From: Eubacteriales bacterium | Lineage (GTDB): Bacteria; Bacillota; Clostridia; Oscillospirales; CAG-272 | Direction: 5' to 3' | NCBI GenBank assembly: GCA_045650025.1 | Contig: JAZRQR010000157.1 | Location: 12,682 to 76,681 of the forward strand | DNA: 64,000 nucleotides | Shown here: positions 1-64,000 of the stretch, in pieces | Layout of the letters: the number at the start of each line of letters is the position of its first letter | How positions within the stretch are numbered: position 1 is the stretch's first letter | Notes under the pieces: model-generated | The model's input: only the letters and a program-made list of their open reading frames with translations | Databases searched by the model: none | What the model was told of the DNA's origin: nothing | Position numbers and translations under genes: made by a program

Positions 1-3000
1 CCCATACCGCACTGAATGTGATCGAGGGAGTGTCTGCATAGGAAATATACATTTCTGCGCCGGGTGCGTAGGTGACGCCATCGGTCGAAGCCTTCCAACC
101 GATCAGCACGTATCCTTCTCTTGCCGCAATATCCTGCACCGTAGGAAGTGTGAGCTGATAGGTTGCCTCCTCGGCGGTCTGAATAAAGATTATGGGATTT
201 TGGTTCAAGCCTTCGCAGTTGTCATAGCGAACCTGTGCACCACGTACATCCTTTGTGTTGTGCGCACCGCAAGCGGTACAGGTGTAATCGATGAAATAGC
301 TGCCTTCCACAGTACCGATACCGGGAACACCCTCATCCCAAGTACAATCACCGTTTTCACGCTCACCGCAAGCGCACTCGCGGTAGTGCTTGCCGGAAAC
401 GGTTGCATCGGGCTTCCATTCATCAAAGCTATGTTCCTCGGTCTCTGCCATGTCCTCGGTATAGAAGTATCCGCAATCGGAGCAAGTAAAGGTCTTAACG
501 CCCTTAGAGGTGTGGGTGGGCTCGGTTGTAACTGTGCCGTTATTAAAATTGTGGGGTGCTTTATCTTCCTTGTCGCATACACAGTAACGAACATGCGTGT
601 TTGCTTCATCAACCTTGTTCACGATCCATTCACCCCACTGATGCTCGGTCATGGAAAGATCTTCGGTCTTTGTGTGTGTGCAGGTTTGGCAGGTGTAGGT
701 CTTAACACCCTTTTCGGAGCAGGAGGGCTTGGTGGTTACAACGCCGTCGTTCCAATCGTGAGGCAGAGTTTCCACTGCATTGCAGTGGTCATTCATGCAC
801 TCGCGCTTATGGGTTTCATCACCATCAGGCGCCCAGTCTGTCCAGGTGTGCTCCGTCATCGGGAGTTCCTCGGTCATTGTTTGACCGCAACCCTCGCAGA
901 TATAAGTCATAACACCGGTGGAATAGCAGGTAGGAGATACGGTTTCAACACAGTTATCCCCGTAGTGTCCTTCTTCCGTGTAGTAGTTGCAGACAGAGCA
1001 GGTCATTCTGTGAGTATTTTCATCGTAAAAACCCCATTCGCCGAAGTCGTGGCCGAGGCAGTCGACGTCCTCTTCATAGGTTGCGCCGCAATCGTCGCAG
1101 GTGTAAACCATCTTCGCACCCTCTGTGCAGGTGGGAGTACCGATCTGTTCGCCGTCATCCCAGTTGTGAGGTGCGGTTTCTTTTTCTACGGGGCAATTTT
1201 CAGCTCCGCAGGTACGGGAGTGCGTTTCGGAAACCTCATCGTTTTTCCATTCACTCCACTCATGCTCGTGAGCAAAACGCTCTTCGGTGTGAGTGGGATC
1301 GTTTTTACAAATACGAATTTCCTTTGTTGCATCGTTATCATTGGGAGTCCACTCGCCCCAATCGTGACCTGTTGCGGGGATCTCCTCGGTATAAGAATGT
1401 GTACATTCGTCTGCGATACAGGTATAAGTCTTAACGCCGGGGGTCAGACATGTCGGCTCGGTGGTGACTTCGCCGTCATCGTAAATGTGCTCCGTGCTGT
1501 ATTCGTAACGGTAGCAGGCGTACGTTGTACATCTTCTCATGTGTCTTCTGGTTTCGTTTGTGGTGTTTTCGAGGTACCAGGAAGTCCACTTATGCTCCTC
1601 GTATTCAACAGGTCCTTCACACTCGGTGCAATATACAACGTGGTAAATGCCGTCATCTGTATCTTCCCAATAAACTCTGTAAGATCCCGAGAGAGTTTTA
1701 CGGGTATGATACTCGTGATAATCGCTCTCGCAATCCGTACAAGTGACCCAGTGACCGAGCTGATAATCATCTTCATCGGGGGTACAACCCTTGCTCTCGT
1801 CCTTGTTATGAGATGCTAAATCGAACACGCTACATCCCTCAACGGTACAAACGCGCTTATGAGTATTATCATTTACCTTTGTCCAAGAGCTCCAAACGTG
1901 CTCGTGAACAGGCTGACCTGCATCGGAGCAGTAGAGGTAAATGGGATACTGTGTACCTTCGATCTCCTCCCAGAAGCTGTCGGAGGTCATAATAAAGTTC
2001 TTTTCCTCACCGTTGATAAGGAAGCGAAGAGCATGCTCAAGCTGACCGTCGGCATTGAGGTTGTAAAAGGCTTCTGTGTAAAGGATAACGGCGTCATCGG
2101 GATAGTCCTCGCCATAGATAGGCTCATAGAAGTAGCTGTTAAGCTCCTTACCGTCCTTACCAAACAGGACGCCCCACCATTTTGAGTCGCCCTGATCATA
2201 GGGCTGCTGATAAAAGTGATTGTCAATCGTCACCACGGAACGAATCCAGAAGTTAGGAATACGGAAGCAAAAATCGTTCTCATAGTCCTTAACGGTGGCA
2301 CCGTCGTCATAGTATTGATCGTAAAGCTCCTCGTCGGAGATCTTGCGCTCCATGATCCACTCAAGTGCGTCCAAACCGAGCACCGAGATGGAGCCGTCAG
2401 CGGCGGGTGTAACGGGGATCGCGCTTAATACGTGTATACCGGGAATGTATCCGTCGGTATATTCCCTTTCCAGATAGAACAGGTATTCCCAGATCTCGTC
2501 ATTGTCCAGCACACCGTCGAGCTCTCCGTCGTAGCAGCCATCATAATCCATCGCGTCGGGTATACCGTCACCGTTGGCGTCAATTTCAAGAACGTCAGCA
2601 ACGCCGTTGCCGTTTTCGTCTATCTGCAGAATATCGGGGTTACCATCCTCGTCGATATCTGCCATACTGGTGCCGATCTCTTTTTTCAGAACATAGTAAT
2701 CTTTACCGCCGTTTCCGTTGTCGATCTCAGCCACCGCAATGAACGAGGCGTTGGGGTCGAGCGTACGGAACTGATCATAAGAAGTCACTTTCGTGTAAAC
2801 GGGCGTGGATCGACCGCAGTTGATACAGCCTTCAGGGCCGTAGGTGTGATCAAGCGCCGGCAGAACCGGGATATGTCCGATCTCTTTGCTGAACTTGCTG
2901 TCTGCAAAATATCCGTTGCAAAGGCGGCAGTACCAGTATTCCTCGCAGCCCTTATCCATACAGGTGGGAGCGACTGCCTCGCTGTGAATGTTCTGCTCAT

Positions 3001-3742
3001 GACCGCAGGGAGCTGCATAAAGATACGCGGTCACATCAACGCTTATATCGTAATTATCGGGGTCGGCAGCTTTCGCCTCATTGTACTCGGCAGATTTGTC
3101 GCGCAGAGCAAATCTATAATCGACACCGTCAAACTTCAGATCGAGTACGCCGTAAACCCATAAGTCCGAATCGCTGTACCAATCGATATAGCTTTCGTAC
3201 AAGTAACCGGTGCCATCCCCGTTTGCTTGCCACAGGGGGCGACTATAGCTATAAGTCTCATCGGGCGGATAGTAACGAATGCCGCCATCAAACCAAGTCT
3301 GGCCTTTGGACTCAAAGGGAACGCTAAGGGCAAACAGCATATCTCCGTCAAGATACATATATGATCCTGCGTTCTGCTGATATTGCATAACACCAACGTT
3401 CACGTTATCAGAAATACCGGAGAAGGTGTTGGTTTGTGCATCGTAGTACTCGGTAATATCAACGGCACGCACAGAATCAACCTCTTTAAATTCGGTGTAG
3501 CGCGGATTGGCGAGAGTGTAATAACGGTCGCCTCTCTTTACAACGTAAAGGAAGGTCATTCCATTCTGTTCATCCAAATAATCCTCGGTGTAAATACTGT
3601 ACACTTTTCCATCGGTACTTACCTCAATGGAGGATTCCTCATCGTAAAAATAATCCTCGGAATATGCCAATACCGACATCGGCATCATACCGATCAGCAA
3701 TGCCAGCATCAGGAGCAATGCCCAAATTCTTTTCGTTTTCAT
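1..3742 (-). CDS. Secreted Cys-rich repeat surface protein, 3' end cut by window edge (>1,247 aa); signal peptide, acidic DxDxDG calcium-binding-like run, >=6 His/Trp/Cys modules, Listeria-Bacteroides-type repeat
   Basis: It is absent from the supplied track because this frame has no stop inside the window. The reverse-strand ATG is at 3742..3740, 6-7 nt after AAGGAGA. My translation starts MKTKRIWALLLMLALLIGMMPMSVLAYSEDYF and stays open to nt 1 (frame spot-checked at nt 613, 1909 and 3181). The track lists no sub-ORF in this frame. The + strand ORFs 200..1819 and 2432..3163 are its low-complexity shadows. Motifs: DIDEDGNPDILQIDENGNGVADVLEIDANGDGIPDAMDYDG (nt ~2537-2659); repeated modules such as HNWDDGEQIGTPTCTEGAKMVYTCDDCGATYEEDVDCLGH (nt ~200-1900); GYVLIGWKASTDGVTYAPG (nt ~60-125). 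Confidence 0.8.
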   Translation of the reverse strand, partial: MKTKRIWALLLMLALLIGMMPMSVLAYSEDYFYDEESSIEVSTDGKVYSIYTEDYLDEQNGMTFLYVVKRGDRYYTLANPRYTEFKEVDSVRAVDITEYYDAQTNTFSGISDNVNVGVMQYQQNAGSYMYLDGDMLFALSVPFESKGQTWFDGGIRYYPPDETYSYSRPLWQANGDGTGYLYESYIDWYSDSDLWVYGVLDLKFDGVDYRFALRDKSAEYNEAKAADPDNYDISVDVTAYLYAAPCGHEQNIHSEAVAPTCMDKGCEEYWYCRLCNGYFADSKFSKEIGHIPVLPALDHTYGPEGCINCGRSTPVYTKVTSYDQFRTLDPNASFIAVAEIDNGNGGKDYYVLKKEIGTSMADIDEDGNPDILQIDENGNGVADVLEIDANGDGIPDAMDYDGCYDGELDGVLDNDEIWEYLFYLEREYTDGYIPGIHVLSAIPVTPAADGSISVLGLDALEWIMERKISDEELYDQYYDDGATVKDYENDFCFRIPNFWIRSVVTIDNHFYQQPYDQGDSKWWGVLFGKDGKELNSYFYEPIYGEDYPDDAVILYTEAFYNLNADGQLEHALRFLINGEEKNFIMTSDSFWEEIEGTQYPIYLYCSDAGQPVHEHVWSSWTKVNDNTHKRVCTVEGCSVFDLASHNKDESKGCTPDEDDYQLGHWVTCTDCESDYHEYHTRKTLSGSYRVYWEDTDDGIYHVVYCTECEGPVEYEEHKWTSWYLENTTNETRRHMRRCTTYACYRYEYSTEHIYDDGEVTTEPTCLTPGVKTYTCIADECTHSYTEEIPATGHDWGEWTPNDNDATKEIRICKNDPTHTEERFAHEHEWSEWKNDEVSETHSRTCGAENCPVEKETAPHNWDDGEQIGTPTCTEGAKMVYTCDDCGATYEEDVDCLGHDFGEWGFYDENTHRMTCSVCNYYTEEGHYGDNCVETVSPTCYSTGVMTYICEGCGQTMTEELPMTEHTWTDWAPDGDETHKRECMNDHCNAVETLPHDWNDGVVTTKPSCSEKGVKTYTCQTCTHTKTEDLSMTEHQWGEWIVNKVDEANTHVRYCVCDKEDKAPHNFNNGTVTTEPTHTSKGVKTFTCSDCGYFYTEDMAETEEHSFDEWKPDATVSGKHYRECACGERENGDCTWDEGVPGIGTVEGSYFIDYTCTACGAHNTKDVRGAQVRYDNCEGLNQNPIIFIQTAEEATYQLTLPTVQDIAAREGYVLIGWKASTDGVTYAPGAEMYISYADTPSITFSAVW

Positions 3743-3773
3743 AAAATTTCTCCTTTCTCTTATTGAGAATCAC

Positions 3774-4226
3774 TCAGGCTGTAACAGCCGACGTGTTCAA
3801 GGTGACGTTTTCGAGCACCTCAATAAATTTCGGTTTACCCTTTGCCAGCTCGGACTGAAAGTCGCGCATGCCGACTCTGACTTGTCCGGGTAGCCCATGC
3901 GCTACGCCCTTCTCGTCAAGCACCTCCACGTAAAAGTACCAGACTACCGTATCCAAATGCTTATGCTTTTCGGGGCAGAAAAATTTGATCATTCTGCCGG
4001 GACTGTTCATCTCAAACAAAAAATACGGTCGCCCACTGTTTTCGGGAACCTTGAAGATCGGAAATCCGTTTTCAAAGTACATCGAGAATTTCTCGTGGGG
4101 TTCATTGACGAACAGATAGTCGGTAACGAGCTGTTCTTCGTTCAAAAGGTATTCCAATCCGCTGGTCCTCGGAAACTCAAAATCACCGAACAAAATACGC
4201 TTGTCGGTCACATTCACCACCTCCAT
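3774..4226 (-). CDS. Hypothetical cytoplasmic protein (150 aa), first gene of the surface-protein transcription unit
   Basis: Track ORF. It lies on the same strand 32 nt upstream of the surface-protein start. I see no signal peptide or recognisable motif. Coding-like composition. Confidence 0.6.
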   Translation of the reverse strand: MEVVNVTDKRILFGDFEFPRTSGLEYLLNEEQLVTDYLFVNEPHEKFSMYFENGFPIFKVPENSGRPYFLFEMNSPGRMIKFFCPEKHKHLDTVVWYFYVEVLDEKGVAHGLPGQVRVGMRDFQSELAKGKPKFIEVLENVTLNTSAVTA

Positions 4227-4264
4227 TTTTTAAGTTGGAAACTTCCGGATCGTATCGTAGCTAC

Positions 4265-4348
4265 ATTTTACCATATTCATATATATATTCGGTACACCCC
4301 AAAGGGGTGAAAATGCAAAAAACAGGGGTGAAAAAAGGGTGAAAATGC
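4265..4348 (-). promoter_or_regulatory. Putative activator-dependent promoter: extended -10 (TGGTAAAAT) with poor -35, preceded by three direct GGGTGAAAA repeats
   Basis: On the reverse strand, TGGTAAAAT (plus 4265-4273) sits ~40 nt upstream of the 4226 start. At -35 the hexamer is ACCGAA. GGGTGAAAA copies are at plus 4305-4313, 4326-4334 and 4337-4345 (two extended to GGGTGAAAATGC), and CACCCCaaaGGGGTG is at 4295-4309. Confidence 0.45.
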
Positions 4349-4357
4349 TTTTTAAAG

Positions 4358-4387
4358 CAAAAAAAGACGGCAGATCACTCTGCCGTC
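4358..4387 (-). terminator. Rho-independent terminator of the LuxR-type gene
   Basis: The hairpin is GACGGCAG-atcact-CTGCCGTC (4366-4387). The A-run at 4358-4365 reads as a T-run on the minus strand. It lies 12 nt after the stop at 4399. Confidence 0.75.
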
Positions 4388-4398
4388 CCTAAAGACAA

Positions 4399-5370
4399 TT
4401 ATTTTATTAGTAATGCGTAGAGCTCTTCGCGTGAACTGACGCCAAGCTTGCCGTACAGCGTTCTCGTGTAGGTCTTGATGGTGTTTTCCGAGAGACAAAG
4501 CTCGTCGGCAATTTCTTTTCTCTTCTTGTTTTCGAGAACCATTTCAAGAATTTCGCGCTCTCTTGTTGCGAGCAATTCACCTTCTTTGAGGAAGGAAAGT
4601 ATCTTGAGTATTTTTTCTTCCATCGGCATCGTTGCAATATCGATGGGCGCGTGTTGCGGAGCTTCTTCGATAGGCGTAGGGATCAGATCCACTCTGACAT
4701 AGTCTTGCATCATCCAATAAAGTCCGAGCAAAACGATCTCGCTGAATATGTAGGATACGGAAAGAAACTCAAAGTCCCACGGGATAAACTTTTCTACAAA
4801 CCAAACTGCAATGTTGCCAAATACGATAGCGGCAATCAGAGATGCGTGTCTTTGCGATGCGATCATCTTCTTGCGAATGGACTGCACGATGCACGCGACC
4901 ATGGCGGCGAAGTAACCCACCAAGTAAACAAGGTACACCGGGTGCAACACGCCGTAGACCTTTTTGAGCTTGGCAGCTCCATCTACGAATACAAGCTCAA
5001 CCTCTTTGTAGTACCAGGGGAGGATACCGACCGTGGCAACGATCAAGAACATCACAATGCCGATTGTGCCAAGCGTAATAATAAGCTTTTTCTTGATCTC
5101 GAATCCGCAAAGCTTGGTGATGGTCAGAAGCATAGACATGGAAAGGAATACGCTTCCGAAGTATGCGATATCATTTGCAAAAATTGCAAACTCAACCGTT
5201 TTTGAAATGGAAAGAAGAAAATATCCCACGTTTACGATGGTAACGCAAATATACAAAAGGAGCAACCACGGCTCTTTTTTGCGGACAAGCGCAAAATATC
5301 CGACAAGCAATATCGATGCTAAAATCGCCATAATGGCATAGGTGATGATCAAAGCCGTACCTCCTTCCAT
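4399..5370 (-). CDS. Membrane-embedded LuxR-family transcriptional regulator (about 7 TM helices N-terminal plus a C-terminal LuxR/GerE HTH)
   Basis: Track ORF of 323 aa. The N-terminal ~230 aa is a series of hydrophobic helices. The C-terminus REREILEMVLENKKRKEIADELCLSENTIKTYTRTLYGKLGVSSREEL matches the classic LuxR/GerE HTH pattern. Confidence 0.85.
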   Translation of the reverse strand: MEGGTALIITYAIMAILASILLVGYFALVRKKEPWLLLLYICVTIVNVGYFLLSISKTVEFAIFANDIAYFGSVFLSMSMLLTITKLCGFEIKKKLIITLGTIGIVMFLIVATVGILPWYYKEVELVFVDGAAKLKKVYGVLHPVYLVYLVGYFAAMVACIVQSIRKKMIASQRHASLIAAIVFGNIAVWFVEKFIPWDFEFLSVSYIFSEIVLLGLYWMMQDYVRVDLIPTPIEEAPQHAPIDIATMPMEEKILKILSFLKEGELLATREREILEMVLENKKRKEIADELCLSENTIKTYTRTLYGKLGVSSREELYALLIK

Positions 5371-5686
5371 ACATAATCATGATTTCGCGCAAAACGCTCG
5401 TATTTACATTGTATCATAGTTTTATGAATAAATCAAGGAGGCACTGATGATTTTGAGAAAATAACTGAATTTTATCAAACATGTAAAATCGCCGCCTCGG
5501 TTGAGACGGCGATCTGTATTTGGGGAAGGCTATACGCCTCTGGGCGTGATGTAGGAATCCTCGTGCTCCACTCCAATTGTTTTGGAAATGTCCATGATTG
5601 CGTACAAGAATCGGGCAACGGGTGTCAATGATGTCAGTGTCGGATCTCCCTATCGGATGCGCATGGAAAAGAAAATTATACTCTAT

Positions 5687-5718
5687 TGATTTACTTTTTC
5701 AAAATGATGTGCTATAAT
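5687..5718 (+). promoter_or_regulatory. Sigma-A-type promoter with extended -10 (TGTGCTATAAT)
   Basis: TTTACT (5690-5695), N17, TATAAT (5713-5718), with TGTGC immediately upstream. It lies ~30 nt before the 5749 ATG. Confidence 0.6.
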
Positions 5719-5748
5719 GTGCAAAAGGACATTTTAAGGAGACGCAAC

Positions 5749-6777
5749 ATGAAATTCTGGAAATTCGCAGCAGGCATCGCTGCATCGGTTGCTATTGCGG
5801 CACTCGCTTGCTTTATCGAAAATCTGCTGCCCATTCATCTGATCGGTGGGGCGGTGATTGCCATGTTTTTAGGCATGATCGTCAACCGCTTCATAGGCAA
5901 AAACAGCTTTATTGCCCCCGGTGTGAAATTTACCTCTAAAAAGATTTTGAAGTTCGCCATTATTCTGCTCGGACTTTCGCTAAACATCAACACCATTCTC
6001 TACGTGGGCAAAATGTCGCTGGTGGTCATGGTGTTCACGCTTGCCACCTGCTTTGGCGGCGGTTACTTTATCGGCAAGGCGCTGGGGCTCAACTGGAAGA
6101 TCTCCAATCTGATCTCTGCAGGCACCGGCATTTGCGGCGGCTCAGCCATTGCTGCGATTGCGCCCACCATTGACGCCGAGGATCGCGATGTGGCTTACGC
6201 CATGTCCGCCACCTTCCTGTTCGACATGGCAATGATCGTGCTGTTCCCCATCATGGGCAGAGCGATCGGCATGAGCGACGAGGCGTTTGGCATTTGGGCG
6301 GGCACGGCGGTCAACGACACCTCCTCGGTTGTGGCAACCGGCTATGCCTTTTCAGAGGCGGCAGGTGACTTTGCTACCATGGTCAAGCTCACACGCACCC
6401 TTTCCATCATTCCCACCGTGCTTACCTTTGCCCTGATCCAGATGGGCATCAAGCGCAAAGAGGCTGCTCTGGCGGGTGCGGACGGCAAGGAGATCAAGAC
6501 CAATTTCCGCTTTACCAAGATCTTTCCCTGGTTCATTCTGGGCTTTTTGGCGCTTTCCATCGTGGCAAGCATCTTTTCCATTCCCGCTGAGCTGGTCAGC
6601 ACCACCAAATCGATCAGTAAATTCCTGATGGTGTGCGCACTTGCCGCCATTGGCTTGAACACCTCGTTTGGTGACATGAAAAAATCGGGTATTCGCCCCA
6701 TGATCCACGGATTTATCATCTCGGCGCTGGTCGTCATCGTGGCGCTTCTGGTAGAAATGGCACTGGGGTTGGTATAA
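5749..6777 (+). CDS. YeiH/UPF0324-family membrane protein (putative sulfate-exporter family)
   Basis: Track ORF 5686..6777. I prefer the internal ATG at 5749 (MKFWKFAAGIAASVAIAALA...) because the promoter at 5687-5718 lies inside the longer ORF. It is polytopic, with the glycine-rich helices typical of this family. Confidence 0.8.
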   Translation: MKFWKFAAGIAASVAIAALACFIENLLPIHLIGGAVIAMFLGMIVNRFIGKNSFIAPGVKFTSKKILKFAIILLGLSLNINTILYVGKMSLVVMVFTLATCFGGGYFIGKALGLNWKISNLISAGTGICGGSAIAAIAPTIDAEDRDVAYAMSATFLFDMAMIVLFPIMGRAIGMSDEAFGIWAGTAVNDTSSVVATGYAFSEAAGDFATMVKLTRTLSIIPTVLTFALIQMGIKRKEAALAGADGKEIKTNFRFTKIFPWFILGFLALSIVASIFSIPAELVSTTKSISKFLMVCALAAIGLNTSFGDMKKSGIRPMIHGFIISALVVIVALLVEMALGLV

Positions 6778-6813
6778 TACCCGACGCCGGGCAAACAAAT
6801 ACACGGAGGAGCT

Positions 6814-7701
6814 ATGACAAGCAATTCAAAACGAATGACGGGCTATATCTGCGCGATTTTGAGCGCGGTGATCTACGGCTGCATGCCGCTGATGGCAAAA
6901 TACATCTACGCCGAGGGCGTCACACCCATGACGCTGGTTTTGCTGCGCAATGCGCTGGCACTCCCCTCGCTGGCGTTGCTTGCCCTTCTGCAAAAAAAGC
7001 CGCTGGCACGTCCCGTGCGCCAAATTCTGCCGCTGGGAATCCCCGCGCTGTTTGGCTGCGTGCTCACGCCCGTGCTGCTCTTTTCCTCCTATACCTTTAT
7101 TGCATCCGGCACGGCAACCGTGTTCCATTTCGTCTACCCTTGCCTTGTGCTGCTGATCGGCTTTGTGTTCCTTGGCAAAAAGCCCGCGCTTGGCACGGTG
7201 ATCAGCGTACTGCTGTGCTTTGGCGGTGTGGCGCTGTTTTATGACCCCACACAAGCCCTCTCCCCGCAAGGAGCCGCCCTCGCGCTCGGCTCGGCGGTGG
7301 CGTTTGCCATTTACGTGGTGCTCCTGCCGCGTTTTCAGACCGAGCAATTCTCGGGCTTGGTGTTCTGCTTTTACGTCGCGCTTTGGAGCAGCGCTATCAT
7401 GCTGGTGCTGTGCGTGTGCACAGGACAGCTTTCCCTGCCCACCACCCTGCTTGGCTGGGGACTTTGCCTGCTCTTTGGCACGTCAGTCACCACGGGCGCA
7501 GTATTTTTGTTCCAGCAGGGCACGCTGCTCATTGGCGGCGAGCGCGCCTCGGTGCTCAGCGCCCTGGAGCCCATCACGGGCGTGCTGATCGGTATTCTCG
7601 TGTTCCATGAGCCAAGCAAGTCTGTCATCCTGATCGGCTCTGCCTTGGTCGTTGCCTCGGGCGTCTTGATCGCGGTGGGGGATCTCAAACGAGCCGAATA
7701 A
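6814..7701 (+). CDS. EamA/DMT-superfamily transporter
   Basis: Track ORF of 295 aa with ten hydrophobic segments arranged as two EamA-like halves. It sits 36 nt after the YeiH-like gene. Confidence 0.8.
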   Translation: MTSNSKRMTGYICAILSAVIYGCMPLMAKYIYAEGVTPMTLVLLRNALALPSLALLALLQKKPLARPVRQILPLGIPALFGCVLTPVLLFSSYTFIASGTATVFHFVYPCLVLLIGFVFLGKKPALGTVISVLLCFGGVALFYDPTQALSPQGAALALGSAVAFAIYVVLLPRFQTEQFSGLVFCFYVALWSSAIMLVLCVCTGQLSLPTTLLGWGLCLLFGTSVTTGAVFLFQQGTLLIGGERASVLSALEPITGVLIGILVFHEPSKSVILIGSALVVASGVLIAVGDLKRAE

Positions 7702-7821
7702 TTTGCACGTAATGCAAGTTGCGATGCGCGTTTTGACCACTTGTGCACCAATCAACCGTCGGTTGAGCGAATATTCTCCGTTTGGTTGTGTGAAAATGCC
7801 TCCTATTCAACGTTTGCAATA

Positions 7822-7850
7822 TTCACTTGGCAGCTGCGGTGTGCTATAAT
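7822..7850 (+). promoter_or_regulatory. Promoter with extended -10 (TGTGCTATAAT)
   Basis: TGTGCTATAAT is at 7840-7850, with a weak -35 (TTCACT, 7822-7827) at 17-nt spacing. The ATG at 7881 is preceded by AAGGAAAGGAG. Confidence 0.6.
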
Positions 7851-7880
7851 GGGGGCATCAAAGGAAAGGAGTTCACCAAT

Positions 7881-8381
7881 ATGAATACGACTTTGGGAAA
7901 AAGAATTGCAGCACTGCGCCGCGAAAAAGGACTCAAACAGGACGAGCTTGCAGAAAAGCTGGGCGTCAGCCCTCAAGCGGTCAGCAAATGGGAAAACGAC
8001 CAGACCTGCCCCGATATTTCAATACTTCCGCAGCTTGCAAAGATTCTCGGTGTCAGCGTGGATACACTGCTAACGGGTGACGAGCAGCAAGAGCCCGCGG
8101 TCAGAATGCTGCCCGAGGAGCAGAGAAAGGATATCAAGGATATGCTTTTGCGCATCGTGATCACCTCCACGGACGGTGACTCGGTACGCGTCAATATTCC
8201 TCTTGCCATTGTGGAGGTCGCGCTGGAGAACGGGCTGAACCCGTTGCAGGTTTCGGATAGCGACGCGCTCAAAAATATTGATCTCGGCAAAATTCTGAAC
8301 ATGGTCAAGCAGGGCGCGATCGGAAATCTGGTGGAGGTTGAATCTGCCGACGGAGCTACGGTACGCGTGTTTGTCGAATAA
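7881..8381 (+). CDS. XRE-family (Cro/C1 HTH) transcriptional regulator with uncharacterised C-terminal domain
   Basis: Track ORF 7827..8381. The start is moved to the ATG at 7881, which has a strong RBS. The N-terminus MNTTLGKRIAALRREKGLKQDELAEKLGVSPQAVSKWENDQTCPDISILPQLAKILGVSVDTLL is a canonical XRE HTH. Confidence 0.85.
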   Translation: MNTTLGKRIAALRREKGLKQDELAEKLGVSPQAVSKWENDQTCPDISILPQLAKILGVSVDTLLTGDEQQEPAVRMLPEEQRKDIKDMLLRIVITSTDGDSVRVNIPLAIVEVALENGLNPLQVSDSDALKNIDLGKILNMVKQGAIGNLVEVESADGATVRVFVE

Positions 8382-8384
8382 GAC

Positions 8385-8618
8385 ATGAGGATCAAGAGAA
8401 ACAACCGCTCTATCTTTGCCTTTCCCACGGGATTGATGCTCAATTGCGTCACGGCAGGCATTTTCCGCAGAAAGCTCAAAAAACAAGGCGTGCGGATGAC
8501 GAAAAAGCAAGCAAGGCGCTTGATAAGAGGTATCCGAAAATACAGACGGCACCACAAGGAATGGTGCTTAGTTGAGGTGATCCGAGAAAACGGAGATACG
8601 TTCGGCATAAAGATTTGA
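8385..8618 (+). CDS. Small basic hypothetical protein (77 aa), translationally adjacent to the XRE regulator
   Basis: Track ORF. It starts 3 nt after the XRE stop. It is Lys/Arg-rich and ends WCLVEVIRENGDTFGIKI, echoing the XRE protein C-terminus NLVEVESADGATVRVFVE. Confidence 0.5.
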   Translation: MRIKRNNRSIFAFPTGLMLNCVTAGIFRRKLKKQGVRMTKKQARRLIRGIRKYRRHHKEWCLVEVIRENGDTFGIKI

Positions 8619-8638
8619 GTACGTACTGCAAAACAGAA

Positions 8639-8674
8639 AGCAGAAGTCTTACACAGACTTCTGCTTTCGTTTTA
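8639..8674 (+). terminator. Rho-independent terminator
   Basis: AGCAGAAGTCT-tacac-AGACTTCTGCT (8639-8665), followed by TTCGTTTTA. Confidence 0.75.
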
Positions 8675-8953
8675 TAGCCGAAGAGAGTCGAACTCACACG
8701 GTTTTGCTCGGCAAATATCTGCATCTGCGTCAGAAAAATTTCTCGCAATATCTTATATTGCTTCAAAATTTCTCTTTGCATCTGCGAAATATTTGCTCGC
8801 GCAAAACTGCGCAGCACCCTCCGGCGTTGAATTTTTTGATGGATTTTGTCAAAGCGAGTCGAAGCAAGATACGCATCTTGCAAGGCGAGATTTGGCGAAA
8901 GACGCGAAAAATTCTCGCCGCAGGGCGTATGAGTTCGGCTCTCTTCGGCTATA
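8673..8953. repeat. 281-bp MITE-like element, family 1 copy A (25-bp terminal inverted repeats)
   Basis: The left end is TATAGCCGAAGAGAGTCGAACTCAC (8673-8697). The right end is ATGAGTTCGGCTCTCTTCGGCTATA (8929-8953), and 23 of 25 positions are complementary. The interior shares TTTTTGATGGATTTTG and CGAAGCAAGATAC..ATCTTGC with the copy at 22289-22566. Confidence 0.7.
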
Positions 8954-8993
8954 CCGCCCCCCGCATTACCTTCCGCTTACGGCGCAGGATACC

Positions 8994-10697
8994 TCACCTG
9001 TAAAAGCTGTTGCCGCCAATAAACTCGCGTACAAGGCTGGTGGGTGGGATCTCGTCGTCCACCTCGGCTTGGTGCACGAAATTGAGCACCTTGACGATGG
9101 CGCGCACCTCCTCGAAATACTCGTCACTCGGCTCAACCGCCAGCAGCAGCGGGAAAATGTGCGTTTTGAGCACCGCCAGCTCATAAAGCGTAGAGCTGTT
9201 GAAAATGACGTCCGCCTGCTCCTGGAATGGGAATATCCACTTTGCCTCGCCCGCGCGCACCGAATCCCACATGGAAAGCGTATCGCTGACCGACGCGCCT
9301 CGGAACTCGTAGTCGCGCACGATGCGGCGCAACAATCTTAGGTAGCTGGACGGAATACGGTTGTGCAGATCCAGATTGAGCGGCAGCAGAGGGCAGACAA
9401 ATAGCTTGAACACCGCCTCGGGGGCAAGTCCCTCGGGCAGCATAACGGGATTGAGCGCGTGCAGTCCTTCGACAATAATCACCGAATCCGCATCCAGCTG
9501 CAAAAAATGCCCGTTCCACTCGCGCTTGCCCAGTTTGAAGTTAAACGAAGGCAGCTCGACCCGCTCCCCTGCCAGCAGCGCACGCAAATGCGCGCCAAAC
9601 AGCGCGGTATCAATGGTGTTGATGTGCTCCAGATCCACCTTGCCGTCGGGTCCCGGCTCGATTTGGTCGCGGTCCACGTAGTAGTCGTCCAGACTCATCA
9701 GGATCGGCCTTTTGCCGTGCACGCGCAGCTGCGTGGCAAGGCGATTCGCCGAGGTAGTTTTGCCCGACGAACTGGGTCCTGCCAGCATGACCGCACGCGC
9801 ACCGCGCGCACAAATCATATCCGCTACCTGCGAAAATCGCTTTTCGTGTAACGCCTCGTTGACGCGGATCAGCTCACGAATACCGCCCGATTCCACCATC
9901 TCATTGAGATCCGCCACCGTGCGGCAGCCCATCAGGTTGCCCCACGCAATGCCCTCGCTGTACACGCTGTAGTAATTGTCCATTTCGCGGTAATCCGACA
10001 CGCGATCGGGGTTCTTGGCATCGGGATACACAAACACAAACCCATCCGCCGTGGGCAGAATGGCATAGCTTTGCAGATATCCCGTGCTCGGCATCATCTC
10101 ACCATAGAAATAGTCGGCAAAATCGCCGTATTCGTACACGTCCAGCGTAGGATAGGTGCGGTAGGAAAGCAGACGCGCCTTATCGGTCTGTCCGCGCTCG
10201 GTGTACAGCCGGACCGCCTCGGCGGTGGGGATGCGATTGAAATTGAGCGGAATATCGCGCGCGACAATGTCCGCTACGCGCTCGCGCAGCCGCTCGACAG
10301 AGAAATCCTCTGCCCCTGTGACCTTGATGTACAGCCCTGCGCCCAAGGTGCAGCGCATGGTGGCTCTTGCACCGGGGTACAGCTCATGCAGCGCTAAAAA
10401 CAGCACAAACTGCGCCGTGCGCGTGTACACCGCCTTGCCCTGCGCGTCCGCATAGCGCAAAAGGCGTAATTTTCCGCCTGACGCCTCCATAGCGCGCCGC
10501 TTGGATTCTCTGTCGGGCAGTACGTCCTTGTGCCGCAGCGGCACGTAACCAAGCGTAAAAACGTCGCCCGCAATCTTTGCCGCCAACGGCTCATCTGCCA
10601 AATTGCCCGTGCGTAAGCCCATCTCCGTAATAATATCAAGCAGTGATTGTCCTGCTCTTGCCTGCACGACTTTCCCGTCTATAGTTAACTGCATCAT
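8994..10697 (-). CDS. Uridine-kinase-family nucleoside kinase with N-terminal TGS/ThrRS-like extension
   Basis: Track ORF 8994..10766. The start is moved to ATGATG at 10697, preceded by GAAAGGAGA. It has a P-loop (LAGPSSSGKTTSANRL) followed by DDYYVDRD, and the N-terminus is MMQLTIDGKVVQARAGQSLLDI. Confidence 0.8.
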   Translation of the reverse strand: MMQLTIDGKVVQARAGQSLLDIITEMGLRTGNLADEPLAAKIAGDVFTLGYVPLRHKDVLPDRESKRRAMEASGGKLRLLRYADAQGKAVYTRTAQFVLFLALHELYPGARATMRCTLGAGLYIKVTGAEDFSVERLRERVADIVARDIPLNFNRIPTAEAVRLYTERGQTDKARLLSYRTYPTLDVYEYGDFADYFYGEMMPSTGYLQSYAILPTADGFVFVYPDAKNPDRVSDYREMDNYYSVYSEGIAWGNLMGCRTVADLNEMVESGGIRELIRVNEALHEKRFSQVADMICARGARAVMLAGPSSSGKTTSANRLATQLRVHGKRPILMSLDDYYVDRDQIEPGPDGKVDLEHINTIDTALFGAHLRALLAGERVELPSFNFKLGKREWNGHFLQLDADSVIIVEGLHALNPVMLPEGLAPEAVFKLFVCPLLPLNLDLHNRIPSSYLRLLRRIVRDYEFRGASVSDTLSMWDSVRAGEAKWIFPFQEQADVIFNSSTLYELAVLKTHIFPLLLAVEPSDEYFEEVRAIVKVLNFVHQAEVDDEIPPTSLVREFIGGNSFYR

Positions 10698-10967
10698 AAA
10701 ATCTCCTTTCTTGAAACAGATAAAAGTATCCTTCCAATATATGCGCATCCCCATACACATTTGCAAAAAAACAAAAAACGGCTGACTATCGGCATCCGGT
10801 AGTCAACCATTATCGGTGGTCTGTAGAAACGCCTGCCCCTATTGCAGGCTTATACCTCTATTGCGGGGATCGTGTCCTTCTTTCGTATATAGTATAGCAC
10901 ATTTTGCACATTTTGTCAAGCCCTGCGAAATCCGCGCCCAAATCCGCCGCTTCTCTTCACTTTTCCC

Positions 10968-10996
10968 TTGCACTATGGCGGCGCGTGTGCTATAAT
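10968..10996 (+). promoter_or_regulatory. Promoter TTGCAC-N17-TATAAT with TGTGC extension
   Basis: TTGCAC (10968-10973) and TGTGCTATAAT (10986-10996). The ATG at 11027 is preceded by AAGGAGA. Confidence 0.65.
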
Positions 10997-11026
10997 GAGA
11001 GTACTATCACCCAAGGAGAATTCGAC

Positions 11027-12622
11027 ATGAAACGTTGCATCGCATTTCTTTTGAGTACCCTCATGGCGCTTTGCGTGCTGAGCGCTTGCAATTCCCCCAC
11101 GCCCCCTCCCTCCGAGGACACCACGCAAGCAGAAAGCGCGGACACGCAGGCAGAGGTGACCACCCAAGCCCCCATCGAGCAGACTACACAGCCCATTCCC
11201 ACCATTCCTCCCGAGCAGGCAACCGCTCCCGAGCAGGTGGTGCAGAGCTTGGACGCGAATGCCGTGATCATGCAGATCGGCACCTCGACCAATCAGGTGC
11301 TGCTGCACGGCAACACCTGGGAAGAGATTCAGGCAGCCTTTACCGCTGCAGGCTATGCCCCCGTGCAAGCCACGCTGCTAAGGGACACCCACTTAGAGAC
11401 CGTGGTGCTGTACGGCAAGGACGTGACGCTGACGCTGCAAAACACGCAGGAGGGCGCGTACGCCATCTGGGAGCCTTACCAGCCCGACACCCTTTCCCTG
11501 CTGCAGCCCAACGACAAAACCGGCACAGGAGCTGTGACGCTGGCGCAGATTGGCATTGCGCGCGAGGAGGAGGAAGACAACCCACTCAACGGCATGTGCT
11601 ATATCTACAAGCTCTCGGATGGCTCTGCTTTGATCATTGACGGCGGCTTTAACACCAAATCCTGCCGCAACAACGTGCTGGGCGCGCTTAAGGCGCTGGA
11701 TATTGCCAAGAACGAGGACGGCAAATATCGCATTACCGCATGGATCTTCTCGCACGGACACAAGGACCACAGAGCCACGTTCATCGGCTTTGGCAAGAAT
11801 TACGGCGATCAGGTTGAGCTGCAATACGTCATGTACAATTTTCCCCTCAGCCCCGGTACGCTGACCGCTTCCACCTTTGATCTGGTCAACTTTGAGACCA
11901 AATGGAAGGAATACTACCCCGGTGCACAACACGTGGTGGCGCACGCAGGTCTTGCCTATCACTTTGATAACCTGACCATTGAGGTGCTCTACTCCCCTGA
12001 AATGCTGTACGCCCCCGACCAAAGCATTGTGTACTACAACGACACCAGCCTGATCCTGCGCGCCGATTGCAGCGGCACGCGCACACTCTTTATGGGTGAC
12101 GCGGGCGAAAAGGCAGCCACGCTGACCTGGAGTCATTACGAAAAGAGTGCGTTCGCCTCCGATATGCTGCAAATTACGCATCACGGCTTTAACACGGGCG
12201 AGAGCTCGCACAACTGGAAGCACATCAAGCAGATCTATAACGCCACGGGCGCCACGCTTGCCCTTTTGCCCATGACCAGCCGTCTGGAGGGTGACGCGCG
12301 AAACGGCAGATACACGGTCATTGTGGGGCACGGCGGTGCCAACTATCAGATGTCCTTTTTTATCAACAAGCGCGACAAGCAGGACTACTCCTCGGTTACG
12401 CAAGAGGCTTACATGGAATTTGTGGAGCAGGTGGCGGCGGGCACCAACAAATACCCCACGCTGTTCGGCTATGACGGCATTAACACCATCACCTCCGCAG
12501 ACGGGCTTGTGACCTACATTGCAGGCAGCGAGACCGCGCCCATGGTCACCCTGTTTGAGCTGAATGCCAACGGTGCAACGGTTACATACAACGCATTACT
12601 GGCAAATTGGCTGGGAAATTGA
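11027..12622 (+). CDS. Secreted MBL-fold metallo-hydrolase lipoprotein (ComEC C-terminal-domain-like)
   Basis: Track ORF 10904..12622. The start is moved to 11027 (MKRCIAFLLSTLMALCVLSACNS, a lipobox). It has the HxHxDH motif in WIFSHGHKDHRATF, then LFMGDAGEKA and LQITHHG. Confidence 0.8.
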   Translation: MKRCIAFLLSTLMALCVLSACNSPTPPPSEDTTQAESADTQAEVTTQAPIEQTTQPIPTIPPEQATAPEQVVQSLDANAVIMQIGTSTNQVLLHGNTWEEIQAAFTAAGYAPVQATLLRDTHLETVVLYGKDVTLTLQNTQEGAYAIWEPYQPDTLSLLQPNDKTGTGAVTLAQIGIAREEEEDNPLNGMCYIYKLSDGSALIIDGGFNTKSCRNNVLGALKALDIAKNEDGKYRITAWIFSHGHKDHRATFIGFGKNYGDQVELQYVMYNFPLSPGTLTASTFDLVNFETKWKEYYPGAQHVVAHAGLAYHFDNLTIEVLYSPEMLYAPDQSIVYYNDTSLILRADCSGTRTLFMGDAGEKAATLTWSHYEKSAFASDMLQITHHGFNTGESSHNWKHIKQIYNATGATLALLPMTSRLEGDARNGRYTVIVGHGGANYQMSFFINKRDKQDYSSVTQEAYMEFVEQVAAGTNKYPTLFGYDGINTITSADGLVTYIAGSETAPMVTLFELNANGATVTYNALLANWLGN

Positions 12623-12750
12623 CCACACCTAAAATTTTCACAAAAATTTTTTGAGATTTTTTTGAGATTTATTCAAAAAAGCTCTATACAAATGACTAAA
12701 ATCGTGGTAAAATGATACTGTAAAATTTTTTCCGCAAAGGAGCTTCTTTT

Positions 12751-13449
12751 ATGAAATTGGTTTACAAGGGTAAAACAAAGGACGTATACGCACTTGACAA
12801 CGGCAACGTTATGCTCAAGTTTAAGGACGACTGCACCGGCAAGGACGGCGTATTTGATCCGGGTGAAAACAGCGTAGGATTGACCATTGAGGGCATCGGC
12901 AAGGCAAACCTGAAGTCCTCTATCCACTATTTTGAGCTGTGCCGCGCTGCAGGCATCAAGACCCACTACGTTTCCGCAGACGTAGAGAATGCGACTATGG
13001 AAGTTCTTCCCGCGGAATGCTTCGGTAAGCCCCAGGGTGGCGGCGGACTGGAGGTCATCTGCCGTCTGGTTGCGACCGGCAGCTTTGTTCGCAGATACGG
13101 CGAATACATCAAGAACGGCACCACTTTACCCGGTGGCTACGTTGAGTGCACCTTTAAGAACGACGAGAAGGGCGACCCGCTGGTTACCGGCGAGGGTCAG
13201 GTAGCACTTGGCATTATGACCGCTGAGATGTTTGAGTCCCTGAAGGCACAGACGCTGGCGATCACCAAGATCGTTGCTGACGACCTCAAGTCCATCGGTC
13301 TTGACCTGTGGGACATCAAGTTTGAGTTCGGCTACCACAACGGCGAGGTCGTGCTCATCGACGAGATCGCGTCCGGCAACATGCGCGTTTACAAGGGTGA
13401 CACCATCGTTGAGCCCACCGCGCTGACCGAAATGATCAATAACAGATAA
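12751..13449 (+). CDS. purC: Phosphoribosylaminoimidazole-succinocarboxamide (SAICAR) synthase
   Basis: Track ORF of 232 aa. [30 protein letters not shown]...[18 protein letters not shown] matches PurC. The RBS is AAAGGAG. Confidence 0.9.
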
Positions 13450-13467
13450 GAAACACGAAAGCTTTCG

Positions 13468-13497
13468 GCAGAGGCATTGCGCCTCTCCCGATTTTGT
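13468..13497 (+). terminator. Probable purC terminator
   Basis: AGAGGC-attgc-GCCTCT (13470-13486), then CCCGATTTTGTG. The T-run is modest. Confidence 0.45.
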
Positions 13498-13525
13498 GAA
13501 TAAGCGAGTGTGACTCGTAAGCATG

Positions 13526-13722
13526 CCCCCCTCCGGGAGGGGGGATGGTGCGCGCTGCTTTGAGCCAAGCGCAGGGGGGAGAGCGCGAGGAGAATCGGTT
13601 TGCTCGAGTAATATCCTAACGCAGGAAGCCAAGATGCAAACCACGCAGAAATTCATTATATTCGCGTTCTCCCCCTTTGAATATCCCCATCGGGATATTT
13701 TCCATCCCCCTCCCGGAGGGGG
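13526..13722. repeat. 197-bp nested inverted-repeat element (copy B)
   Basis: The ends CCCCCCTCCGGGAGGGGGGATGG (13526-13548) and CCATCCCCCTCCCGGAGGGGG (13702-13722) are reverse complements, and each is itself a palindrome. There is an internal hairpin GAATATCCCcatcGGGATATT and the pair GGGGAGAGCGCG / CGCGTTCTCCCC. Confidence 0.65.
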
Positions 13723-13843
13723 ACTTGTTTAGAAATTCGCCTGCTTACACAGGATCGCCGTGATGTCGATCCCTACAATATTAACTGCATAAACATTCTG
13801 CGCAATTAAGAAAACACCGGAGTTCATCACTCCGGTGCTTTTA

Positions 13844-14488
13844 TCATGGATCAAATTTCTCAATCTCACCGTTTTTTTCAAGCATTTTCAATCGATGCTC
13901 AACTGCCTTTGCGGTTCCTGCAGAGATTTTGAATACGTGATCATGCCCTTGTACAACTACGTGAACATAGCAAATCCTACCCTGATACTCCAAACGCAGA
14001 TCGTCCACTCCATCTGTTTGATAGGTATATATGCGGAATTTGAATATCCGCACCTTTCCGTCTTGGTAAATTGCCACGCCGCGACACGTTATAGCATAAA
14101 TACCAAACACAAATACCGCGCCGCACGCGATCAACGCCAAAACCAGCAGTGCCTTATGCTCGGACAGTCCGACAACGGCATACAGCAACGCAATTACCTC
14201 AACACCAACCAGCAAGCACACCAGCGCAGTCGTCTGCACAATATCGTACAAAAACACAAAGGTGCGCGGTTTGATTTCCCGGAAATAAAGGACGATGATA
14301 TAGATCACCGCTACAACGATCGCAATACACAGCCAATACCAAGGGTTCACATAAACCTCAAAAGCAGAAAGCGGATCGGGGGCTCCGCGCCAAACCAATT
14401 CAAGCAAATCAAAAATCGGCGCAATCATACCCATCAATATCGCATAGAGTATTACCCTGCCAACATGGCGAAGTATCTTGTTCTTCAT
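13844..14488 (-). CDS. Hypothetical polytopic membrane protein with soluble C-terminal domain
   Basis: Track ORF 13844..14506. The start is moved to the ATG at 14488 (MKNKILRH...), preceded by AAGGGGGAG. It has four or five hydrophobic helices, then KVRIFKFRIYTYQTDG... Confidence 0.6.
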   Translation of the reverse strand: MKNKILRHVGRVILYAILMGMIAPIFDLLELVWRGAPDPLSAFEVYVNPWYWLCIAIVVAVIYIIVLYFREIKPRTFVFLYDIVQTTALVCLLVGVEVIALLYAVVGLSEHKALLVLALIACGAVFVFGIYAITCRGVAIYQDGKVRIFKFRIYTYQTDGVDDLRLEYQGRICYVHVVVQGHDHVFKISAGTAKAVEHRLKMLEKNGEIEKFDP

Positions 14489-14564
14489 ATGGCTCCCCCT
14501 TTTCAAACCTCTTCACATATATAGACGCTTTTTTTCGGAAAAAGTGCACCGATTTCGAAATTTT

Positions 14565-14596
14565 TTCAAAAAATCCCCGAACTTTTTTCGGGGATT
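14565..14596 (-). terminator. Rho-independent terminator of the YhaM-like gene
   Basis: AATCCCCGA...TCGGGGATT (14572-14596). On the minus strand it is followed by TTTTTTG. Confidence 0.75.
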
Positions 14597-14603
14597 TCTC
14601 TTA

Positions 14604-15872
14604 TTATCTTCTCAGCATGATCTCAATAATCTCTCTGTCGGTGTCCTTCATGCCCTCGCGCGCCATATCGCTGACGTTGTCGATGGTATTTTCCACGCCC
14701 TTGGTGACAATGCCGTCGCCGCCCACGAACTGCTTGCCCTGCATGTACATATGCATACCGAGTAGACCCGCCTCGACGCTGGACGCGATTTTTGCCGCGC
14801 AGCTTGCCTTGGCACCGTCGCAGATCACGCCCGAATTGATGGCAAGACCGTTGACCACGGTGTGTGCGATCTCGCGGTACTTACCGCCGTGCAGATAGGT
14901 CACACCGGCAGCCGCACCGCAGCCTGCGCTGGTTGCGCCACAATAGGCGGAAAGCGCACCGATGCCGGTTTTCAGACGCACGGTGACCAGATTAGACACA
15001 ACTAACGCGCGCAACAGCTCCTCGTGCGACACGCCCATTTCCTTTGCATACACGATGACGGGCAGCGAGGTAGTCATACCCTGGTTGCCGCTACCCGAAT
15101 TAATGACAACGGGCAACTCGCAGCCGTTCATTCTGGCATCCGAGCCTGCAGCCGCGTATGCCTTTGCCTTGTTCGCCACGCTATCACCGTATGCCGCGAG
15201 CAGCACCTTACCGATCTGCGAACCGTAATTGCCGCGCAAGCCCTCCTCGGCAATGGCAGAATTGTACTCGATCTGTCGCTCCAGCACCTCGCGCACGTCC
15301 TCGATCTCTACCGTATCGGCAAACTCCACGATACGCTCCACGCTCAGCAGCTCGTAATGCGATTCCTCGCGCTCCACCTTCTCGGGCTTTGCCGCAAACA
15401 GCACTTCCCCGTTGCGCGTCACGCGCTCCACGTGCGTGTGCTTGTTGGTCAGCAGCACGCTTGCGCTGTCCTCGCCCGCAAATACCGTCACGCCAATCGA
15501 AAACACACAATTGCCGTCCGCGCGCTTGACCTCGATGGGGGTTGCATCGCGGTATACGCTGATCTGCTTGATCTGCTCGGGCGTGACACCGGAGATGACC
15601 TCCAGCTCGCAATACGGGTCGCCTGCCACAATGCCTGCAGCCGAAGCCGCCTCAATGCCCTTGAGGCTACCCGTGTGCGGAATAAACACGCTCTTGACGT
15701 TCTTGATCACGTTGCCGCTGACGTCCACGCGCACGCGATCGGGCATCTGCCCCAACGCTGCTTTTGCAATCGCTGCCGCATACGCAATGGCGATCGGCTC
15801 GGTGCAGCCCATCGCGGGAATCAATTCCTTATGTAAAATGGCGACGTACGCCTCATAAATGTACTTGTCCAT
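14604..15872 (-). CDS. UPF0597/YhaM-family protein (serine-dehydratase-alpha-like; L-cysteine desulfidase CyuA-like)
   Basis: Track ORF 14604..15884. The start is moved to MDKYIYEAYVAILHKELIPAMGCTEPIAIAYAAA at 15872, with GGAG 6 nt upstream. The GCTEPIA motif is typical of this family. Confidence 0.8.
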   Translation of the reverse strand: MDKYIYEAYVAILHKELIPAMGCTEPIAIAYAAAIAKAALGQMPDRVRVDVSGNVIKNVKSVFIPHTGSLKGIEAASAAGIVAGDPYCELEVISGVTPEQIKQISVYRDATPIEVKRADGNCVFSIGVTVFAGEDSASVLLTNKHTHVERVTRNGEVLFAAKPEKVEREESHYELLSVERIVEFADTVEIEDVREVLERQIEYNSAIAEEGLRGNYGSQIGKVLLAAYGDSVANKAKAYAAAGSDARMNGCELPVVINSGSGNQGMTTSLPVIVYAKEMGVSHEELLRALVVSNLVTVRLKTGIGALSAYCGATSAGCGAAAGVTYLHGGKYREIAHTVVNGLAINSGVICDGAKASCAAKIASSVEAGLLGMHMYMQGKQFVGGDGIVTKGVENTIDNVSDMAREGMKDTDREIIEIMLRR

Positions 15873-15895
15873 AGCTATCTCCACTCAAATCAGGA

Positions 15896-16765
15896 TCAAA
15901 TGCCGCGGAATCCCTTACCAATAATCTCACTGCTATTGGAAACGATGACAAACGCACCGGGGTCGATCTCTTTGACGATCTTGCGCAATCTTGCACCCTC
16001 GACACGTCGGCAAACGGTCAGCAGAACCGTTTTCTGTTCACCGGTATAACCACCCACACCTTGGATTTTGGTAAAGCTGCGGTGAATGCCTGCGGTGATG
16101 TACTTGCTGATCTCATCCGGCTTGGTGGTCACGATAGTGAAATACTTGCAGGTGTTCATGTTTTCGATTACGCCGTCTACCAAGAACGCCTTGGCGAACA
16201 AGCCCAGAAGCGAAAACAGACCCGTTTGCATGCCAAATACCCAAAATGCGCTGACTGCAATTACAAAGTCAGTAAGCAGCAGTGCCTTACCGATATCCAA
16301 ATGCGTGTATTTTTTCAAAATGAGTGCCACAATATCCGTACCGCCCGACGAGGATTCGGTCATGAACAGCAAAGCGGAACCAATTGCCGTCAACAGGATC
16401 GCATATACCAGCTCCAAAAACGGCTGATTGGTGAAGGGACCTGTCATGGGGCAAAGATGCTCCAGCGCGAACGTGCCAAAGGAAAACAGCAGACTGCAAT
16501 ACACGGTTTTGATGGAAAAGCCCTTGCCAAGCACCGCAAAGCCCACGATCAGCAACAGCACGTTGATGACAGTCAGCACGTTACCCGAGGTCAGATATTG
16601 CGCAATACCCGGCAAATATTGACTTGCAAAACCCGCTACGACGACCGCAATACCGCTGACGCCGCCTGTGGAAAATCCATTGGGAATCTTAAAAAAGTAC
16701 ACTCCGACCGTTGTCAGAAGAATGCCCAAATTCATTAGTGCGAAATTTTTGAATTTTTGTTTCAT
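15896..16765 (-). CDS. YitT-family membrane protein (DUF2179 C-terminal domain)
   Basis: Track ORF 15896..16846. The start is moved to MKQKFKNFALMNLGILLTTVGVYFFKIPNGFSTGGVSG (16765). The C-terminal soluble domain contains IQGVGGYTGEQKTVLLTV. Confidence 0.8.
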   Translation of the reverse strand: MKQKFKNFALMNLGILLTTVGVYFFKIPNGFSTGGVSGIAVVVAGFASQYLPGIAQYLTSGNVLTVINVLLLIVGFAVLGKGFSIKTVYCSLLFSFGTFALEHLCPMTGPFTNQPFLELVYAILLTAIGSALLFMTESSSGGTDIVALILKKYTHLDIGKALLLTDFVIAVSAFWVFGMQTGLFSLLGLFAKAFLVDGVIENMNTCKYFTIVTTKPDEISKYITAGIHRSFTKIQGVGGYTGEQKTVLLTVCRRVEGARLRKIVKEIDPGAFVIVSNSSEIIGKGFRGI

Positions 16766-16850
16766 AATGTCCCCTTTTCGCCTTTTCTCTACATTAGTAT
16801 ATATTGCCGCGCCCAAAAAGTCAAGAGGTGTCGCGCAAAAACGCAAAATA

Positions 16851-16887
16851 AGGGCTGAACCTTGCGGTTCAGCCCTTGGTTTTTTTG
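16851..16887. terminator. Bidirectional-looking terminator after the giant surface-protein gene
   Basis: AGGGCTGAAC-cttgc-GGTTCAGCCCT (16851-16876). It is followed by TGGTTTTTTT on the plus strand and by TATTTTGCGTTTTTG on the minus strand. Confidence 0.7.
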
Positions 16888-16890
16888 TAA

Positions 16891-19800
16891 TTACTCTGCG
16901 TCAGTTTCCTGCGCGGGAGCTTCCTCCACAACGGGAGCTTCCTCAACTGCGGGAGCTTCCTCGACTACGGGAGCTTCCTCGACTGCGGGAGCTTCCTCAA
17001 CTGCGGGAGCCGCTTCAGGAGCGTTGGGCTGCAGCTTTACTGCATGACCACCGGTCAGAGTGATCATCTTGATTGCCTGCAGCGAGAAGCCGTTTGCCTC
17101 AACAGTCAGTGCCTTGTTCAGGTCGCCGTCTGCCAGAACCTTGACTCTCTTGCAATCGGATGCGATAAGCTTCTTAGCCTTGAGCGAGTCAATGTCAACC
17201 TTGTCGCCGTTCTCGTAGTGCTCGTTGAGCGTGCCTACGTTTACAGCACCCATCTTACCGGTTGCTGCGCTTGCAACCAGAACAACTGCGCCAACTGCCT
17301 GAGCGTCGGTCATCAGTGCGTCAACCTCGGTTGCGGTTACGTGCTCGACTACTGCAACGGGAGCAGCCTCAGGAGCGGGCTCAACAACAGGAGCAGCTGC
17401 TGCTACCTGTGCGTCGGTCTTTTCCTCTTCCACAGCCTCAGGAGCGGGCTCTTCAGTAGCAGGACCCTTGGGGAAGATGTTGTGACCGTACAGGATGTAC
17501 GCAACGATCAGAACTGCAATGAATACCAGCAGGATGATCAGGAAGATCCACCAGCCGTTCTTCTTATCCTCTTCATCTTCGATGGACTCGGTGCCGGACT
17601 CGGTTTCAGAATCGGGAGCAGAAGTATCCTCGGTGGTTACGGAGGACTCGGGAACGTTGGTGCCGGACTCGGTCTCAGTCTCAGTCTCAGTCTCGGTCTC
17701 GGTCTCCTCGGGAGTGGTTTCTTCAGGAGTGGTGGTCTCCTCGGGAGTGGTTTGTTCAGGAGTGGTAGTCTCCTCGGGAGTGGTCACCTCAGGGGCGGTG
17801 GTCTCTTCGGGAGTGGTCACCTCAGGGGTGGTCTCTTCGGGAGTAGTTTCCTCGGGAGTGGTTTCCTCGGGGGTAGTCTCCTCAGGAGTGGTTTCCTCGG
17901 GAGCCGTGGTCTCCTCGGGAGCGGTGGTCTCGGTCTCGGAGGTTTCGGGCGTTACAGCCTGGGTGTGACCGCAGACGCATTCGCCGTTTACGTGAGTATG
18001 CGCCTCAACGTTCTGGTAGCCACATACGGAACAGGTCTGCCAGTGGTTCGCATCGTCGTAGTGATAGGTAGTGCCAAATCCGTGTGCTTCCTGGATCTGA
18101 ACCTCATAGAAGTCATAATCCTGTGCATCACTTGCAAACTTATCAGCGGGATCGTAGTATCTGACGCCCCACTTCCACTTGCTTACGTAGTGGCCGTTTG
18201 CATCGGGAGCTGCAACTGCTGCAAATGCAGGAACGTCAGCAGCGTCCAGAGTCTGACCAAGGTCAGTATTGATGGTAACAGTCTTGATCAGGCTACCGTC
18301 CAGACCGTAGAAGTTTACGGTGTAGAGGTACTGCTCGTAGTTGACTGCATAGTAGGAGAAGTGCGTGGTGGTGAAGGTCAGAGCGTCGCCCTCAGAGACA
18401 ACGGGCTGCTTTTCAACACCGTTTGCGCCTACGAAGTAAGCGTAACCGTGGAACTTAGCGGAATCGTTTGCGAAAGGAACGGTGATGGTTGCCTTACCGG
18501 AGGTAAATGCAGAACCGGTCAGATCGAAGCTGTAAACAGCATCGTAGTTATAGAAGTCTGCATCTGCAGGCCACTCGATCTCTTCACCCACAACGGTGGA
18601 AACTGCGAAGGAGATCTCGTCTGCAGTTGCGTTGCTCTTGATGTTGAGCAGTGCTGCGTTGTCCAGCAGAATGGTAACTGCGTGTCCGGAGCCGTTTTCG
18701 CCAACAACCACCTGCAGGGTAACGTCAGCGTTCATCTCCGCCAGCTGGAAGAGAACTGCGGGGATAACGGAGGATGCGGTCCAACGGTTGCCTACCTGCT
18801 GGTAGTCACCCATGGTCAGAACGAACGTGTCGCCGTTCAGGGTTACGTTGCTGTTTGCATCAAAGTGTGCAACAGCGGTATATTCTGCATAGTAATCGGT
18901 GTGTGCGGTTACGTTGTTCAGTGCGGTGCCGTTTGCCTGGTACCAGCCCTTGAAGGTGTAGCGGTTCACCAGATCCATCTCCTTAGCGGGAGCTTCGGGA
19001 GTTGCGGGAACGGTGTTGTACTTAACCTCTACGGAGGAGATCAGCTTGTCGCCTGCATAGAAGTTAACGGTTGCCCACAGGTCAGCCTCGTAGGTTGCAT
19101 GTGCGGTTGCGGGAACGATTGCGGTGTTCCAGCCCTTGAAGGACAGAACGTCAGCAATTGCCTCTACCCAAGCGTTCTCGGGAGCAGGCATGGTGCCGTA
19201 GGGTACTTCTACCGTGTAGGACTTGTCTGCTACAACAAAGGTTACGTCAGCGGTGTAGTCAGCTACGTAGGTAGCGTCACCGGTAACAACGGGAAGCTCT
19301 GCGCCAAAGCCCTTCCAGCCCTTGAAGTTCAGGGTGTCGAAGAGGTACAGATCAGCGTCCAGAGAAGGAACGGTACCGTATGCGAAGGTCTGGGTGTACA
19401 GAGTGCCGAGAACGTCAAAGGTGATGGTGTACTCATCCACAACCTTCTTAACGGTTACAACGGTATCTGCAGCGGGCATAGTCAGCAGTACGTCACCGTA
19501 CGCGTCCTGTGCAACCAGCGTATAGCCCTCGGTCTTGAGGTCGGAGTAGTAAGGAGCGAGCTGCGCGCCGTAAGGCAGGAAGCCCTCGAAGATCAGGCTG
19601 CCCTTCTCGTCCACGAACTTAACAGAATACAGATCTGCAACGGTTACGGTGAAGGAGACGTCAGAGGTTACGTCGCGGCTGGGAACGTAGTTGCCCAGAG
19701 TGATGCTCTTACCAAATGCGGTAATGGTTACATTATCAAGAATATTCTTGAGCCAAGCGGTGGGGTTGTAAGTAACGTCGAAGCCAAAGCTGAATACGCC

Positions 19801-21744
19801 GTTGCCCTTGTAGGTATCGGTCAGCTTAGCATCCTGGAACTTCTCGGGAATGAGATTGAATACCAGGTCGATCGCACGGTCGGTCAGGTTGAATGCAGCC
19901 TGTGCCTTAGCAGAATCGGGGATTCTGTTCTGGAACTCTGCAAATGCGCTGACCATGCGTACAACGATTGCCTGTGCGCGAGCGGGGCTGACGTTGAACT
20001 TGTTTGCAACGCGTGCGGTTGCTGCTGCGAGAAGCTCGCTGCCAACCAGTGCGTCTGCATCCTTAAGCTGGGTCAGTGCTGCCAGGTCGCTGTAAGTCAC
20101 TACCTGAGTCAGGTTATAAACAGACTGGAGAGTGAAAGACGCTTCCTTGCCGTTTACGGACTCGGGAACAGCCTCGATCAGGATATCGCCGTACTTCTGG
20201 AACAGCTCCAGAGCAGGACGAATCTCTGCCAGCTTTGCCATGAATGCATCTTCCTTAGCGTCGGTTGCGGATACGTTATCCAGCAGATACTCCATAACGT
20301 CTGCGAACTGCTCATAGGTCAGCAGATCGAACAGGGACAAGAGCTCACCAACGGTTGCGCTCTCGCTCAGGCCTGCAACGATGGTCTGCTTGGTCTGATC
20401 GGAAACGCCTGCATGATTGAGAGCCTTGGTCAGAGCCATGGTGAATGCGCCGGGAACCATCACGTTCACGTGCACGTCACCGTCCAGACCCTGTGCAAAA
20501 TCATATGCATCGTATGCAATGTCAACGGTCTTGAGCAGTGCCTTTGCAGCGTTGCGAACCAGTGCAACGTCGCCACGCAGTGCTACGTTGAACTCGATCT
20601 CGCTGTCAGCCTTACCCTCAGCACCCAGAACAACGTCATAGGTAGCCAGTACACCGTCGTTGCCAACGTTTGCTACGTCGGTGGGGGTAACGGGGTCAAC
20701 CATCAGAGCGCTCTTGAGGCCCTGAACCGAGATCAGCTCGCCATAGTTGCCGGACTCAACGGTGCTCAGCAGCTCTGCCATCTGGGTAATGCTATAACCC
20801 TCGACCTCAACAACCTTGTAGCCGTTTACGGTTACGTCAGTCACCTTACCGTTGTAGATCTCGGTAGCAGTTGCCTGGATGAAGGCGGTGATAGCGCTCT
20901 TGTATGCGCTCTGAGCGTTGCCGGTTCTGACGTCGCCCAGTACGTCTGCAAGAATCTGGTTGTAGTTGCTTGCATCCACGTTTACGTACAGCGTTGCAAC
21001 GCCGTTCGCATATACCATTTCGTACTCGCCGTAGTTCACGGGCAGACCGTTTACGTCAGCAACAACCTTTTCCAGGATGTCAACGGTAGTACCCTTGATT
21101 ACGATCTCGTCAGCGCCCATGGGAACGATCACGTAGGTGTTGTCCCACTTCACGTACTGACCTGCAACAGCAGTACCCTGGTATGCGGGGATCAGCTTCT
21201 TGTAGCCAAGCTCCTGCTTGTTAACGGCTACACCATCGATTTCCCAGATAACGGTACAGGTGGGAGAAACGTAGTCAGGATTTTCTTCCTTCTTCTTCTG
21301 TTCTTCCTTCTGATACTCGATGGATTCCTTGATCTCGTCAAAGCTTGCGCCGTTCTGAACTGCGTCTACAACGGTGTCAATGTCACCGATGTGCTCGTCG
21401 TTTACCAGAACGTCCTCGATAACGGTGTCAAACTTTTCCTTTGCATCGTCATCGTCCTTTGCGCCGAGAATCTCGTTTGCGGACTCTTTAAAAGATTCGT
21501 CGCTTTCATACTTTTCATTGACGTAATCCTTCAACTCCTGCTCCATAGCGTCTTTGTCTTCCATATCCTTGACGCTATTGTACTTGTTGATCAGGTCAAT
21601 GAACGCACTCATATCCTTGCCTGCAAAAGAGGACAGGAGAGAGTTGTCTGCAGCGAACGTGGGAACAGTGATTACAGAGATAAACATTGCCAGAGTCAAC
21701 AATGCTACCAGTACTCTGCAACCAAGTTTTGCGGTTTGCTTCAT
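16891..21744 (-). CDS. Giant bitopic surface protein (1,617 aa): signal peptide, Listeria-Bacteroides (Flg_new)-type repeats, Pro/Thr/Glu linker, one TM helix, cytoplasmic uL15-like domain and (A/V)PxVEE tandem tail
   Basis: Track ORF 16891..21759. The start is moved to the ATG at 21744 (MKQTAKLGCRVLVALLTLAMFISVITVPTFA), 8 nt after GGAGG. Repeats include YTITFDVLGTLYTQTFAYGTVP...LNFKGWKGF, VTFVVADKSYTVEVPYGTMP...LSFKGWN and VNFYAGDKLISSVEVKYNTVP...YTFKGWY. The TM helix is WWIFLIILLVFIAVLIVAYILY (nt 17488-17553). The tail is GAVNVGTLNEHYENGDKVDIDSLKAKKLIASDCKRVKVLADGDLNKALTVEANGFSLQAIKMITLTGGHAV (nt 17029-17340). Confidence 0.9.
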   Translation of the reverse strand: MKQTAKLGCRVLVALLTLAMFISVITVPTFAADNSLLSSFAGKDMSAFIDLINKYNSVKDMEDKDAMEQELKDYVNEKYESDESFKESANEILGAKDDDDAKEKFDTVIEDVLVNDEHIGDIDTVVDAVQNGASFDEIKESIEYQKEEQKKKEENPDYVSPTCTVIWEIDGVAVNKQELGYKKLIPAYQGTAVAGQYVKWDNTYVIVPMGADEIVIKGTTVDILEKVVADVNGLPVNYGEYEMVYANGVATLYVNVDASNYNQILADVLGDVRTGNAQSAYKSAITAFIQATATEIYNGKVTDVTVNGYKVVEVEGYSITQMAELLSTVESGNYGELISVQGLKSALMVDPVTPTDVANVGNDGVLATYDVVLGAEGKADSEIEFNVALRGDVALVRNAAKALLKTVDIAYDAYDFAQGLDGDVHVNVMVPGAFTMALTKALNHAGVSDQTKQTIVAGLSESATVGELLSLFDLLTYEQFADVMEYLLDNVSATDAKEDAFMAKLAEIRPALELFQKYGDILIEAVPESVNGKEASFTLQSVYNLTQVVTYSDLAALTQLKDADALVGSELLAAATARVANKFNVSPARAQAIVVRMVSAFAEFQNRIPDSAKAQAAFNLTDRAIDLVFNLIPEKFQDAKLTDTYKGNGVFSFGFDVTYNPTAWLKNILDNVTITAFGKSITLGNYVPSRDVTSDVSFTVTVADLYSVKFVDEKGSLIFEGFLPYGAQLAPYYSDLKTEGYTLVAQDAYGDVLLTMPAADTVVTVKKVVDEYTITFDVLGTLYTQTFAYGTVPSLDADLYLFDTLNFKGWKGFGAELPVVTGDATYVADYTADVTFVVADKSYTVEVPYGTMPAPENAWVEAIADVLSFKGWNTAIVPATAHATYEADLWATVNFYAGDKLISSVEVKYNTVPATPEAPAKEMDLVNRYTFKGWYQANGTALNNVTAHTDYYAEYTAVAHFDANSNVTLNGDTFVLTMGDYQQVGNRWTASSVIPAVLFQLAEMNADVTLQVVVGENGSGHAVTILLDNAALLNIKSNATADEISFAVSTVVGEEIEWPADADFYNYDAVYSFDLTGSAFTSGKATITVPFANDSAKFHGYAYFVGANGVEKQPVVSEGDALTFTTTHFSYYAVNYEQYLYTVNFYGLDGSLIKTVTINTDLGQTLDAADVPAFAAVAAPDANGHYVSKWKWGVRYYDPADKFASDAQDYDFYEVQIQEAHGFGTTYHYDDANHWQTCSVCGYQNVEAHTHVNGECVCGHTQAVTPETSETETTAPEETTAPEETTPEETTPEETTPEETTPEETTPEVTTPEETTAPEVTTPEETTTPEQTTPEETTTPEETTPEETETETETETETESGTNVPESSVTTEDTSAPDSETESGTESIEDEEDKKNGWWIFLIILLVFIAVLIVAYILYGHNIFPKGPATEEPAPEAVEEEKTDAQVAAAAPVVEPAPEAAPVAVVEHVTATEVDALMTDAQAVGAVVLVASAATGKMGAVNVGTLNEHYENGDKVDIDSLKAKKLIASDCKRVKVLADGDLNKALTVEANGFSLQAIKMITLTGGHAVKLQPNAPEAAPAVEEAPAVEEAPVVEEAPAVEEAPVVEEAPAQETDAE
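16915..17022 (-). repeat. In-frame 18-bp tandem repeat (5 good plus 1 degenerate unit) encoding APAVEE/APVVEE
   Basis: The units GGGAGCTTCCTC[C/A/G]AC[A/T][A/G]C start at 16915, 16933, 16951, 16969 and 16987. There is a degenerate unit at 17005-17022. Confidence 0.9.
17668..17950 (-). repeat. In-frame low-complexity repeats encoding (ET)n and (TPEET)n linker
   Basis: 6-bp CTCAGT/CTCGGT units run over 17668-17708, then ~15-bp units (GGAGTGGTTTCCTCG-like) continue to ~17950. The protein reads TTPEETTPEETTPEETTPEETTPEVTTPEETT...ETETETETETE. Confidence 0.85.
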
Positions 21745-21899
21745 TGGTTTTTCCTCCAACTATAAAGATTTTTAAGACTCGGGATATTTCAAACCCCTGC
21801 CGGTTTTTCCGACTTGGGCGCCTTAACATTACATAATATACACGCACGGCTTCAACGCCCAAAAAGGCATAATTCACCCAATGCGCCTATATTACGAGT

Positions 21900-21928
21900 A
21901 TTGTATCACATTTTTTCAGTTTTGTCAA
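21900..21928 (-). promoter_or_regulatory. Near-consensus sigma-A promoter for the giant surface-protein gene
   Basis: The reverse strand reads TTGACA (plus 21923-21928), N17, TGaTACAAT (-10 at plus 21900-21905). This implies a ~150-nt 5' UTR before the ATG at 21744. Confidence 0.7.
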
Positions 21929-22117
21929 GAAAAAACACTTCTTTCCAGTCATAGTATGCAAACGGCGCGCAACGCTTGCACGCCCTGCACGGATATGCTT
22001 TTTTTACACGAAAATGCGCAAATTCCACCCATATCACGTGAAATTTATTGCCATTTCGTTGCATTTTGCGCATAATCGGTATAATTGCACGCGTTTGTGA
22101 TTTACGCCGAAAAATAA

Positions 22118-22136
22118 TGTTTACACTTTGTTTACA
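22118..22136. promoter_or_regulatory. Two direct TGTTTACA boxes 11 bp apart (possible regulator site)
   Basis: TGTTTACA is at 22118-22125 and 22129-22136, with a related TGTGATTTAC at 22096-22105. They sit in the 860-bp intergenic region between divergent surface genes. Confidence 0.3.
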
Positions 22137-22288
22137 TTTTTCGACGGCGATTTTTGCGCACTTTCCGTGCAAAAGCACATAGCACCACGCAAAGCTGCAC
22201 AGCGTCGCGCAAGCTCCCTGCATCCGTCGTTTTTGGAAAGATGACAATTACAAGGGGGGGGCGTTTTGGCGGATATGGAATCTTCGCT

Positions 22289-22566
22289 AGCCGTACGGGA
22301 GTCGAACCAAGTTGGTTTTGACGAGCAGATTTTCTCGATCCCTTTACCTTTCCCCTTGGACATATTGCCCATATGCCCTGCGGGAAAAGCTTTTGGGCTC
22401 AAAAAAATCTGCTGCGTCAAAACTGCTCGCACCCGAGAGCGAATGCATTTTTGATGGATTTTGGTGAGATTTTGCGAAGCAAGATACCAATCTTGCGAGT
22501 AAAAGCACGCCGGAAGACGCATAAATGCATCGCCCTCGGGCAATTCGGTTCGATTCCCGTACGGCT
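22289..22566. repeat. 278-bp MITE-like element, family 1 copy C
   Basis: The ends AGCCGTACGGGAGTCGAACCAA (22289-22310) and TTCGGTTCGATTCCCGTACGGCT (22544-22566) are inverted repeats. The interior contains TTTTTGATGGATTTTG and CGAAGCAAGATACcaATCTTGC, shared with 8673-8953. Confidence 0.7.
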
Positions 22567-22580
22567 ACACAGAAATTCTC

Positions 22581-22609
22581 TTTACATTCGTCATAATCTG
22601 TGCTATAAT
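22581..22609 (+). promoter_or_regulatory. Promoter TTTACA-N17-TATAAT with TGTGC extension
   Basis: TTTACA (22581-22586) and TGTGCTATAAT (22599-22609). The ATG at 22638 is preceded by CCGGAGGA. Confidence 0.65.
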
Positions 22610-22637
22610 ATCCTCAACGACATTCCCCGGAGGATTT

Positions 22638-24212
22638 ATGAAACGCTTGATTTCCCTTTTGGCGGTCTTGTTGGTGCTCTCACTGTGCGCGTGCAGCGTA
22701 CCCGGTGACGGAGTCACCGACACTACCATGACCGACCTTGACGATACGTCTGCGTCAAATGACACAACAGAGCCAGACACTGCCGCGCCGGAAACGGATG
22801 CGGACACCGAAGCCGAAACGTCTCCCGCCTGCAACCACGCAGACACGGACGACAACGGCGTTTGTGACGTGTGCACCATCTCGGTGCTGGTCAGCGTGGA
22901 TCTCTTTTCGATCAACGACCTGCACGGCAAATTCAACGATACCGACGATCAGCCCGGCGTGGACGAGCTGACCACCTATCTCAAAAACGCCGTACAAGCC
23001 AACCCCTACACCGTGCTGCTTTCGGCGGGCGATATGTGGCAGGGCAGCTCGGAGTCCAATTCCACCAAGGGTCTGATCATCACCGACTGGATGAACGAGC
23101 TGGATTTTGCCGGCATGGCACTTGGCAACCACGAATTTGACTGGGGCGTGGAGGCAATTTTGCAAAACGTGGAGCTTGCCGAGTTCCCCATTCTTGCCAT
23201 CAACGTCTATGAGCGAAGCACCAATACCTTGGCTGACTACTGCACCCCCTCGGTGCTTGTGGATAAGGGCGAGGTGCAGATCGGCATCATCGGTGCCATT
23301 GGCAACAACTATTCCTCGATCTCGGCGGACAAGGTGCAGGACTACTATTTCGTGCTGGACGATGCACTGACCAAGCTGGTCAAATCTGAGTCCGATTCCC
23401 TGCGTGCGCAGGGGGCAGATCTCATCGTATACGTCATTCATGACGGCGGCGGTGAATATGACTATTCCCTCTCCGACGGCTACGTAGACGTGGTTTTTGA
23501 GGGTCACAGCCACCAAAATTACGTCAAGAAGGACTCCCGGGGCATTTACCACCTGCAGGGCGGCGGCGATAACGACGGCATTACCCACGCCATGGCAAAG
23601 GTCAATTACGTGACCGGCAGCGTTGTAGTCGTGACCGCGGAATACCTGCCTACCTCGCGCTATGCAAGCCTTGCCGATGACCCCATTGTGGAAGAGCTCA
23701 ACCAAAAATACGCGGACGACCTGGAGATCGGCAACCAAAACCTTGGCTACAACGCAAAGAAGCGCTACTCCGATCAGATTCTGCAAAAGGTTGCGGATCT
23801 GTACCTTGCATACGGCGAGGAGCGCTGGGGTGAGCAATACGACCTGGTGCTGGGCGGCGGATTCCTCTCGGCGCGTTCCCCCTACGATCTTGAAAAGGGC
23901 GACGTGTATTACGCCGATCTGCAAATGCTGCTCCCCTTCGACAACCAGATCGTGCTGTGCTCAATCAAGGGCTCGGATCTCTTAAACCGCTTTATCAACA
24001 CCACCAACGACCGCTACTACATTTCGCTGAGTGACTACGGTACCGATATCAAAAGCTCGATTGACCGTAACGCCACCTATTACATCATCACAGACACCTA
24101 TTGCTCCTCCTACGCCGCCAACCGCCTGACCGTAATTGATACGTATGACCAGACCACGTTCGCGCGTGACCTGATTGCCGAATATATCAAGGACGGAAAT
24201 TGGAGTAAATAA
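22638..24212 (+). CDS. Secreted bifunctional metallophosphatase/5'-nucleotidase-family lipoprotein (UshA/CpdB/YhcR-C-terminal-like)
   Basis: Track ORF of 524 aa. It has a signal/lipobox (MKRLISLLAVLLVLSLCACS). The calcineurin-like motifs appear in order: INDLHG, GDMWQGS, GNHEFD, FEGHSHQ. A C-terminal substrate-binding-like domain follows. Confidence 0.85.
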   Translation: MKRLISLLAVLLVLSLCACSVPGDGVTDTTMTDLDDTSASNDTTEPDTAAPETDADTEAETSPACNHADTDDNGVCDVCTISVLVSVDLFSINDLHGKFNDTDDQPGVDELTTYLKNAVQANPYTVLLSAGDMWQGSSESNSTKGLIITDWMNELDFAGMALGNHEFDWGVEAILQNVELAEFPILAINVYERSTNTLADYCTPSVLVDKGEVQIGIIGAIGNNYSSISADKVQDYYFVLDDALTKLVKSESDSLRAQGADLIVYVIHDGGGEYDYSLSDGYVDVVFEGHSHQNYVKKDSRGIYHLQGGGDNDGITHAMAKVNYVTGSVVVVTAEYLPTSRYASLADDPIVEELNQKYADDLEIGNQNLGYNAKKRYSDQILQKVADLYLAYGEERWGEQYDLVLGGGFLSARSPYDLEKGDVYYADLQMLLPFDNQIVLCSIKGSDLLNRFINTTNDRYYISLSDYGTDIKSSIDRNATYYIITDTYCSSYAANRLTVIDTYDQTTFARDLIAEYIKDGNWSK

Positions 24213-24226
24213 AATATGAAATTATG

Positions 24227-24255
24227 AAAAAGCCGCTTAACAAAGCGGCTTTTTC
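24227..24255 (+). terminator. Rho-independent terminator (A/T flanked, could act both ways)
   Basis: AAAAAGCCGCTT-aaca-AAGCGGCTTTTT (24227-24255). Confidence 0.8.
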
Positions 24256-24321
24256 CTTCCTGTCTTCACATACGACGTGCAAACCGTCGAATCCGGTTCA
24301 TGCCTTTGCATGACATAACCG

Positions 24322-24343
24322 AAAGGGGCTTTTCAGCCCCTTT
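24322..24343 (-). terminator. Probable terminator of the ECF-sigma fusion gene
   Basis: AAAGGGGCT-tttc-AGCCCCTTT (24322-24343), 9 nt after the stop at 24352. Confidence 0.55.
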
Positions 24344-24351
24344 CTTAATTA

Positions 24352-26991
24352 TCATTCACTTTTCTTATACCATTGCTCCTCGGGGGCCGAGATGGGCCCT
24401 GCCTCCCAGCACGCTCTGTCCTGATTGCCCAGCGCATTGCGGAAGATGACCATTTCGTCGCCTTCCAGGTCGTAGGTGTATTCCACGGATGCATGCACGC
24501 CGTTGCCCGAGAATTTGGACTCATAGCGGCGGAACATGCCGTCCTCTGCGGGGAAAAATCCTTCGCCCGTGCCGTGGTATTCGGTCAGCTCCCAAACGTC
24601 CTGCAAGGTGTCGCCCTTGTACAGCGCGGTCATCTTGACAATGCCCACACCGGGTGCAAACCAGTATTCCTTCTTGCCGCCTCGATAGCCCCAGCCGGTG
24701 CCCTCAAGTCCACGCAGATCAAACGCGATATGTCTGCAGCCCTCGAACGTGCCAGCCTCAACCGTGACCGTGCAATCATCAAGCACGTCCAGCGTCAAGT
24801 CAACCTTCTGCCTTCCACATTCAACCTGCTTGGTTTCTAAGTGATAGCCGGGTACCCAAGCATCGCTCCAGAGATACCCTGTAGCTTCAGCCAAAATATC
24901 GTACAGGAAATTATGCAGCACACAAAATTCATAATCTCCGCATTTTGCCATGTCCTTGCCTTCGAACGAATAACGCCAGTTCCCCTCCCACGTATATCCC
25001 TTGCCGTTGTAAAGTAGTACATAAGGGGAGAAGAAATTCCATCTGCCAAATTCGGTGAAGTCGGGGTTGGCGTCCGGATCGGTATCCCAGATGCGCTGCA
25101 TGACCTCAGTTGCAATCGCCGTGTGCACCTTCTGACGCTTGGTCTCTGCCAGCTCTGCCGCGCGCTTCATGATGCCGCTGACGTCACGCAACAGCCATTT
25201 GCCATCCTTGGGATAGATATAATTGTGGCGCGCATTGAGAATATGGCCCTGCCAAGTATCTTTATAGCCCGTGACCTGTGCAAAGTAGCCGTTGCTGACC
25301 ACCGCTCTGCCATTTTTGTAGCTTGTGACCTCAAAATAGTTTTCCGCTGCAAAAACATAGGGGGAATCCTGATCTACACTAACATATTCCCAGCGATTTC
25401 CGGGAGCAAAAGGAACCATCCACTCTCCACCGCAAATTTTGTAAGAGCTCAGCTCCCAGCTGTGGGTATCGGAATACCTCGTGTTGGTCTGCGCGATCAA
25501 TCCCACACCCGGAGCAAATGCAGTTTTGGTATAGGTAACATAGGAAAGATTTCCTGTCATTTCATATACCGTACAATGTGCGAACGTACCTGCCGCCACC
25601 GTAACGGTTGCATCATTTTCAAGGCATGTCAGCGTCATGCTGCCATCGGACGACTTGACGCTTTGCCCCGGGAACAGATCAGGATCGTAAAGCAGTCCGT
25701 CGCAGAGAGAGGTATTCCAGAACAGCGAATCATTGAGTTCTGCCGTGCCGCCGCGAGTATATCCGGGCTGCTCCCAGAAGTAAAGCTTTTTGCCAACGTA
25801 CTGATAGACCTCACCGCGCGTGCCGTACGCCATACCGTCGCGGTCAAACGCCTCGATCTTGGGCGCGGCTGCCTTTTTCTGTTCTGTCCAAAGAGAAGAC
25901 AAGGCATTTGCATAGTACACATCCTCGGGAGTCAGAAGCTCCAACACCTTGCGGAAGGCATCCATACCCTGCTCCGTGTGGTTTTCATCCATGCTGTAGC
26001 AGCCGTACCAGAACCACGTATAGCCCACGGCCTTGACAAAGCCGTGCCGCTCAAGCTCGGGGATCTGCTCCTCGCGCATGAAGGCAAGGCGTTCCTCGCC
26101 CTTATATTTTTGGTATTCTTTGGGAACAACCGCCTGCATCACCGACTCATTACGGCTTGCAATGGCTGCTGCCTTGATTTTTGCCAGCACCTCATCGTTT
26201 GCCTGCCCGGGCAGCCACCAGTAGCCCAACAAAAGTACGTCAGCAAGCATGTATTGCTTATCTGCCGAGTCATCCAAGCCCTCAACCGAGGACAGCACAG
26301 CACGGTACTCGGGCTCAAAGCCTGTTTTGTCATTCTTGATACGCCACAGCTTGAGGTGCTCCACCTGCTCGCGCACGCGCTGTACCAAAGTCTTGTTTTC
26401 GTCGTATTCCTTTTCGATCATACCGTATTCCTTTCTCAGTTGTCGTCTCCCCTCGCTCAGACGCCACTTGACCGTTCCGACCGGTACGGAAAGCTTTGCG
26501 GCGATCTCGGCAACAGACAGCCCACCGAAGTAATGCAGCTCGATCGCCTCGCGGATCTTGTCGCTCAATGCATCCACGTATAAGTGCAGCTGCTCGTCAC
26601 GCATTGCCTCTGCAACGCCGACAACGCCTGTCAGCTCGTCAAGCCCGCTCTCATCCTCGCCACCCAAGTCCATGGTCTCCAAAAGGTGCAGGCTGATATC
26701 CGCCGTCACGCTTCTGTAGTGTGTAACAAGGCTACGGGCGCGATTCTTGGCGATGGCGCATACCCAAGAGCCGAATTTGCCCGGCTCCTTGAGAGATGCC
26801 AGGTTCATCCACGCCGACACAAAGGCATCCTGCGACGCATCCTCTGCAGAGAACGTGTTGCCCGTCACCTTATATGCCGTGCCCTTGACCGCACGCTCGT
26901 GCCGCAGCACCAGCGCGTCAAATGCTTTGGAATCGCCAAGCAGCGTCATTTGCACCAAGCTCTCGTCGTTTTTCTCGTTGTGCTTGTTCAT
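24352..26991 (-). CDS. ECF-type sigma-70 factor fused to a ~650-aa C-terminal extension with an internal domain duplication
   Basis: Track ORF of 879 aa. Region 2 is FSAEDASQDAFVSAWMNLASLKEPGKFGSWVCAIAKNRARS. Region 4 is LSVAEIAAKLSVPVGTVKWRLSEGRRQLRKEY. I see no TM segment. The duplicated modules are TVTVAAGTFAHCTVYEM...FAPGVGLIAQ...SWELSSY and TVTVEAGTFEGCRHIAF...FAPGVGIVKM...VWELTEY. Confidence 0.85.
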   Translation of the reverse strand: MNKHNEKNDESLVQMTLLGDSKAFDALVLRHERAVKGTAYKVTGNTFSAEDASQDAFVSAWMNLASLKEPGKFGSWVCAIAKNRARSLVTHYRSVTADISLHLLETMDLGGEDESGLDELTGVVGVAEAMRDEQLHLYVDALSDKIREAIELHYFGGLSVAEIAAKLSVPVGTVKWRLSEGRRQLRKEYGMIEKEYDENKTLVQRVREQVEHLKLWRIKNDKTGFEPEYRAVLSSVEGLDDSADKQYMLADVLLLGYWWLPGQANDEVLAKIKAAAIASRNESVMQAVVPKEYQKYKGEERLAFMREEQIPELERHGFVKAVGYTWFWYGCYSMDENHTEQGMDAFRKVLELLTPEDVYYANALSSLWTEQKKAAAPKIEAFDRDGMAYGTRGEVYQYVGKKLYFWEQPGYTRGGTAELNDSLFWNTSLCDGLLYDPDLFPGQSVKSSDGSMTLTCLENDATVTVAAGTFAHCTVYEMTGNLSYVTYTKTAFAPGVGLIAQTNTRYSDTHSWELSSYKICGGEWMVPFAPGNRWEYVSVDQDSPYVFAAENYFEVTSYKNGRAVVSNGYFAQVTGYKDTWQGHILNARHNYIYPKDGKWLLRDVSGIMKRAAELAETKRQKVHTAIATEVMQRIWDTDPDANPDFTEFGRWNFFSPYVLLYNGKGYTWEGNWRYSFEGKDMAKCGDYEFCVLHNFLYDILAEATGYLWSDAWVPGYHLETKQVECGRQKVDLTLDVLDDCTVTVEAGTFEGCRHIAFDLRGLEGTGWGYRGGKKEYWFAPGVGIVKMTALYKGDTLQDVWELTEYHGTGEGFFPAEDGMFRRYESKFSGNGVHASVEYTYDLEGDEMVIFRNALGNQDRACWEAGPISAPEEQWYKKSE

Positions 26992-27273
26992 GTGCGTTTC
27001 CTTTCTCGCCGTCTGTTTTTTGGGGGTTCTCTTCGACTATAAGACTCCGGATTTTGGCAAAAGGTTGGGTGGATCGAAAAATTTTGTTGGAATTATTATA
27101 ACACGGTTTTTGGGGCAAGTCAAGAAGCATCCATACATCCGTAGTGCGTGGGTTTGCTCCCGCCTCGCCCCCAATTCGCGCTCGCACAAACATCTTTTTT
27201 CACAAATTCTCCCTTGGCGTTTTGTGCGATGCTACAAGAATTTCGTTTCCGACAATTTCTTTTGAAAAAAGGT

Positions 27274-27302
27274 TTGCAATTTGTGCCGGTTTGTAGTATA
27301 AT
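27274..27302 (+). promoter_or_regulatory. Promoter TTGCAA-N17-TATAAT for the DHH-DHH-surE operon
   Basis: TTGCAA (27274-27279) and TATAAT (27297-27302). The ~100-nt leader contains the hairpins TGTTGA-gcgtgt-TTCAACA and GATTCC..CGGCATGCCG..GGAATC. Confidence 0.65.
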
Positions 27303-27410
27303 GATGTGTTGAGCGTGTTTCAACATATGACATAGATACAAATGATTCCCCGCCGGCATGCCGCGCGCGGAATCCCCCGGTTATTTTGAATAAAATTTAA
27401 GGAGTTATAT

Positions 27411-28355
27411 ATGTTTGAAAAGATTTTGGAGCAGATCCGCTGCCACGACACCATTATCCTTCACCGTCACACCAACCCCGACGGCGATGCAATGGGCAGC
27501 CAGATCGGGCTTAAGCACATCATCAAGGAAAACTTCGAGGGAAAGCGCGTGCTGATGGTGGGTGACCCTGCCAAGCGTTACGGCTTTATGGAGGACAGCG
27601 TGATGGACGAGGTGGCAGACGAGGACTACCGCGATGCCCTTGCCATTGTGCTGGATACCTCTGCAAAGGCGTTGATCAGCGACACGCGCTACACCACCGC
27701 GCACGTCTCTGCACGCATTGACCACCACCTGTTCTGCGAAACCATTGCAGATATTGAGGTGACCGACAACTCCTACGAGAGCTGCTGCGGTCTGATCACC
27801 GAATTCGCCATGGAGAGCGGACTTACCCTTTCCCCCTTGGCTGCAAAATCGCTTTACACGGGTATGATCACCGACTCGGGTCGTTTCCGCTACGACTCCA
27901 CCTCCGCCAACACCTTCCGTCTGGCTTCGTTCTTGAAGTCGCACCCCTTTGATACCAACGATATTTACCGCAATCTGTACGCAGATGACTTCTCTTTCAT
28001 CCGCCTGCGCGCCTCCTTTGTGCTGAAAATTCAGTTTACCGAGCACAAGGTGGGTTACATTTACACCACCAAAGAGGAGCTTGCCCAGACCGGCGCGGAC
28101 ACCTTTACCGTATCGCGCGGCATGGTCAACACCATGGGCGAGATTCGCGGCGTGGATATTTGGGTCAACTTTACCGAGACCGATGACGGCGTGCTTTGCG
28201 AGCTGCGCTCTTCCAAGTACAACATCAACGCTGTAGCAGTCAAGTACGGCGGCGGCGGTCACATCAAGGCAAGCGGCGCGACGGTGAAGGATCACGCAGA
28301 AGCAATGCAGATGCTGGCAGACCTTGACGCCATTGCGAGAGGAGGACAAAACTAA
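27411..28355 (+). CDS. DHH/DHHA1 phosphoesterase, NrnA-like (nanoRNase/pAp phosphatase; Pde2-type pApA/c-di-AMP activity not excluded), paralogue 1
   Basis: Track ORF of 314 aa with motifs ILHRHTNPDGDAMGS, VLDTS, RIDHH and GGGHIKASGA. The RBS is AAGGAG. Confidence 0.88.
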   Translation: MFEKILEQIRCHDTIILHRHTNPDGDAMGSQIGLKHIIKENFEGKRVLMVGDPAKRYGFMEDSVMDEVADEDYRDALAIVLDTSAKALISDTRYTTAHVSARIDHHLFCETIADIEVTDNSYESCCGLITEFAMESGLTLSPLAAKSLYTGMITDSGRFRYDSTSANTFRLASFLKSHPFDTNDIYRNLYADDFSFIRLRASFVLKIQFTEHKVGYIYTTKEELAQTGADTFTVSRGMVNTMGEIRGVDIWVNFTETDDGVLCELRSSKYNINAVAVKYGGGGHIKASGATVKDHAEAMQMLADLDAIARGGQN

Positions 28356-29326
28356 TGGAAATTTTACAGCAGATTTACGATAAGATCGCACAATACGACC
28401 GCATCATGCTGTTCCGCCACGTGCGCAACGACGGCGACTGCGTGGGCGCAACCAAGGGCCTTAAGGCGATTCTGACCCTGACCTGGCCCGAAAAGCAGGT
28501 ATATCTGATCGACGATGAGCATGCCGATTACTTAGAGTTCCTGGGGCCCGAGGATCAGCCCGTTGCCGACGAGGTGTACGAGGGCGCTTTGGGTATCGTG
28601 CTTGACACCGGCACAGACGCGCGTATTTCCAATAAGAAGTACGCACTTTGCAAGGAGCTGATCAAGATTGACCACCACATCAACATCTGTCCCTACGGCG
28701 ACCTTGCCTGGGTGGAGGAGGACGCCTCCTCTTGCTGCGAAATGGTGGCAAAATTCTACCTTGCAAACAAGGACAAGCTCAAGATCGACCGCGAGGCTGC
28801 AACCTACCTGTACACCGGCATTGTGACCGACTCGGGTCGCTTCCGTTACAACAGCACCTCGGGTGACACCATGCGCATAGCGGGCATGCTGCTGGATCTG
28901 GGCGTAGACACCGACGTGCTGTTTGCCAATCTGTACATGCAGGATCCGGAAAGCTTTAAGTTCAAGTCCTTTGTCTACAAGAACATGAAAATGACCCCCG
29001 CGGGCGTGGCGTATCTGTACGTCAGCCGCGCCACCATGGAAAAATACGGACTTTCGCACGAGCAGGCAGCCGCTGCCGTTTCGCTGATGGATTCGATCAA
29101 GGGCTCTTTGATCTGGCTGATCTTTATCGAGCACGAGACCGAGATCCGCGTGCGTCTGCGCTCCCGCTTTGCAACGGTCAATCAGATCGCCGAGCGCTAT
29201 AACGGCGGCGGTCACGCATGCGCAAGCGGCGCTACCGTGAAGTCCAGACGCGAGGCAAACAAGCTGATCAAGGAAGCTGACGCGGCACTTGCCAAGTACA
29301 AGGCGGAAAACGAGGGCTGGTTATGA
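28355..29326 (+). CDS. DHH/DHHA1 phosphoesterase, NrnA-like, paralogue 2
   Basis: Track ORF of 323 aa with motifs MLFRHVRNDGDCVGAT, VLDTG, KIDHH and GGGHACASGA. Its start overlaps the upstream stop (TAATG). Confidence 0.88.
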   Translation: MEILQQIYDKIAQYDRIMLFRHVRNDGDCVGATKGLKAILTLTWPEKQVYLIDDEHADYLEFLGPEDQPVADEVYEGALGIVLDTGTDARISNKKYALCKELIKIDHHINICPYGDLAWVEEDASSCCEMVAKFYLANKDKLKIDREAATYLYTGIVTDSGRFRYNSTSGDTMRIAGMLLDLGVDTDVLFANLYMQDPESFKFKSFVYKNMKMTPAGVAYLYVSRATMEKYGLSHEQAAAAVSLMDSIKGSLIWLIFIEHETEIRVRLRSRFATVNQIAERYNGGGHACASGATVKSRREANKLIKEADAALAKYKAENEGWL

Positions 29327-30048
29327 GAATTTTGATTACCAACGACGACGGCATCAAAGCCGAGGGACTTTTGGGACTGGTCAAGTGGGCTTGCAAGTAC
29401 GGTGAGGTCACAGTTTGCGCACCTCTGCACGAACAGAGCGGCAAAAGCCAGGGCATTGATATTTTCCACCCCATTGCGGTCAGCAAATACGATCTGATCG
29501 AGGGCGTTGAGGCATACTCTGTGGATTCCACCCCTGCCGATTGCGTGCGCTTTGGCATCATTGGGCTGGCAAAGCAGTACGATCTGGTGATTTCGGGCAT
29601 CAACCGCGGCTACAACATCGGTCAGGACATCGTGTACTCCGGCACGGTGGGCGCGGTCTACGAGGCAGCAGCACAGGGCGTGAGCGGTCTTGCCCTCTCC
29701 ACCTCCCCTTCTACCCTGCCCGGCGCTTTGGAGCAGCTGGACTACGTGTACAAGTTCATTGAGCGCAACAAGCTGTTCGCGCAAAACGACGTATACAACG
29801 TCAACATCCCCGAGAATCCGCAAGGCATTCGCATCACCCACCAGGGCAAGGCGAAATACTCGGACGAATGGGTGGACATGGGCAACGGCACCTACACGCA
29901 GGTTGGGCAGTTCATTTTTGAGAACACCAAGAACCTCGATCTGGACACCGACTGCGTCATGAACGGCTACGTTTCCATCACTCCCATGCAGACCGACCGC
30001 ACCAATCTCGCACTCTATAAAAAGCTTGCAGGATATCTCAATCAATAA
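29323..30048 (+). CDS. surE: 5'/3'-nucleotidase SurE
   Basis: Track ORF of 241 aa. It begins MRILITNDDGIKAEGL and contains SGINRGYNIGQDIVYSGTVGA. There is a 4-nt ATGA overlap with the upstream gene. Confidence 0.9.
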   Translation: MRILITNDDGIKAEGLLGLVKWACKYGEVTVCAPLHEQSGKSQGIDIFHPIAVSKYDLIEGVEAYSVDSTPADCVRFGIIGLAKQYDLVISGINRGYNIGQDIVYSGTVGAVYEAAAQGVSGLALSTSPSTLPGALEQLDYVYKFIERNKLFAQNDVYNVNIPENPQGIRITHQGKAKYSDEWVDMGNGTYTQVGQFIFENTKNLDLDTDCVMNGYVSITPMQTDRTNLALYKKLAGYLNQ

Positions 30049-30056
30049 ACAATAAA

Positions 30057-30091
30057 GAAAAGGCGTTGCACCGAGGTGCAACGCCTTTTTT
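30057..30091. terminator. Bidirectional terminator between convergent operons
   Basis: GGCGTTGCAC-cgag-GTGCAACGCC (30062-30085), flanked by an A-run on the left and TTTTTT on the right. Confidence 0.85.
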
Positions 30092-30116
30092 ATGTTGTTT
30101 TGTAATCGGCCTGAAA

Positions 30117-32525
30117 TTAAGCGAGGATATCAGTTACCAGAATGGTCAGATACTTGCCGCTGCTTGCAGTGCCGATGATGTAACCCTCAACGGAGAAGGT
30201 GTTACCTGCCTGTGCGTCAAGTGCTTCCTTGATCGCGCCTGCGGGATAAGAGAAGCTGCCTACGATGGTGCAGCCATCCATGGTGAAGTTGTAGTAGTTG
30301 CCGGAAACAGCAAGCGTACCGGTCACCTTTACGTAGATGGGAGCAATATCGGAAGCGGTTGCGTAAGCATCCAGCTCAGCTGCACTCAGCTCTACAGCGG
30401 TGGGAGTCTCGACGGTGCCGTTCTCCAGAACGGTAACCTCGGTGCCCTGACCGAACTGCTTTGCACCGCCGTAAACGGAGGTGGTACCGGAAACCTTCAC
30501 CACGTCACCAACGTTGCACGAAGGAGCGGAGCCAAGGTAGATCAGCATCATGCCGGTCTTATCGGAGATCAGCAGGCTTCTGCCGGTGATACCAACAACA
30601 GTACCAACAGTCTCGTACTTGCCGTTCTCGCTTGCCTTGATCTCCTCAATGGTGGGGTAATCGGGCTTGCCCTCGGAAACTACAACGAGCTGCAGGGGGA
30701 ACTGGCTGACACCGGTGTTCTCAGCGCTGATGTAGCTGGTCTTGGAACCGCTGACGGTATCGAAGTTGCTGTAAGTGCCCAGGTAGTACTGGCTCTCCTC
30801 GCCCTCAACGTTGGTTACCCATGCGTTGATATCAGCGTTGTAAACGTAAACGGAAAGTGCGGTATCCTGATAGAATACGGCGATCTTGCCACCGTCGTTC
30901 TTGGTGATGTTGATGTACTTCTTAGCGCCGTCTACCATGGTGTAGAAGGAGTAGCCATCGCCGTTTGCCTCAGCATAAACGTCGATCGCCTCTGCAGCAG
31001 CCTTGGAGGTGATCAGGTATCTGTCACCGGTTACACCGCCGGATACGAATACGCCGTAGCCGTTGGTGCCCTGGTACATATAGAGCTTGTATGCAACTTC
31101 AGCCTCGGGAGTGGTTACGGGCTCAACGGTAAAGTTGGTAGCAACCAGCATAACCTCAAACTCGACGGTCTCGGTAGCATCACCCAGAGTAACGGTTGCA
31201 GTCAGCTTGATGGTGGTGGTCTCTGCAGGCATGGTCAGAGTCAGCTTGCCGTCTGCAATCTTAGCAAACTCGCTGTCGGAAGCCCAAGTGATGGAAACTT
31301 CGGGATAGGTTGTGCCTGCTACGGGCAGATCGATCTCAGCGCCCTCGGTGAAGGTGCTCTCGAAGGTCAGGCTATCCTTTTCCAGGGTAACCTTTTCAGC
31401 ATCGGATCTTTCGGGAAGTGCGTAGTTGTAGAAGCAATCTACGGAAGTGGGAATGATGTAGGGTGCGCCGCTGTAGGTGATCAGAATACCGGTAACGTCA
31501 GCGGTGTAGCCGTACTTTTCAGCGTGTGCTGCATCGATGGTTGCCTTGTCGTCAGCCTTCAGGGTAGTGGGGAAATCGGTTACGTAGGTTCTTACGTAGC
31601 CCTGAACGCCATTCAGCTCGAAGAACAGGTACTGGCTGGTTGCAGTTGCAAGCTCCTGACCGCCAATGGTAACGCCCTTAACGGTTACAGGCATACCAAC
31701 AAGCTCATTGAAGTTGGTGCCTTCAACCCACTTATCGGTAATGTCAACGGGAGCGAAGTCCTTCTTTTCAGTGTTTACAACAGTGGGAATACCGCCCTTG
31801 ATCTCCATCATGCCGCTGTAAGGAGCAGCAGGACCGGAAACGCGAACGGTCATACCGAGCTCGATGCCGAGATCAGCAACGGGGTCAACGTCCATCTGGT
31901 AGGAGTAGTAGCCGCCAAAGCCGCTCTCATCCAAGAGGAACAGGTGGTTTCTGGTGTTGCCTGCAGCCTTGGAGTTGATAGCAACAACGATACCCTGAAT
32001 GATCAGGTTGTCGCCTTCCTTAGCAGCCTGGTACTCTTCCCAAGTAGTAACCTTGAACTTGGGAACAGTGCGGTTGAATTCCTTGGTAACGGTGTTGCCT
32101 TCTGCATCAGCAACGGTTGCAGTCAGCACGTAAGCAATGTCCTCGAAGGACTCGTCGGGAACGTCAACGGTAACGGTGCCGTCCTCGGCAACGGTAAGAG
32201 TGATCTTATCGGTGTTAACAGCCCAGGTAACAGCGTAGCTTACGCCGCCAACCTTCACGCTGGAAATCAGGGTGTAGTCAGCAGCGGTAACGGTGGTGTC
32301 CTTGTACAGCTGACGAACGTACTCAGCTGCGTTCTCAAGGTCAGTGGGCTCTTGAGCGCCGGGCTCCTCGGTGGTGACTTCCTCAGAAGACTCGGGAGTC
32401 TCGGTCGTCTCTTCAGCAGCGGTAGTGTCATCAGTTCCCTGCTGCTCGCCGTTGTCACAAGCAACGAACAGAGCCAGAGAGCAAACAAGAGCTGCTGCGA
32501 GCAAAAGCATTAAAATCTTTTTCAT
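30117..32525 (-). CDS. Large surface lipoprotein with repeated OB-fold-like modules (putative nucleic-acid-binding, no catalytic motif seen)
   Basis: Track ORF of 802 aa with a lipobox (MKKILMLLLAAALVCSLALFVACDNG). Modules include GNLIIQGIVVAINS...HLFLLDESGFGGYYSY...GMTVRVSG...YSGMMEIKG and YETVGTVVGITGRSLLISDKTGMMLIYL...GDVVKVSGTTSVYGGAKQF. These resemble the OB barrels of extracellular nucleases. Confidence 0.7.
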   Translation of the reverse strand: MKKILMLLLAAALVCSLALFVACDNGEQQGTDDTTAAEETTETPESSEEVTTEEPGAQEPTDLENAAEYVRQLYKDTTVTAADYTLISSVKVGGVSYAVTWAVNTDKITLTVAEDGTVTVDVPDESFEDIAYVLTATVADAEGNTVTKEFNRTVPKFKVTTWEEYQAAKEGDNLIIQGIVVAINSKAAGNTRNHLFLLDESGFGGYYSYQMDVDPVADLGIELGMTVRVSGPAAPYSGMMEIKGGIPTVVNTEKKDFAPVDITDKWVEGTNFNELVGMPVTVKGVTIGGQELATATSQYLFFELNGVQGYVRTYVTDFPTTLKADDKATIDAAHAEKYGYTADVTGILITYSGAPYIIPTSVDCFYNYALPERSDAEKVTLEKDSLTFESTFTEGAEIDLPVAGTTYPEVSITWASDSEFAKIADGKLTLTMPAETTTIKLTATVTLGDATETVEFEVMLVATNFTVEPVTTPEAEVAYKLYMYQGTNGYGVFVSGGVTGDRYLITSKAAAEAIDVYAEANGDGYSFYTMVDGAKKYINITKNDGGKIAVFYQDTALSVYVYNADINAWVTNVEGEESQYYLGTYSNFDTVSGSKTSYISAENTGVSQFPLQLVVVSEGKPDYPTIEEIKASENGKYETVGTVVGITGRSLLISDKTGMMLIYLGSAPSCNVGDVVKVSGTTSVYGGAKQFGQGTEVTVLENGTVETPTAVELSAAELDAYATASDIAPIYVKVTGTLAVSGNYYNFTMDGCTIVGSFSYPAGAIKEALDAQAGNTFSVEGYIIGTASSGKYLTILVTDILA

Positions 32526-32568
32526 ATTAGCTCCTTATTTTTATCAAAAAAAATTGTGGATACTGCCA

Positions 32569-34014
32569 TTAGCCGATGATGATATCATCGATTGCAAACA
32601 CTCTGACCTGGTACTGACCGTCGTAGGAATCCACGATGCCTCTTACCGTGATCTTGGTGCCTGCGGGGAAAATGTCCTGGGTAACGATATTACCCTGTGC
32701 GTCCAGCAGCACCTCGGTTCTGATGACGATGGTGGTACCGTCCTCTGCCGTACAGGTCAGAGACATGGCACCCTTATCGTCGCTGGTCTCGGAGGTGGTG
32801 GTGTACACGCTTTGTACGGTCAGATCCTTGACCGTTACGGTGCTGTAGTGTGCCAGCTCGCCGTACTTGAACTCGGTGGGAGTGCTGATCTCGTTGCCAT
32901 CTGCATCCTGCGTAATGACATCCAGCGTCAGCTTACCGCTGACGATGTCCGAAGCTGCTACTTCACTGTAGCTTGCGCTGTAGCCTTCCTCGAGCTTATG
33001 GATACCGTCCTTGGAGAGTGCTCCGTTGGGGTCCATCATATCCACGCTGTACTTGATATTGGAAATCTGCCAGGTGCCGCCCAGCTCGTAATACTGCAGC
33101 GTACCCACCATCATCACGCGGTTGCCAATGCTCAGTGCTTGCATGACGTTGCCGGGGGTGTTGTAGCCGCAGAATACCTGCATACCGTAGTACATATCGG
33201 TCTCTGCATCGTACTCCTCCAGGTAAACGGTTGCACCGCTTCTCTTAACGACCACTGCCTCAAAACGAACCAACTGATCCTTGTAAGGCTCATAGTTGAG
33301 CTTGAGCTCCTTTAAGGTTACGTTCTGTGCACCGCCGTAATAGAACTCGGGGTCCTTATCCTTGGAGAACACGTAAAGCTTGAACTGCTTTGCCTGGTTG
33401 AGCGCACCCATGGTGTAATCGGAGTACGCATTGTCGGCTGCATTCGAGCCAAACGCAAGACCCTGCTGCAAAATCTCCAGGTTGAGGTTGCGGTACTCGG
33501 TCATTTCTGCCGTCTTGTACCATACCCAAACCAGGTATCTGCCGCCGGTGGAATCGGCATTCCAGCTTGCGTTATCGGATTCAATGTAAATAGAGGTTGC
33601 CTTGGAAAGGGTTTCCTTAGTATAGTTGGAAGCCTTTTTGCCCCAAGGCTCGATGATGCCGGTGGATTCGGGGGTGTTGATACCAAGGTATCTTGCCTTG
33701 AGAATATCACCGGGCACAATGCCTGCGGGTACGTTGAAGTGGGTGGTATCACCGTCAATGAACGCGTGAACCGTGACTTCTACGTTAAGTCTGCCGGAGT
33801 TGGGATCAAACTTGAGCTGAGAAGCAAAGTCTACAAACTCGGGCTCGGGAGCTTGGGTCGTTTCGGAGGGGTCGGTAGTTTCGAGGGTCGTCTCGGTGCT
33901 GTCCGCAGCCGTGGTCTCCTCGGTCGTGCCGCCCTCGGTATCGCAGGCTGCAAAGCAGCCTGCGATCATGCCAAAAGCGAGCAGAACGATCAATAATTTA
34001 GCAAAATTCTTCAT
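32569..34014 (-). CDS. Thermonuclease (staphylococcal-nuclease, SNase) family lipoprotein with C-terminal OB-like domains
   Basis: Track ORF of 481 aa with a lipobox (LLAFGMIAGCFAAC). The SNase signature appears in order: FIDGDTTHF, ARYLGINTPES, EPWGKKASNYTKE, GGRYLVWVWY, NLEILQQGLA. The C-terminus has LVRFEAVVVKRSGATVYLEE...GNRVMMVGTLQYY. Confidence 0.85.
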   Translation of the reverse strand: MKNFAKLLIVLLAFGMIAGCFAACDTEGGTTEETTAADSTETTLETTDPSETTQAPEPEFVDFASQLKFDPNSGRLNVEVTVHAFIDGDTTHFNVPAGIVPGDILKARYLGINTPESTGIIEPWGKKASNYTKETLSKATSIYIESDNASWNADSTGGRYLVWVWYKTAEMTEYRNLNLEILQQGLAFGSNAADNAYSDYTMGALNQAKQFKLYVFSKDKDPEFYYGGAQNVTLKELKLNYEPYKDQLVRFEAVVVKRSGATVYLEEYDAETDMYYGMQVFCGYNTPGNVMQALSIGNRVMMVGTLQYYELGGTWQISNIKYSVDMMDPNGALSKDGIHKLEEGYSASYSEVAASDIVSGKLTLDVITQDADGNEISTPTEFKYGELAHYSTVTVKDLTVQSVYTTTSETSDDKGAMSLTCTAEDGTTIVIRTEVLLDAQGNIVTQDIFPAGTKITVRGIVDSYDGQYQVRVFAIDDIIIG

Positions 34015-34063
34015 CGTTTTCTCTGCTTGTTATGATTTTGTAATAATGGATCTTTGGGAAGGA

Positions 34064-35563
34064 TTACTGAGCGTTCTTACACTCGGTAACTGCCTTTGCA
34101 AACGCCTCGTCCAGCATAGCGTCTACATCGGTTGCGGGAGTGGTGAAGCAGTACTGCATCAGCTCGCCAACCTTGTCACGTGCAACGGAAGAGCCGTTGA
34201 ATGCGGGAGATACGAAGTAAGCGTTGGACATATCTCTACCAACCTTAACAGCCAGAGCCTGGATGTTGTCGCCGCCGTCTGCATTGTCAAGGAAGTTCTT
34301 GTATGCGGGGATCTGGTCAACGCTCTTGATAACGGGCATGTAACCGGAGATCATGGAGAATGCTGCCTGGAACTCGGGGTTGGTGGTCAGGAACTCAACG
34401 AACAGCCAGGAAGCGATGACTTCCTGCTTGTTGTCGGACTCAAAGATGCACAGAGAGGGACCCTGGGAGATAGCCTTGGGGTTCTCTGCATTGACCTGAG
34501 GAATGGGAGCGATGCCTACCTCAAACGCATAACCGGTATCGGTAGCCTCGGGACGCTGGTGGATGGAACCACCGGTGGAACCGATGGACATATAGCTGTT
34601 CTTATCGGTCAGCTCGGTGAACAAGCCCGAGGTGTAACCGCCGTACAGCTCCTGGGTGGTCAGGTAGCCCTTCTCGTACCAGCCTCTGAACATCTTAACG
34701 AATACCTTGTTCTGGGGATGGTCGAACTGGTAGTTGTTACCTCTCTCAGTGGAGGTGTAGGGAGAGCCGTACTGCTCGGTCATGGTGATGAACCAGTTAG
34801 CCTCGGAGTCGTAACCAAGGGGAATGCAATCGGGATCGATCTCAAGGATCTTCTGGCAAAGAGCCTCCATTTCCTTCCAGGTGGTAGGAACCTGCAGGTT
34901 GTGCTGCTCGAAGAAGGTCTTGTTGTAGTACAGAACCTCTGTGGACTTGGACATAGGCAGGGTGTACATGGTGCCTGCGTTGTCAAATACTGCACCCTCT
35001 GCGTAGAAGCCGGGGATGAAGTCAGCGATCTGCTCTGCGGTCAGACCCAGAACAGTGGTGTTGCCCTTTGCATCGGTGATCTCGATGGTGCTGTTGATGA
35101 AGCTGTTGAGCGGTACTACTGCCTTTGCTACGTTGTACAGAGCAACGTGGTCGGGATAGCAGTATGCGATGTTAGGCTGGTTGCCTGCGGTCAGCTCGGT
35201 CTTGATCTGGTCGCGAACCTCGTCGTAACCGCCAACCTGTGCATGCTCTACGTGGATGTTGGGGTACATTTCGTTGAACTTTGCAATGTACTGATCCAAA
35301 ATGCCCTGGTAGGTTGCATTCATGGTGTGGGAGAAGGTGATGGTAACTTCGCTGCCGTCGTATGCAATAACGTCATACTCCAGGGGCTTTGCCTGGGTGT
35401 TGCCGTTATCTGCGGAGCCGCTTTCGCCTTCAGGCTGAGTCTCAGCCGCTTCGGTGTCAGTGGGACGCTCGGTAGTGGACTCGTGACGGTTGTCGCAGCT
35501 TACAAGTGCGAACATGCCAAGACACAGAGTCAACATCAGAGCAAACGCAAGAATTCTTTTCAT
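34064..35563 (-). CDS. ABC transporter substrate-binding lipoprotein (family-1/CUT1-type, 499 aa)
   Basis: Track ORF with a lipobox (LCLGMFALVSCDN). Its size and alpha/beta pattern are typical of extracellular solute-binding protein family 1. Confidence 0.8.
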   Translation of the reverse strand: MKRILAFALMLTLCLGMFALVSCDNRHESTTERPTDTEAAETQPEGESGSADNGNTQAKPLEYDVIAYDGSEVTITFSHTMNATYQGILDQYIAKFNEMYPNIHVEHAQVGGYDEVRDQIKTELTAGNQPNIAYCYPDHVALYNVAKAVVPLNSFINSTIEITDAKGNTTVLGLTAEQIADFIPGFYAEGAVFDNAGTMYTLPMSKSTEVLYYNKTFFEQHNLQVPTTWKEMEALCQKILEIDPDCIPLGYDSEANWFITMTEQYGSPYTSTERGNNYQFDHPQNKVFVKMFRGWYEKGYLTTQELYGGYTSGLFTELTDKNSYMSIGSTGGSIHQRPEATDTGYAFEVGIAPIPQVNAENPKAISQGPSLCIFESDNKQEVIASWLFVEFLTTNPEFQAAFSMISGYMPVIKSVDQIPAYKNFLDNADGGDNIQALAVKVGRDMSNAYFVSPAFNGSSVARDKVGELMQYCFTTPATDVDAMLDEAFAKAVTECKNAQ

Positions 35564-35634
35564 GGTTTGTTTCCTTTCGTTATTTGTGTTATTTTTATTT
35601 TATTTATAGACTTTACTGGTCAATAAATCGGTCA

Positions 35635-36543
35635 TTAACCCTTGATGCCGCTCTTGGATACGCCCTTCATAATATACTTACGGAGGAAGATAAATACCAA
35701 GAACAGAGGGATCGAAACAACGGTAACCGCAGCCATCTGCACGGGGATATCCGCCTCACCCGAGCCTGCATCCGTAAACGCGGAGCGCAAGCCGTTGGTG
35801 ATCAGCCAGAAATCTCTGTGTGCAACCAGTCTGGGCCAGACGTAGGAGTTCCAAGCACCCATCATTTTCAGAATGGTGATGGAGATCAGCGTAGGCAGGG
35901 ACAGCGGGATCATCACCTTGCACAGGTACTTGAAATCGCTGGTACCGTCTACCTTAGCTGCCAGGTAAAGCTCATTGGGGATCTGCATGAAGTTCTGTCT
36001 GAGCAGGTAGATATAGAAGATACTGACCAAGAACGGAACGATCAGTACCGAATAACCTGCCAGCCAGTGATCGTTGTTTACCCAGTCAAATTTGTCAACC
36101 GTGATATAGTTGGTAATGGTAAACAGCTCACCGGGGATCATCATGGTGCCAAGCAGCGCAGCAAACAGCGCGTTCTTGCCCTTGAACTCCAGACGTGCAA
36201 ACGCAAATGCCGTGATAATGGTGATCACCAGCGACAAAAGCGTGGACACAACACCGACGATTACGGTGTTCTTGAACAGCTTGAGCAGCTCTGCCTTGGT
36301 AAATGCCTGCAGATAGTTGCTCCAGATGATCTGCTTGGGGAACAGCGTGGGCACGGAGAGCTTGTACTCTGCCAGCGACTTGAGCGAGGAAATGATCATC
36401 CAGTAGAACGGGAAGATTACGATGATCGCCATGATCACCAAAAACAGATACAGGAAAAACTGCGAGATGATCTTAACGACCTTTTGTCTGCCAGTTACCT
36501 TTTGGAGGTCCTTTTCGGACAATACCTTGAATTGATTTGCCAT
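35635..36543 (-). CDS. ABC transporter permease (MalG/CUT1-type)
   Basis: Track ORF of 302 aa with six TM segments and an EAA-like loop (LYLAAKVDGTSDFKYLCKVMIPLSLP). Confidence 0.88.
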   Translation of the reverse strand: MANQFKVLSEKDLQKVTGRQKVVKIISQFFLYLFLVIMAIIVIFPFYWMIISSLKSLAEYKLSVPTLFPKQIIWSNYLQAFTKAELLKLFKNTVIVGVVSTLLSLVITIITAFAFARLEFKGKNALFAALLGTMMIPGELFTITNYITVDKFDWVNNDHWLAGYSVLIVPFLVSIFYIYLLRQNFMQIPNELYLAAKVDGTSDFKYLCKVMIPLSLPTLISITILKMMGAWNSYVWPRLVAHRDFWLITNGLRSAFTDAGSGEADIPVQMAAVTVVSIPLFLVFIFLRKYIMKGVSKSGIKG

Positions 36544-36559
36544 GATAGTACCTCCTTAC

Positions 36560-37639
36560 TTAATAATGTGTCTTCTTCTTGCTGACCGCGAGGTTAACAA
36601 GCGTTACAGCAAAGATGAGCAGGAACAGCAAGAGCGCGGCTGCGGAAGCAATACCCTCTGCGTTACCCAGGTTGTCGTAAATATAACCAACCATGGTCTG
36701 CAATCTGGGCGTACCAACCGATGCTCCGGGAGGCTGCATGCCTTCGCCGAAGATACCGACGATGCTGGTGTACTCCTTAAATCCGCCGATAAATCCGGTA
36801 ATGACCACGTATGCGATCATGGGAGAGAGCAGCGGAACGGTAATACGGGTAAATACTCTCCACTTGGGAGTCGAGTCAACCTTAGCAGCATCGTAATACT
36901 GCTTGTTGACGCTCTGCAAGCCGCCCAGCAGGATCAGGATCTTGAAAGGCAGTGCGTTCCATACGATATAAACGATCATGACAGCCATGTTCGCCCAGTA
37001 GGTCGAGCCCTGGTTGATCCAGTTGATGGGGTCCATACCGAACCAGCCGATTACGGTATTGATGATACCGACCGAGGTGCTGGCGGCGATATCGGTGGTG
37101 TTGACACCAACGATATTAAACATTGCTGCAAATACCATACCGATTGCGATCGAGTTGGTCACGTACGGCAAGAAGAAGATAGTCTGCAGCAGTCTGCGCA
37201 GGGGCTTGATCGCATTCAGACATACCGCGATCAGCAGCGCAAGGAAGGTTGAGAGCGGTACGGTCAGCACGCAAAGCAGCACCGTGTTTTGCATGATCAA
37301 CCAGAAACCGTCGTAATTGATAACCGCCTTGAAGTTTGCCAGACCGAATTCATAATCGATCTCACCCGTCAGGCTTTCCGAAATCTTGTAGGTCGAATAA
37401 CCGCCCCACTTGACAGGCACTTCTTTTTTGTGAACGACGTCTACCTTGTCCCCATTTTCATCGATAATGGTAACGATCTCTTCCTGAATTTCAAATTCCA
37501 CCGGCAGATCCGGATCCCAATACACTGTAAACGCCATGCGCAAGGTATTGACGATCGGCCATGCAGTGAAGATCAGCAACAGAATGATCGCGGGAAGCAG
37601 ATAGAGCCACGCTTTCCATTGTTGTTTACTGTCAACCAT
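36560..37639 (-). CDS. ABC transporter permease (MalF/CUT1-type) with an enlarged first extracytoplasmic loop
   Basis: Track ORF 36560..37720. The start is moved to the ATG at 37639 (MVDSKQQWKAWLYLLPAIILLL), 6 nt after GAGGAGGG. The EAA-like loop is YYDAAKVDSTPKWRVFTRITVPLLSP. Confidence 0.85.
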   Translation of the reverse strand: MVDSKQQWKAWLYLLPAIILLLIFTAWPIVNTLRMAFTVYWDPDLPVEFEIQEEIVTIIDENGDKVDVVHKKEVPVKWGGYSTYKISESLTGEIDYEFGLANFKAVINYDGFWLIMQNTVLLCVLTVPLSTFLALLIAVCLNAIKPLRRLLQTIFFLPYVTNSIAIGMVFAAMFNIVGVNTTDIAASTSVGIINTVIGWFGMDPINWINQGSTYWANMAVMIVYIVWNALPFKILILLGGLQSVNKQYYDAAKVDSTPKWRVFTRITVPLLSPMIAYVVITGFIGGFKEYTSIVGIFGEGMQPPGASVGTPRLQTMVGYIYDNLGNAEGIASAAALLLFLLIFAVTLVNLAVSKKKTHY

Positions 37640-37649
37640 GATGCCCTCC

Positions 37650-38744
37650 TCAGAAATAAATTCTGTTCTCGGTCTCGGCGTCGAAAATAAACACCTTATG
37701 AGGCTTGAGCGAGTAGGCAACGGATGCCTTGGAAAGGTCTACCTTATAGTCAGAGTTAATGATGGCACGAACCAGAGGATTTACAGAGGAGGAATGCTCA
37801 CAAACCACGCTCATGTCTCTGCCCATGACCTCAACGTTCTTGAGATCACATACCATAGGACCGTTCTCCTCGGGGATAAAGCCCTCGGGACGAATGCCCA
37901 CGATGACCTCACGGTTATCTACGCCGGGCACATCCAGCACAGCGTTCTCACCCATGAACAGCTTGCCGTTCTCTACTCTGCCCTTGAATACGTTGATGGG
38001 AGGAGTACCCAAAAACTTTGCAACGAACAGGTTAGCGGGGTTATCGTACACCTCCTGAGGTGCACCGATCTGCTGTACCACACCAAGCTTCATAACAACG
38101 ATCATATCGGAAATGGACATTGCCTCTTCCTGGTCGTGCGTTACGAATACGGTGGTAATGCCGGTCTCCTTCTGGATGCGGCGGATCTCTTCTCTGGTCT
38201 GCAGACGCAGTCTTGCATCCAGGTTGGAAAGCGGCTCGTCCAAAAGCAGTACGCGAGGCATCTTGACCAGTGCTCTTGCAATGGCAACTCTCTGCTGCTG
38301 ACCGCCCGACATTTCGCTGGGCTTACGATCCATCAGATCCTCGATCTGCACCAGCTTAGCTGCCTGGTATGCACGCTCCAGCATGGCTTCCTTGGTCATC
38401 TTGTCCTTGCCCTTGAGGTTCTGCAGGGGGAACATAATGTTCTGCTTCACCGTCATGTGGGGGTATAGTGCGTAGTTCTGGAACACCAGACCAACGCCGC
38501 GGTTTTCGGGAGAAAGCTTAGTCACATCCTCGTCTCCAAAGAAAATCTGACCGCCGGAGGGCTTTTGCAGACCACTGATCATGTACAGCGTGGTACTCTT
38601 ACCGCAACCGGAAGGACCAAGCAAACCAACCAGCTTACCGTCCGGGATGGTAAAGGTAAAATCGTTGACCGCGATGACCTCACCGCCCGCCTTTTTATTG
38701 CGGCTGGGGAAGATTTTCGTTAGATTTCGTAATTCGACTTTCAT
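37650..38744 (-). CDS. ABC transporter ATP-binding protein (MalK/MsmX/UgpC-type)
   Basis: Track ORF of 364 aa. Walker A is GPSGCGKST, the signature is LSGGQQQRVAIARAL, and Walker B is LLLDEPLSNLD. A C-terminal MalK-like regulatory domain follows. Confidence 0.92.
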   Translation of the reverse strand: MKVELRNLTKIFPSRNKKAGGEVIAVNDFTFTIPDGKLVGLLGPSGCGKSTTLYMISGLQKPSGGQIFFGDEDVTKLSPENRGVGLVFQNYALYPHMTVKQNIMFPLQNLKGKDKMTKEAMLERAYQAAKLVQIEDLMDRKPSEMSGGQQQRVAIARALVKMPRVLLLDEPLSNLDARLRLQTREEIRRIQKETGITTVFVTHDQEEAMSISDMIVVMKLGVVQQIGAPQEVYDNPANLFVAKFLGTPPINVFKGRVENGKLFMGENAVLDVPGVDNREVIVGIRPEGFIPEENGPMVCDLKNVEVMGRDMSVVCEHSSSVNPLVRAIINSDYKVDLSKASVAYSLKPHKVFIFDAETENRIYF

Positions 38745-38788
38745 GTCATCTAACCTCCATGTTTTTATATACTTTTTTTAGTATCAAC

Positions 38789-39580
38789 TTAATAAGGGGA
38801 ATTTGCTACGTTTTCCTCGTGCAGCTTCTTTTTATAATCCAGCAGTGCCTGCTCGCTCTCAAAGACCATCTGCGTGGACAGATCCACCACCACGGTATCC
38901 GAGATCAGATCGTGCACGGCAGAGTTGGTGCGCGTTGCGCATACCGCCACGACCTCCAGCACGACAAGACCGAGGATCACAACAGGCCCCACAATGCCAA
39001 CCAGCCCAAAGAACATCATAATCAGCACAAACAAGGGCAACACGGTCTCAATGGTATATTTGCCGAACAGCATACGCACAAACAGGACAAAGGGCGAAGC
39101 CTTGACCGCATTGGTGCGGATGACGCCCAGTCCAAACAGCTTTTTGCCAAGCGTCTGTCCGTTTTTGAACAGCAGCATGGGCACAGCAAACTCCAACAGT
39201 GCGTACGCCACAAAGGTGCTGACAAGGCAGATCACCAGCGAATAATTCAACAAAAGGAACAATGCCGTCTGGGCATACTGATCCTCGCTGAGCAGCTCGT
39301 CCATTCGGTGATAAATCTCCTTTTGCCCTTCGGACATATCGTCATAGGCAAGCGTCAGATCCAGCTTGCAGCTCTCACCGTGCTTTTGCTCGTATTCCGA
39401 TTCCGCCTGCGCAATGAGTGCGGCTTGCCGCGCTTCAATCACGCCAATGTGCGTATCGTAATGCAGAACCGTTGAGAGCAGCGCGGCGATTCCCACCACG
39501 ACGACCATCATGATCACAACGTCGAAAAGAAACGCAGATGCCCTTTTCCAAAGGCTTGCCTTTTGCAGATCGTATATCAT
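38789..39580 (-). CDS. RDD-family membrane protein
   Basis: Track ORF 38789..39634. The start is moved to MIYDLQKASLWKRASAFLFDVVIMMVVV (39580), preceded by AAAGGAG. It ends only 44 nt upstream of the ABC ATPase gene. Confidence 0.65.
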   Translation of the reverse strand: MIYDLQKASLWKRASAFLFDVVIMMVVVVGIAALLSTVLHYDTHIGVIEARQAALIAQAESEYEQKHGESCKLDLTLAYDDMSEGQKEIYHRMDELLSEDQYAQTALFLLLNYSLVICLVSTFVAYALLEFAVPMLLFKNGQTLGKKLFGLGVIRTNAVKASPFVLFVRMLFGKYTIETVLPLFVLIMMFFGLVGIVGPVVILGLVVLEVVAVCATRTNSAVHDLISDTVVVDLSTQMVFESEQALLDYKKKLHEENVANSPY

Positions 39581-39799
39581 ACTCGCGCTCCTTTTTTTCA
39601 GATTCCGGTATGTAAAAACGGTAGAAGGCCACACATACCCATACTACAATATCATACCACATTCCTTGACAAAAGTCTACACTTTATTTTAATATTATCT
39701 GCCTTTTTTTCACTTTTGGTGAAATCGACAAATTTTTTTCATCGGTTTCCGTAAATTATTTTAACATACATCACTATTATATATACAAACACCGTAAAA

Positions 39800-39836
39800 C
39801 ACGCCGACAGCCCCAAAAAACAGGACTGTCGGCGTG
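39800..39836 (-). terminator. Terminator of the dus-GH-like-HAD unit
   Basis: CACGCCGACAG-15 nt-CTGTCGGCGTG (39800-39836). On the minus strand it is followed by TTTTACGGTGTTTG. Confidence 0.7.
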
Positions 39837-39847
39837 CGGAAATTTTC

Positions 39848-40513
39848 TTATTCTTGTGCAAAATTTTCTATGATCTCCAAAAGCTGCGCGGGCGAGGATG
39901 CCACCACCTCGGCGCCGCGTGCGTACAGCACCTCGGCAGGGCGGTAACCCCAGCATACGTCAATGGCGTGCATGCCTGCATTGAGTGCGGTTTTCACGTC
40001 TACGTCGCTGTCTCCGATGTACGCGCATTCGTGCGGCTGCGCCCCCATTTTGGCTGCCAGCATCAACGGCACGGCAGGGTCGGGCTTGGGTGCGCGATCG
40101 GTACGAAATCCCTCGGCGGCAAGAAACGTTCCTTCCGAGAACAGCTGCGCCACCAGCGCCTTGACAAATTCATCCTGCTTGTTGGAGTTGACCGCTATGG
40201 GGTACTTCCCTTTCAGGTAATCGATCAGCTCGGAGATGCCGTCGTAGGTGGTATCGGTATGCATATAAACCTGTGCGTAATGACGGTTGTACGCAGCGTA
40301 CAGCGCGTCAACGCGCGCATCGTCCTCGCGGTACTCCGGGGGCAACGCATATTTTGCGTAATCGCGCGCGCCCATGTTGATAAACTCATATACCTGCGCC
40401 TCGCCGATCGCGGGATAGCCCAGCTCCGCAAGCGCCAGATTCATACCCTCGGCAATGGCGGGCAGCGTGTGCGCCAGCGTGCCATCCAAATCAAAAATCA
40501 ATGCTTTTAACAT
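39848..40513 (-). CDS. HAD-superfamily hydrolase (phosphoglycolate-phosphatase-like)
   Basis: Track ORF of 221 aa. Motif I is IFDLDGTLAHT. Later motifs are VNSNK and YIGDSDVD. Confidence 0.85.
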   Translation of the reverse strand: MLKALIFDLDGTLAHTLPAIAEGMNLALAELGYPAIGEAQVYEFINMGARDYAKYALPPEYREDDARVDALYAAYNRHYAQVYMHTDTTYDGISELIDYLKGKYPIAVNSNKQDEFVKALVAQLFSEGTFLAAEGFRTDRAPKPDPAVPLMLAAKMGAQPHECAYIGDSDVDVKTALNAGMHAIDVCWGYRPAEVLYARGAEVVASSPAQLLEIIENFAQE

Positions 40514-40516
40514 GCG

Positions 40517-43111
40517 TCAGTCTCTCTTTCTCTTCACGCAAATCATGCAAAGTGCGACTGCGGACAGCAATGCCGGCACGGTTGCATATACAGTAGCCTT
40601 GCATCCCGTTTTGACAGCGGGCTCGGTTTCCTGCTCAGACTCAGCTTCAGGAGCGGTCGTCGTGTCCGCGCTCTCGGTATCGGGTTCGAGCGTCTCAGTC
40701 TCTACCGTCACGCCTGCATTTTCCTCGGTGCTGACATAGCTGTACTTAAAGCGCATACCGGGAGCGACGTCACCCGAGGTATAGAAGTCCAGAATATCCC
40801 CCGAGAAGGTGGAATATACCCATGCACCGTCCGCGGTCTGCGTACCGGTATCGGCAGCGTCGTGCACGTTATCGGTCCATGCAAAATTGATGGTGAAATC
40901 GTATCCGGTCAGTGCCAGCAACGACTTGGAGACCTTCACCTGCATGCACTTGCCGTCCACGGTGTACTCGACCTGACCGACTACCTCGGTCTCATAGCCG
41001 TTACCCGTAAATTTCTCCAGAGTTGCCGTCGTCGCGGTGGGAGCGGTCTTGCCCAGCACGTACTCAAAGGTCTCCCAGCCCTGATTTTGCTGATCGGTAT
41101 CCAGGTACAGCACCATCCAGAGCGGATCTGTATAGGGCGTGATATTCTCTGCGCACTCTACGTAGAAGTATACGTACGTGTCGTCTCTTGCCACGCGCGC
41201 GCCAATGATATCGTTTCTGCCCGAAAATTCGGTATAGTAAGTAGAGCCGTAGCCCTTGGAATCGCGGTCGCCCGTGTTGCCGATATACGCGGCATAGTAG
41301 GGCTCCACGCCTGCCCACTGCTCTGCCCCTGCGGCAAGATCAATGCTCTGCGCAACGCCGGGCGTCGGAATGGGTCTTGCGCCCTGGAAGCGTCGGGATT
41401 CGTTGACCAGCTGGTAATAGTAGTGGTCCTTGAGGTCACCCTTGCTGGGCTCGATATCGCGGCTGTGCTCATCATCAAACTGATCGGGGAATCCGTTAGG
41501 CGTGTTGGACCAGTTTTCGTTTCTGCCCGCCGTCCATTCGTTCCAGCCGGTCACGAAAATAACCTTGGGATCCTGCTCGATGGCATACGCAAACTGCTCT
41601 GCAAGCTGATAGCCCCACAGCTTGGCATCCTCCTCGGTGCGGTACCCCGCAGAGGTGTACGAGCGTCCCATCGCGTCGGGATGGTTCATTGCCACCATAG
41701 AATCGGTAACGTAGGAGTGATTGATGGCAACGCCCACCGTCATCTGCTCCCAAACACCTTGCTTTTTATCCTTGGTGGTGGCAAAATACGTTGCCTGCGG
41801 ATAGGTGGAAAGCCAGCCCCATTGCAGCTTATCCGGATTCTTGACCACGTAGCTGGGTTGTCCTGCACGGAAAGTGAAAAATCCCCTGATCTCCTTGTGC
41901 AGACCCAAGTTGGTCTTGAGATTGGAGGTGTGCGCCATGAGCATGGGCTTGCCGTCCAGATAGTACCAAAGGCTTTGGTATTTGTCCGAACGATAGATGT
42001 CCAGATACAGCGATTCCAGCTGCTCCAGCGAGCCCTGCGTTGCGCCAAACGGCAGCATGAAGGACACCTTAGGCGTGTTCATTCCGTTTTGCTGCAGCTG
42101 CGCCCAAGTGTTATACAGCGGCACGTAGCTGGATTTCCAGGTAAAATTGCCGTTGGTATTGTCGGTAAAGATGACGTCAATGCCTGCGTTGGTCAGCATT
42201 TCGGCATGCTTGCGCAGTACCCATTCGTCATCGGTACGGTAGTAACCAAACAGCGGCTCGTTCCAGAAAAACGCCGTGCCCGAGGTCGGCCAGCCTTTAT
42301 GGTAATAATCGTTGATGGCTTCGGGATGCTCGGTGGTAAAGGCGGTATTATTAAAGGGCTCATTGTAAGAAAGATCCACGTGCCAAGTCCAGTAAAAGAT
42401 CGCCAACGTCTTGTCGGTCTTAAGATCCCCTACCTCGGCATTGGTCAGCGAGGTGCGACCCAGCCCATCGGTAAACACCCAAGTATCGGGCATGACCTCA
42501 TGGGTATAAATCAGGCTATCCTCGGGAAATACGTACTCATCGGGCGTGTCGTGTCCGGTAAATGACTCCTCCATAGAGGTCGCCTTCAAAAACGGCGTAT
42601 CGGTCGCAACGGTGAAGGTGACCGTGATCTCCAAGTCTCCCGTCCTCTCAATGCCGTCCTGCATGACGTAGCCGTTCGAGACGGTTGCGGGGTATACCCA
42701 TGTGCCGACCTGTCCCTCTACGTCCTTGATGCAAAACAAATACTCCCCTGCGGGCTGCTCGGCAAAGCCCAGCGTATAGGTCTGGCAATCGCGCACGTTT
42801 TCAAAGCGCTGCTCGGCAATCGGCGCAGCTTCTACGGTTTTGGAAAAGGTCTCGTTCCAAGCATACAGCGCAAGCGTTGCATCCGAATCGCTCGTGCTCC
42901 AAGTAGGCAAGCAGAATGCCAGCGCCTCAAAGGACGCGCCCAGATGCAAGTGCGCACCGTACACCTCGCCGGGCTGCACCTGATGCGCCGACTTTTGCCC
43001 GTCCTTGGAAGGATCATAGGCTTTGACCTTGGTGCCGCCTGCTGCCAGCGCGGTCAACGTAAGGCTTACAAGGATCAGAACGGTTAATACAAGGATCGTA
43101 ATCTTTTTCAT
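40517..43111 (-). CDS. Secreted, C-terminally membrane-anchored putative glycoside-hydrolase-like protein (family not assignable by eye)
   Basis: Track ORF of 864 aa with a signal peptide (MKKITILVLTVLILVSLTLTALAA). The core is FYWTWHVDL...FGYYRTDDEWVLRKHAEMLTNAGIDVIFTDNTN, a pattern shared by TIM-barrel GH99/GH71-like proteins. The C-terminus has an acidic linker plus a TM anchor (TVPALLSAVALCMICVKRKRD). Confidence 0.6.
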   Translation of the reverse strand: MKKITILVLTVLILVSLTLTALAAGGTKVKAYDPSKDGQKSAHQVQPGEVYGAHLHLGASFEALAFCLPTWSTSDSDATLALYAWNETFSKTVEAAPIAEQRFENVRDCQTYTLGFAEQPAGEYLFCIKDVEGQVGTWVYPATVSNGYVMQDGIERTGDLEITVTFTVATDTPFLKATSMEESFTGHDTPDEYVFPEDSLIYTHEVMPDTWVFTDGLGRTSLTNAEVGDLKTDKTLAIFYWTWHVDLSYNEPFNNTAFTTEHPEAINDYYHKGWPTSGTAFFWNEPLFGYYRTDDEWVLRKHAEMLTNAGIDVIFTDNTNGNFTWKSSYVPLYNTWAQLQQNGMNTPKVSFMLPFGATQGSLEQLESLYLDIYRSDKYQSLWYYLDGKPMLMAHTSNLKTNLGLHKEIRGFFTFRAGQPSYVVKNPDKLQWGWLSTYPQATYFATTKDKKQGVWEQMTVGVAINHSYVTDSMVAMNHPDAMGRSYTSAGYRTEEDAKLWGYQLAEQFAYAIEQDPKVIFVTGWNEWTAGRNENWSNTPNGFPDQFDDEHSRDIEPSKGDLKDHYYYQLVNESRRFQGARPIPTPGVAQSIDLAAGAEQWAGVEPYYAAYIGNTGDRDSKGYGSTYYTEFSGRNDIIGARVARDDTYVYFYVECAENITPYTDPLWMVLYLDTDQQNQGWETFEYVLGKTAPTATTATLEKFTGNGYETEVVGQVEYTVDGKCMQVKVSKSLLALTGYDFTINFAWTDNVHDAADTGTQTADGAWVYSTFSGDILDFYTSGDVAPGMRFKYSYVSTEENAGVTVETETLEPDTESADTTTAPEAESEQETEPAVKTGCKATVYATVPALLSAVALCMICVKRKRD

Positions 43112-43132
43112 GCGTACCTCCTTAATAATGGC

Positions 43133-44089
43133 TCAAAGTCCCAATGTTTGCAAATCAAACTCTGAATGGTTTTTGATAGGTGCTTCACAGATCAGCGCCA
43201 TGACCGCGCCCTGCAACTCAGGCAGCGTTTTGCTTTGCTGCAAGCGCTTGACGTACTTTTTATCCGCGTCAAACACGCCGCTCATCAAAAGCCAGATCTC
43301 CTTCATGCGCCCGTTCACAGCATGGTCGCTGCCCAGCACGCGTGCATAGTGCGCCACCAGATCCTCATGGAAATCGTGCATGAGTGCGCGCGTGACCTTT
43401 TTATCCGAGAGCAGCGCAGGATTGGCAAGCAATCCCCTGCCGATCATGATCGCACGGGTACTTGAAAAACGCTCGGCTATGTACGCGGCGTCCGCCTTCG
43501 TGCACACGTTCCCGTTATAGCACAAGGGGATCTCTGTGTTCTTGGTCACGTACTCGTACGCGTCCAGATGTGGCACGCCGCGGTACAGTTCCTTGCCCGT
43601 ACGGGCATGCACGGTCAGCTCGCACACAGGATATTGATTATAAATTTCCAACAGCGCGGGAAGCTCATCCGCTTCTTGATAGCCAATGCGCGTTTTGATC
43701 GAAATATCAATGGGACAGCGCGCAAACACCTTGTCCAAAAACGCATCCAGCGCATCGGTGTCTGCCAGCATGCCCGCACCCTTTTTCTTGGCGGTCACCG
43801 TGCCCGAGGGGCAGCCGAGATTGAGGTTGACCTCTGAGTATCCGCGCGCGGCGATCTGCTCTGCCATCCACAAAAAGTCGTCCGCATTTTTGCCCAGCAG
43901 CTGCGGCACGGTGGTGGGCGGATTGTTTGCGGGGTCCAGCTCGCGCACCTCGCGAACTGTCAGCTTATGCACCTCCGTGGGCGAAAAAAAGGGTGTATAA
44001 TAGCGGTCGATTCCGCCAAAATATCGTTGATGCAGCGTACGGTATACGCTGTCCGTCAACCCCTCCATGGGGGCAAGATAATATTTCAT
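43133..44089 (-). CDS. tRNA-dihydrouridine synthase (Dus family)
   Basis: Track ORF of 318 aa with MKYYLAPMEGLTDSVYR and NLNLGCPSGTVTAKKKGAGML. Confidence 0.88.
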   Translation of the reverse strand: MKYYLAPMEGLTDSVYRTLHQRYFGGIDRYYTPFFSPTEVHKLTVREVRELDPANNPPTTVPQLLGKNADDFLWMAEQIAARGYSEVNLNLGCPSGTVTAKKKGAGMLADTDALDAFLDKVFARCPIDISIKTRIGYQEADELPALLEIYNQYPVCELTVHARTGKELYRGVPHLDAYEYVTKNTEIPLCYNGNVCTKADAAYIAERFSSTRAIMIGRGLLANPALLSDKKVTRALMHDFHEDLVAHYARVLGSDHAVNGRMKEIWLLMSGVFDADKKYVKRLQQSKTLPELQGAVMALICEAPIKNHSEFDLQTLGL

Positions 44090-44209
44090 AGAAAATCCTT
44101 GCTTTTTCTTTTATTGTAACACATTTTGCACCTTTTTGCAACAGCTTTCGGCAGAATATTTCGCGCGCGAAACATTCATGAATTTTTTGTGAATTTGCAG
44201 AAAAAGCCA

Positions 44210-44238
44210 TTGCACATTTCAGTCTTTTGTGCTACATT
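44210..44238 (+). promoter_or_regulatory. Promoter TTGCAC-N17-TACATT with TGTGC extension
   Basis: TTGCAC (44210-44215) and TGTGCTACATT (44228-44238). The RBS GAAAGGAGA precedes the ATG at 44294. Confidence 0.55.
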
Positions 44239-44293
44239 ATATACTGTATAACAATTTACAATCCCCTGTTGCAGGGCTGAAAGGAGAACCATC

Positions 44294-44611
44294 ATGGATA
44301 AGAATAACAACACCGGTGCAATCGTTCTGACTGCCGTTATCAGTGCAGTTACCGCTGCTGCTTTGACCGCAGCGATCATCTTTGCTGTTCAGAACAGACA
44401 GCAGATCAAGGCAGCTGCTATTCGCGTAAAGAATAAGAGCGTAGACGCAGCAAGCAACCTCAAGGAGAAGACCGTGAACATTGCCAACACCATCAAGGCT
44501 AAGCTGACCAAGAAGAAGGCAGCTTGCGCTGATGAGGAGTGCGACATTGCAGAGGAGCTGACCTTCGAGGAAGCTGACGCTGATCTCCAGATTCTGACTA
44601 TTGAAGAGTAA
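44294..44611 (+). CDS. Small bitopic membrane protein (105 aa): N-terminal TM, Lys-rich middle, acidic Cys-containing tail
   Basis: Track ORF with its own promoter, RBS and terminator. The TM is AIVLTAVISAVTAAALTAAIIFAV, and the tail is ACADEECDIAEELTFEEADAD. Confidence 0.65.
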   Translation: MDKNNNTGAIVLTAVISAVTAAALTAAIIFAVQNRQQIKAAAIRVKNKSVDAASNLKEKTVNIANTIKAKLTKKKAACADEECDIAEELTFEEADADLQILTIEE

Positions 44612-44670
44612 TTCCGAGAAATAAAAAAGCTGCCGTATAGGGCAGCGGAATTAGCGGAGAAATAATTTTA

Positions 44671-44699
44671 GCCACCACGTTTTTGCGTGGTGGCTTTTC
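44671..44699 (+). terminator. Rho-independent terminator
   Basis: GCCACCACG-tttttg-CGTGGTGGC (44671-44694), followed by TTTTC. Confidence 0.7.
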
Positions 44700-44748
44700 A
44701 AATGCGTGGCATCTGCGATCCGTTTTGGTGAAGGAGCGACCGTTAAAT

Positions 44749-44950
44749 GAATCTCACCCACCGCAATCGCGTTGAATATTCTCGGCTTAATCGCCTCAAA
44801 ATTCAACGCTGCGGTCCCCCCTCTCCAGCGGAGAGGGCTAATGTAGCGCATCCGTCTTGTTCAATCATCAAAAAGGGCGACAAAAAGAGCCCTCTCCGCT
44901 GGAGAGGATACCTGCAAGCAGGTTTGACCGCGAAGCGGTGGGTGAGATTC
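44749..44950. repeat. 202-bp nested inverted-repeat element (copy D)
   Basis: The ends are GAATCTCACCCACCGC (44749-44764) and GCGGTGGGTGAGATTC (44935-44950). The internal palindromes CCCTCTCCagcGGAGAGGG and CCTCTCCgctGGAGAGG lie in inverted orientation. There is also a hairpin CGTTGAAT...ATTCAACG. Confidence 0.65.
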
Positions 44951-45066
44951 CCCATACGGACGCTCTTTCACGTCTTATATAACAGAACGCAGAAGCCATA
45001 TAGACTTCTGCATTCTTTTTGTTCTTTTTTTCGCTAATTCCGCAGCCCGATGGCAGCTTTTTTTAT

Positions 45067-45690
45067 TCAGTTTCCTTTTCCAAGCAGGTCCTGCACAGTC
45101 TCCAGGATCTTAAAGCGGATGCGGTATTTGACGTTATCGGTCTCGGTAATGATCTTATACTGCTCCCCCGTCAGCCCCACCGAGATAAACGCCTCCTCAT
45201 TGCTCTGCTCCCCCTGTGCGCTTGCGGCGGACAGACAGAGCGGCGGGAACAGCACGCACCACCAGTTTTGCCCCTCCGCCTCGCCAATGCACACGCGCAA
45301 GGACACGTACGTGCCGCCCGGGAAACAGCAATTTTCATAGTTGCGCGTGGGGTATTCCTCCTTACCAAGCAGTACGCTGACGGGATAATCGTAGCCCTGC
45401 TCCACCACCACCGCCTGCGCCGCTGCCTCGATCTCGTCCGAGTGCTCGGTCAAGATTTGCTCTGCCTGCTCCCTGCTCGCGCATCCTGCAAGCAGCGGCT
45501 CGGTCACGCGCAGCACCTCGTCACGCACCTTGAGCTTGAGTGCCTGATCCTCCTTGGAATCCGAATTTGCCAGCACGTGCAGCCGCACCACGCTCTCATA
45601 GATCTCCTGCTCGCCGTGTACCGGCAGAATGCTGAAAAGCCCCAGTAAAAACAGCAGCACAATGCCGCCCGTAAGTATTCTCTGATTCAT
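45067..45690 (-). CDS. spoIIR: Stage II sporulation protein R
   Basis: Track ORF 45067..45750. The start is moved to MNQRILTGGIVLLFLLGLFSILPV (45690). The motif VVRLHVLANSDSKEDQALKLKVRDEVL is diagnostic. Confidence 0.85.
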   Translation of the reverse strand: MNQRILTGGIVLLFLLGLFSILPVHGEQEIYESVVRLHVLANSDSKEDQALKLKVRDEVLRVTEPLLAGCASREQAEQILTEHSDEIEAAAQAVVVEQGYDYPVSVLLGKEEYPTRNYENCCFPGGTYVSLRVCIGEAEGQNWWCVLFPPLCLSAASAQGEQSNEEAFISVGLTGEQYKIITETDNVKYRIRFKILETVQDLLGKGN

Positions 45691-45783
45691 AAAAAATATC
45701 CTTCCCTTGTGTTTCATAGTATTGTCGTCTGACAAGCCTATGATTGCCATGGGAAGGATATTTTATACACGTGGCGCAAAAAA

Positions 45784-46155
45784 TTATGCGTCCTCGCCGT
45801 CCTCGAGCACCTCATCGTGGAACTCAATGTTCTCCAGAATCTTTGCAATGCGTGCGCCGTGCTCAACCGATGCGTCCTCAATAAAGGTCAGCTCGGGAGT
45901 CATGCGCAGATTGAGCGTTTTTGCAAGCTGAGTACGCATATAGCCGCTTGCCTGACGCAGACCCTTTGCCACGTCCTTTTTATTGCCCGAAAGGCAGGAA
46001 TAATAGACCTTTGCATATTTGAGATCGGGGGTGACGTCTACTGCAGTCACGCTGACGAAGGCATCGCTGACGCGAGGATCCTTGACGCCGCGCAGAATGA
46101 CCATCAACTCCTTCTGCATCTCATCGTTGATTCTGCCTCTTCTGTAATTTGCCAT
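45784..46155 (-). CDS. rbfA: Ribosome-binding factor A
   Basis: Track ORF of 123 aa: MANYRRGRINDEMQKELMVILRGVKDPRVSDAFVSVTAVDVTPDLKYAKVYYS. Confidence 0.9.
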   Translation of the reverse strand: MANYRRGRINDEMQKELMVILRGVKDPRVSDAFVSVTAVDVTPDLKYAKVYYSCLSGNKKDVAKGLRQASGYMRTQLAKTLNLRMTPELTFIEDASVEHGARIAKILENIEFHDEVLEDGEDA

Positions 46156-46236
46156 ACTATCTCCTTATATTTTCATGCTTTGCGCGTTGATTTCAAGGTA
46201 TTGTACCACAAAAGCACGCGCTTGTCAATGACTTTT

Positions 46237-47715
46237 TTACTCGGTACGCATGCAGAATGCAAGCGCGGGCAGATTATTGCCGTTACGCAGATCGGCATAC
46301 TCCACCGACGCACGAATGGAATACGCATACGACACGACGCTTGCGTCCGCGCCATCGGGCACGTCCACCAGTACGCAGCCGCGCGTTTCGATCACGGCGC
46401 GTGCGGGCACGTCACTTCCCTTAGGTCCAACGCGGAAGCCCTTGACTTCCCTGTCAAGGCTGTCGCGCGGCGACTGACCGCAGACGCAAAGTCCGTCACC
46501 GATGTCGGTAAAGGCAACCGTGATCTGCTTGCCGTCTGCCGATTTTTTCGCCTCGGTGGCGCGGGGGGCGCGTGCGTCATACTCGTTGCCAATGCGGTAT
46601 TCGCGTGCAAGTGCCAGCTTGGCAAGGCGCATGGCAAGCTCATACTTACGGGGAGAGTGCGCAAAATCGGGGTGATCGTCGGGTGCACCCAGATCCATAG
46701 CAGGGGTCAGCGTGCTGCCCGGGATGGTCGCCAGTGCATCGGTCTGCTTGACGCGCACGGTGTCCAGGCACGCAAAGTAGGTAAAGCACTCATCGCGGTA
46801 GTCCGAGAGCTGCACGTTATAGAACGGGAACTCCTGTCCAAAGCGTGCACGCTCGTCCTCAACAAAGCGGGTCAGCTCCACGTCGTACACGGGCGCGCGA
46901 TCCGGGAAGCAGCCCTCGCTCTCGCCCTGGAAGAAGATCTGCCCCTTGAACTGCAGCGGCACGAAGGGATGGATGAGCGAATTGTAAAAGCCGCCAAGAG
47001 GTACTGCCACCGTGGTGGTATAGCCAAGCTCGGCTGCCAGCTCTGCGGGCATCAGCTCGCGAATGCAGGCGCCGCCTGCCGCCATCATGATCATGCCCAC
47101 GGGCGCGTCAATATAGCGCAGCAGCTCCTTACCAAAGAACCAGCCGATAGCGGAAAAGCCCATGGCGTCCGGCTCGAGTGGGAGTCGCCAATGCCAATCG
47201 GGATTGATGACGTCGGGCTGCGGTGCAGCACACTGCTCCTGGTGCTCAAAGGCATACTGACGGGTCTGCGTAAACAGGCGCAGCGGCTCGTCCTTGTCGT
47301 ACCATTGCTCGGGTGCCCAGGACAGGCAGGAGGAGAGGTTGTGCTCGGCATTGGACTGACCGCCGATCAGCCACACGTCACCAACAAGCACGTCCTCGAG
47401 CACCGCGCTGTGTCCGCGGTCATCGTAGATCGACATCAGCTTGCCCTCCCATACCGCGCCGTGCGGTACGAAGGTCAGCGTCCATTTGTTGTCCTCATTT
47501 ACGGTGGCAGTTACACGCTCACCCATAAATTCGCCCGTGACAATCGAGCCGGGCGCATTGGAAAAGCCCCAGATGCGAATGGGTCTCTCGCGCTGCAACA
47601 CCATATGCGAGCTAAATACGCCCGATACCTTGAAATCCGGGCAAACCCAGCCGCTTGCGTTGACGGTCAGCTCCTTTTCCTCTTGTCCGGGCAAAGCCAT
47701 TTTGTTTTCTTCCAT
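46237..47715 (-). CDS. SASA-family (sialate O-acetylesterase-like / SGNH) carbohydrate esterase, cytoplasmic
   Basis: Track ORF of 492 aa with GDVWLIGGQSNAEHN (a GQSN block). It has no signal peptide. It starts 7 nt after the MFS-GH2 stop. Confidence 0.78.
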   Translation of the reverse strand: MEENKMALPGQEEKELTVNASGWVCPDFKVSGVFSSHMVLQRERPIRIWGFSNAPGSIVTGEFMGERVTATVNEDNKWTLTFVPHGAVWEGKLMSIYDDRGHSAVLEDVLVGDVWLIGGQSNAEHNLSSCLSWAPEQWYDKDEPLRLFTQTRQYAFEHQEQCAAPQPDVINPDWHWRLPLEPDAMGFSAIGWFFGKELLRYIDAPVGMIMMAAGGACIRELMPAELAAELGYTTTVAVPLGGFYNSLIHPFVPLQFKGQIFFQGESEGCFPDRAPVYDVELTRFVEDERARFGQEFPFYNVQLSDYRDECFTYFACLDTVRVKQTDALATIPGSTLTPAMDLGAPDDHPDFAHSPRKYELAMRLAKLALAREYRIGNEYDARAPRATEAKKSADGKQITVAFTDIGDGLCVCGQSPRDSLDREVKGFRVGPKGSDVPARAVIETRGCVLVDVPDGADASVVSYAYSIRASVEYADLRNGNNLPALAFCMRTE

Positions 47716-47722
47716 GTTGTCC

Positions 47723-50700
47723 TCAATTCCCTGCTATCTTCTCGTAGCAGCTGTATATTTCGCTTGCAAGCGCAGCCATGGCGGCAGCATCTGCCTTTTC
47801 CACTTGTCTGTCGTAGGTCACAAGACCGTTGGTTTCATCCTCCACGTCCGAGATCTGCGTCAGCACGCACGCGCAAAGACCACTCTCCTTGATCGCAGGT
47901 ATGACCTGCTCGCGGTAGAGTGCCTCGGTCGCGGCTTGCCACGCCTCGGGGGTGGGATAGGTGGTGTAGCCGTAGTTGTTGTCGGGGTTAAAGATGTGCC
48001 CCTCTACGCGGCAGGCATAGCCGCCAAACTCGGAAAGCACCACGGGACGGTCACCCCAGGGCTTGATATGGATCTTTTTGAAATAGATATGCTCACTCTG
48101 CACGTCACTTTTCTTGCCCCAGAACCAGCCCGAGGTGGCATCCCACACACGCGAGGGGTCAAGTGCCTTGAGCGTATCATAGGTTTGATCCGCCTCAAAC
48201 TGTCCCCATCCCTCGTTGAAGATGGTGTAATAGCACACGCTGGGGTGGTTATGCAAGAGCCAAACCGTGTTTGAGCTCTCGGTAAAGAATGCTTGCTTGC
48301 GTCTCTTGCTTACTCTGTGCGTAACGCCGCGCTTGAGCCCTGCCGTGGGCAGAGCGGTATCCACAAGGAAGCTGTAGCCGCCGTTGTTGACCATATCCTG
48401 GAACACCACCATGCCCAGCTTGTCGCACAGATAATAGAACACCTGCGGCTCGATCTTGATATGCTTACGCAGCATGTTAGAGCCCATTTTCTTGGCGGTC
48501 AGAATATCGTTTTCATAGCCACGGGGGCTGCCGGGCAGATAGATGCCGTCCGGGAAATAGCCCTGATCCAGAAGTCCGTGGAAGAAATAGGGCTTGCCGT
48601 TGAGGCAAATGCGCGGTGTGCCGCCCACGTTTTCCACACTCACGGTGCGCAGCGCGAAATAGGACTTGACCTCGTCCTTACCCGACCGCAGCGTAAACTC
48701 ATACAGATACGGGTGCTCGGGCGACCAAAGCATAGCGGTCTTAGGCTTGTAGGTGTAAGAATTACCCGTAAAATGCACGGTGTCCGCACCGTCGGGCGTT
48801 TGTACGGTCATTTCATATTCTCCCGTACCGCCCATGATATCGATTTTCACAGAATCAAGCGCGGGCGTCAAACGGATATTTTCGATATACGCGTCGGGCA
48901 CCTGCTCCAGCCATACGGGCTGCCAGATGCCGCTGACGGGGGTATACCACATGCCGCCGCGATCACGGCGCTGCTTACCCCAGCCGAAATTGTGATCCAG
49001 CTTATCGGTGACGATCACGGACAAATGGTTGGTACCCTGTTGTACGTAATCGGTAATATCCAGCCCAAAAGGCAGATAGCCGCCTTCATGAATGCCTGCT
49101 TTTTGATGATTGATCCGCACGTCACAGCTCTGATCCACCGCGCCAAAGTGCAAAATCACGCGCTCACCCTCTCGCTTTTCCAGCTCGAACGTGCGCTTAT
49201 ACTGCCAGCGCTCATCCGCTTGCAGCTGTCTTTCGATACCCGAAAGTCTGCTTTCGGGCGGGAACGGCACGCGGATCTGACCAATATACTCGGTTCCCTG
49301 CTCCCCAATGACCGTAAGCTCCCATTCCCCGCAAAGGCTCTGCCAGCACTCGCGCTTCATGGACGGACGGGGATATTCTTTCTCCCACGCGTTCGCATCC
49401 TGTTCAAAAGGGGTATGCAGCTCCTGCAAACGGGGCTTCTTTTTTTCTCCAAACAGCACCACCAAAAGCAGTACGATACCTGCCACGACCAGCGCGGTCA
49501 GGAAAATATCAGCACTGGGCACAAAGGATTCGGTACCGTCGCCGTTGACGATCCGCTCGGCATCGGCAAGCACCAGCTCGCCGATCCAAGGACCGATGAC
49601 GCCGGGCAGCAGCACCTGCGTAAATATGCGGATGCCCTGCAGTCTGCCCGCCTTGCCGGCAGGGGTCAGATCACGGATCTTGGCACCAAACACGGCAGCG
49701 CCGCAAAGGTAGCCGCACATCATGAAGAGCGAGCCGATAAAGACCGGCAGCTTGCCCGTGCACAGATACAGCACCACAAAGCCCACGCACAGCCAAAGCA
49801 GCGCAATGATGCCCGTGACGCGGAATCCCTTTTTGTCATACACTCTGCCCCAGAACGCGGTTGCAACCGACGCTAAAATGATGGCAGGTGCCATGACCAG
49901 CACGTAATCCGCCATACCCAGCGACACCTCATAGTAAATAATGAGGTATGGCATAAAGATCTGAATGGCGATATTGAACAGCACGAAAATGCCAAGCAGC
50001 ACGTACAGCTGCGGATGCTTTGCCATGGTGGACGGACGGAATCCGTACATCACCGAGGAAACGTACCCATCCTTGACCGGCTTGATGGCAGGGTCTTTGA
50101 TCAAGAAAAATCCCAGCACGCCCGCGATCAGCACAAGCCCACCGATCACGCAGAACATCAGCGTCCAGTATGCGGGCATGGACTGCGAGAGGCTGGCAGG
50201 CACCAGCATCATACCGCCAAACACCAAGAGAATGGCGATCAGCGGCATCATGGCGTTCAGACCCTCCGCCGCACCTCGGTTTTTCTCGGTGGTGCTGTCG
50301 GTCAGCCAGGCGTTAAACGCCGCATCGTTGGCAGTTGAGCCAAAGAAGGTCATGATGCAGTCCAGCGCCACGGTCAGCGAAATGCCCACGGTGGCAGCCG
50401 AGACGGTCATGGGAATGATGGTGGAAATCCAGTCCACGCGCAGAGCGGCAAAGGCAAAAATGGAAATGCCCCACAGAATATAGCCGCCCGAAATAAACAG
50501 ACGGCGCTTGCCGATCTTATCCGAAAGCGCGCCCATAAAAATGGTGGTCAGCGTAGCTGCCACCGCCGAAGCGCTCACCATCAGACGAATATCGCCCGGG
50601 GATGCCGCGAACATTTTGTAAATGAATACGTTGAGGTACATATTCTCGACCACCCATGCGATCTGCCCCAGCAGGCCAAACAGCACAAGCGCCATATAGA

Positions 50701-50725
50701 ATCTTCCCTTTCCTTTTTGCTTCAT
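47723..50725 (-). CDS. Fusion ORF: N-terminal 12-TM MFS-type transporter (~435 aa) plus C-terminal glycoside hydrolase family 2 enzyme (~545 aa)
   Basis: Track ORF of 1000 aa. The N-terminal half is polytopic (LSDKIGKRRLF loop). The linker is GEKKKPRLQELHTPFEQDANAWEKE. The GH2 N-terminal hallmark follows (EYPRPSMKRECWQSLCGEWEL), then VILHFGAVDQSCDVRINHQKAG, NMLRKHIKIEP and NHPSVCYYTIFNEGWG. Confidence 0.75.
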   Translation of the reverse strand: MKQKGKGRFYMALVLFGLLGQIAWVVENMYLNVFIYKMFAASPGDIRLMVSASAVAATLTTIFMGALSDKIGKRRLFISGGYILWGISIFAFAALRVDWISTIIPMTVSAATVGISLTVALDCIMTFFGSTANDAAFNAWLTDSTTEKNRGAAEGLNAMMPLIAILLVFGGMMLVPASLSQSMPAYWTLMFCVIGGLVLIAGVLGFFLIKDPAIKPVKDGYVSSVMYGFRPSTMAKHPQLYVLLGIFVLFNIAIQIFMPYLIIYYEVSLGMADYVLVMAPAIILASVATAFWGRVYDKKGFRVTGIIALLWLCVGFVVLYLCTGKLPVFIGSLFMMCGYLCGAAVFGAKIRDLTPAGKAGRLQGIRIFTQVLLPGVIGPWIGELVLADAERIVNGDGTESFVPSADIFLTALVVAGIVLLLVVLFGEKKKPRLQELHTPFEQDANAWEKEYPRPSMKRECWQSLCGEWELTVIGEQGTEYIGQIRVPFPPESRLSGIERQLQADERWQYKRTFELEKREGERVILHFGAVDQSCDVRINHQKAGIHEGGYLPFGLDITDYVQQGTNHLSVIVTDKLDHNFGWGKQRRDRGGMWYTPVSGIWQPVWLEQVPDAYIENIRLTPALDSVKIDIMGGTGEYEMTVQTPDGADTVHFTGNSYTYKPKTAMLWSPEHPYLYEFTLRSGKDEVKSYFALRTVSVENVGGTPRICLNGKPYFFHGLLDQGYFPDGIYLPGSPRGYENDILTAKKMGSNMLRKHIKIEPQVFYYLCDKLGMVVFQDMVNNGGYSFLVDTALPTAGLKRGVTHRVSKRRKQAFFTESSNTVWLLHNHPSVCYYTIFNEGWGQFEADQTYDTLKALDPSRVWDATSGWFWGKKSDVQSEHIYFKKIHIKPWGDRPVVLSEFGGYACRVEGHIFNPDNNYGYTTYPTPEAWQAATEALYREQVIPAIKESGLCACVLTQISDVEDETNGLVTYDRQVEKADAAAMAALASEIYSCYEKIAGN

Positions 50726-50800
50726 AGGTCTCTTATCTCCTTATGCGGATCCTTATGCGGAAATGGGGTGACGGACACGCCGCCACCCCTTTTTTCATCA

Positions 50801-50920
50801 TCACAGAACGTTGAGCAACGATACGACCAGCAAAGCACCGGTTAAGCCGGTTGCTACAAGCAGAATGCCCTGCACCGCAGCCACAGCGGTAGAGATCAAC
50901 GTAATCCAAACAGGCTTCAT
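50801..50920 (-). CDS. Unannotated 39-aa hydrophobic peptide (MKPVWITLISTAVAAVQGILLVATGLTGALLVVSLLNVL)
   Basis: It falls below the track size cutoff. The ATG is at 50920, 7-8 nt after AGAAAGGGA and 18 nt after the DUF4091 gene stop. The stop is TGA at 50801-50803. The hairpin GGGGTG..CACCCC (50765-50789) follows. Confidence 0.4.
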   Translation of the reverse strand: MKPVWITLISTAVAAVQGILLVATGLTGALLVVSLLNVL

Positions 50921-50938
50921 AACAAATCCCTTTCTGAT

Positions 50939-52504
50939 TTAGCTAAGTGCCTCGAGCAGCTTTACACGCGCTGCGTCGATCACATCTGCATCATCTGTAA
51001 AATCCTCAAACGTGCGCGCAACCGATTGGCTGATCGCCAAGGCAGCGGACGCATCCTTTTGTCCAAGCATATGCAAGAGCTCCCAGTCGTAAAGTCCCTC
51101 GCGCGTTGCCACCGCTCTGTTAGAGGGCAGCACGTCAAAGTGCTCTGCGTCGGGATACACGATATAGCCGTCACCCTTGTATCTTGCGCCCGGCTGAATG
51201 CCGTAAATGGTCTTTTCGCTCCAGTAGTTAAAGCCCCAATGCAAAAAGCCCGTAATGCCCTGCGAGTAGCATGCCCACTTGATCAGTCGGCTATAGGAAT
51301 GCGGCAGATCCAAAAACTTGTTAAGCCACCAGTTTTCCTCAGGGAAGCAGCAGCTATAGCACCACACCGTGTCCCCTGCCGCTTGTCTTGCGCGGTAGAA
51401 CGCGGGATCGGACGCATACACCTCAAGTCTGGGCACGTACTGATCGCACGCGCCTGCCAGCTGCTCGGCAACGGCATGCGTATCCAAGGGCTCGCCGCAA
51501 GGCACGCCCGGGCAGACCTCGGAAACGATCTTTCTTGCCCAAAGCCAATGATCGGGCAGGTGCGGCTCATCCTGCAGGCGCAGCACCAGCATGGAAAGCC
51601 AGCCCTTCTCGGAAAAGTGATGGTACACCGCTCCCCAGAAGTTTCTTGCCCATTGCTCGGCATCGGGGGTGCCGATCTCATAGAGTGTAAATTTTCCCTC
51701 TTCGTCAAAGCAGCGCACGGTATTGCCGAACACGGGCGAGATCTGCGCGCACATGGTCAGGTAGCGGAAGCTACCCTCACGCAAGAACAGCTCGATAAAG
51801 CGGTCCAGCAGGGTAAAATCAAAGTGCCACTTATCCGCGCTGACGCGGCGCGAGCCCGCATCGATCAGAAAATCCAGAGGCGTGATATTCAGGCTGTTGA
51901 CGCGCAGCATTTTCATGGCGTGCGCGTAATTTGCCATCAGCTCCCACCACTCGTCCGAATAACGGTAGGTGTCGTAAAACGGCTTGACGGGCGGCTCCCA
52001 GCTCTGCCCCTTGGGGGCAAAATAGCCGGTGTCGCAGAAAAAGTATTCATGCCCAAACGCGGAATTTGCCGGCTCGGGAATGGTGACGGGATAAATGCGC
52101 AGATACAGCTTTGCCTCCACGTCTCCGCGCGTGGTCTTGACAAGGCAGCTCACCAAGGTCTTTCCCTCGGCGGCCTCTGCCGGCACCCAAAGATGCACCC
52201 AGATGCCCTGCGTGGTATTGAGCGGCACGTGCACGCTCTTACCGGGCTTTTGGATATCCGGATACGGCAGTCCGTCGTTAAATACGGCATACTCCTGCAG
52301 GCAGACCTCTGCCGAAACGCCCTCGGGCAGCCCCGAGACGGTTACGTCGGTAATATCAAACGCCAGATCAACGTCGCGAAACAGCAGCTGCGCGCTGACG
52401 AACATATTCTTACCCGTGTGCAAAAGCAAGCTTGCACAGTCATTCTTTTGCTTGCGCGTATGCTTGTACACACGCGCCGCTGACGGCTTACACCAAAAAT
52501 CCAT
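50939..52504 (-). CDS. DUF4091 / GH123-like glycoside hydrolase family protein, cytoplasmic
   Basis: Track ORF of 521 aa with RBS AAGGAGA. Pattern: TVWCYSCCFPEENWWLNKFLDLPHSYSRLIKWACYSQGITGFLHWGFNYW...KGDGYIVYP. No signal peptide. Confidence 0.75.
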   Translation of the reverse strand: MDFWCKPSAARVYKHTRKQKNDCASLLLHTGKNMFVSAQLLFRDVDLAFDITDVTVSGLPEGVSAEVCLQEYAVFNDGLPYPDIQKPGKSVHVPLNTTQGIWVHLWVPAEAAEGKTLVSCLVKTTRGDVEAKLYLRIYPVTIPEPANSAFGHEYFFCDTGYFAPKGQSWEPPVKPFYDTYRYSDEWWELMANYAHAMKMLRVNSLNITPLDFLIDAGSRRVSADKWHFDFTLLDRFIELFLREGSFRYLTMCAQISPVFGNTVRCFDEEGKFTLYEIGTPDAEQWARNFWGAVYHHFSEKGWLSMLVLRLQDEPHLPDHWLWARKIVSEVCPGVPCGEPLDTHAVAEQLAGACDQYVPRLEVYASDPAFYRARQAAGDTVWCYSCCFPEENWWLNKFLDLPHSYSRLIKWACYSQGITGFLHWGFNYWSEKTIYGIQPGARYKGDGYIVYPDAEHFDVLPSNRAVATREGLYDWELLHMLGQKDASAALAISQSVARTFEDFTDDADVIDAARVKLLEALS

Positions 52505-52535
52505 GGTTTCTCCTTTGGGGAAGCTCCCCTGTCAT

Positions 52536-53975
52536 TTAATCCTCAAATTGTTTGATCAGCTTCTTGAGTGCTCTTTCTGCCTTCTTAGCTGCAGAGTTGT
52601 AAGAAGAGGAGAAGGAGTTGGTTCCCTTGGAAACCGCACCCTGGAACGTGCCGGCGAGTGCCAGTTCGCTGTAGTAGTTGACCAGGTCGTAGGTACGGTT
52701 GGAGAAGATGATATCCAGCATGCCTGCGGATTCCTCGTCACGCACCGTCTTACGCTTGAGCACCAGCTCGTAGTAAGTGGGGATCACGTGCTGACCGGAC
52801 AGGATTGCCATGCACTCCATGACCTTGCTGACGTCCTCGACGTTCTGAGGGCCTACGGGAACGACCATGGTAGAGGAAATGCCGTGTACCCAGGTGGTAT
52901 ACTGCTCCTGCGCCTTATCGTACTTCGGTACGGGCAGAACGCCAAAGTCATCCGACATATCCTTAAGGTTTACGATATAGCTTGCAACCTCGCTGTAGAA
53001 CAAGCCCTGGTTTGCAGCGAACATGAACTTAGCAGTTGCCTCGTCGCCCGCCTTTACGATAAAGGTGTTGTTACCCGAGTAGAAAATGCCCAGTACCTTA
53101 TCCAGCAGGTCGGTAGCCTTGAGCAGATCGGAATCGGTCAGGCACAGATAAGGATCGTCGTCTGCGGGGCACTCAATGTACTTAAGCCCCGAAGCGTAGA
53201 ACATGGTAGAGCCCATAGCGGAGGTACCGATCAGACCGTAGGTATCGTTGTCATCGTACTTACCGTCACCGTTTGCGTCATGCGATACCTTTTCTACGTA
53301 CGTACCGAACACATCCAGCGTCCATTCCTGGTTTTCAACCGTCTCGTAGAGGTTGTCCAGGCCCTCCTGCTCAGCCAGCTTCTTGGAGAACAGGATCAGG
53401 AAGGTTACGTCGTGCGCCAGGAAGTTGACGTCACTGTTCATCCAGAACACCTTACCGCCAATGTTCATAGCAGCCGTACCCTGGTCCCACCATTCAGCTT
53501 CCAGATCTACGTAAGGCAGTTCGTTGAAATCGCGGATCAGACCGCGGGTCGCCATGGTACCTGCGCCCACCATATCGGGCATCGCCAGGCTGTATTCGCC
53601 CGCGCCGCCCTTGATGTCGTTGGAAATCGTGGTGACAAGGTCAGCCGTGCCAACGGGCGAGACGAAATAGGTCAGCTTGCACTTTTCAGCCAGCTGCAGA
53701 TTTCTGGTGTATACAGCTGCCTCCAACGGGTCGGAACTGGTTTCCTCACGCATCATCTCGTTGATCGAGTTACCTGCGTCGTTACGGCAAACCACAGCAA
53801 AGTTTTCTCCTCCAAAGTCCACCTCAATATTGTCCAGTGCATTCTGCATGGCGTCGGTTTCCACCTCTGCATTGGTGCTTCCCTGCTCTGCGGGATCATC
53901 TGCATTCACGCAGCCTACTAAGACTGCAAGCAGCATAAGCGCTGCCAAAAACGTACATAAAAGCTTCTTGTTCAT
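52536..53975 (-). CDS. Extracellular solute-binding lipoprotein (large family-1-like), tandem paralogue 1
   Basis: Track ORF of 479 aa with a lipobox (LMLLAVLVGCVNA). It shares long identical runs with the neighbour, e.g. VIPTYYELVLKRKT[V/I]RDEESAGMLDIIFSNRTYDL. Confidence 0.78.
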   Translation of the reverse strand: MNKKLLCTFLAALMLLAVLVGCVNADDPAEQGSTNAEVETDAMQNALDNIEVDFGGENFAVVCRNDAGNSINEMMREETSSDPLEAAVYTRNLQLAEKCKLTYFVSPVGTADLVTTISNDIKGGAGEYSLAMPDMVGAGTMATRGLIRDFNELPYVDLEAEWWDQGTAAMNIGGKVFWMNSDVNFLAHDVTFLILFSKKLAEQEGLDNLYETVENQEWTLDVFGTYVEKVSHDANGDGKYDDNDTYGLIGTSAMGSTMFYASGLKYIECPADDDPYLCLTDSDLLKATDLLDKVLGIFYSGNNTFIVKAGDEATAKFMFAANQGLFYSEVASYIVNLKDMSDDFGVLPVPKYDKAQEQYTTWVHGISSTMVVPVGPQNVEDVSKVMECMAILSGQHVIPTYYELVLKRKTVRDEESAGMLDIIFSNRTYDLVNYYSELALAGTFQGAVSKGTNSFSSSYNSAAKKAERALKKLIKQFED

Positions 53976-54002
53976 CGTGAACCTCCGTGTATTTAAAATT
54001 TT

Positions 54003-55451
54003 TTAGTCCGTCGCTTCAAATTTTTTGACGATCTTTCCAAGCTCCTTTTCGGCCTTACTTGCCGCCTTGTTGTACTTGGAGGAGAAGGAATTGGTCTTTT
54101 CATTGACCGCCGCCTGGAACACGTGCATCAGACCGATCTTTTCGTAATAGTTTGCAAGATCGTAGGTGCGGTTTGAGAAAATGATATCCAGCATGCCTGC
54201 GGATTCCTCGTCGCGTATGGTCTTGCGCTTGAGCACCAGCTCGTAGTAGGTCGGGATGACTGACTGCCCTGAAAGCACCGCCATGGTCTCAATGACCTTA
54301 CTCATATCGTCAAAATTCTTGTTGCCCTGCGGCACGACCATTGTGGAGGAGATGCTGTGCACGTATGTCGTATACTTTTCCTGTGCCTTATCGTACTTGG
54401 GCATGGGCAGCACGCCGAAATCATCCGACATGGAGCGCAGACCCACAATGTAGCTTGCACATTCCACGTAGAAAAGCCCCTGGTTGCGGATAAACATTTC
54501 CTTTGCCACCTGCTCCTTACCGGCAGCCACGATGTAGGTGCTGTGTCCCGTATAAAGCAGATCCAGCAGCTTATCGAGCAGATCGCTTGCCTTGAGCAGA
54601 TCGGAATCGGTCATGGCAAGGTAAGGCTCACCGTCTGCATCGCAATCCACAAACTTGAGATCCGAGGCGTAGAACATGTTGTATCCCATGGTGCTGGTGC
54701 CGATCAGACCGTAATGATCGTTTTCATCAAACTTGCCGTTACCGTCCGCATCCGAGGACACGCGCTTGCTGTAAGCCGTGAGCACGTCCAACGTCCATTC
54801 CCCGTTCTCCACGGTCTCATAGAGGTTATCCAGCTCCTGCTGCTCTGCCATGACCTTGGAGAACATGGTCAGGAAGGTCACGTCGTGCGCCAGGAAGTTG
54901 ATATCGCTGTTCATCCAAAAAGTCTTGCCCGCAATGCTGATAGCGGCAGTACCCTGATCCCACCAGGATGCGTCCAGATCCAGATACGTAAGCGTATTGA
55001 GATCCATGAGCATATTCTGGGTTGCCATAGCACCTGCGTTGAGCATATTCGGGAATACCACGTCGTATTCGTTGGAGCCCGACTTGAGGTCATTGCTCAC
55101 GGTGCTGACCAGATTATCCGTCGGCACGATGGTGGCAATATAATTCACACGGCATCGCTCGGAAAGTGCCAGGTTGCGGCGATATACCGAATCCTCCAAG
55201 GGATCGGTACTGCTTTCCTCGCGTAAGATCTCAGTGACCGAGTTGCCCGCGTCGTTTCTGCCAAGCACGACAAAGTCATCGCCCTTCATATTCACGGACA
55301 ATTTTGCCAGCGCCTGCTCGTATTCGTCACCCGTTTCCTCTTCCGTGCAGGTCGTATTTTCTTCTGCGTCCGGCTCAGGGCTTGCGCAAGCACAAAGCAT
55401 GCCTGCAAGCGTGGCTGCTGCCAATAACAACGTCAAAATTCTACGTGTCAT
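54003..55451 (-). CDS. Extracellular solute-binding lipoprotein, tandem paralogue 2
   Basis: Track ORF of 482 aa with a lipobox (TLAGMLCACASP). It is colinear with 52536..53975. Confidence 0.78.
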   Translation of the reverse strand: MTRRILTLLLAAATLAGMLCACASPEPDAEENTTCTEEETGDEYEQALAKLSVNMKGDDFVVLGRNDAGNSVTEILREESSTDPLEDSVYRRNLALSERCRVNYIATIVPTDNLVSTVSNDLKSGSNEYDVVFPNMLNAGAMATQNMLMDLNTLTYLDLDASWWDQGTAAISIAGKTFWMNSDINFLAHDVTFLTMFSKVMAEQQELDNLYETVENGEWTLDVLTAYSKRVSSDADGNGKFDENDHYGLIGTSTMGYNMFYASDLKFVDCDADGEPYLAMTDSDLLKASDLLDKLLDLLYTGHSTYIVAAGKEQVAKEMFIRNQGLFYVECASYIVGLRSMSDDFGVLPMPKYDKAQEKYTTYVHSISSTMVVPQGNKNFDDMSKVIETMAVLSGQSVIPTYYELVLKRKTIRDEESAGMLDIIFSNRTYDLANYYEKIGLMHVFQAAVNEKTNSFSSKYNKAASKAEKELGKIVKKFEATD

Positions 55452-55619
55452 ATCCTGCTCCCCTTCGTGGTGAAATTTGATTACTGCCGAAGATGTCTAT
55501 TGAGATAATTATAACATATAAAATATAATTTTGCGAGGGGAAACGCCTATTTTTTCACGTGCTTTTCACATTTCTGCGTTTTTCACAAAACCATTTTTTC
55601 TTTCTCGGGCAGAATGCCG

Positions 55620-55663
55620 AAAAAAAGCACTCGCCTTGCGAAAAATCCAATGCAAAGCGAGTG
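55620..55663 (-). terminator. Rho-independent terminator of ddl
   Basis: CACTCGC...GCGAGTG (55628-55663). The A7 run at 55620-55626 reads as T7 on the minus strand. Confidence 0.75.
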
Positions 55664-55670
55664 ATTTTTG

Positions 55671-56702
55671 TTATTTGAGTGCCAGGCAGACCAGCTTTTC
55701 GCAAAGCGAATCGTAATCCATGCCTGCCGCTGCCGCCATTTGCGGCAAAAGGCTTGTGGGTGTCATACCGGGAAGCGTGTTTGCCTCCAGGCACCAAAGT
55801 CCGCCGTCATGATCCAGCATCCAGTCAAAGCGCGCGTAGCCGCCGAGCCTGAGCGCATCGAATGCGCGTGCGGTCAGCGCCGCCACCTCTGCTCTTGTCT
55901 GCTCCTCGATGGGTGCGGGGCAGATCTCCAGCGTCTTGCCGCCCTGGTACTTATTGGCATAGTCGTAAAATCCCTCCTTGGGAATGATCTCGATAGCAGG
56001 CAGCACCTCGCCATCCACAATGCCCACGGTCAGCTCCCTGCCCATGATGCGCTGCTCCACCAGCACGTAACGCTCGTATTTGGCAGCCGCCTGCATGGCT
56101 GCTGCAAATTCGCCCGCATTATCCACCATGGAAACGCCTACGCTGGAGCCGCCCGAGCAGGGCTTGACGACGCAGGGATAGCCAATGCTTTCGGGTGCGG
56201 TTTCGGGTACGCCCAAGGACAGATCCGCCAGTACCCAAGCCGGCGTGGGTACGCCCGCGCCCACCAGCATTTTCTTGGAAAGATCCTTATCCATCGCCAA
56301 AAGGCTGCCCACGTAGCCGGAGCCTGTATAGCGGATTCCAAACGAATCCAGCGTTGCCTGCAGCTGGCCGTTCTCGCCCATATCACCGTGCAGCGCCAAA
56401 AATACCACGTCTGCGCACTTGCAAATCGGAATGACGAACGGACCGATTTTAGCCTCGCCGTTGCCGCTTTGTGCCTTGATCGCCTCCAGATCGGGCACCT
56501 GCTCGCCTACGCTGTAGGCAGGATATTCGGTTGTAACAAAGCACTCGTCCATGCCCTTTTCGGACAGCTGCGTGCCAAGATATACGTCCAGCAAGCAGAC
56601 CCTGTGCCCTTTTCTGATCAGCGCGTTGGCGATCAGCGAGCCCGAGGTCAGCGAAACGTCGCGTTCGGGCGACAGACCGCCCATCAAAACCACAATATTC
56701 AA
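55671..56702 (-). CDS. ddl: D-alanine--D-alanine ligase
   Basis: Track ORF of 343 aa. MNIVVLMGGLSPERDVSLTSG..., ATP-grasp core, C-terminal EANTLPGMT. Confidence 0.92.
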   Translation of the reverse strand: MNIVVLMGGLSPERDVSLTSGSLIANALIRKGHRVCLLDVYLGTQLSEKGMDECFVTTEYPAYSVGEQVPDLEAIKAQSGNGEAKIGPFVIPICKCADVVFLALHGDMGENGQLQATLDSFGIRYTGSGYVGSLLAMDKDLSKKMLVGAGVPTPAWVLADLSLGVPETAPESIGYPCVVKPCSGGSSVGVSMVDNAGEFAAAMQAAAKYERYVLVEQRIMGRELTVGIVDGEVLPAIEIIPKEGFYDYANKYQGGKTLEICPAPIEEQTRAEVAALTARAFDALRLGGYARFDWMLDHDGGLWCLEANTLPGMTPTSLLPQMAAAAGMDYDSLCEKLVCLALK

Positions 56703-56726
56703 AATATCGTCTCCTTTACGGGATAA

Positions 56727-57548
56727 TTATCGGGTATATACGTATGCTACGCGGGGGTTGCCGCCCAGATCCTTTTGCACCTCGCAGGCAAAGCCCAGCT
56801 CACGGGCAAGCGCTTCGATCGCATCCTGCTGATCGTAGCCGATCTCAAAGAGCCAAAAGCCGCCCGGCTTTAGCACGTGCTGCGATTGCTCTAAGAAATG
56901 GCGGTAAAACAGCATGCCGTCCGCACCGCCGTCCAGCGCCACCTGCGGCTCATGCGCAAGCTCCGGGGCAAGTCCCTTGACCACCTCGGTGGGGATATAG
57001 GGAGGATTGGAAAGAATGCAATCAAACGCCTCGGCGAACGCGCCCTCCAAGGGCTGCAGCAGATCGCGCAGCACAAACGCAGCGCGACAAGAAACGCCGT
57101 TTTGCTCGCAATTGCGGTGCGCAAGCGCCAGCGTTTTGGGAAAGGCATCCACCAAGGTGGCACGCGCATCCGTTCGGTTTGCCAGCACCGCCGCAGCAAT
57201 GCAGCCGCTGCCCGTGCAAAAATCGGCAAAGTGCGCCCCTTGCGGAAGCGCGTCAATAGCGCGCTCCACCAAAAGCTCGGTGTCTGCACGCGGGATCAGG
57301 CAATCGGGGCTGACCGAAAAAGGCATGCCGAAAAATTCCCACTCGCCAAGAATATACTGCAATGGCTCGTGCGCAACGCGGCGCGCCACGGCATCGGCAA
57401 GCGACTCTGTGGCAAACTCCTCATCCATGCGAAAGGGCAGCTGCGCCGCACTCACGCCGCAAAAATGCGCCAGCAGAATGCCCGCCTCCATTTTGGCGTT
57501 TTCAATATCCGCAGCCTGCAGCTGACGGCACATTTGTCTGTACGTCAC
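56727..57548 (-). CDS. prmC: Release-factor glutamine N5-methyltransferase (PrmC/HemK)
   Basis: Track ORF 56727..57725. The start is moved to the GTG at 57548 (VTYRQMCRQLQ...), 6 nt after GGGGAGGTGA. Motifs: NPPYIP and DFCTGSGCIA. Confidence 0.82.
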   Translation of the reverse strand: MTYRQMCRQLQAADIENAKMEAGILLAHFCGVSAAQLPFRMDEEFATESLADAVARRVAHEPLQYILGEWEFFGMPFSVSPDCLIPRADTELLVERAIDALPQGAHFADFCTGSGCIAAAVLANRTDARATLVDAFPKTLALAHRNCEQNGVSCRAAFVLRDLLQPLEGAFAEAFDCILSNPPYIPTEVVKGLAPELAHEPQVALDGGADGMLFYRHFLEQSQHVLKPGGFWLFEIGYDQQDAIEALARELGFACEVQKDLGGNPRVAYVYTR

Positions 57549-57732
57549 GCGCTCACCTCCCCTTGCGATTTCACTTCTACCCATTATAGCATAAAATCCT
57601 CGTTCTGTCACATTTTTTTTGAAATTTTCCATATTTTTTTCTTGCTTCCCACTTTTGGGCAGAAAAATATGAATGGTTTGAAAACTTCGCGTAAAAATGG
57701 CATAAAAAGTTGCCGTATTTCTCAAAAAGTAC

Positions 57733-57761
57733 TTGATTTTTCATGCATTTTCCGCTATACT
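57733..57761 (+). promoter_or_regulatory. Promoter TTGATT-N17-TATACT
   Basis: TTGATT (57733-57738) and TATACT (57756-57761), upstream of the small ORF at 57798. Confidence 0.6.
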
Positions 57762-57797
57762 GTGTATAGAGAAAATATTTCAACGGAGGTAACACAC

Positions 57798-58016
57798 ATG
57801 AAACAGAACAACAAGTCTAACGTTTGGACGATCGTACTTATCTCCCTGGGCGTTGCTGCTGTAACCGCTGCCGGCGTTGCTGTCCTGATCAAGGTCATCA
57901 AAAAGAAGAAAGCACAGAAGCAGCTGGTCCTGGAATGGGACGATGAAGAAGCATTTGAGGAATGCCTGAACGGAAACGACGAATGCGAAGTCGTCATCAT
58001 TTCCGAAGCAATCTGA
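57798..58016 (+). CDS. Small bitopic membrane protein (72 aa), same architecture as 44294..44611
   Basis: It is hidden in the tail of the spurious track ORF 56898..58016. The ATG at 57798 follows GGAGGT by 8 nt. Sequence: MKQNNKSNVWTIVLISLGVAAVTAAGVAVLIKVIKKKKAQKQLVLEWDDEEAFEECLNGNDECEVVIISEAI. It has its own promoter and terminator. Confidence 0.65.
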   Translation: MKQNNKSNVWTIVLISLGVAAVTAAGVAVLIKVIKKKKAQKQLVLEWDDEEAFEECLNGNDECEVVIISEAI

Positions 58017-58039
58017 TCTGATCCCCGCATAACCGAATC

Positions 58040-58076
58040 GTGGGTGCCGTATCCAAATACGGCACCCACTTTTTTT
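58040..58076 (+). terminator. Rho-independent terminator
   Basis: GTGGGTGCCGT-atccaaat-ACGGCACCCAC (58040-58069), followed by TTTTTTT. Confidence 0.85.
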
Positions 58077-58086
58077 CATTTTCCTC

Positions 58087-58133
58087 TTGACAGCGTAACA
58101 TTGTTATGCTATACTGATAGCGTAACATTGTTA
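58087..58133 (+). promoter_or_regulatory. Promoter TTGACA-N17-TATACT bracketed by two copies of AGCGTAACATTGTTA (palindromic core GTAACAtTGTTAC)
   Basis: TTGACA (58087-58092) and TATACT (58110-58115). The 15-nt direct repeats are at 58092-58106 and 58119-58133. Confidence 0.65.
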
Positions 58134-58155
58134 CTCTCTACAGCAAGGAGGACGT

Positions 58156-58527
58156 ATGGAGCAGGAATTACTATCCAAAAAGGAGCTTTTGGAGCGCTAC
58201 GGCATATCCTACGGTGCGTTGTACCGCTGGAAGCGCAAGGGACTGATCCCCGAGGATTGGTTTATCAAAAAATCCACCGTGACGGGACAGGAAACCTTTT
58301 TCCCGAAAGCACAGATCTGTGAGCGAGTGGAGCTGATTCTGGGGCAAAAAGAGGATATTTCGTTGGACGAGCTGGCAGGCGCGCTCAATCAGGACGCCAA
58401 ATCGCAAGCAATTCTGACCGTCAAAACGGTATACGGCGACCGCACATTTACCCTTTCGGATATTCAAAGCATCACGCTGGATAAGGGAAACGGCGAAATC
58501 ATGGATTTAACCAAGTATGTCATGTAA
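58156..58527 (+). CDS. YhbD-like (DUF4004) MerR-type HTH protein
   Basis: Track ORF of 123 aa. LLSKKELLERYGISYGALYRWKRKGLIPEDWFIKKSTVTGQETFFP matches the YhbD-like pattern. It is followed by a bactofilin-like gene, as in the B. subtilis yhbDEF arrangement (recalled from memory). Confidence 0.65.
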   Translation: MEQELLSKKELLERYGISYGALYRWKRKGLIPEDWFIKKSTVTGQETFFPKAQICERVELILGQKEDISLDELAGALNQDAKSQAILTVKTVYGDRTFTLSDIQSITLDKGNGEIMDLTKYVM

Positions 58528-58539
58528 AGGAGAACGATT

Positions 58540-59262
58540 ATGGATATGAATATTTCGGGCAGCGGCACCGTTCCCGCAGGAGAATATGAGAACATTAAAA
58601 TCAGCGGAAGTGGGCATATGAAGGGCTCTGTGAAGTGTACTTCCCTGTACGTTTCCGGCTCTGCGGATGGCGAGAGCGTTGTTTGCGCAGGAGAGATCCA
58701 CGTCTCGGGCGCTTGTAGCTTTGAGGGCGACGTACACTCCAAGACCTTACACGTGTCCGGTGCTTGCAATTTTGAAGGCAACGCCACGGTTGCAGAAAGC
58801 TTCCATCTGTCCGGCGGCGTGAATATGGACGGCAATCTCAAATGCGGCACCTTGGACGTGCACGGCGGATTGCGCGCGGACGGTGATATTGAAGCGGAGA
58901 CCGTTTCGGTACGCGGCAATATTTTCAGCGAAGGACTGCTCAACGCCGAGCAGATCGATATCAATACCAAGAGCGGCTGCGCGCTGGGCAGCATTGGATG
59001 CAGCAAGCTCACCGCCACCTACACCAAGCGCAAGTGGTTTGCCAACCTGATCAACGTCACGTACAACGGAAAGCAGATCCGCGGCGTCATGGTGGAGCAA
59101 TCCATTGAGGGCGATGAAATCGATATCAAATACGTCATCTGCCCGCGCGTATCCGGACGCACGGTCAAGATTGGCGAAGGCTGCGAAATTGAGGTTTTGC
59201 AGTATAGCGAGAGCTGCGAAATCGATCCCAAAGCCAAGGTTGGGAAGATTGAGAAGATCTGA
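58540..59262 (+). CDS. Polymer-forming cytoskeletal (bactofilin-like, YhbE/YhbF-type) protein
   Basis: Track ORF of 240 aa. It has repeated beta-helix-like units: ISGSGTVPAGEYENIKISGSGHMKGSVKCTSLYVSGSADGE...IHVSGACSFEGDVHSKTLHVSGACNFEGN. Confidence 0.72.
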   Translation: MDMNISGSGTVPAGEYENIKISGSGHMKGSVKCTSLYVSGSADGESVVCAGEIHVSGACSFEGDVHSKTLHVSGACNFEGNATVAESFHLSGGVNMDGNLKCGTLDVHGGLRADGDIEAETVSVRGNIFSEGLLNAEQIDINTKSGCALGSIGCSKLTATYTKRKWFANLINVTYNGKQIRGVMVEQSIEGDEIDIKYVICPRVSGRTVKIGEGCEIEVLQYSESCEIDPKAKVGKIEKI

Positions 59263-59294
59263 TTTTGCAAAAACGCGCACGGCACATTTCTCAT

Positions 59295-59332
59295 AAAAAA
59301 GCAGGGACGACCCATGGTTGTCCCTGCTTTTT
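59295..59332. terminator. Bidirectional terminator between the bactofilin-like gene and sigF
   Basis: GCAGGGAC-11 nt-GTCCCTGC (59301-59327), flanked by A6 and T5. Confidence 0.85.
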
Positions 59333-59392
59333 GCCTCTATTTTGTAATTTTTTGTTGTTTTTTAAACAATTATTTTACTTTTCGTGTCGTAC

Positions 59393-60049
59393 TTACGCAC
59401 CTCCGAGCAGCTCGCGCAGGCGCTCCATGATCTTTTTCTCCTCGCGCGAGACCTTGACCTGCGAGAGTCCGAGCGCCATTGCCACCTGCTGCTGGGTCAT
59501 GTTGCGCCAGTAGCGGAGCAGCACGATCTTGCGCCAAAGTGGGTCAAGCTGCCCGATGGCTTGCGAAAGTGCAAGCCTGTCCAGCATGCGTTCGGTATCG
59601 TCCGCGCTGTCGCGGTCGGGCAACGTGCCCTCCAGCGTCAAGCCGTCCTCGTGCACGGTTTCGGAAAGCGATGACACGGGTGCAACCGCGTCCATTGCCA
59701 CCGCTGCATCCTCCACCGACACACCGCAAAGCTTGGCAAGCTCGCAGATCGAAGGGTCTCTCCCGGTCTGCGCAATGATACGATTGCGCTCGCCCAGCAG
59801 CACCGCGCCCATGCGCTTGTATTCCCTGCCCACCTTGATAGGTCCGTCATCGCGCAGGTGCTTGCGGATCTCGCCCACGATCAAGGGCACGGCATAGGTG
59901 GAAAACGCGGTGCCGCGCTCTACGTCAAAGCTGCGAATGGCCTTGAGCATACCAATGGTGCCGATCTGCACCAGATCCTCATATTCGGTACCTCGGTCTC
60001 TGAATTTGATGGCAACGCTACGCACCAGCGGCATGTTGTCCACCACCAA
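59393..60049 (-). CDS. sigF: Sporulation sigma factor SigF (minimum extent; conserved N-terminal residues continue upstream without a canonical start, see findings)
   Basis: The track ORF starts at a TTG. It contains LVRSVAIKFRDRGTEYEDLVQIGTIGMLKAIRSFDVERGTAFSTYAVPLIVGEIRKHLRDDGPIKV, and region 4 is MTQQQVAMALGLSQVKVSREEKKIMERL. The operon order is spoIIAA-spoIIAB-sigF. Confidence 0.85.
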   Translation of the reverse strand: MVVDNMPLVRSVAIKFRDRGTEYEDLVQIGTIGMLKAIRSFDVERGTAFSTYAVPLIVGEIRKHLRDDGPIKVGREYKRMGAVLLGERNRIIAQTGRDPSICELAKLCGVSVEDAAVAMDAVAPVSSLSETVHEDGLTLEGTLPDRDSADDTERMLDRLALSQAIGQLDPLWRKIVLLRYWRNMTQQQVAMALGLSQVKVSREEKKIMERLRELLGGA

Positions 60050-60161
60050 CCGCTCCAGCGCCTGCTCGTCTCCCTGCCCTGCCCGGATCAGCAGCTCCCG
60101 ATTCTTTTCAATGCGCTCCTGCGCAACGGTATTTTCGATATTGATCCCCCCCTGTTTTACG

Positions 60162-60626
60162 TTATGTAGAGAGATCCAGCTCGGACAGAACCTTAACCAT
60201 AGTCACCGTAGTCCCCTTGCCCGGCCGCGAGGAGACGCGCACGCCATCGGTAAAGCTTTCCATGACCGTAAAGCCCATGCCGCTGCGCTCCCCTGCCGCA
60301 TCGGTGGTGAAAAGCGGCTGCCGTGCTTGCTTGACGTCGGCAATTCCGCACCCCTTGTCCGCCACCTCAATGCGCACGATGCGCCCCTGGCAAAGCTTGA
60401 CTGTCATTTTCACCTGCCCCACGGCATCGCGATAGCCGTGCACAATGCAGTTGGTGACCGCCTCGGACACCGCGCACTTGATGTCTGCCAGCTCGGTGGC
60501 AGTGGGATCGAGCTGAGAGACGAACGCCGCAGCAGCCGCGCGCGCCATGCCCTCGTTGACCGAAAGTGAGGGCAGCTTGATCTGCATTTTGTTGACCACC
60601 TTGGCGTTGAATTTGTTCTGCTTCAT
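60162..60626 (-). CDS. spoIIAB: Anti-sigma F factor (serine kinase) SpoIIAB
   Basis: Track ORF of 154 aa with VSEAVTNCIVHGY (N-box) and GMGFTVMESF (G-box). It has an ATGA overlap with spoIIAA. Confidence 0.9.
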   Translation of the reverse strand: MKQNKFNAKVVNKMQIKLPSLSVNEGMARAAAAAFVSQLDPTATELADIKCAVSEAVTNCIVHGYRDAVGQVKMTVKLCQGRIVRIEVADKGCGIADVKQARQPLFTTDAAGERSGMGFTVMESFTDGVRVSSRPGKGTTVTMVKVLSELDLST

Positions 60627-61006
60627 TTGAGCACCTCCTTTCTGACCCTGCGCACGCGCGGCTTGTCCGCTGCTCCAGGCTCGGCTTTGGCGCGTTCAAT
60701 GCGCACAACGCGCTCAAGACCCGCGAGCTTCAGGACGCGTTCGACTCCTGCGGTCGGCTCACACACGATCAAGTCGCCGCCGAGCTCTTTCATGAGCGCA
60801 TAACGCCCCATAATCAGACCAAGCCCGGAGGAATCCATAAAATCCACACCCGAAAGATCGAGATAGAGGCGGCGCGGTCGCGTTTTATAAAGCAGCGTAT
60901 CGATTCCGCTGCGCACAGAGACGGCGCTGTGGTGATCGATATCTCCTTTGAGTTTGACGTGGAGGAAAAACCCGATTTCCTCATAAGTAAACGTTGCTCT
61001 GCCCAT
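60623..61006 (-). CDS. spoIIAA: Anti-sigma F factor antagonist SpoIIAA (STAS domain)
   Basis: Track ORF 60623..61057. The start is moved to the ATG at 61006 after AAGGAG. The phosphorylatable-Ser context DLSGVDFMDSSGLGLIMG is present. Confidence 0.85.
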   Translation of the reverse strand: MGRATFTYEEIGFFLHVKLKGDIDHHSAVSVRSGIDTLLYKTRPRRLYLDLSGVDFMDSSGLGLIMGRYALMKELGGDLIVCEPTAGVERVLKLAGLERVVRIERAKAEPGAADKPRVRRVRKEVLK

Positions 61007-61067
61007 GGCGTTGCACTCCTTTGCATTTGATTGAGACAATGATAGCACATCGGGCATAAAAAAAGCG

Positions 61068-61088
61068 TCGCACCCTGTCGGTGCGACG
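61068..61088 (-). terminator. Second terminator hairpin downstream of the EF-G gene (after repeat E)
   Basis: GTCGCACC-ctgtc-GGTGCGAC (61068-61088). On the minus strand it is followed by GCTTTTTTT. Confidence 0.7.
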
Positions 61089-61116
61089 AAAAGATTTTTA
61101 CCAGCCCCTTGTGAAG

Positions 61117-61312
61117 GTTTTTGATCGACTTTTTTGAAAAAAAGCGGGCAATAGATCAGGATGCTTTACATTGAGAAGTTTTTTTCCGTTCTTTTTGGCA
61201 CCACAGGCGCAAAAAGAACCAAAAACGCCGTGGATTATTTCGCTCGTTGCGACGAGCGACCAAGGGCGCTGCCCTTGGAGCCCGCAAACTTTTGAAAAAG
61301 TTTGATCAAAAC
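61117..61312. repeat. 196-bp nested inverted-repeat element (copy E)
   Basis: The ends GTTTTTGATCGACTTTTTTGAAAA (61117-61140) and CTTTTGAAAAAGTTTGATCAAAAC (61289-61312) are imperfect inverted repeats. Internal hairpins are CCGTTCTTTTTG..CAAAAAGAACC, CGCTCGTtgcgACGAGCG and CCAAGGGCgctGCCCTTGG. Confidence 0.65.
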
Positions 61313-61323
61313 TTTCATCCGTG

Positions 61324-61355
61324 ACAAAAGGGCTACCGCGATGCGGCAGCCCTTT
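61324..61355 (-). terminator. Primary terminator of the EF-G gene
   Basis: AAAGGGCTaCCGCgatGCGGcAGCCCTTT (61327-61355). The minus-strand T-run is TTTTGTCAC. It lies 14 nt after the stop. Confidence 0.7.
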
Positions 61356-61368
61356 CACAATCATTAAA

Positions 61369-63423
61369 TTACTCAGCCTTCTTAGCCTCGTCAATTACCT
61401 TCTGTGCGATATTTGCGGGTACTACGTCGTAACCGGTTACTTCGAACTCAAAGGATGCACGACCCTGGCTCATTGCGCGCAGGTCGATGGGGTAAGAGAC
61501 CAGCTCGGACTTGGGAGCAACTGCCTCAACGACCGTGTAGCCGGGCTTGTTCTCTGCAGGGTTCATACCCATAACGTTACCGCGGCGCTTCGGAATGTCA
61601 CTCATAACGTCACCAACCATACCGTCCGGAACAGTGATGAACAGGCTGCCTACAGGCTCAAGCAGTACGGGCGCGGACATTTCCAGGCACTTCTTGTATG
61701 CCAGGTTGGCAGCAGTACGGAAAGAAAGTTCATCCGAGTCAACTGCGTGGTAAGAACCGTCATACAGCTCAGCCTTGAGGTTAACCATGGGATAACCTGC
61801 AATACCCTTTGCCATAGCATCCTGCAGACCCTTTTCAACTGCGGGAATGAAGTTCTTGGGAACGGAACCGCCAACGGTTGCGTCAATAAAGGTCAGACCT
61901 TCCTCATCGCCGGGAGCGAATCTTACCTTAACGTGACCGTACTGACCGGAACCACCGTTCTGCTTCTTGTGCTTACCTTCCACGTCACACTTCTTGGTGA
62001 TCTTTTCACGGTAAGGAATCTTGGGAGTGTCCAGCTTGATCTGTACGCCGAACTTGCCCTTCATCTTAGCAGCCAGAACGCTCAGGTGCATGTCACCCAG
62101 ACCGTAGATCAGCATCTGCTTGGTCTCGGGGTTGTTTTCATACTTCAAGGTCAGGTCTTCCTCGGTCATTCTTGCGATTGCCTGGGAGATCTTGCTCTCG
62201 TCCTTAGCAGTTGCGGGCATCATAGCCTGGCACATGTAAGGATTGGGGTACTTGGTAGCAGCGTATGCAGCAGTACCTGCGGACAGAGTGTCGTTGGTGT
62301 TGGTTTCGGACAGCTTTGCAACCATACCGATGTCACCGCAAGCCAGCTCGTCAACCTCGGTCTGCTTGTTACCCTTCATAATGTAGATGTGCGCCATCTT
62401 TTCCTGAACGTCGTTGGTCAGGTTGGTCAGCACCATATCTCTCTTGACAGTACCGCTCATGACCTTGAACAAGGACATCTTGCCAAGGAACGGGTCAGCG
62501 ATGGTCTTGAATACGAACAGAGCGGGATCACCCTCAACGTCGATCTTGATCTCGTTGCCGTCAGCCAGCTTTTCCACCTTCTTCGCGGTGTGTCTGGGGA
62601 AGGAGTCCACGATCGCGTCCATGACTGCAACAACGCCCCAAAGTCTGGTAGCAGCGCCGCAGAATACGGGAGTGATGGTACCGTCGATAATACCCTGGTG
62701 CATAGCTTCCAGAGATTCTTCCTTGGTGAACTCTTCACCGTCGAAGAACTTCATCATCATTTCATCGGAAGTACCTGCCAGAGCCTCCTTAAGAACCTCC
62801 TGGTATCTCTCTGCGTTTGCTTCAAGCTCAGCGGTCATTGCGGTCTCGGTTCTCTTGCCGCTATCATCATATACGTAAGCCTTCATGTCGATCAGGTCGA
62901 TCATGGTGATATCCTTACCGTTCTTACCAACGGGAATGAATACAGGGCACAGGGAGTTGCCGAACTTTTCGTGCAGCTCTGCAAAGGTCTTGTTGAAGTG
63001 AGCGTCCAGATCGTCGCACTTGTTGATGAAGAATGCCTTCGGGATGCCCATTGCGCAAGCCTTATCCCAAGCCAGCTCAGTACCAACCTCAAGACCTGCC
63101 TTACCGTCAACCATGATCAGAGCAGCGTCCGCTACGCGAACAGCCTGGTTTACTTCACCCTCGAAATCGAGGTAACCGGGAGCGTCGATCACGTTGATCT
63201 TAATATCTTTCCAGAAAACGTGTGCCAAAGACGCGGACAGCGAGAAGCCTCTTGCCTTTTCTTCTGCGTCAAAGTCGCAAACGGTGTTACCGTCGGTGGT
63301 CTTACCCATACGGTCAATGCCGCCGGATACGTACAGCATAGACTCTGCAAGAGAGGTCTTGCCCGAGCCGCCGTGACCCATCAGGGCAACGTTTCTGATT
63401 TGCTTGGTGTTAAAAGTAGCCAT
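61369..63423 (-). CDS. Elongation factor G family GTPase (EF-G paralogue with GHGGSGKT P-loop)
   Basis: Track ORF 61369..63483. The start is moved to MATFNTKQIRNVALMGHGGSGKTSLAESMLY (63423). It has DAPGYLDF and NKCD motifs and the five-domain length (684 aa). Confidence 0.88.
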   Translation of the reverse strand: MATFNTKQIRNVALMGHGGSGKTSLAESMLYVSGGIDRMGKTTDGNTVCDFDAEEKARGFSLSASLAHVFWKDIKINVIDAPGYLDFEGEVNQAVRVADAALIMVDGKAGLEVGTELAWDKACAMGIPKAFFINKCDDLDAHFNKTFAELHEKFGNSLCPVFIPVGKNGKDITMIDLIDMKAYVYDDSGKRTETAMTAELEANAERYQEVLKEALAGTSDEMMMKFFDGEEFTKEESLEAMHQGIIDGTITPVFCGAATRLWGVVAVMDAIVDSFPRHTAKKVEKLADGNEIKIDVEGDPALFVFKTIADPFLGKMSLFKVMSGTVKRDMVLTNLTNDVQEKMAHIYIMKGNKQTEVDELACGDIGMVAKLSETNTNDTLSAGTAAYAATKYPNPYMCQAMMPATAKDESKISQAIARMTEEDLTLKYENNPETKQMLIYGLGDMHLSVLAAKMKGKFGVQIKLDTPKIPYREKITKKCDVEGKHKKQNGGSGQYGHVKVRFAPGDEEGLTFIDATVGGSVPKNFIPAVEKGLQDAMAKGIAGYPMVNLKAELYDGSYHAVDSDELSFRTAANLAYKKCLEMSAPVLLEPVGSLFITVPDGMVGDVMSDIPKRRGNVMGMNPAENKPGYTVVEAVAPKSELVSYPIDLRAMSQGRASFEFEVTGYDVVPANIAQKVIDEAKKAE

Positions 63424-63554
63424 GGTAGTGTTCCTTTGTTCCCTTTTCCCCGACCTTTTGCCGGGACGAGGGATCCCTTTCATGTGAATTTATTGCAATA
63501 CGAAATTGTTTTTTCATGTGCAAATATGCGTAAAAATGTACAACATACTATTTT

Positions 63555-63583
63555 ATTATACAGTACCATACGCGATTTTTCAA
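63555..63583 (-). promoter_or_regulatory. Promoter TTGAAA-N17-TATAAT (TG-extended) for the EF-G paralogue
   Basis: The reverse strand reads TTGAAA (plus 63578-63583), 17 nt, TGTATAAT (-10 at plus 63555-63560). The leader is ~125 nt. Confidence 0.65.
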
Positions 63584-63605
63584 GACATTCTATTGATTTT
63601 TTTGC

Positions 63606-63637
63606 AAAGAGGGCGTAAAAATTACGCCCTCTTTTTT
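63606..63637. terminator. Hairpin downstream of the TatD-family gene
   Basis: AGAGGGCGTAA-aaa-TTACGCCCTCT. The T-run is on the plus side and only a short A-run lies on the other side, so the direction is ambiguous. Confidence 0.5.
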
Positions 63638-63654
63638 GTTCATTTTATACAAAT

Positions 63655-64000
63655 TTACAGGATTTTAAACAACCTTTTCGCGTTCGCTTCGGTTGCAAGC
63701 GCAATTTGCTCAACTGCAACTCCATGCAGCTCTGCTTGCATTTGTGCAACCAGATGCATGCGCCCCGAATGATTGATCTGTCCGCGGTACGGGTGCGGCG
63801 AAAGATAGGGGCAATCGGTCTCCAGGAGCAGTCGGTCCAGCGGCACGACACTTGCGGCGCGTCTGACCTTTTCCGCATTTTTGAAGGTCACGGGGCCTCC
63901 GAACGAGAGATACCAGCCCAGCTTGAGAAGCTCCTTTGCCATCTCATCGCTGCCCGAATAGCTGTGGAACACACCGCGCACATCGGGATACTGCTTGATC
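63655..64000 (-). CDS. TatD-family metal-dependent hydrolase, 5' end beyond the window
   Basis: Track ORF 63655..63981. The frame stays open to nt 64000 (…IKQYPDVRGVFHSYSG). The C-terminal pattern is LLLETDCPYLSPHPYRGQINHSG. Confidence 0.85.
   Translation of the reverse strand, partial: IKQYPDVRGVFHSYSGSDEMAKELLKLGWYLSFGGPVTFKNAEKVRRAASVVPLDRLLLETDCPYLSPHPYRGQINHSGRMHLVAQMQAELHGVAVEQIALATEANAKRLFKIL

Follow-up and report, generated by a model that had tools for sequence, protein, structure and literature searches.

The window, a 64,000-nt stretch of DNA from an uncultured gut member of the Clostridia, contains on its minus strand (16891-21744) a gene for a large surface protein of 1,617 aa, with its stop codon at 16891-16893. 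The listing of open reading frames gives this gene as minus-strand 16891..21759, starting with a TTG at 21759. ATG 21744 is the likely start, because the TTG overlaps the GGAGG ribosome-binding site. Residue numbers used here are those of the P0001 translation, in which the signal peptide occupies residues ~6-37 and the tail ends at residue 1622. A plus-strand ORF of 1,573 aa at 17044-21765 was rejected as the gene; it is a shadow frame with a nonsense translation and without homologues. The promoter-like site precedes the start codon by ~155 nt. The neighbours in the window are a YitT/DUF2179 gene, a serine-dehydratase-like gene, a 5'-nucleotidase gene and an ECF-sigma fusion gene, the last of which lies ~2.6 kb upstream on the same strand with a divergently oriented gene in between. 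As the surface-protein gene has its own promoter-like site and a terminator-like hairpin, and its neighbours are unrelated housekeeping genes, it looks monocistronic, and an operon partner within the window was ruled out on the same grounds. A summary of the features is shown in Table 1.

Table 1. Features of the surface-protein gene, with positions in the window
Feature	Position (nt)	Strand	Residues	Remarks
Promoter-like site TTGACA-17-TACAAT with upstream TG	21900..21928	-		11/12 consensus positions; consensus match only
Ribosome-binding site GGAGG	21753..21757	-		8 nt upstream of ATG 21744; read from the sequence
Sec-type signal peptide MKQTAKLGCRVLVALLTLAMFISVITVPTFA/AD	21649..21744	-	~6-37	Ordinary type
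Ectodomain, ~1,230 aa	17953..21648	-		Weak similarity to Listeria-Bacteroides repeat (Flg_new)
Thr/Pro/Glu-rich stalk, TTPEE repeats	17575..17952	-		Tandem repeats of 15 and 33 bp at 17701-17931
Single TM helix WWIFLIILLVFIAVLIVAYILYG	17485..17553	-	1403-1425	Hydropathy scan of relatives
Acidic Ala/Pro/Glu leash	17353..17484	-	1426-1469	
Family-specific cap	17260..17352	-	1470-1500	Two short helices and a strand, predicted to fold together with the core; no counterpart in uL15
uL15 C-terminal-domain-like core	17029..17259	-	1501-1577	Signature KVLAxGxLxKxLTV...FS[LV]QA[IV]KMIxL[TA]GG
C-terminal acidic extension, 5.4 APxVEE repeats	16894..17028	-		18-bp repeat at 16913-17010
Terminator-like hairpin, 12-bp stem	16850..16877	-		Directly past the stop codon

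The similarity of the ectodomain to Pfam family PF09479 (Flg_new) has an E-value of 0.0043 and is below the cut-off. A Cys/His-rich motif is found just ahead of the stalk, which presumably spans the wall. The mature extracellular part comprises ~1,365 residues, fewer than the ~1,390 given in the initial annotation. That annotation had also placed a single TM helix at 17488-17553; the single helix and its end at 17553 hold, while the other boundary is at 17485. The complete tail that follows (residues 1426-1622, nt 16894-17484) has 197 aa, close to the ~198 first estimated, and a net charge of -23. The 'five and a half' APxVEE repeats noted at its end agree with the 5.4 copies of the 18-bp repeat. 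This 45-aa acidic extension past the module is restricted to the orthologue group of the protein. Matches of AP[AV]VEE to C-terminal extensions of ribosomal proteins L17, L31, S6, L10, S2 and S16 reflect compositional low complexity, and homology was rejected.

The tail most likely faces the cytoplasm, as had been proposed. This orientation is predicted from the signal peptide and the single TM helix, from a family-wide bias of K/R residues after the helix, and from carriers of the same module in which the sole anchor is N-terminal or a TM helix is missing. Among 132 family members the mean number of K/R residues flanking the helix is 3.1 after it vs 0.94 before it; more K/R residues follow than precede the helix in 103 carriers, and the opposite is the case in 7. 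The TM flanks of this orthologue group are ambiguous (KK before, a single K after), so that its topology rests on homology and the signal peptide.

The relationship of the tail to the C-terminal half of ribosomal protein uL15, proposed in the initial annotation from an alignment by eye, was borne out by profile searches and by the predicted structure. Pfam model PF00828 matches tail residues 1506-1573 with an E-value of 2.5e-13 and 50.7 bits (gathering cut-off 21.5) and is the sole family above cut-off in a Pfam scan of the tail; in a six-frame search of the genome with the same model the tail scores 56.3 bits. BLASTP of the tail against the uL15 of the same genome gave 44% identity over 68 aa (E 2e-10). 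The rplO equivalog model TIGR01071 scores the tail at 43.7 bits, below its cut-off of 77.95, and is covered at model positions 72-142 of 144. A profile of the family matched uL15/eL18 chains only in the PDB (best E 7e-15), and no PDB sequence matched profile positions 1-37, the cap region. In the AlphaFold model of the tail (pLDDT 88.7) the cap packs onto the core, and the cap elements H17-23, H26-32 and E34-38 have high pLDDT; cap and core together are predicted to be an autonomous domain. The top 50 Foldseek matches of this model in the PDB are all uL15/eL18, with a TM-score of ~0.5 (126-residue query) and an rmsd of 1.1-2.3 Å over 72-78 columns. The uL15 chains of Listeria, Mycobacterium, Staphylococcus and Enterococcus have the same fold as the tail over ~76 columns at ~2 Å. 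Neither the PDB profile search nor Foldseek returned a non-ribosomal member of the uL15 fold among solved structures. The resemblance exceeds chance by far. Profile matches and the predicted fold show the last ~110 folded residues to be a non-ribosomal paralogue of the globular C-terminal domain of uL15. The span 17029-17340 originally assigned to the uL15-like peptide encodes residues 1474-1577 and includes the cap, while the 71 aa quoted for it correspond to 17038-17250 only.

The true rplO of this genome (146 aa) is intact elsewhere, on contig C218 ahead of secY. Unlike rplO, a stand-alone gene product of ~146 aa in the spc operon before secY, the module forms the end of the product of an apparently monocistronic gene. 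Invariant positions common to uL15 and the module are N78, G88, L96, K110, L112, G115, K119, A125, F128, S129, A132, I136, G140 and G141. Residues 1-70 of uL15, with the Gly/Lys/Arg-rich extension and the PLxRRLPKRGF segment, are missing from the module; in an alignment with 21 true uL15 sequences it lacks the PLxRRLPKRGFxNxF segment and all that precedes it. An acidic cap (net charge ~-7) stands in place of the basic N-terminal part, and D1480, D1485 and A1488 of the cap are conserved in the module only. K124, K133, K135 and E137 of uL15 are replaced. Among the conserved uL15 lysines, the module has variable or hydrophobic residues at K104, K124 and K133 and an invariant Met at K135, and the presumed rRNA face therefore appears remodelled; the changes in the last helix are K133 to I/V, K135 to M and A138 to L. 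Near-invariant lysines new to the module are K1527, K1529 and K1564. The core has a net charge of +3.0, compared with +0.6 for the true uL15 C-terminal domain. Loss of charge was thus ruled out as an argument against RNA binding, since the core is the more basic of the two.

The survey of uL15-like tails suggested at the outset found the module in 1,716 protein clusters (E<=1e-3), at or near the C-terminus, with carriers in only 2 of the 217 Clostridia genera sampled. The fusion in this protein is not a singular oddity but one member of a large cassette family. In most carriers outside this orthologue group the module stops within ~5 residues of the C-terminus. Most carriers have ~100-130 aa between the end of the TM helix and the KVLAxG motif; here there are ~115 aa. 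The cap motif VxAxE(A/V)DxLMTDxxA (LMxDxxA in its broader form) is present as VTATEVDALMTDAQA, and the core signature FS[LV]QA[IV]KMIxL[TA]GG as FSLQAIKMITLTGG. TM helix, acidic leash, cap and uL15-like core travel together as a fixed C-terminal cassette. It terminates unlike proteins, namely giant adhesin-like proteins, small TM-only proteins in SipW/TasA-type fibre operons, and proteins with extra basic YjbR-like domains. Minimal carriers without an ectodomain, carriers with an N-terminal anchor only and carriers without a TM helix all occur. A search for phage or plasmid carriage of the cassette by tblastn gave true rplO genes only, and such carriage was ruled out.

Essentially all of the 15 same-genus genomes encode an orthologue of the surface protein, at 49-65% identity. 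Tail identity within the genus is 62-81%, compared with 49-65% for the ectodomain, and the module is ~45-50% identical between lineages whose ectodomains are unrelated. No homologues of ectodomain residues 40-760 were found outside the orthologue group. The idea of an anchor swap, with the same ectodomain carrying an LPXTG signal in sortase-bearing relatives, found no ectodomain homologue for comparison in the 7 sister genera. Carrier genomes contain one or two module genes each, which rules out a shared sorting tag for many surface proteins of one genome. A basic domain, here called domain X (net charge +6.8), occurs in 39 of 177 carriers, always upstream of the module, and downstream of the TM helix wherever the helix is near. 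It has no sequence match in Pfam or the PDB; its fold weakly matches YjbR/YdhG, and it is a putative nucleic-acid-binding fold.

Recurrent neighbours of carrier genes are SipW and TasA-like genes, and otherwise only lineage synteny is seen; no linkage to translation genes was seen in the carrier neighbourhoods. Small carriers directly follow SipW in fibre operons at ~18 of 80 loci. The N-termini of 87 large carriers are K-rich Sec-type signals, and a SipW-type signal peptide linking giant carriers to the fibre operons was ruled out (0/87).

Carriers are almost always gut Clostridia with peptidoglycan and without sortase. Sortase (PF04203) was found in 2 of 84 carrier genomes, compared with 120 of 250 (48%) in the class Clostridia (Fisher p = 4e-17, uncorrected for phylogeny, the carriers being metagenome-assembled genomes that may be incomplete). 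This anti-correlation is confounded by phylogeny. PF04203 is absent from this genome and the other 15 genomes of the genus and present in 5 of the 7 sister genera; penicillin-binding proteins are present in 18 of 21 carriers. No LPXTG-type motif was found upstream of residue 1403 in this protein.

The tail is probably a docking module, for which, in this general form, we estimate a probability of roughly 0.6. The conserved unit would be the membrane anchor, the leash and the module. Cap and core hang from the TM helix by the acidic leash, most likely inside the cell, and the module would hold a ligand from the cytoplasm where a surface structure anchored in the membrane has its inner end. That this cytoplasmic ligand is RNA or ribosomal is held only tentatively, at clearly less than even odds. 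RNA or a ribosomal particle, which the module would bind non-canonically, is the most likely ligand because 23S rRNA is the sole known ligand of the uL15 fold and the core is net basic, and because K110, K119 and N78 are kept and strongly basic, putative nucleic-acid-binding domains often lie upstream. Mature ribosomes already hold their own uL15, so that its canonical site on the 50S subunit is occupied, and the part of uL15 most deeply embedded in rRNA is missing from the module; both points argue against such a ligand, as do the carrier neighbourhoods without a link to translation genes and the unrelated housekeeping neighbours of this gene. On the ribosome uL15 does not lie at the exit tunnel. 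The initial annotation had suggested docking for co-translational secretion, RNA binding or signalling by the tail, suggestions that are still conjectural; the tail is synthesised last and thus cannot aid the export of its own chain.

The docking partner may instead be a protein, a possible if rather unlikely case in which RNA binding was lost and the module associates with itself or with a protein of the cytoplasm, for example a landmark, cytoskeletal, secretion or fibre-assembly factor. It would then gather the anchors of giant adhesins and TasA-like fibres in the membrane or determine where they sit. The invariant hydrophobic or altered residues of the last helix fit such a contact, although they may merely touch the new intramolecular cap. 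The position of small carriers right after SipW, the restriction of the cassette to one or two genes per genome and the absence of translation-related genes around carriers are also in keeping with a protein partner. The giant carriers, however, have no conserved candidate partner gene, and this one looks monocistronic among housekeeping genes; a core more basic than the true uL15 domain, often accompanied by basic domains of a putative nucleic-acid-binding fold, also speaks against it.

A passive role, in which the folded domain is a stopper or stop-transfer aid for the TM helix of a load-bearing surface protein in sortase-less walled bacteria and has no specific ligand, is improbable. It would account for the scarcity of sortase in carriers relative to the class and the sister genera, for the penicillin-binding proteins in most carriers and for the missing LPXTG motif ahead of the helix. 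A stopper would be expected at the membrane, yet a 45-aa acidic leash intervenes, and the strong conservation of many polar residues, among them several invariant lysines and the QA[IV]KMI signature, is unexpected for an inert plug. Moreover, minimal carriers have no ectodomain to retain, and some carriers have no TM helix at all.

In a distinctly improbable extension of the RNA or ribosome reading, the cassette would be a sortase-independent 'inside anchor' of walled gut Clostridia that have lost sortase, its uL15-derived module taking hold of rRNA or of large-subunit particles at the membrane, be they mature, hibernating or still in assembly. The most abundant large bodies of the cytoplasm would in this way give giant adhesins and TasA-like fibres both ballast and a nearby platform for translation. 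If this were true, exaptation of a domain from a universal ribosomal protein would have created a physical link between the cell's ribosomes and the architecture of its surface.

Very improbable is a regulatory tail that, like membrane anti-sigma factors, sequesters a cytoplasmic factor or releases it upon ectodomain events (ligand, tension or regulated proteolysis). Ectodomain, one TM helix and a conserved cytoplasmic domain do resemble single-pass signalling proteins, and the ECF-sigma fusion gene lies upstream on the same strand. Minimal carriers, however, lack a sensing ectodomain, no regulator is conservedly linked across loci, the divergent gene lies between the sigma gene and the carrier, and the carrier is preceded by a promoter-like site of its own. 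An extracellular tail, a chance resemblance or an assembly artefact fusing rplO to a surface gene is scarcely credible: the weak positive-inside signal of this orthologue group would suit the first, against which stand the signal peptide with a single TM helix, the family-wide 103 vs 7 and the TM-less carriers, chance conflicts with highly significant HMM and fold matches, and an artefact conflicts with the recurrence of the fusion across 15 same-genus genomes and across 1,716 clusters and with an intact true rplO elsewhere in the genome.

uL15 is a universal ribosomal protein. A duplicate of its globular half has acquired a new cap and is joined to the cytoplasmic end of membrane anchors in well over 1,000 protein clusters. 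No extraribosomal role of uL15 was found in a 2023 review (PMC10931766), and no paper describing the module was found in the literature. The identity of the docked ligand would show by what means the largest surface structures of some abundant but uncultured Clostridia of gut and rumen are organised or anchored in the absence of sortase, and could reveal a new link of the membrane to ribosomes or RNA. The NCBI annotation names cassette proteins 'uL15 family ribosomal protein', which is a mislabel in need of correction. In carrier lineages, use of PF00828 as a single-copy marker can give inflated counts.

Like proteins with an LPXTG/sortase sorting signal, this protein runs from a stalk through a hydrophobic helix to a cytoplasmic tail, an arrangement for C-terminal retention of large surface proteins. 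LPXTG proteins have a few basic residues as a tail, whereas this tail has 197 aa with an acidic leash and a folded domain, and anchoring here, unlike attachment by sortase, would be non-covalent and in the membrane. As in the tapA-sipW-tasA operon of B. subtilis, small members of the tail family follow a SipW-like peptidase, beside proteins with SipW-cognate signal peptides. The surface-protein gene, in contrast, sits outside a fibre operon and encodes an ordinary Sec signal peptide, and the described B. subtilis operon is not known to include a uL15-like protein. In E. coli, YqjD, ElaB and YgaM are C-tail-anchored membrane proteins that bind and inactivate ribosomes (bioRxiv 10.1101/2024.08.16.608256). 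They are small, tail-anchored and without an ectodomain, unlike this protein, and no matching Pfam family in the tail scan points to a kinship of sequence or fold. In both cases one TM helix keeps a cytoplasmic domain close to the inner side of the membrane, and among published systems the three proteins come nearest to a precedent for a ribosome binder tethered in this way, and hence for a possible action of the tail.

The tail of the minus-strand surface protein is uL15-like by every test available. PF00828 matches residues 1506-1573 with an E-value of 2.5e-13 and 50.7 bits (Pfam cut-off 21.5), and the genome, a 225-contig MAG, contains exactly two matches to this family, the tail and a 146-aa rplO followed by secY. 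In a BLAST comparison the tail is 44% identical to this rplO over 68 aa (E 2e-10). The NCBIfam rplO model scores 43.7 bits on the surface protein, below its equivalog cut-off of 77.95, and is covered at positions 72-142 of 144 only. A profile built from 44 family members matched only uL15/eL18 chains in the PDB, over positions 38-114 only, with Firmicutes uL15 chains as best matches (E 7e-15). An AlphaFold model of residues 1460-1585, based on the same family alignment, reached a pLDDT of 88.7; two additional short helices and a strand (residues ~1476-1497) co-fold with the core. The top 50 PDB matches of this model in Foldseek are all uL15/eL18 chains (~76 columns, ~2 Å). The resemblance to the C-terminal half of uL15 proposed in the initial annotation, which had suggested a PF00828 search and a structure prediction, is thus borne out.

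Two long antiparallel ORFs are present in the region, 16891-21759 (-) and 17044-21765 (+). The minus-strand ORF translates into a coherent protein. The plus-strand frame (1,573 aa), antisense to the surface-protein gene, was rejected as a gene and is regarded as a shadow ORF because its translation is Cys/Gly/Val-rich nonsense. The TTG listed as start of the minus-strand ORF overlaps a GGAGG motif (21753-21757) that lies 8 nt ahead of an ATG at 21744; a start at this ATG gives a surface protein of 1,617 aa. Residue numbers are counted from the TTG rather than from ATG 21744. The layout of the gene, summarized in the table, had been described accurately before, apart from minor coordinate slips. 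Being flanked by a promoter-like site and a hairpin, the gene looks monocistronic.

Features of the surface-protein gene and its flanks
Feature	Residues	Window position	Strand	Source
Promoter-like site, strong		21928-21900	-	upstream of gene
Signal peptide, Sec-type	~6-37		-	translation
Ectodomain	between signal peptide and stalk		-	translation
Thr/Pro/Glu stalk	1270-1395		-	translation
TM helix	1403-1425	17485-17553	-	translation
Tail	1426-1622		-	translation
APxVEE repeats (18-bp unit, 5.4 copies)		16913-17010	-	tandem-repeat analysis
12-bp hairpin		16877-16850	-	downstream of gene

A Cys/His-rich motif, HWQTCSVCGYQNVEAHTHVNGECVCGH, is encoded at 17962-18045 (-) (residues ~1239-1266) immediately ahead of the stalk and could form a small extracellular knot stabilized by metal or disulfides. 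The AP[AV]VEE repeats match low-complexity C-terminal extensions of the true ribosomal proteins L17, L31, S6, L10, S2 and S16 of other phyla; these matches are probably compositional, but the enrichment in ribosomal proteins is nonetheless curious.

The tail is probably cytoplasmic, because of the signal peptide and single TM helix together with homology, despite ambiguous TM flanks in the orthologue group of the window protein (KK before, one K after). Among 132 proteins carrying the module (cap plus uL15-like core), K/R residues within 12 positions of the helix are more numerous after it than before it in 103 and less numerous in 7 (mean 3.1 vs 0.94). RKRK-type clusters follow the helix in carriers with an N-terminal anchor.

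The initial annotation had called for a survey of uL15-like tails on TM-anchored Clostridia proteins. An exhaustive HMMER search yielded 1,716 clusters (50% identity) at E<=1e-3 and 783 at E<=1e-10. The proteins are 76-3,676 aa long and end with the module or carry it close to the C-terminus; some of them are named 'uL15 family ribosomal protein' by NCBI. The module is under strong purifying selection. In most carriers 100-130 residues separate the end of the TM helix from the KVLAxG motif, so the TM helix, the acidic leash, the cap and the core together make up a fixed cassette; some other carriers have an N-terminal TM helix only, or none. About a fifth of the carriers (39/177, including P0043, P0137, P0151, P0163 and P0185) contain domain X, a basic (+6.8) domain of 135 aa in one to three copies, which precedes the module and, if a TM helix lies nearby, follows that helix. 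Neither Pfam nor the PDB gave a sequence match for domain X, whose model (pLDDT 88.5) shows a weak fold resemblance to YjbR and YdhG/DUF1801.

Essentially all of the 15 other species in the genus possess the complete gene with its tail, at identities of 49-65% in the ectodomain and 62-81% in the tail. Homologues of residues 40-760 are confined to the orthologue group, and no ectodomain homologue was found in seven sister genera. Among 151 genomes of the order, a second full PF00828 copy occurs only in that of the window. A second frame of 461 aa in another genome of the genus (G158:C30:8618-9052) is 35% identical to the TM-plus-tail region, so some members may have two tail genes. When 399 genomes drawn evenly from the class were examined, the module was detected in only 2/217 genera. 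Scanning 185,579 species genomes for a motif gave 391 relatives, the best 80 of which are all from uncultured MAGs, mostly of herbivore and ruminant guts. Copy number is low (one or two module genes in each of sixteen carrier genomes), and the module was not found on phages or plasmids.

None of the 16 genomes of the genus encodes sortase (PF04203). The enzyme is present in 8/8 genomes sampled from the order's other families, in 5/7 sister genera of the family and in 120/250 genomes (82/155 genera) of the class. Only 2/68 further carrier genomes encode it, both with the carrier gene on a very short contig. The overall difference, 2/84 carrier genomes vs 120/250 of the class, has a Fisher p of 4e-17, uncorrected for shared ancestry, or of 0.0015 if the carriers represent ten independent lineages, a number that is a guess. 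Penicillin-binding proteins occur in 18/21 carriers, most of which are therefore walled; the sortase-less genus of the window retains three.

Neighbors were clustered across 80 carrier loci. In ~18 of these, small carriers (~170-190 aa, N-terminal TM helix) directly follow a SipW-like signal peptidase (NF046067, E 3.7e-14) and adjoin proteins with a SipW-cognate signal peptide (TIGR04088, above cut-off). The conserved order is C2, SipW, carrier and one or two TasA-like proteins with such signal peptides (loci L053, L061, L065, L071, L087, L091, L094, L096, L098 and L099, among others). Giant carriers, the window protein included, have ordinary Sec signal peptides, and no conserved partner gene was found among their clustered neighbors. 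The window gene is accompanied by YitT/DUF2179, an SDH_alpha-family gene, a 5'-nucleotidase and an ECF-sigma fusion. The latter (24352-26991 (-), 879 aa) is a sigma factor (Sigma70_r2 + r4) with a large appended C-terminal domain that shows a faint DUF3108-like match.

In an alignment with 21 true uL15 sequences of the same order, the module retains the uL15 invariants N78, G88, L96, K110, L112, G115, K119, A125, F128, S129, A132, I136, G140 and G141 (uL15 numbering). It lacks residues 1-70, including PLxRRLPKRGFxNxF; K104, K124 and K133 are variable or hydrophobic, K135 is replaced by an invariant Met, and E137 and E144 are also changed. Conserved in the module and not in uL15 are D1480, D1485 and A1488 of the cap and G1501, K1527, K1529, L1531, K1564, M1565 and L1568 (window-protein numbering). 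The net charge of the core is +3.0 vs +0.6 for the C-terminal domain of true uL15; that of the cap is ~ -7 and that of the whole tail -23. The cap may stand in for the rRNA-stabilized N-terminal segment of uL15, allowing the domain to fold autonomously, and the last helix, lysine-rich in uL15, appears to be remodelled.

The module most likely serves as a docking unit for a cytoplasmic ligand, because minimal members consist of anchor, leash and module only and because it is conserved among proteins whose ectodomains are unrelated. An RNA or ribosomal ligand is favored, with a probability of roughly 0.35, since we know of no other ligand of the uL15 fold, the core is basic and retains K110 and K119, and the module often occurs with basic domains that have a putative nucleic-acid-binding fold. 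Against such a ligand, the canonical ribosomal site is already occupied, the part of uL15 that binds rRNA most deeply is missing, other residues take the place of three conserved lysines and carrier loci show no link to translation genes. A protein-protein role, itself tentative, is nearly as likely. That the module is a passive stopper is improbable: this would fit the absence of sortase, but fits poorly with a leash of 45 aa and many conserved polar residues. A docking site for co-translational secretion had been suggested initially, but the tail cannot serve its own chain in this way because it is synthesized last.

Full-text literature searches returned no description of the module, and uL15 appears only as an spc-operon product in a 2023 review of extraribosomal functions (PMC10931766). 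The nearest functional precedent for the tail is provided by YqjD, ElaB and YgaM, which are unrelated to it in sequence and are membrane-anchored ribosome binders (bioRxiv 10.1101/2024.08.16.608256).

Follow-up and report, generated by a model that had tools for sequence, protein, structure and literature searches.

A putative nucleic-acid scavenging and import locus in uncultured gut Clostridia

Gene organisation of the locus

The window analysed here, a 64,000-nt stretch of DNA from an uncultured gut member of the Clostridia, contains the following genes and features (window coordinates):

22638-24212, plus strand: 5′-nucleotidase/UshA-superfamily lipoprotein (Metallophos domain, borderline 5_nucleotid_C match, lipobox LSLCAC)
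24352-26991, minus strand: 879-aa ECF-type sigma fusion (sigma-70 regions 2 and 4 in residues 27-188)
27273-27302, plus strand: sigma-A-type promoter-like site of the NrnA-NrnA-SurE operon (10/12 matches)
27350-27392, plus strand: 3′-end remnant of a dGTPase-like HD gene (from alignment with loci L005 and L004)
27411-28355, plus strand: NrnA-like DHH/DHHA1 phosphoesterase 1, cytoplasmic (DHH and GGGH motifs)
28355-29326, plus strand: NrnA-like DHH/DHHA1 phosphoesterase 2, cytoplasmic (DHH and GGGH motifs)
29323-30048, plus strand: SurE 5′/3′-nucleotidase, cytoplasmic (Pfam SurE, E 1e-49; NDDG motif at residues 7-10)
30056-30091, both strands: bidirectional intrinsic terminator between the two convergent operons (16-bp and 14-bp stems, T-runs on each strand)
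30117-32525, minus strand: 802-aa multidomain lipoprotein (lipobox FVAC; aBig_2 Ig-like domain at 396-461)
32569-34014, minus strand: SNase-domain lipoprotein, putative surface nuclease (Pfam SNase at 107-210; lipobox IAGC/FAAC)
34064-35563, minus strand: solute-binding lipoprotein (SBP) of the CUT1/UgpB-like class (Pfam SBP_bac_8/SBP_bac_1; lipobox LVSC)
35635-36543, minus strand: ABC permease 2, UgpE/MalG-like (Pfam BPD_transp_1; NCBIfam UgpE-like)
36560-37639, minus strand: ABC permease 1, MalF/UgpA-like (Pfam BPD_transp_1; NCBIfam MalF/UgpA-like)
37650-38744, minus strand: ABC ATPase, MalK/UgpC type (Pfam ABC_tran and OB_MalK/CysA_C)
38789-39580, minus strand: RDD-family membrane protein, first gene of its operon (Pfam RDD, E 1.8e-11)
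39651-39679, minus strand: sigma-A-type promoter-like site of the RDD-to-OB-lipoprotein operon (TAGACT-17-TATGAT, extended -10 TG)

Seven same-strand genes form a minus-strand operon running from 39580 to 30117 and encoding the RDD protein, the ABC ATPase, two permeases, the SBP, the SNase lipoprotein and the OB-containing lipoprotein, with intergenic gaps of 10-71 bp, a single sigma-A-type promoter and a single bidirectional terminator. The RDD-family gene (38789-39580) at the head of this run starts at an ATG preceded by AAAGGAG, and its product has 3-4 hydrophobic segments. The -35/-10 region of the operon promoter is kept in close relatives, while an A-tract/TTGA/T-tract and TGTGnTATAAT pattern recurs upstream in distant relatives. 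For permease 1, a start at TTG 37720 was rejected and the ATG at 37639 is the real start. A separate promoter at 22581-22609 and a terminator at 24321-24344 serve the 5′-nucleotidase-like gene, and good sigma-A-type promoters were predicted for all four transcription units. Domain and motif analysis placed every gene named in the original prediction where it had been expected. The division into four transcription units also stood, but the ABC, SNase and 802-aa genes are not scattered over them and form one operon-like unit.

When the SNase lipoprotein was aligned with staphylococcal nuclease, the catalytic residues were conserved, with R35, E43, R87, D21 and T41 of the latter kept as R108, E116, R159, D89 and T114, whereas the Ca2+ ligand Asp40 (D40) is replaced by N113, which is Asn throughout the family. 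The C-terminus carries OB/DUF5689-like domains with OB-type matches at 406-470, and PF01336 was detected in the SNase proteins of 5/9 relatives. We infer both nuclease activity and the type of product, and the Asn at the Asp40 position makes activity and metal dependence presumptive. The 802-aa lipoprotein had been described as an OB-only protein. It does have one sequence-supported OB-type domain (~652-695), together with an ExeM/NucH N-terminal-like match at 661-745, but it also contains the Ig-like domain and conserved beta-rich N-terminal domains, and the OB assignment is weak over most of its length. No catalytic domain was found in the domain analysis of this protein, which is presumed to be a nucleic-acid-binding partner of the nuclease.

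The core operon is conserved across species

Synteny was compared in 80 species-level genomes, with one locus per species and SNase identities ranging from 45 to 91%, and counts were restricted to loci with contigs that reached far enough (59-73 informative loci per gene). Every informative locus retained all five genes that precede the SNase gene (SBP, 73/73; permease 2, 70/70; permease 1, 67/67; ATPase, 61/61; RDD, 59/59). At least 53 of 71 loci have a homologue of the OB lipoprotein directly downstream of the SNase gene, and in 51 of these the homologue carries a lipobox. Among the genomes compared are MAGs of Bacilli and of 'Mollicutes bacterium' (L063, L069, L077), and independent gene calls for L087 gave RDD-ABC-SBP-SNase-large protein followed by a convergent DeoB-DeoC-TK group. 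The core genes are clustered beyond chance, as had been proposed, and their order is conserved deeply across species; synteny in relatives had been named beforehand as the test that could refute the idea, and the core order is kept in all informative loci of the 80 genomes and in L087. This type of locus is common among species, yet it is not a novel kind of system. The ABC importer is its centre, being encoded in the same operon as the nuclease and present in every informative locus.

The translation of the 5′-nucleotidase-like gene contains readable NDLHG, GDMWQG, GNHEFD and GHSH motifs, and a homologue lies within 10 kb of the core in only 6/80 loci, at variable positions. This lipoprotein is an optional, lineage-specific accessory neighbour. 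The sigma fusion, which has ~690 further residues as a soluble C-terminal extension and in which no hydrophobic segment was found across the 879 aa scanned, is confined to the six closest relatives among the 80 loci compared. Two (L005 and L007) of the five full-length copies in these relatives carry an in-frame stop, and the fusion is probably a neighbour outside the scavenging system.

Taken as a whole, the original interpretation is partly supported. Because the nucleotidase and the sigma fusion occur with the core in the closest relatives only, and the promoters are sigma-A-type throughout, the proposals of a 'disaggregated YhcR' and of a 'private' sigma factor lost their support. The conserved unit is not a YhcR-like triad of OB protein, SNase and 5′-nucleotidase. 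The SNase protein, moreover, has OB-like domains of its own, and the present proteins are lipoproteins and not sortase substrates. The proposed extracellular route to nucleosides is likewise not conserved, and no compositional sign of horizontal acquisition was found for the stretch that had been called an island.

Nucleoside and nucleotide genes are linked to the core

The two NrnA-like paralogues share 36% identity, and the second matches the B. subtilis NrnA structure 5J21 with an E value of 1e-66. SurE scores 161.9 bits on TIGR00087 (cut-off 135.1), and no signal peptide was found in SurE or either NrnA-like protein. Of the 43 loci in which downstream sequence extends for 9.5 kb or more, 33 have the NrnA-NrnA-SurE operon beside the core; it is missing from the neighbourhood in the other 10 and in the Mollicutes-like MAG. 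Many Firmicutes have NrnA and SurE as housekeeping enzymes. Given this and the 10 loci that lack the operon, its adjacency to the core could partly reflect inherited gene order.

In relatives, a dGTPase-like HD gene precedes the first NrnA gene, and the intact copy in L005 encodes a dGTP-triphosphohydrolase-like protein with HD and HD_assoc domains; in the present genome the gene has been deleted. Other species add DeoB, DeoC, DeoD, kinase and HD genes to NrnA-NrnA-SurE, or swap them for it. The recurrent neighbours in these species are thymidine kinase (14 loci), the dGTPase-like HD protein (10), DeoC (10), uridine kinase (8), DeoD (7), DeoB (6) and pyrimidine-nucleoside phosphorylase (5). 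In 27 loci there is also a third lipoprotein, which bears a barnase-type RNase signature. Among the 36 loci that span 19 kb or more, 27 had at least one linked cytoplasmic gene of nucleoside or nucleotide metabolism and 26 had at least two. The recurrence of these neighbours and the synteny of the core agree with a functionally coherent nucleic-acid catabolism cluster, and the conserved neighbours fit the predicted intracellular stage, in which the DHH enzymes would turn short oligonucleotides into NMPs and SurE would convert these to nucleosides. We infer a functional coupling between the core operon and the convergent NrnA-NrnA-SurE operon.

The solute-binding protein resembles a dinucleotide-binding protein

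By both sequence and fold, the closest solved relative of the SBP is a Thermus dinucleotide (UpG)-binding ABC protein (7C0F-7C1B series), which is described as endogenously bound to uridylyl-3′-5′-phospho-guanosine. This series gave the best sequence match in the PDB (E 8e-21, compared with 3e-12 for UgpB), and in Foldseek it accounted for the top 16 matches and 26 of the top 27, with UgpB and sugar-binding proteins close behind (E 1e-17 to 1e-16). Identity to the Thermus protein is only ~20%. The eight residues mutated in the 7C0F-7C1B entries were taken as putative ligand residues. Three are identical in the SBP (Y56/Y113, S127/S207 and Q274/Q367), which is no significant excess over the 20% background, three are conservative (F79/Y136, N81/D138 and T240/S329) and two differ (Y224/L314 and Y246/H335). 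The six identical or conservative counterparts are invariant across 26 relatives.

A model for nucleic-acid foraging

Homology and gene context, which form the whole basis of this reading, make the locus look like one for nucleic-acid scavenging and import. We consider it probable that it serves foraging by surface cleavage, (oligo)nucleotide import and cytoplasmic breakdown to nucleosides. The SNase lipoprotein and the large OB-containing lipoprotein, both expected on the membrane's outer face, would capture extracellular DNA or RNA, and the nuclease would break it down into mono-, di- and short oligonucleotides, which SNase chemistry would leave with 3′-phosphate ends. The SBP would bind these small phosphorylated products, and the CUT1/Ugp-type importer (two permeases and the MalK-like ATPase) would take them into the cell, possibly assisted by the RDD membrane protein, any role of which is presumptive. 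In the cytoplasm, the two NrnA paralogues would degrade short oligonucleotides to mononucleotides and SurE would strip the phosphate, giving nucleosides for salvage or catabolism. Nucleotide uptake by free-living bacteria is generally regarded as unusual. Nevertheless, the NrnA pair, SurE and the dinucleotide-binding type of SBP point to import of phosphorylated products rather than an extracellular route to nucleosides, and the imported species are likely to be short (oligo)nucleotides.

The same scavenging could instead involve digestion to nucleosides outside the cell by surface nucleases and a surface nucleotidase, as in the originally proposed extracellular stage, with an importer for nucleosides or deoxyribose and with NrnA and SurE as housekeeping neighbours, which we regard as unlikely. 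Dephosphorylation before uptake is the classical view and is also the model for Hujiaoplasma (PMC10470597), and B. subtilis YhcR with YfkN provides a precedent for cooperation between a surface nuclease and a phosphatase (PMC11458576). The kinases, phosphorylases and DeoB/DeoC of other species do act on nucleosides and deoxyribose phosphate, and a 5′-nucleotidase-family lipoprotein gene lies 6 kb away in the window, but this gene rarely accompanies the core and no other surface phosphatase conserved with the core was found in the 80 species-level loci. The dinucleotide held by the nearest solved SBP relative argues against nucleoside import, which is also hard to square with the frequent linkage of two NrnA genes and SurE. 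Known nucleoside ABC importers have BMP/PnrA-type SBPs and permeases of another family, and are not of the CUT1/UgpB type, which further counts against it.

It is very improbable that the transporter is an ordinary Ugp-like importer of glycerophosphodiesters, glycerol-3-phosphate or sugars that merely shares an operon with the nuclease, as part of general phosphate scavenging from phospholipid head groups and nucleic acids. The best NCBIfam names are indeed UgpB, UgpE and UgpC, all under cut-off (for the ATPase, E 5e-104 to the UgpC subfamily), and UgpB structures are close behind the top PDB matches. However, the dinucleotide-binding protein matches nine orders of magnitude better than UgpB by sequence, and SBP, permease, ATPase and SNase genes stay linked in every informative locus over deep divergence. 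In addition, the linked cytoplasmic genes are nucleoside- or nucleotide-specific, and no glycerophosphodiesterase or glycerol-3-phosphate enzyme was found among the recurrent neighbour clusters. Least probable of all is a non-nutritional role for the nuclease and OB lipoprotein (biofilm or matrix DNA remodelling, foreign-DNA defence or escape from DNA traps) with an incidental transporter: NET escape and cytotoxicity have been linked to SNase homologues of Mycoplasma and staphylococci (PMC9740415; PMC12115388), but the relatives here are MAGs recorded from ruminant gut and faecal sources, and the invariant same-operon importer and linked catabolic and salvage genes favour use of the products.

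Comparison with known systems

The closest known systems are the SNase-ABC operon of Mollicutes and the nucleic-acid degradation loci of Izemoplasma and Hujiaoplasma. The latter are DNA- or RNA-induced and encode a thermonuclease, NrnA and ABC transporters (PMC8397711; PMC10470597). In mycoplasmas, SNase lipoprotein genes are co-transcribed with those for an SBP-like lipoprotein and an ABC transporter, an arrangement with a proposed role in the import of nucleotide precursors (PMC3585158; PMC4045577; PMC9740415). By analogy, the locus looks like the counterpart, in a walled bacterium, of this mycoplasma nuclease-transporter operon.

A nuclease and importer operon convergent with a nucleotide-processing operon

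ORF and domain annotation recovered every gene that the original prediction had placed between 22638 and 38744, and added an overlooked one, the RDD gene that heads the minus-strand operon. The features on which the following analysis turns are listed here.

Main features of the locus
22638–24212, plus strand: Metallophos/5_nucleotid_C lipoprotein (putative nucleotidase), four metallophosphatase motifs seen in the translation
24352–26991, minus strand: ECF-type sigma fusion, 879 aa, sigma domains in the first 190 residues
27411–30048, plus strand: two DHH/DHHA1 proteins and SurE (Pfam, motifs)
30056–30091, both strands: strong bidirectional terminator, common to the core and DHH-DHH-SurE operons
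38744 down to 30117, minus strand: MalK/UgpC-type ATPase, two permeases, solute-binding lipoprotein (SBP), SNase lipoprotein, 802-aa lipoprotein
38789–39580, minus strand: RDD-family membrane protein, first gene of the operon
39679–39651, minus strand: sigma-A-type promoter of the RDD-headed operon

The core minus-strand genes share one direction, with gaps of 10–71 bp and without a notable internal terminator, a layout that predicts a single operon-like unit. Good sigma-A-type promoters of their own precede the nucleotidase and sigma genes, so that the transcription units number four in total, in line with the earlier count of at least four, and all have sigma-A-like promoters. A horizontally acquired island was rejected: composition is uniform across the window (about 50–56% GC), and the flanks are ordinary chromosomal genes.

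We searched the cluster with Rfam and found no riboswitch or other RNA family. Folding of the leaders of the two operons is unremarkable (z −2.2 and −0.1), and when several loci were compared for an operator that the RDD and NrnA operons might share, their upstream regions showed only strong sigma-A promoters with A-tract/T-tract flanks. Since neither a shared operator nor an RNA element was found, these searches give no computational evidence for co-regulation; that the core and NrnA-NrnA-SurE operons are coupled is something we infer.

The core is conserved across species

Relatives of the SNase lipoprotein were aligned, and the alignment served to collect loci, each GTDB species being represented by one genome. 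A relative is encoded in at least 582 of the 599 matched stretches of GTDB species-representative genomes, those of walled Clostridia and Bacilli from the gut. The synteny set consisted of the best 80 of these at least 582 loci, each with 10 kb on either side; they belong to uncultured Clostridia, Eubacteriales or Oscillospiraceae-type MAGs, together with a few labelled Bacilli or Mollicutes, and the titles of most records give a ruminant gut or faecal origin.

Presence of core genes among the best 80 loci (window proteins, tblastn; only loci with enough contig counted)
Binding protein: 73/73 informative loci
Permease 2: 70/70 informative loci
Permease 1: 67/67 informative loci
ATPase: 61/61 informative loci
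RDD protein: 59/59 informative loci

Synteny in related genomes had been suggested as a check on the cluster, and the core order proved to be retained in all informative loci, 59–73 per gene. Order and strand of the RDD, ATPase, permease and SBP genes are constant in this set, over SNase identities of 45–91%. Directly after the SNase gene, a homologue of the 802-aa lipoprotein is encoded in at least 53 of 71 loci, 51 of those with a lipobox, and the DHH-DHH-SurE triplet lies downstream and convergent in 33 of the 43 loci among the best 80 that have at least 9.5 kb of sequence. Gene order in a ‘Mollicutes bacterium’ MAG (locus L077) is exactly that of the window. An independently annotated contig (locus L087) carries RDD, ABC_tran, two BPD_transp_1, SBP, SNase and a 1046-aa protein, followed by convergent DeoB-DeoC-TK. 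The locus is genuine, coherent and found in many species, and would serve the scavenging and import of nucleic acids.

The RDD gene stands at the head of the operon in all 59 informative loci among the best 80, and its product may be an unrecognised accessory subunit of the transporter. We know of no function of the RDD family that accounts for this invariant place before nuclease-ABC genes, and we infer that the protein has a role in the system.

Recurrent neighbours point to nucleic-acid breakdown products

That the core deals with products of nucleic-acid breakdown is argued chiefly from guilt by association. All ORFs of the best 80 loci were clustered, and recurrent unlabelled clusters were annotated.

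Recurrent neighbours (number of loci among the best 80)
Lipoprotein with a sub-threshold barnase-type signature: 27
Thymidine kinase: 14
dGTP-triphosphohydrolase-like HD protein: 10
DeoC: 10
Uridine kinase: 8
DeoD purine-nucleoside phosphorylase: 7
DeoB phosphopentomutase: 6
Pyrimidine-nucleoside phosphorylase: 5

Of the 36 loci among the best 80 that span at least 19 kb, 27 encode one or more cytoplasmic enzymes acting on nucleosides or nucleotides, and 26 encode two or more.

The first neighbour in this list is a third lipoprotein, absent from the window; in 27 of the best 80 loci its gene is flanked by those of the OB lipoprotein and SurE (e.g. 14411–15661 in locus L058 and 13343–14353 in locus L050). 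Besides Ig-like domains, this protein shows a barnase/RNase signature in its C-terminal domain, below threshold (PF00545, in 10 of the 11 members scanned). Residues E293, R324 and H351 are invariant, and we take them to be the positions of the barnase catalytic triad. In close relatives the first DHH gene is immediately preceded by the HD gene, for example intact at 16630–17832 in locus L005. In the window, about 45 nt from its 3′ end are left in the NrnA-NrnA-SurE leader (27350–27392), the rest having been deleted in this lineage.

A predicted surface nuclease and its putative nucleic-acid-binding partner

The SNase protein has an N-terminal lipobox and a Pfam SNase domain, in which R108, E116, R159, D89 and T114 align with R35, E43, R87, D21 and T41 of staphylococcal nuclease; its C-terminal half contains OB/DUF5689-like domains. 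Asparagine 113 of this protein (32569–34014) sits at the Ca2+ ligand Asp40 of staphylococcal nuclease and is invariant across the SNase-lipoprotein family, a replacement that may alter the metal preference of the family. The mycoplasma homologue MAG_5040 is reportedly Mg2+-dependent.

The AlphaFold model of the 802-aa lipoprotein (mean pLDDT 74) is a chain of beta-rich domains, to which Pfam assigns aBig_2 alone. Residues 661–745 match the non-catalytic N-terminal part of ExeM/NucH nucleases (NCBIfam), and an HMM derived from PF01336 segments in the relatives matches residues 652–695 (i-E 3e-7) and, weakly, 172–244. These relatives range from 400 to 1400 aa and have variable C-terminal OB domains with PF01336 matches. 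A profile-profile comparison of the 802-aa and SNase families aligned the signal peptides alone, Foldseek with the whole model retrieved only generic multi-Ig and cadherin-like chains (TM about 0.1), and a sequence search of the PDB gave no match. As these searches were uninformative, the OB assignment is based on the HMM match, the ExeM/NucH match and the PF01336 domains of the relatives. The earlier label ‘OB-only’ goes further than these matches, given aBig_2 and the other beta-rich domains. Because the Pfam, NCBIfam and HMM matches include no catalytic domain, the best reading of the protein is a putative nucleic-acid-binding partner.

The binding protein resembles a dinucleotide-binding protein

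The binding protein is a lipoprotein of the CUT1/UgpB class, matched best among PDB sequences by the entries 7C0F–7C1B (phmmer, E 8e-21, versus 3e-12 for UgpB), which also make up the top 16 and 26 of the top 27 Foldseek matches of the predicted model (mean pLDDT 78.9). The titles of these entries describe a dinucleotide-binding protein of an ABC transporter endogenously bound to uridylyl-3′-5′-phospho-guanosine. This is reportedly the Thermus thermophilus protein of Chandravanshi et al., FEBS J 2021 (PMID 33599038).

As ligand-contact residues we took the eight that were mutated in the deposited structures; three of them (Y56, S127, Q274) are identical in the window protein, an identity of 3/8 that is not significantly above background. 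F79, N81 and T240 are conservatively replaced, and the two aromatic positions Y224 and Y246 differ. Overall identity to the Thermus protein is about 20%, and the mature part of the window protein is about 60 residues longer, with extra loops. As a guide to the ligand, the likeness in sequence and predicted fold is suggestive, not decisive. The N-terminus also matches the NCBIfam ‘P68 family surface lipoprotein’ weakly, below the cut-off (E 4e-8).

Cytoplasmic enzymes

The two DHH proteins are paralogues with 36% identity; both have Pfam DHH and DHHA1 domains and the DHH and GGGH motifs. Paralogue 2 matches B. subtilis NrnA (5J21) with an E value of 1e-66. Their scores against the NCBIfam NrnA equivalog (228 and 245 bits) lie below its cut-off of 350, so that membership is at the family and not the equivalog level. 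SurE scores 161.9 bits against TIGR00087 (cut-off 135.1) and begins with MRILITNDDG, which contains the NDDG motif. No signal peptide was found in the two DHH proteins or SurE. SurE is among the few cytoplasmic enzymes known to have 3′-nucleotidase activity, a trait that suits the route proposed below.

The nucleotidase and the sigma fusion are not constant partners

The nucleotidase gene lies 6 kb off on the opposite strand, with its own promoter and terminator. In Pfam its product scores 31 bits for Metallophos (cut-off 21.5) and, marginally, 23.7 against 23.6 for 5_nucleotid_C, which places it in the UshA/5′-nucleotidase superfamily; every NCBIfam equivalog score is far below cut-off. In NCBIfam, the 5′-nucleotidase halves of YfkN, Nt5e and UshA come closer to it than CpdB does, and its C-terminal domain is very divergent. 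A homologue is found within 10 kb in 6 of the best 80 loci, at varying positions. This sporadic yet recurrent occurrence near the module in distant species suggests that the nucleotidase is an optional accessory.

Just upstream of its promoter, the stretch 22288–22567 is a palindromic element some 280 nt long. Its 27-nt terminal inverted repeats (TAGCCGTACGGGAGTCGAACC... / ...GGTTCGATTCCCGTACGGCTA) are reminiscent of the T-arm and acceptor end of a tRNA. The element folds extremely stably on both strands (z −11.7 and −12.7). ARAGORN and Rfam gave no match, and readings as tRNA, tmRNA or a known RNA family were rejected. Other metagenome contigs carry near-identical pieces (97–99.5%) that are truncated where the contigs end, and in one case a full-length copy (79%); since their flanks are different, we read the element as mobile, and it looks like a small MITE-like insertion.

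The sigma fusion had been proposed as a private sigma factor of the cluster. Among the best 80 loci it is restricted to the six closest relatives, and in-frame stops interrupt two of the five full-length relative copies (18188–20833 in L005 and 15689–18331 in L007, both loci of relatives). As all four transcription units have promoters of the sigma-A-like type, nothing connects the fusion with the cluster, and this proposal is not supported. Since the reading frame is unbroken both in the window and in three relatives, an assembly artefact was rejected. About 690 C-terminal residues are soluble, without a hydrophobic segment and with only a weak match to DUF3108_like; a sigma factor with such an extension is unusual in its own right.

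Comparison with known systems

The original prediction had read the OB, SNase and nucleotidase lipoproteins as a disaggregated YhcR. B. subtilis YhcR is reported to be a sortase-anchored, Ca2+-dependent non-specific surface endonuclease of the SNase type, with OB-type domains and a 5′-nucleotidase-family module, which releases 3′-nucleotides and serves the nutritional reclamation of eDNA and its phosphate (PMC11458576; PMC4714964; PMC3222306). YhcR is a single sortase-anchored polypeptide, whereas the window distributes the three modules over three genes for separate lipoproteins, with N-terminal lipoboxes and, among its surface proteins, no C-terminal hydrophobic anchor and no sortase anchor. 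The defining trait of the window is the co-operonic ABC importer, and we know of none adjoining yhcR. With the nucleotidase in only 6 of the best 80 loci and the importer as the constant partner, YhcR is a functional analogue of the locus, not its undivided form. Of the earlier interpretation, the coherent nucleic-acid cluster stands; the disaggregated YhcR and the private sigma factor do not.

The closest described system is an operon of the Mollicutes (M. agalactiae MAG_5030–5070, M. hyopneumoniae mhp379, M. bovis MBOVPG45_0307–0311, M. gallisepticum MslA with MGA_0676, M. pneumoniae Mpn133). In these species, one transcription unit encodes an SNase lipoprotein (MAG_5040, mhp379, Mpn133, MGA_0676), an SBP-like lipoprotein and an ABC transporter that is annotated as a sugar importer; import of nucleotide precursors has been proposed, and the SBP-like lipoprotein, P80/MslA, reportedly binds ssDNA and dsDNA (PMC3585158; PMC4045577; PMC9740415; PMC12115388). 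Common to both are the surface SNase lipoprotein, the SBP-like lipoprotein, the MalK/UgpC-type ATPase and two ‘sugar-type’ permeases. The order differs (SBP-like lipoprotein, SNase, ATPase, permeases in M. agalactiae), and the window has in addition the RDD protein, the large OB-containing lipoprotein and the linked convergent NrnA-NrnA-SurE operon, in a walled Clostridia host unlike the Mollicutes. Pointers to sequence kinship with the Mycoplasma proteins are the weak P68 match of the SBP N-terminus and the occurrence of the module in L077. The locus appears to be a walled-Clostridia member of this known SNase/ABC kind.

In two free-living, wall-less relatives of the Firmicutes, Xianfuyuplasma/Izemoplasma zrk13 and Hujiaoplasma nucleasis zrk29, degradation loci bring together genes for extracellular nucleases (among them thermonuclease or an extracellular RNase), for phosphohydrolases and NrnA, and for ABC transporters; DNA or RNA induces these loci, which sustain growth on nucleic acids (PMC8397711; PMC10470597). 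Compared by description, they have their own gene sets (EddB, phosphate transporters), unlike the window.

A proposed route for phosphorylated oligonucleotides

For zrk13 and zrk29, extracellular dephosphorylation followed by nucleoside uptake has been proposed (PMC8397711; PMC10470597). If the cargo here were nucleosides only, the locus would be an ordinary salvage cluster. Three independent clues point to oligonucleotides over nucleosides: the dinucleotide-binding type of the SBP, the linked NrnA paralogues and SurE, and a core without a conserved surface phosphatase. Short phosphorylated oligonucleotides are the likely cargo of this transporter family.

In the model with the best support, the lipid-anchored nuclease and its OB-containing partner would capture and cut extracellular DNA or RNA at the cell surface, and the binding lipoprotein would pass the small phosphorylated products to the ABC importer. 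Imported short oligonucleotides would be converted to mononucleotides by the NrnA paralogues and these dephosphorylated by SurE; the nucleosides could then be salvaged or burnt by the kinases, phosphorylases and DeoB/DeoC whose genes lie nearby in other species. The 3′-phosphorylated products of SNase-type enzymes, reported for YhcR (as cited in PMC4714964), fit this model. We put forward as a tentative, still rather doubtful proposal that the CUT1-type ABC system with its RDD protein is devoted to importing phosphate-bearing nuclease products (dinucleotides, short oligonucleotides, 3′-nucleotides), is coupled to the cytoplasmic NrnA paralogues and SurE, and forms a defined nutritional route for oligonucleotide uptake, common to several hundred species of gut Clostridia/Bacilli and to Mollicutes.

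Such a role, if true, would settle in biochemical terms what the mycoplasma nuclease-linked transporter carries, a long-standing question. Confirmation would also explain by what means a large share of gut microbes obtain nucleic acids of dietary, host and microbial origin, and would provide tractable non-pathogenic model proteins for the mycoplasma system, with many homologues for experiments.

Other observations in the window

The ORF at 40517–43111 (minus strand) has no family match in Pfam/NCBIfam, occurs only in the closest relatives among the best 80 loci and adjoins a phosphoglycolate-phosphatase-like HAD hydrolase (39848–40513). At 47723–50725 (minus strand), a 1000-aa ORF combines an MFS transporter domain (29–379) with glycoside hydrolase family 2 domains (500–866), and is either a true transporter-hydrolase fusion or two genes run together. 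The 1622-aa surface protein at 16891–21759 (minus strand) has Thr/Pro/Glu-rich repeats, with a weak Listeria-Bacteroides repeat match; at its C-terminus, a transmembrane helix leads into a cytoplasmic tail with a ribosomal uL15-like domain (Ribosomal_L27A, E 2.5e-13). A purine riboswitch aptamer (Rfam RF00167, 39.9 bits, gathering score 37) at 10799–10855 (minus strand) lies directly upstream of the ORF at 8994–10766 (minus strand), a 590-aa protein that is uridine-kinase-like over residues 326–535 and an unusual target for a purine riboswitch; purC is near, at 12751–13449.

What the first reader, a model, noticed from the sequence alone, without database searches (positions are those of the whole stretch)
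24352..26991. ECF sigma factor fused to a ~650-aa soluble C-terminal extension containing an internal domain duplication
Regions 2 and 4 of an ECF sigma occupy only the first ~190 aa. The same ORF then continues for ~690 aa with no TM helix and no adjacent anti-sigma gene.

The extension contains two clearly related modules:
- LTCLENDATVTVAAGTFAHCTVYEM...FAPGVGLIAQ...SWELSSYKICGGEW
- LTLDVLDDCTVTVEAGTFEGCRHIAF...FAPGVGIVKM...VWELTEYHGTGEGF

ECF groups with C-terminal regulatory extensions are established (for example the ECF41/42 types), but those extensions are far shorter. An extension this large suggests an in-cis sensor or ligand-binding domain that replaces the anti-sigma factor. Its position inside the nucleic-acid island suggests what it may sense.
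Basis: partly seen in the sequence, partly recalled or inferred. Interest (0 to 1): 0.6.

Follow-up and report, generated by a model that had tools for sequence, protein, structure and literature searches.

The report
Giant soluble-tailed ECF sigma factor
This is a real 879-residue gene in which an ECF-type sigma factor is permanently fused to a large soluble tail of unknown function; the design is shared by hundreds of uncultured gut and rumen Clostridia, carries its own conserved self-promoter, and has a ribosome-binding site plus start codon conserved exactly at the fusion point.

Summary
ORF 24352-26991 (-) encodes 879 aa. Residues 1-190 are a canonical ECF sigma (regions 2 and 4). Residues 191-879 have no TM helix and contain a real internal duplication (hhalign E 1e-17, 432-586 vs 705-868).

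The fusion is not an artefact. More than 170 protein clusters of 830-900 aa, at 35-93% identity, share the architecture.

The tail is a TPR-like helical arm (202-375) followed by two beta modules. The modules are only distantly related to DUF3108-like proteins of unknown function. AlphaFold models them confidently, but Foldseek finds no convincing PDB match.

No anti-sigma or any other partner gene is conserved next to it. The nucleotidase neighbourhood is shared only by relatives at 87% identity or more, so it does not indicate what is sensed.

New here:
- **Promoter:** every homologue carries the ECF-type promoter CCCAACCTTT-N15-GTCTTAT. It is essentially the only copy in each genome.
- **Internal start:** the sigma/tail junction carries AGAAAGGAA plus an in-frame ATG, maintained at synonymous sites. 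This suggests a separately translated tail.

Most likely it is a self-contained, positively autoregulated ECF sigma controlled in cis by its tail. The signal and regulon are unknown. It is a new variant of a known kind.

The parts
24352..26991 (-). Complete CDS, 879 aa: ECF sigma fused to a soluble extension
   Evidence: Full-length homologues.
26725..26913 (-). Sigma region 2 (residues 27-89)
   Evidence: Pfam PF04542, E 1.4e-12. PDB sequence matches to AlgU, SigW and RpoE.
26596..26715 (-). Acidic sigma2-sigma4 linker (residues 93-132), predicted disordered
   Evidence: AlphaFold pLDDT below 50 over residues 93-132.
26428..26595 (-). Sigma region 4 (residues 133-188)
   Evidence: Pfam PF08281, E 5.7e-12, and PF04545.
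26419..26436 (-). Junction element. It has the SD-like sequence AGAAAGGAA (26436-26428), identical to the 9-mer of the main RBS, and an in-frame ATG for M191 (26421-26419). It is a candidate internal translation start that would give a 689-aa tail-only product.
   Evidence: An SD-like motif occurs in 66 of 67 sequences against 39 expected from codon usage. It is the only alignment column with SD plus a start codon (92%). The junction residues 187-198 are predicted disordered.
25867..26388 (-). TPR-like helical arm (residues 202-375, nine helices). The clearest TPR motif is at about residues 325-358.
   Evidence: AlphaFold secondary structure. The family profile matches consensus TPR proteins, E 4e-12. 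Pfam TPR hits occur in a subset of homologues. Foldseek returns weak TPR protein hits.
25234..25698 (-). Beta module, copy 1 (residues 432-586), with the invariant AGTFxxC motif (C473)
   Evidence: hhalign E 1.2e-17 against copy 2. AlphaFold pLDDT 93 for residues 380-879. Invariant columns listed.
24880..25233 (-). Helical and beta connector between the two modules (residues 587-704)
   Evidence: AlphaFold secondary structure.
24388..24879 (-). Beta module, copy 2 (residues 705-868), with invariant C752. It gives a partial DUF3108-like match.
   Evidence: Pfam PF21347, E 3e-5, 24.3 bits against a cut-off of 27, covering only profile positions 141-195 of 199. The family profile matches PDB 4fvs and 3fzx, E about 2-3e-5. 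hhalign.
27038..27069 (-). Family-specific ECF-type promoter: -35 CCCAACCTTT (27069-27060) and -10 GTCTTATA (27045-27038)
   Evidence: The motif is present 58-124 nt upstream of the ATG in 74 of 75 homologous loci. It is the only strong PWM match in the window's own 2.65-Mb genome. Coordinates checked.
27095..27123 (-). Housekeeping-type promoter: TTGACT, 17 nt, then TGTTATAAT (extended -10), upstream of the ECF promoter
   Evidence: 11 of 12 consensus match. An extended -10 lies within 70 nt upstream of the ECF -35 in 25 of 72 homologues, against 7 of 72 in control sequence.
26996..27006 (-). Main ribosome-binding site AGAAAGGAAAC
   Evidence: GAAAGGA is conserved before the ATG across homologues.
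24321..24344 (.). GC-rich hairpin between the convergent sigma gene and the 5'-nucleotidase gene. It is a probable bidirectional terminator, which would make the sigma gene monocistronic.

Best explanation
The gene encodes a genuine single-polypeptide ECF sigma factor. Its anti-sigma or sensor function has been replaced by a fused cytoplasmic tail of about 690 aa, made of a TPR-like arm and two tandem beta modules distantly related to DUF3108-like proteins.

**Shown.**
- The fusion is real and conserved, soluble, single-copy and monocistronic, with no conserved partner gene.
- It sits behind a housekeeping-type promoter and a family-specific ECF-type promoter, CCCAACCTTT-N15-GTCTTAT. That ECF-type promoter accompanies the gene in essentially every genome.

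**Inferred.**
- The sigma recognises that promoter, giving positive autoregulation on top of basal expression.
- Because sigma and tail are made 1:1, the tail gates sigma activity in cis. It would do so by contacting sigma4/sigma2 through the proximal helical arm, as in ECF41/ECF42, and changing conformation when the beta modules bind a cytoplasmic ligand or protein.
- The conserved Shine-Dalgarno-like sequence plus ATG at the junction probably also yields a free tail isoform that could act in trans as buffer or anti-sigma.

The signal and the regulon beyond the gene itself are unknown.
For: **Sigma core.** It is canonical and under constraint (invariant residues).

**Architecture.**
- It is conserved in more than 170 clusters at 90% identity.
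- 269 clusters at 50% identity match the beta region out of 1.84 billion representatives. Nearly all of those match at the same position within proteins of the same length.
- 80 genome loci were recovered.

**Structure.**
- No TM helix.
- AlphaFold gives pLDDT 85.5 for the full length and 93.4 (pTM 0.87) for residues 380-879. The sigma2-sigma4 linker and the junction are disordered.
- The family profile hits consensus TPR proteins, E 4e-12.
- The internal repeat has E 1e-17.

**Context.** No conserved neighbour or anti-sigma gene.

**Promoter.**
- The motif is in 74 of 75 upstream regions, with the ECF hallmark AAC in the -35 and GTC/TCT in the -10, at the usual ECF spacing.
- It is a single hit per genome in nearly all of the 46 motif-positive genomes among 61 family-carrying genomes.
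- It is at background level in genomes of the order that lack the family: 6 hits against 13 control hits in 150 genomes. One of the 6 lies upstream of that genome's own homologue.

**Internal start.**
- R186 is AGA in 66% of sequences against 19% gene-wide. CGC and CGT occur 0 times in 67, against 52% gene-wide.
- K187 is AAG in 88% against 50% gene-wide.
- An SD-like motif occurs in 66 of 67 against 39 expected.
- It is followed by ATG or GTG in all 67 sequences.
- It is the only such column in the whole gene alignment.
Against: - No experiment or expression data exist.
- I could not inspect inter-domain contacts or PAE, so docking of the tail on the sigma domains is not shown.
- The tail contains no recognisable anti-sigma domain.
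- Foldseek gives no convincing fold relative, so 'ligand-binding' is conjecture.
- Outside its own gene, promoter copies were found in only 2 of about 60 genomes, in front of ABC exporters. A sigma whose only visible target is itself is odd for a pure regulator.
- The SD-like junction could instead be a translational pause site or a relic of an ancient two-gene operon.
- The sequences are phylogenetically related, so the codon counts are not independent events.
Confidence: 0.55

Rival explanations
1. The tail is the output, not only the regulator. The sigma domain mainly provides a self-amplifying expression switch for a cytoplasmic binding or enzymatic protein (the TPR arm plus two beta modules), and the gene is its own main or sole target.
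For: - The family promoter is essentially single-copy per genome and lies in front of the gene itself.
- The PWM scan of the window's own genome finds nothing above the reversed-sequence control apart from the self promoter.
- The tail is larger and better conserved than any known soluble regulatory extension.
- The number of modules varies. A subfamily of 1040-1150 aa has a third module.
Against: - Target promoters of ECF sigmas are often more degenerate than the autoregulatory one and can escape motif scans.
- Two genomes do have bona fide promoter copies before ABC exporters.
- The tail shows no catalytic motif or enzyme family hit.
- The MAGs are incomplete (93% for this one).
Confidence: 0.2
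2. ECF42-like positive control. The tail is required for sigma activity rather than inhibitory, and the TPR arm recruits a protein partner.
For: - A TPR motif lies in the proximal arm.
- ECF42 extensions are TPR-rich, essential for activity, and contact sigma4 through their proximal part (PMC8999054).
Against: - The conserved YCII-related neighbour of ECF42 is absent.
- About 500 aa of beta modules have no ECF42 counterpart.
- The sigma core could not be classified here.
Confidence: 0.2
3. The conserved upstream motif is not this sigma's own promoter. It is instead an operator or promoter used by another regulator or sigma factor.
For: There is no direct evidence of who reads the motif. Some homologues have short dyad-symmetric sequences just downstream of the -10, such as GAAGCTTC and CAGCTG.
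Against: - The motif travels with the gene across variable genomic contexts and is absent elsewhere in the genomes.
- It has ECF-type -35/-10 architecture and spacing.
- The two other ECF genes in this genome do not carry it.
Confidence: 0.1
4. An assembly or frameshift artefact has joined an ordinary 190-aa sigma gene to a downstream gene.
For: - An RBS-like sequence plus ATG sits exactly at the junction.
- One distant relative (L153) has a stand-alone tail gene with stop codons upstream.
Against: - The reading frame is continuous in every one of more than 170 independent clusters and 80 genome loci from many assemblies.
- The four 'tail-only' proteins checked are gene calls at contig edges.
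Confidence: 0.02

Closest known systems
ECF42 sigma factors (for example Sven_0747/4377/7131 of Streptomyces venezuelae, ECF-10 of Pseudomonas putida; PMC8999054)
   Same: - Sigma2 and sigma4 core only.
- No anti-sigma factor.
- A soluble C-terminal extension that begins with TPR-type helices.
- Regulation expected to act in cis through the extension.
   Different: - ECF42 extensions are about 200 aa and consist of TPR only. Here the TPR arm is followed by about 500 aa of two duplicated beta modules.
- The conserved YCII-related neighbour is absent.
- The phyla differ: uncultured gut and rumen Clostridia here.
- The promoter motif is specific to this family, and the junction carries a conserved internal SD plus ATG.
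ECF41 sigma factors (SigJ of M. tuberculosis, Ecf41 of B. licheniformis and R. sphaeroides; PMC3426412, PMC8999054)
   Same: A fused soluble regulatory C-terminal domain, no anti-sigma factor, and control by conformational change rather than proteolysis.
   Different: - The ECF41 extension is a SnoaL-like domain of about 100-150 aa. No SnoaL match is found here.
- To my knowledge ECF41 sigmas are not autoregulated and target an adjacent gene. Here the only conserved target is the gene itself.
ECF52 and ECF57-type sigmas with long multi-domain extensions (SCO4117, PMC5826349; planctomycetal WD40-type, PMC8999054)
   Same: They show that ECF sigmas can carry very long C-terminal multi-domain regions.
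   Different: - ECF52 extensions include a zinc finger, transmembrane segments and an extracytoplasmic carbohydrate-binding domain.
- ECF57 extensions carry WD40-like repeats.
- The tail here is entirely soluble and has neither.
DUF3108-like proteins (Pfam PF21347; PDB 4fvs 'putative lipoprotein', 3fzx 'putative exported protein')
   Same: The C-terminal 55-90 residues of each beta module, around the TVxTPAGTFxxC...FAPGVGIVK hairpins, match the C-terminal part of this domain.
   Different: - Those proteins are stand-alone exported proteins or lipoproteins of about 215 aa with unknown function.
- Here the match is partial, below the Pfam threshold in this protein, cytoplasmic, duplicated, and fused to a sigma factor.

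Membership tests
ECF (group 4) sigma-70 factors | Regions sigma2 and sigma4 present, no sigma3 or sigma1.1, and a score above the curated family threshold | tested here: met
   PF04542 and PF08281 are both above their cut-offs. TIGR02937 scores 73.1 bits against 42.9. No other sigma region was hit. PDB matches are ECF sigmas only.
ECF (group 4) sigma-70 factors | Assignment to a numbered ECF Hub group by the group HMMs of the sigma core | not testable with these tools
   The ECF Hub HMMs are not in any library offered. No supplementary tables of PMC7826278 are held.
ECF42 | C-terminal extension of about 200 aa composed of TPRs | tested here: inconclusive
   A TPR motif is present: profile against consensus TPR gives E 4e-12, with nine helices over residues 202-375. 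The extension is 690 aa, however, and about 500 aa of it is non-TPR beta structure.
ECF42 | Conserved YCII-related (DGPF) protein encoded in the neighbourhood (PMC8999054) | tested here: not met
   No such Pfam family appears among the neighbours in the window or in 5 annotated homologous loci. No neighbour family recurs in more than 11 of 75 loci.
ECF41/56/205/294/295 | SnoaL-like C-terminal extension | tested here: not met
   No SnoaL family hit at E <= 1 for the full protein or E <= 10 for the tail segments.
Sigma fused to a class I anti-sigma domain (ASD / zf-HC2) | A recognisable anti-sigma domain in the extension | tested here: not met
   No ASD, zf-HC2 or RskA Pfam hit. The family profile finds no anti-sigma chain in the PDB at E <= 10.
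DUF3108-like (PF21347) | Full-domain match above the gathering score | tested here: inconclusive
   The window protein scores 24.3 bits against a cut-off of 27, covering only profile positions 141-195 of 199. Some homologues exceed the cut-off (36 bits in P0108). The profile hits 4fvs and 3fzx at E about 2-3e-5 over 60-90 residues.
Membrane-anchored long-extension ECFs (ECF52, ECF263) | Transmembrane helices in the extension | tested here: not met
   The maximum 19-residue hydropathy is 1.15, with no TM segment.

The most novel reading that the evidence does not exclude
One ORF encodes a complete sigma/anti-sigma-like circuit with itself as its only regular target. The full-length protein is the sigma. 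A conserved internal ribosome-binding site and ATG at the domain boundary produce the free 689-aa tail as a second product that buffers or antagonises the sigma in trans. The sigma-specific promoter occurs only in front of this gene, so the system is a self-contained bistable or self-amplifying switch whose physiological output is the tail protein itself, a new cytoplasmic binding fold.
Probability: 0.25. Interest if true: 0.75.

Novelty: new variant of a known kind. Interest (0 to 1): 0.55.

Why it matters
ECF sigma factors are often called the third pillar of bacterial signal transduction. Those regulated by fused extensions are the least understood.

This family is abundant in uncultured gut and rumen Clostridia. 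To my knowledge it has the largest purely soluble extension known, built from a fold with no solved close relative.

It couples three features:
- a sigma-specific promoter that appears only in front of its own gene;
- a tandem housekeeping-type promoter;
- a conserved internal translation start at the fusion point.

If confirmed, it would give a compact one-gene model for how fused domains replace anti-sigma factors. It would be an example of two functional products from one sigma ORF, and an orthogonal sigma/promoter pair for synthetic biology in Firmicutes. It would also give the first functional handle on the DUF3108-like module.

Tried and rejected
1. **Nucleotidase-island link.** Rejected, because the synteny is limited to relatives at 87% identity or more.
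2. **Search for a conserved partner or anti-sigma gene.** I clustered all flanking ORFs of 75 loci. Nothing recurs beyond generic ABC, XRE and other sigma-like proteins.
3. **Regulon prediction.**
   - A two-block PWM was run on the window's own genome, and strict and one-mismatch patterns on 61 family-carrying genomes.
   - Only the self promoter was found, plus two genuine copies before ABC exporters. Other one-mismatch hits were at the control rate.
4. **Fold assignment of the tail.** Foldseek against the PDB was run with both the full-length model and the 380-879 model. Only weak hits came back (TM below 0.35, rmsd above 10 Å) to generic beta-rich ligand-binding folds: TbpB, haemophore, ARO/CYC, PR-10 and lipocalin-like. 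They are not usable.
5. **Library searches on the tail.** NCBIfam found nothing for the tail, and PADLOC found nothing for the full protein.
6. **'Tail-only' proteins as natural split genes.**
   - Four of the five checked are contig-edge gene calls.
   - One distant singleton, L153, looks truly stand-alone, but its upstream context is cut off and it has no detectable relatives by word search.
7. **The 79-aa ORF upstream (27120-27359, -) as a hidden anti-sigma.** Its composition is junk-like and only the nucleotide sequence is partly conserved, so it was rejected.
9. **Literature.** The searchable library holds no paper describing this family.
Full report
**Observation.**
- The window has an uninterrupted 879-codon ORF at 24352..26991 on the minus strand. 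Its start is ATG at 26991, preceded by AGAAAGGAAAC, and its stop is TGA.
- Pfam finds Sigma70_r2 at residues 27-89 and Sigma70_r4_2 at 133-185. The NCBIfam superfamily model TIGR02937 (sigma70-ECF) scores 73 bits against a cut-off of 42.9.
- The closest solved sequences are AlgU, SigW and RpoE, matching only residues 6-188.
- The remaining 690 residues have no hydrophobic segment. The highest 19-residue Kyte-Doolittle mean is 1.15, and it lies in sigma region 4.
BLASTP gives 38% identity over 80 residues, E 4e-7. A profile-profile comparison built from 59 homologues extends the duplication to 147 columns, residues 432-586 against 705-868, at 98.9% probability and E 1.2e-17.

**The fusion is real.**
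- A search with residues 200-879 returned more than 170 clusters at 90% identity. They run 830-900 aa, are 35-93% identical over 96-100% of the tail, and almost all carry the sigma Pfam domains. The few that are named are called 'RNA polymerase sigma factor' of Clostridia or Oscillospiraceae MAGs.
- An exhaustive HMMER search of 1.84 billion representatives with residues 380-879 found only 269 clusters at E <= 0.001. Nearly all match at positions about 370-850 of proteins of the same length.
- A subfamily of 1040-1150 aa carries a third module.
- Eighty full-length loci were recovered from species-representative genomes. All are gut, caecum or rumen Clostridia MAGs.
- The gene is single-copy in this 2.65-Mb, 93%-complete genome, which has two other ordinary ECF genes.
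- The family is patchy. Only 10 of 151 sampled genomes of the same order carry it.
- A frameshift or assembly artefact is therefore excluded.

**Anatomy of the tail.**
- AlphaFold2 with the family alignment gives mean pLDDT 85.5 for the whole protein and 93.4 (pTM 0.87) for residues 380-879.
- The sigma2-sigma4 linker (93-132) and the junction (187-198) are predicted disordered.
- Residues 202-375 form nine helices. The family profile hits consensus TPR proteins at E 4e-12, centred on residues about 325-358. Several homologues have Pfam TPR hits.
- After the helical arm come two beta-rich modules separated by a helical and beta connector.
- Each module contains an invariant AGTFxxC motif, with C473 and C752.
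- The only family relationship is a partial match to DUF3108-like (PF21347). It is below threshold here at 24 bits against 27, and above threshold in some homologues.
- The profile also matches two structural-genomics proteins of unknown function, PDB 4fvs and 3fzx, at E about 2-3e-5.
- Foldseek against the PDB returns no convincing fold relative for either model.
- NCBIfam has nothing for the tail, and PADLOC has nothing for the full protein.

**Genomic context.**
- In the window the gene is flanked by a convergent metallophosphoesterase/5'-nucleotidase (22638-24212) and by a divergent operon of two DHH/DHHA1 phosphoesterases and SurE (27411-30048).
- This arrangement is kept only in relatives at 87% identity or more (L003, L004, L009).
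- In an 83%-identical relative the downstream gene is an ABC transporter (L013).
- At 45-55% identity the neighbourhoods are unrelated.
- I clustered all flanking ORFs of 75 loci. No family occurs in more than 11 loci, and that one is the generic ABC superfamily at variable distance and orientation.
- There is thus no conserved anti-sigma or partner gene, and the 'nucleic-acid island' gives no clue to the signal.
- A GC-rich hairpin (24321-24344) separates the convergent genes, so the sigma gene is monocistronic.

**A family-specific promoter.**
- I aligned the 130 nt upstream of the start codons. The motif ACCCAACCTTTT-N13-(G/C)TCTTATA appears in 74 of 75 loci, 58-124 nt before the ATG. The 75th has CGAACC.
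- In the window the -35 CCCAACCTTT is at 27069-27060 and the -10 GTCTTATA is at 27045-27038.
- The AAC-containing -35, the GTC/TCT-containing -10 and the spacing are those of ECF promoters (established knowledge of the family).
- Upstream of it lies a near-consensus housekeeping promoter, TTGACT-17-TGTTATAAT (27123-27095). An extended -10 is found within 70 nt upstream of the ECF -35 in 25 of 72 homologues, against 7 of 72 in control sequence.
- A two-block PWM scan of the whole genome gives 35.5 bits for this site. The next hit scores 18.3 bits, no better than the reversed-genome control.
- Across 61 genomes that carry the family, the motif occurs almost always exactly once, in front of the gene.
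- Genuine extra copies were seen only twice, and both precede ABC-type exporters. They are in L005 and G172.
- In 150 other genomes of the order the strict motif is at background level, 6 hits against 13 control hits. One of the 6 lies upstream of that genome's own homologue.
- The simplest reading is positive autoregulation on top of basal sigma-A transcription. The regulon is otherwise invisible to motif search.

**An internal start signal at the junction.**
- The DNA encoding L-R-K-(E/G)-Y-G-x-M at the end of sigma4 reads AGAAAGGAA, followed 7-10 nt later by an in-frame ATG. In the window the motif is at 26436-26428 and the ATG for M191 is at 26421-26419. The 9-mer is identical to the main RBS.
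- Across 67 non-identical genes, R186 is AGA in 66% of sequences against 19% gene-wide. It is never CGC or CGT, which together make up 52% gene-wide.
- K187 is AAG in 88% against 50% gene-wide.
- An SD-like pentamer is present in 66 of 67 genes against 39 expected from the amino-acid sequence and codon usage.
- An in-frame ATG (59 genes) or GTG (8 genes) follows in all 67.
- In the whole gene alignment this is the only column where an in-frame start codon is preceded by an SD-like motif in more than 30% of sequences. The figure here is 92%. Other conserved Met columns show 0-15%.
- Gene callers pick this start on contigs that are truncated just upstream.
- One distant singleton, L153, appears to be a true stand-alone tail gene with stop codons upstream.
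- I therefore consider internal initiation giving a 689-aa free tail plausible, at about 45%. A pause site or a maintained relic are the alternatives.

**Mechanism.**
- Shown: a real, conserved, soluble, stand-alone sigma-tail fusion with its own conserved ECF-type promoter.
- Inferred: the sigma reads that promoter.
- Inferred: the tail, made 1:1 with the sigma, controls it in cis. The proximal TPR arm would contact sigma4/sigma2, as proposed for ECF41/42 (PMC8999054).
- Inferred: the beta modules bind the unknown cytoplasmic signal.
- Inferred: a separately translated tail may buffer the positive feedback.

**Rivals.**
- The tail is itself the output of a self-amplifying switch. The self-only promoter supports this.
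- The tail is a positive, partner-recruiting ECF42-like module.
- The motif is read by another regulator.

**Comparison and novelty.**
- ECF sigmas with C-terminal extensions are well known. There are 19 groups in the ECF Hub classification, and the extensions are SnoaL-like, TPR, Cys-rich, DUF1835 or TM types (PMC7826278).
- Long extensions exist in ECF52 (PMC5826349) and ECF57 (PMC8999054).
- None of the papers I could search describes a TPR plus duplicated DUF3108-like soluble tail in Clostridia.
- The defining ECF42 neighbour (YCII) is absent, and there is no SnoaL or anti-sigma domain.
- I therefore file it as a new variant of a known kind.
- Notes from earlier agents of this scan on four homologues in other genomes reached similar conclusions. 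I re-tested their promoter and internal-start claims here on independent data.

**Limits.**
- The ECF Hub HMMs were not available.
- All members come from uncultured organisms.

Noticed in passing
window 10799-10855 (-): A purine riboswitch aptamer (Rfam RF00167, 39.9 bits against a gathering score of 37, partial model 23-83 of 102). It lies just upstream of the 590-aa ORF at 8994-10766 (-).
   Followed up: no
window 22638-24212 (+), 27411-30048 (+), 30117-32525 (-): A cluster of nucleotide and nucleic-acid phosphoesterases surrounds the sigma gene: a metallophosphoesterase/5'-nucleotidase, two tandem DHH/DHHA1 proteins, SurE, and a large aBig_2 protein. The 88%-identical relative also has an SNase-domain protein nearby. 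It is conserved only in the closest relatives and is not linked to the sigma family.
   Followed up: partly
window 16891-21765, both strands: Two very long ORFs overlap almost completely on opposite strands, 1622 aa on the minus strand and 1573 aa on the plus strand. The only Pfam hit is a ribosomal L15/L27A domain at the extreme C-terminal end of the minus-strand ORF, at about 17040-17240. So the minus-strand ORF is probably an artefactual extension of rplO, and the plus-strand ORF is a large protein with no known domains.
   Followed up: no
window 27000-27037 (-) and the equivalent leaders in L001-L088: Downstream of the -10, the short 5' leader carries a conserved GTGAA(N)CCCC-AAAA block before the RBS. 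Some clades replace it with short dyads such as GAAGCTTC, CAGCAGCTG and GAATCATGATTC. Its function is unknown. It could be a start-site or discriminator region, an operator, or a small hairpin.
   Followed up: partly
L005 4169-4212 and L112 (G172:C60:79874-79904): In two unrelated genomes a second copy of the family promoter sits in front of ABC-type exporter genes (ABC_membrane plus ABC_tran). In G172 it comes after a 112-aa ORF with no Pfam hit. These are the only candidate regulon members seen.
   Followed up: partly
L153 182-2188: A distant relative (27% identity) of the tail is encoded as a stand-alone 668-aa protein, with in-frame stops and AT-rich non-coding sequence upstream. The contig ends 181 nt upstream, just after what may be the end of another gene (...LKALK*), so it is unknown whether a separate sigma gene precedes it.
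   Followed up: partly
P0108, P0157, P0187, P0201 (proteins of 1040-1150 aa); G061, G075, G084, G091, G143 in the same order: A subfamily of the same sigma-tail architecture carries a third DUF3108-like module at the C-terminus. The number of modules therefore varies within the family.
   Followed up: partly
window 27189-27302: A non-coding block of about 114 nt in the sigma/DHH intergenic region is about 75% conserved in the close relatives. It overlaps promoter-like sites for the divergent DHH operon. The overlapping 79-aa ORF looks non-coding.
   Followed up: partly
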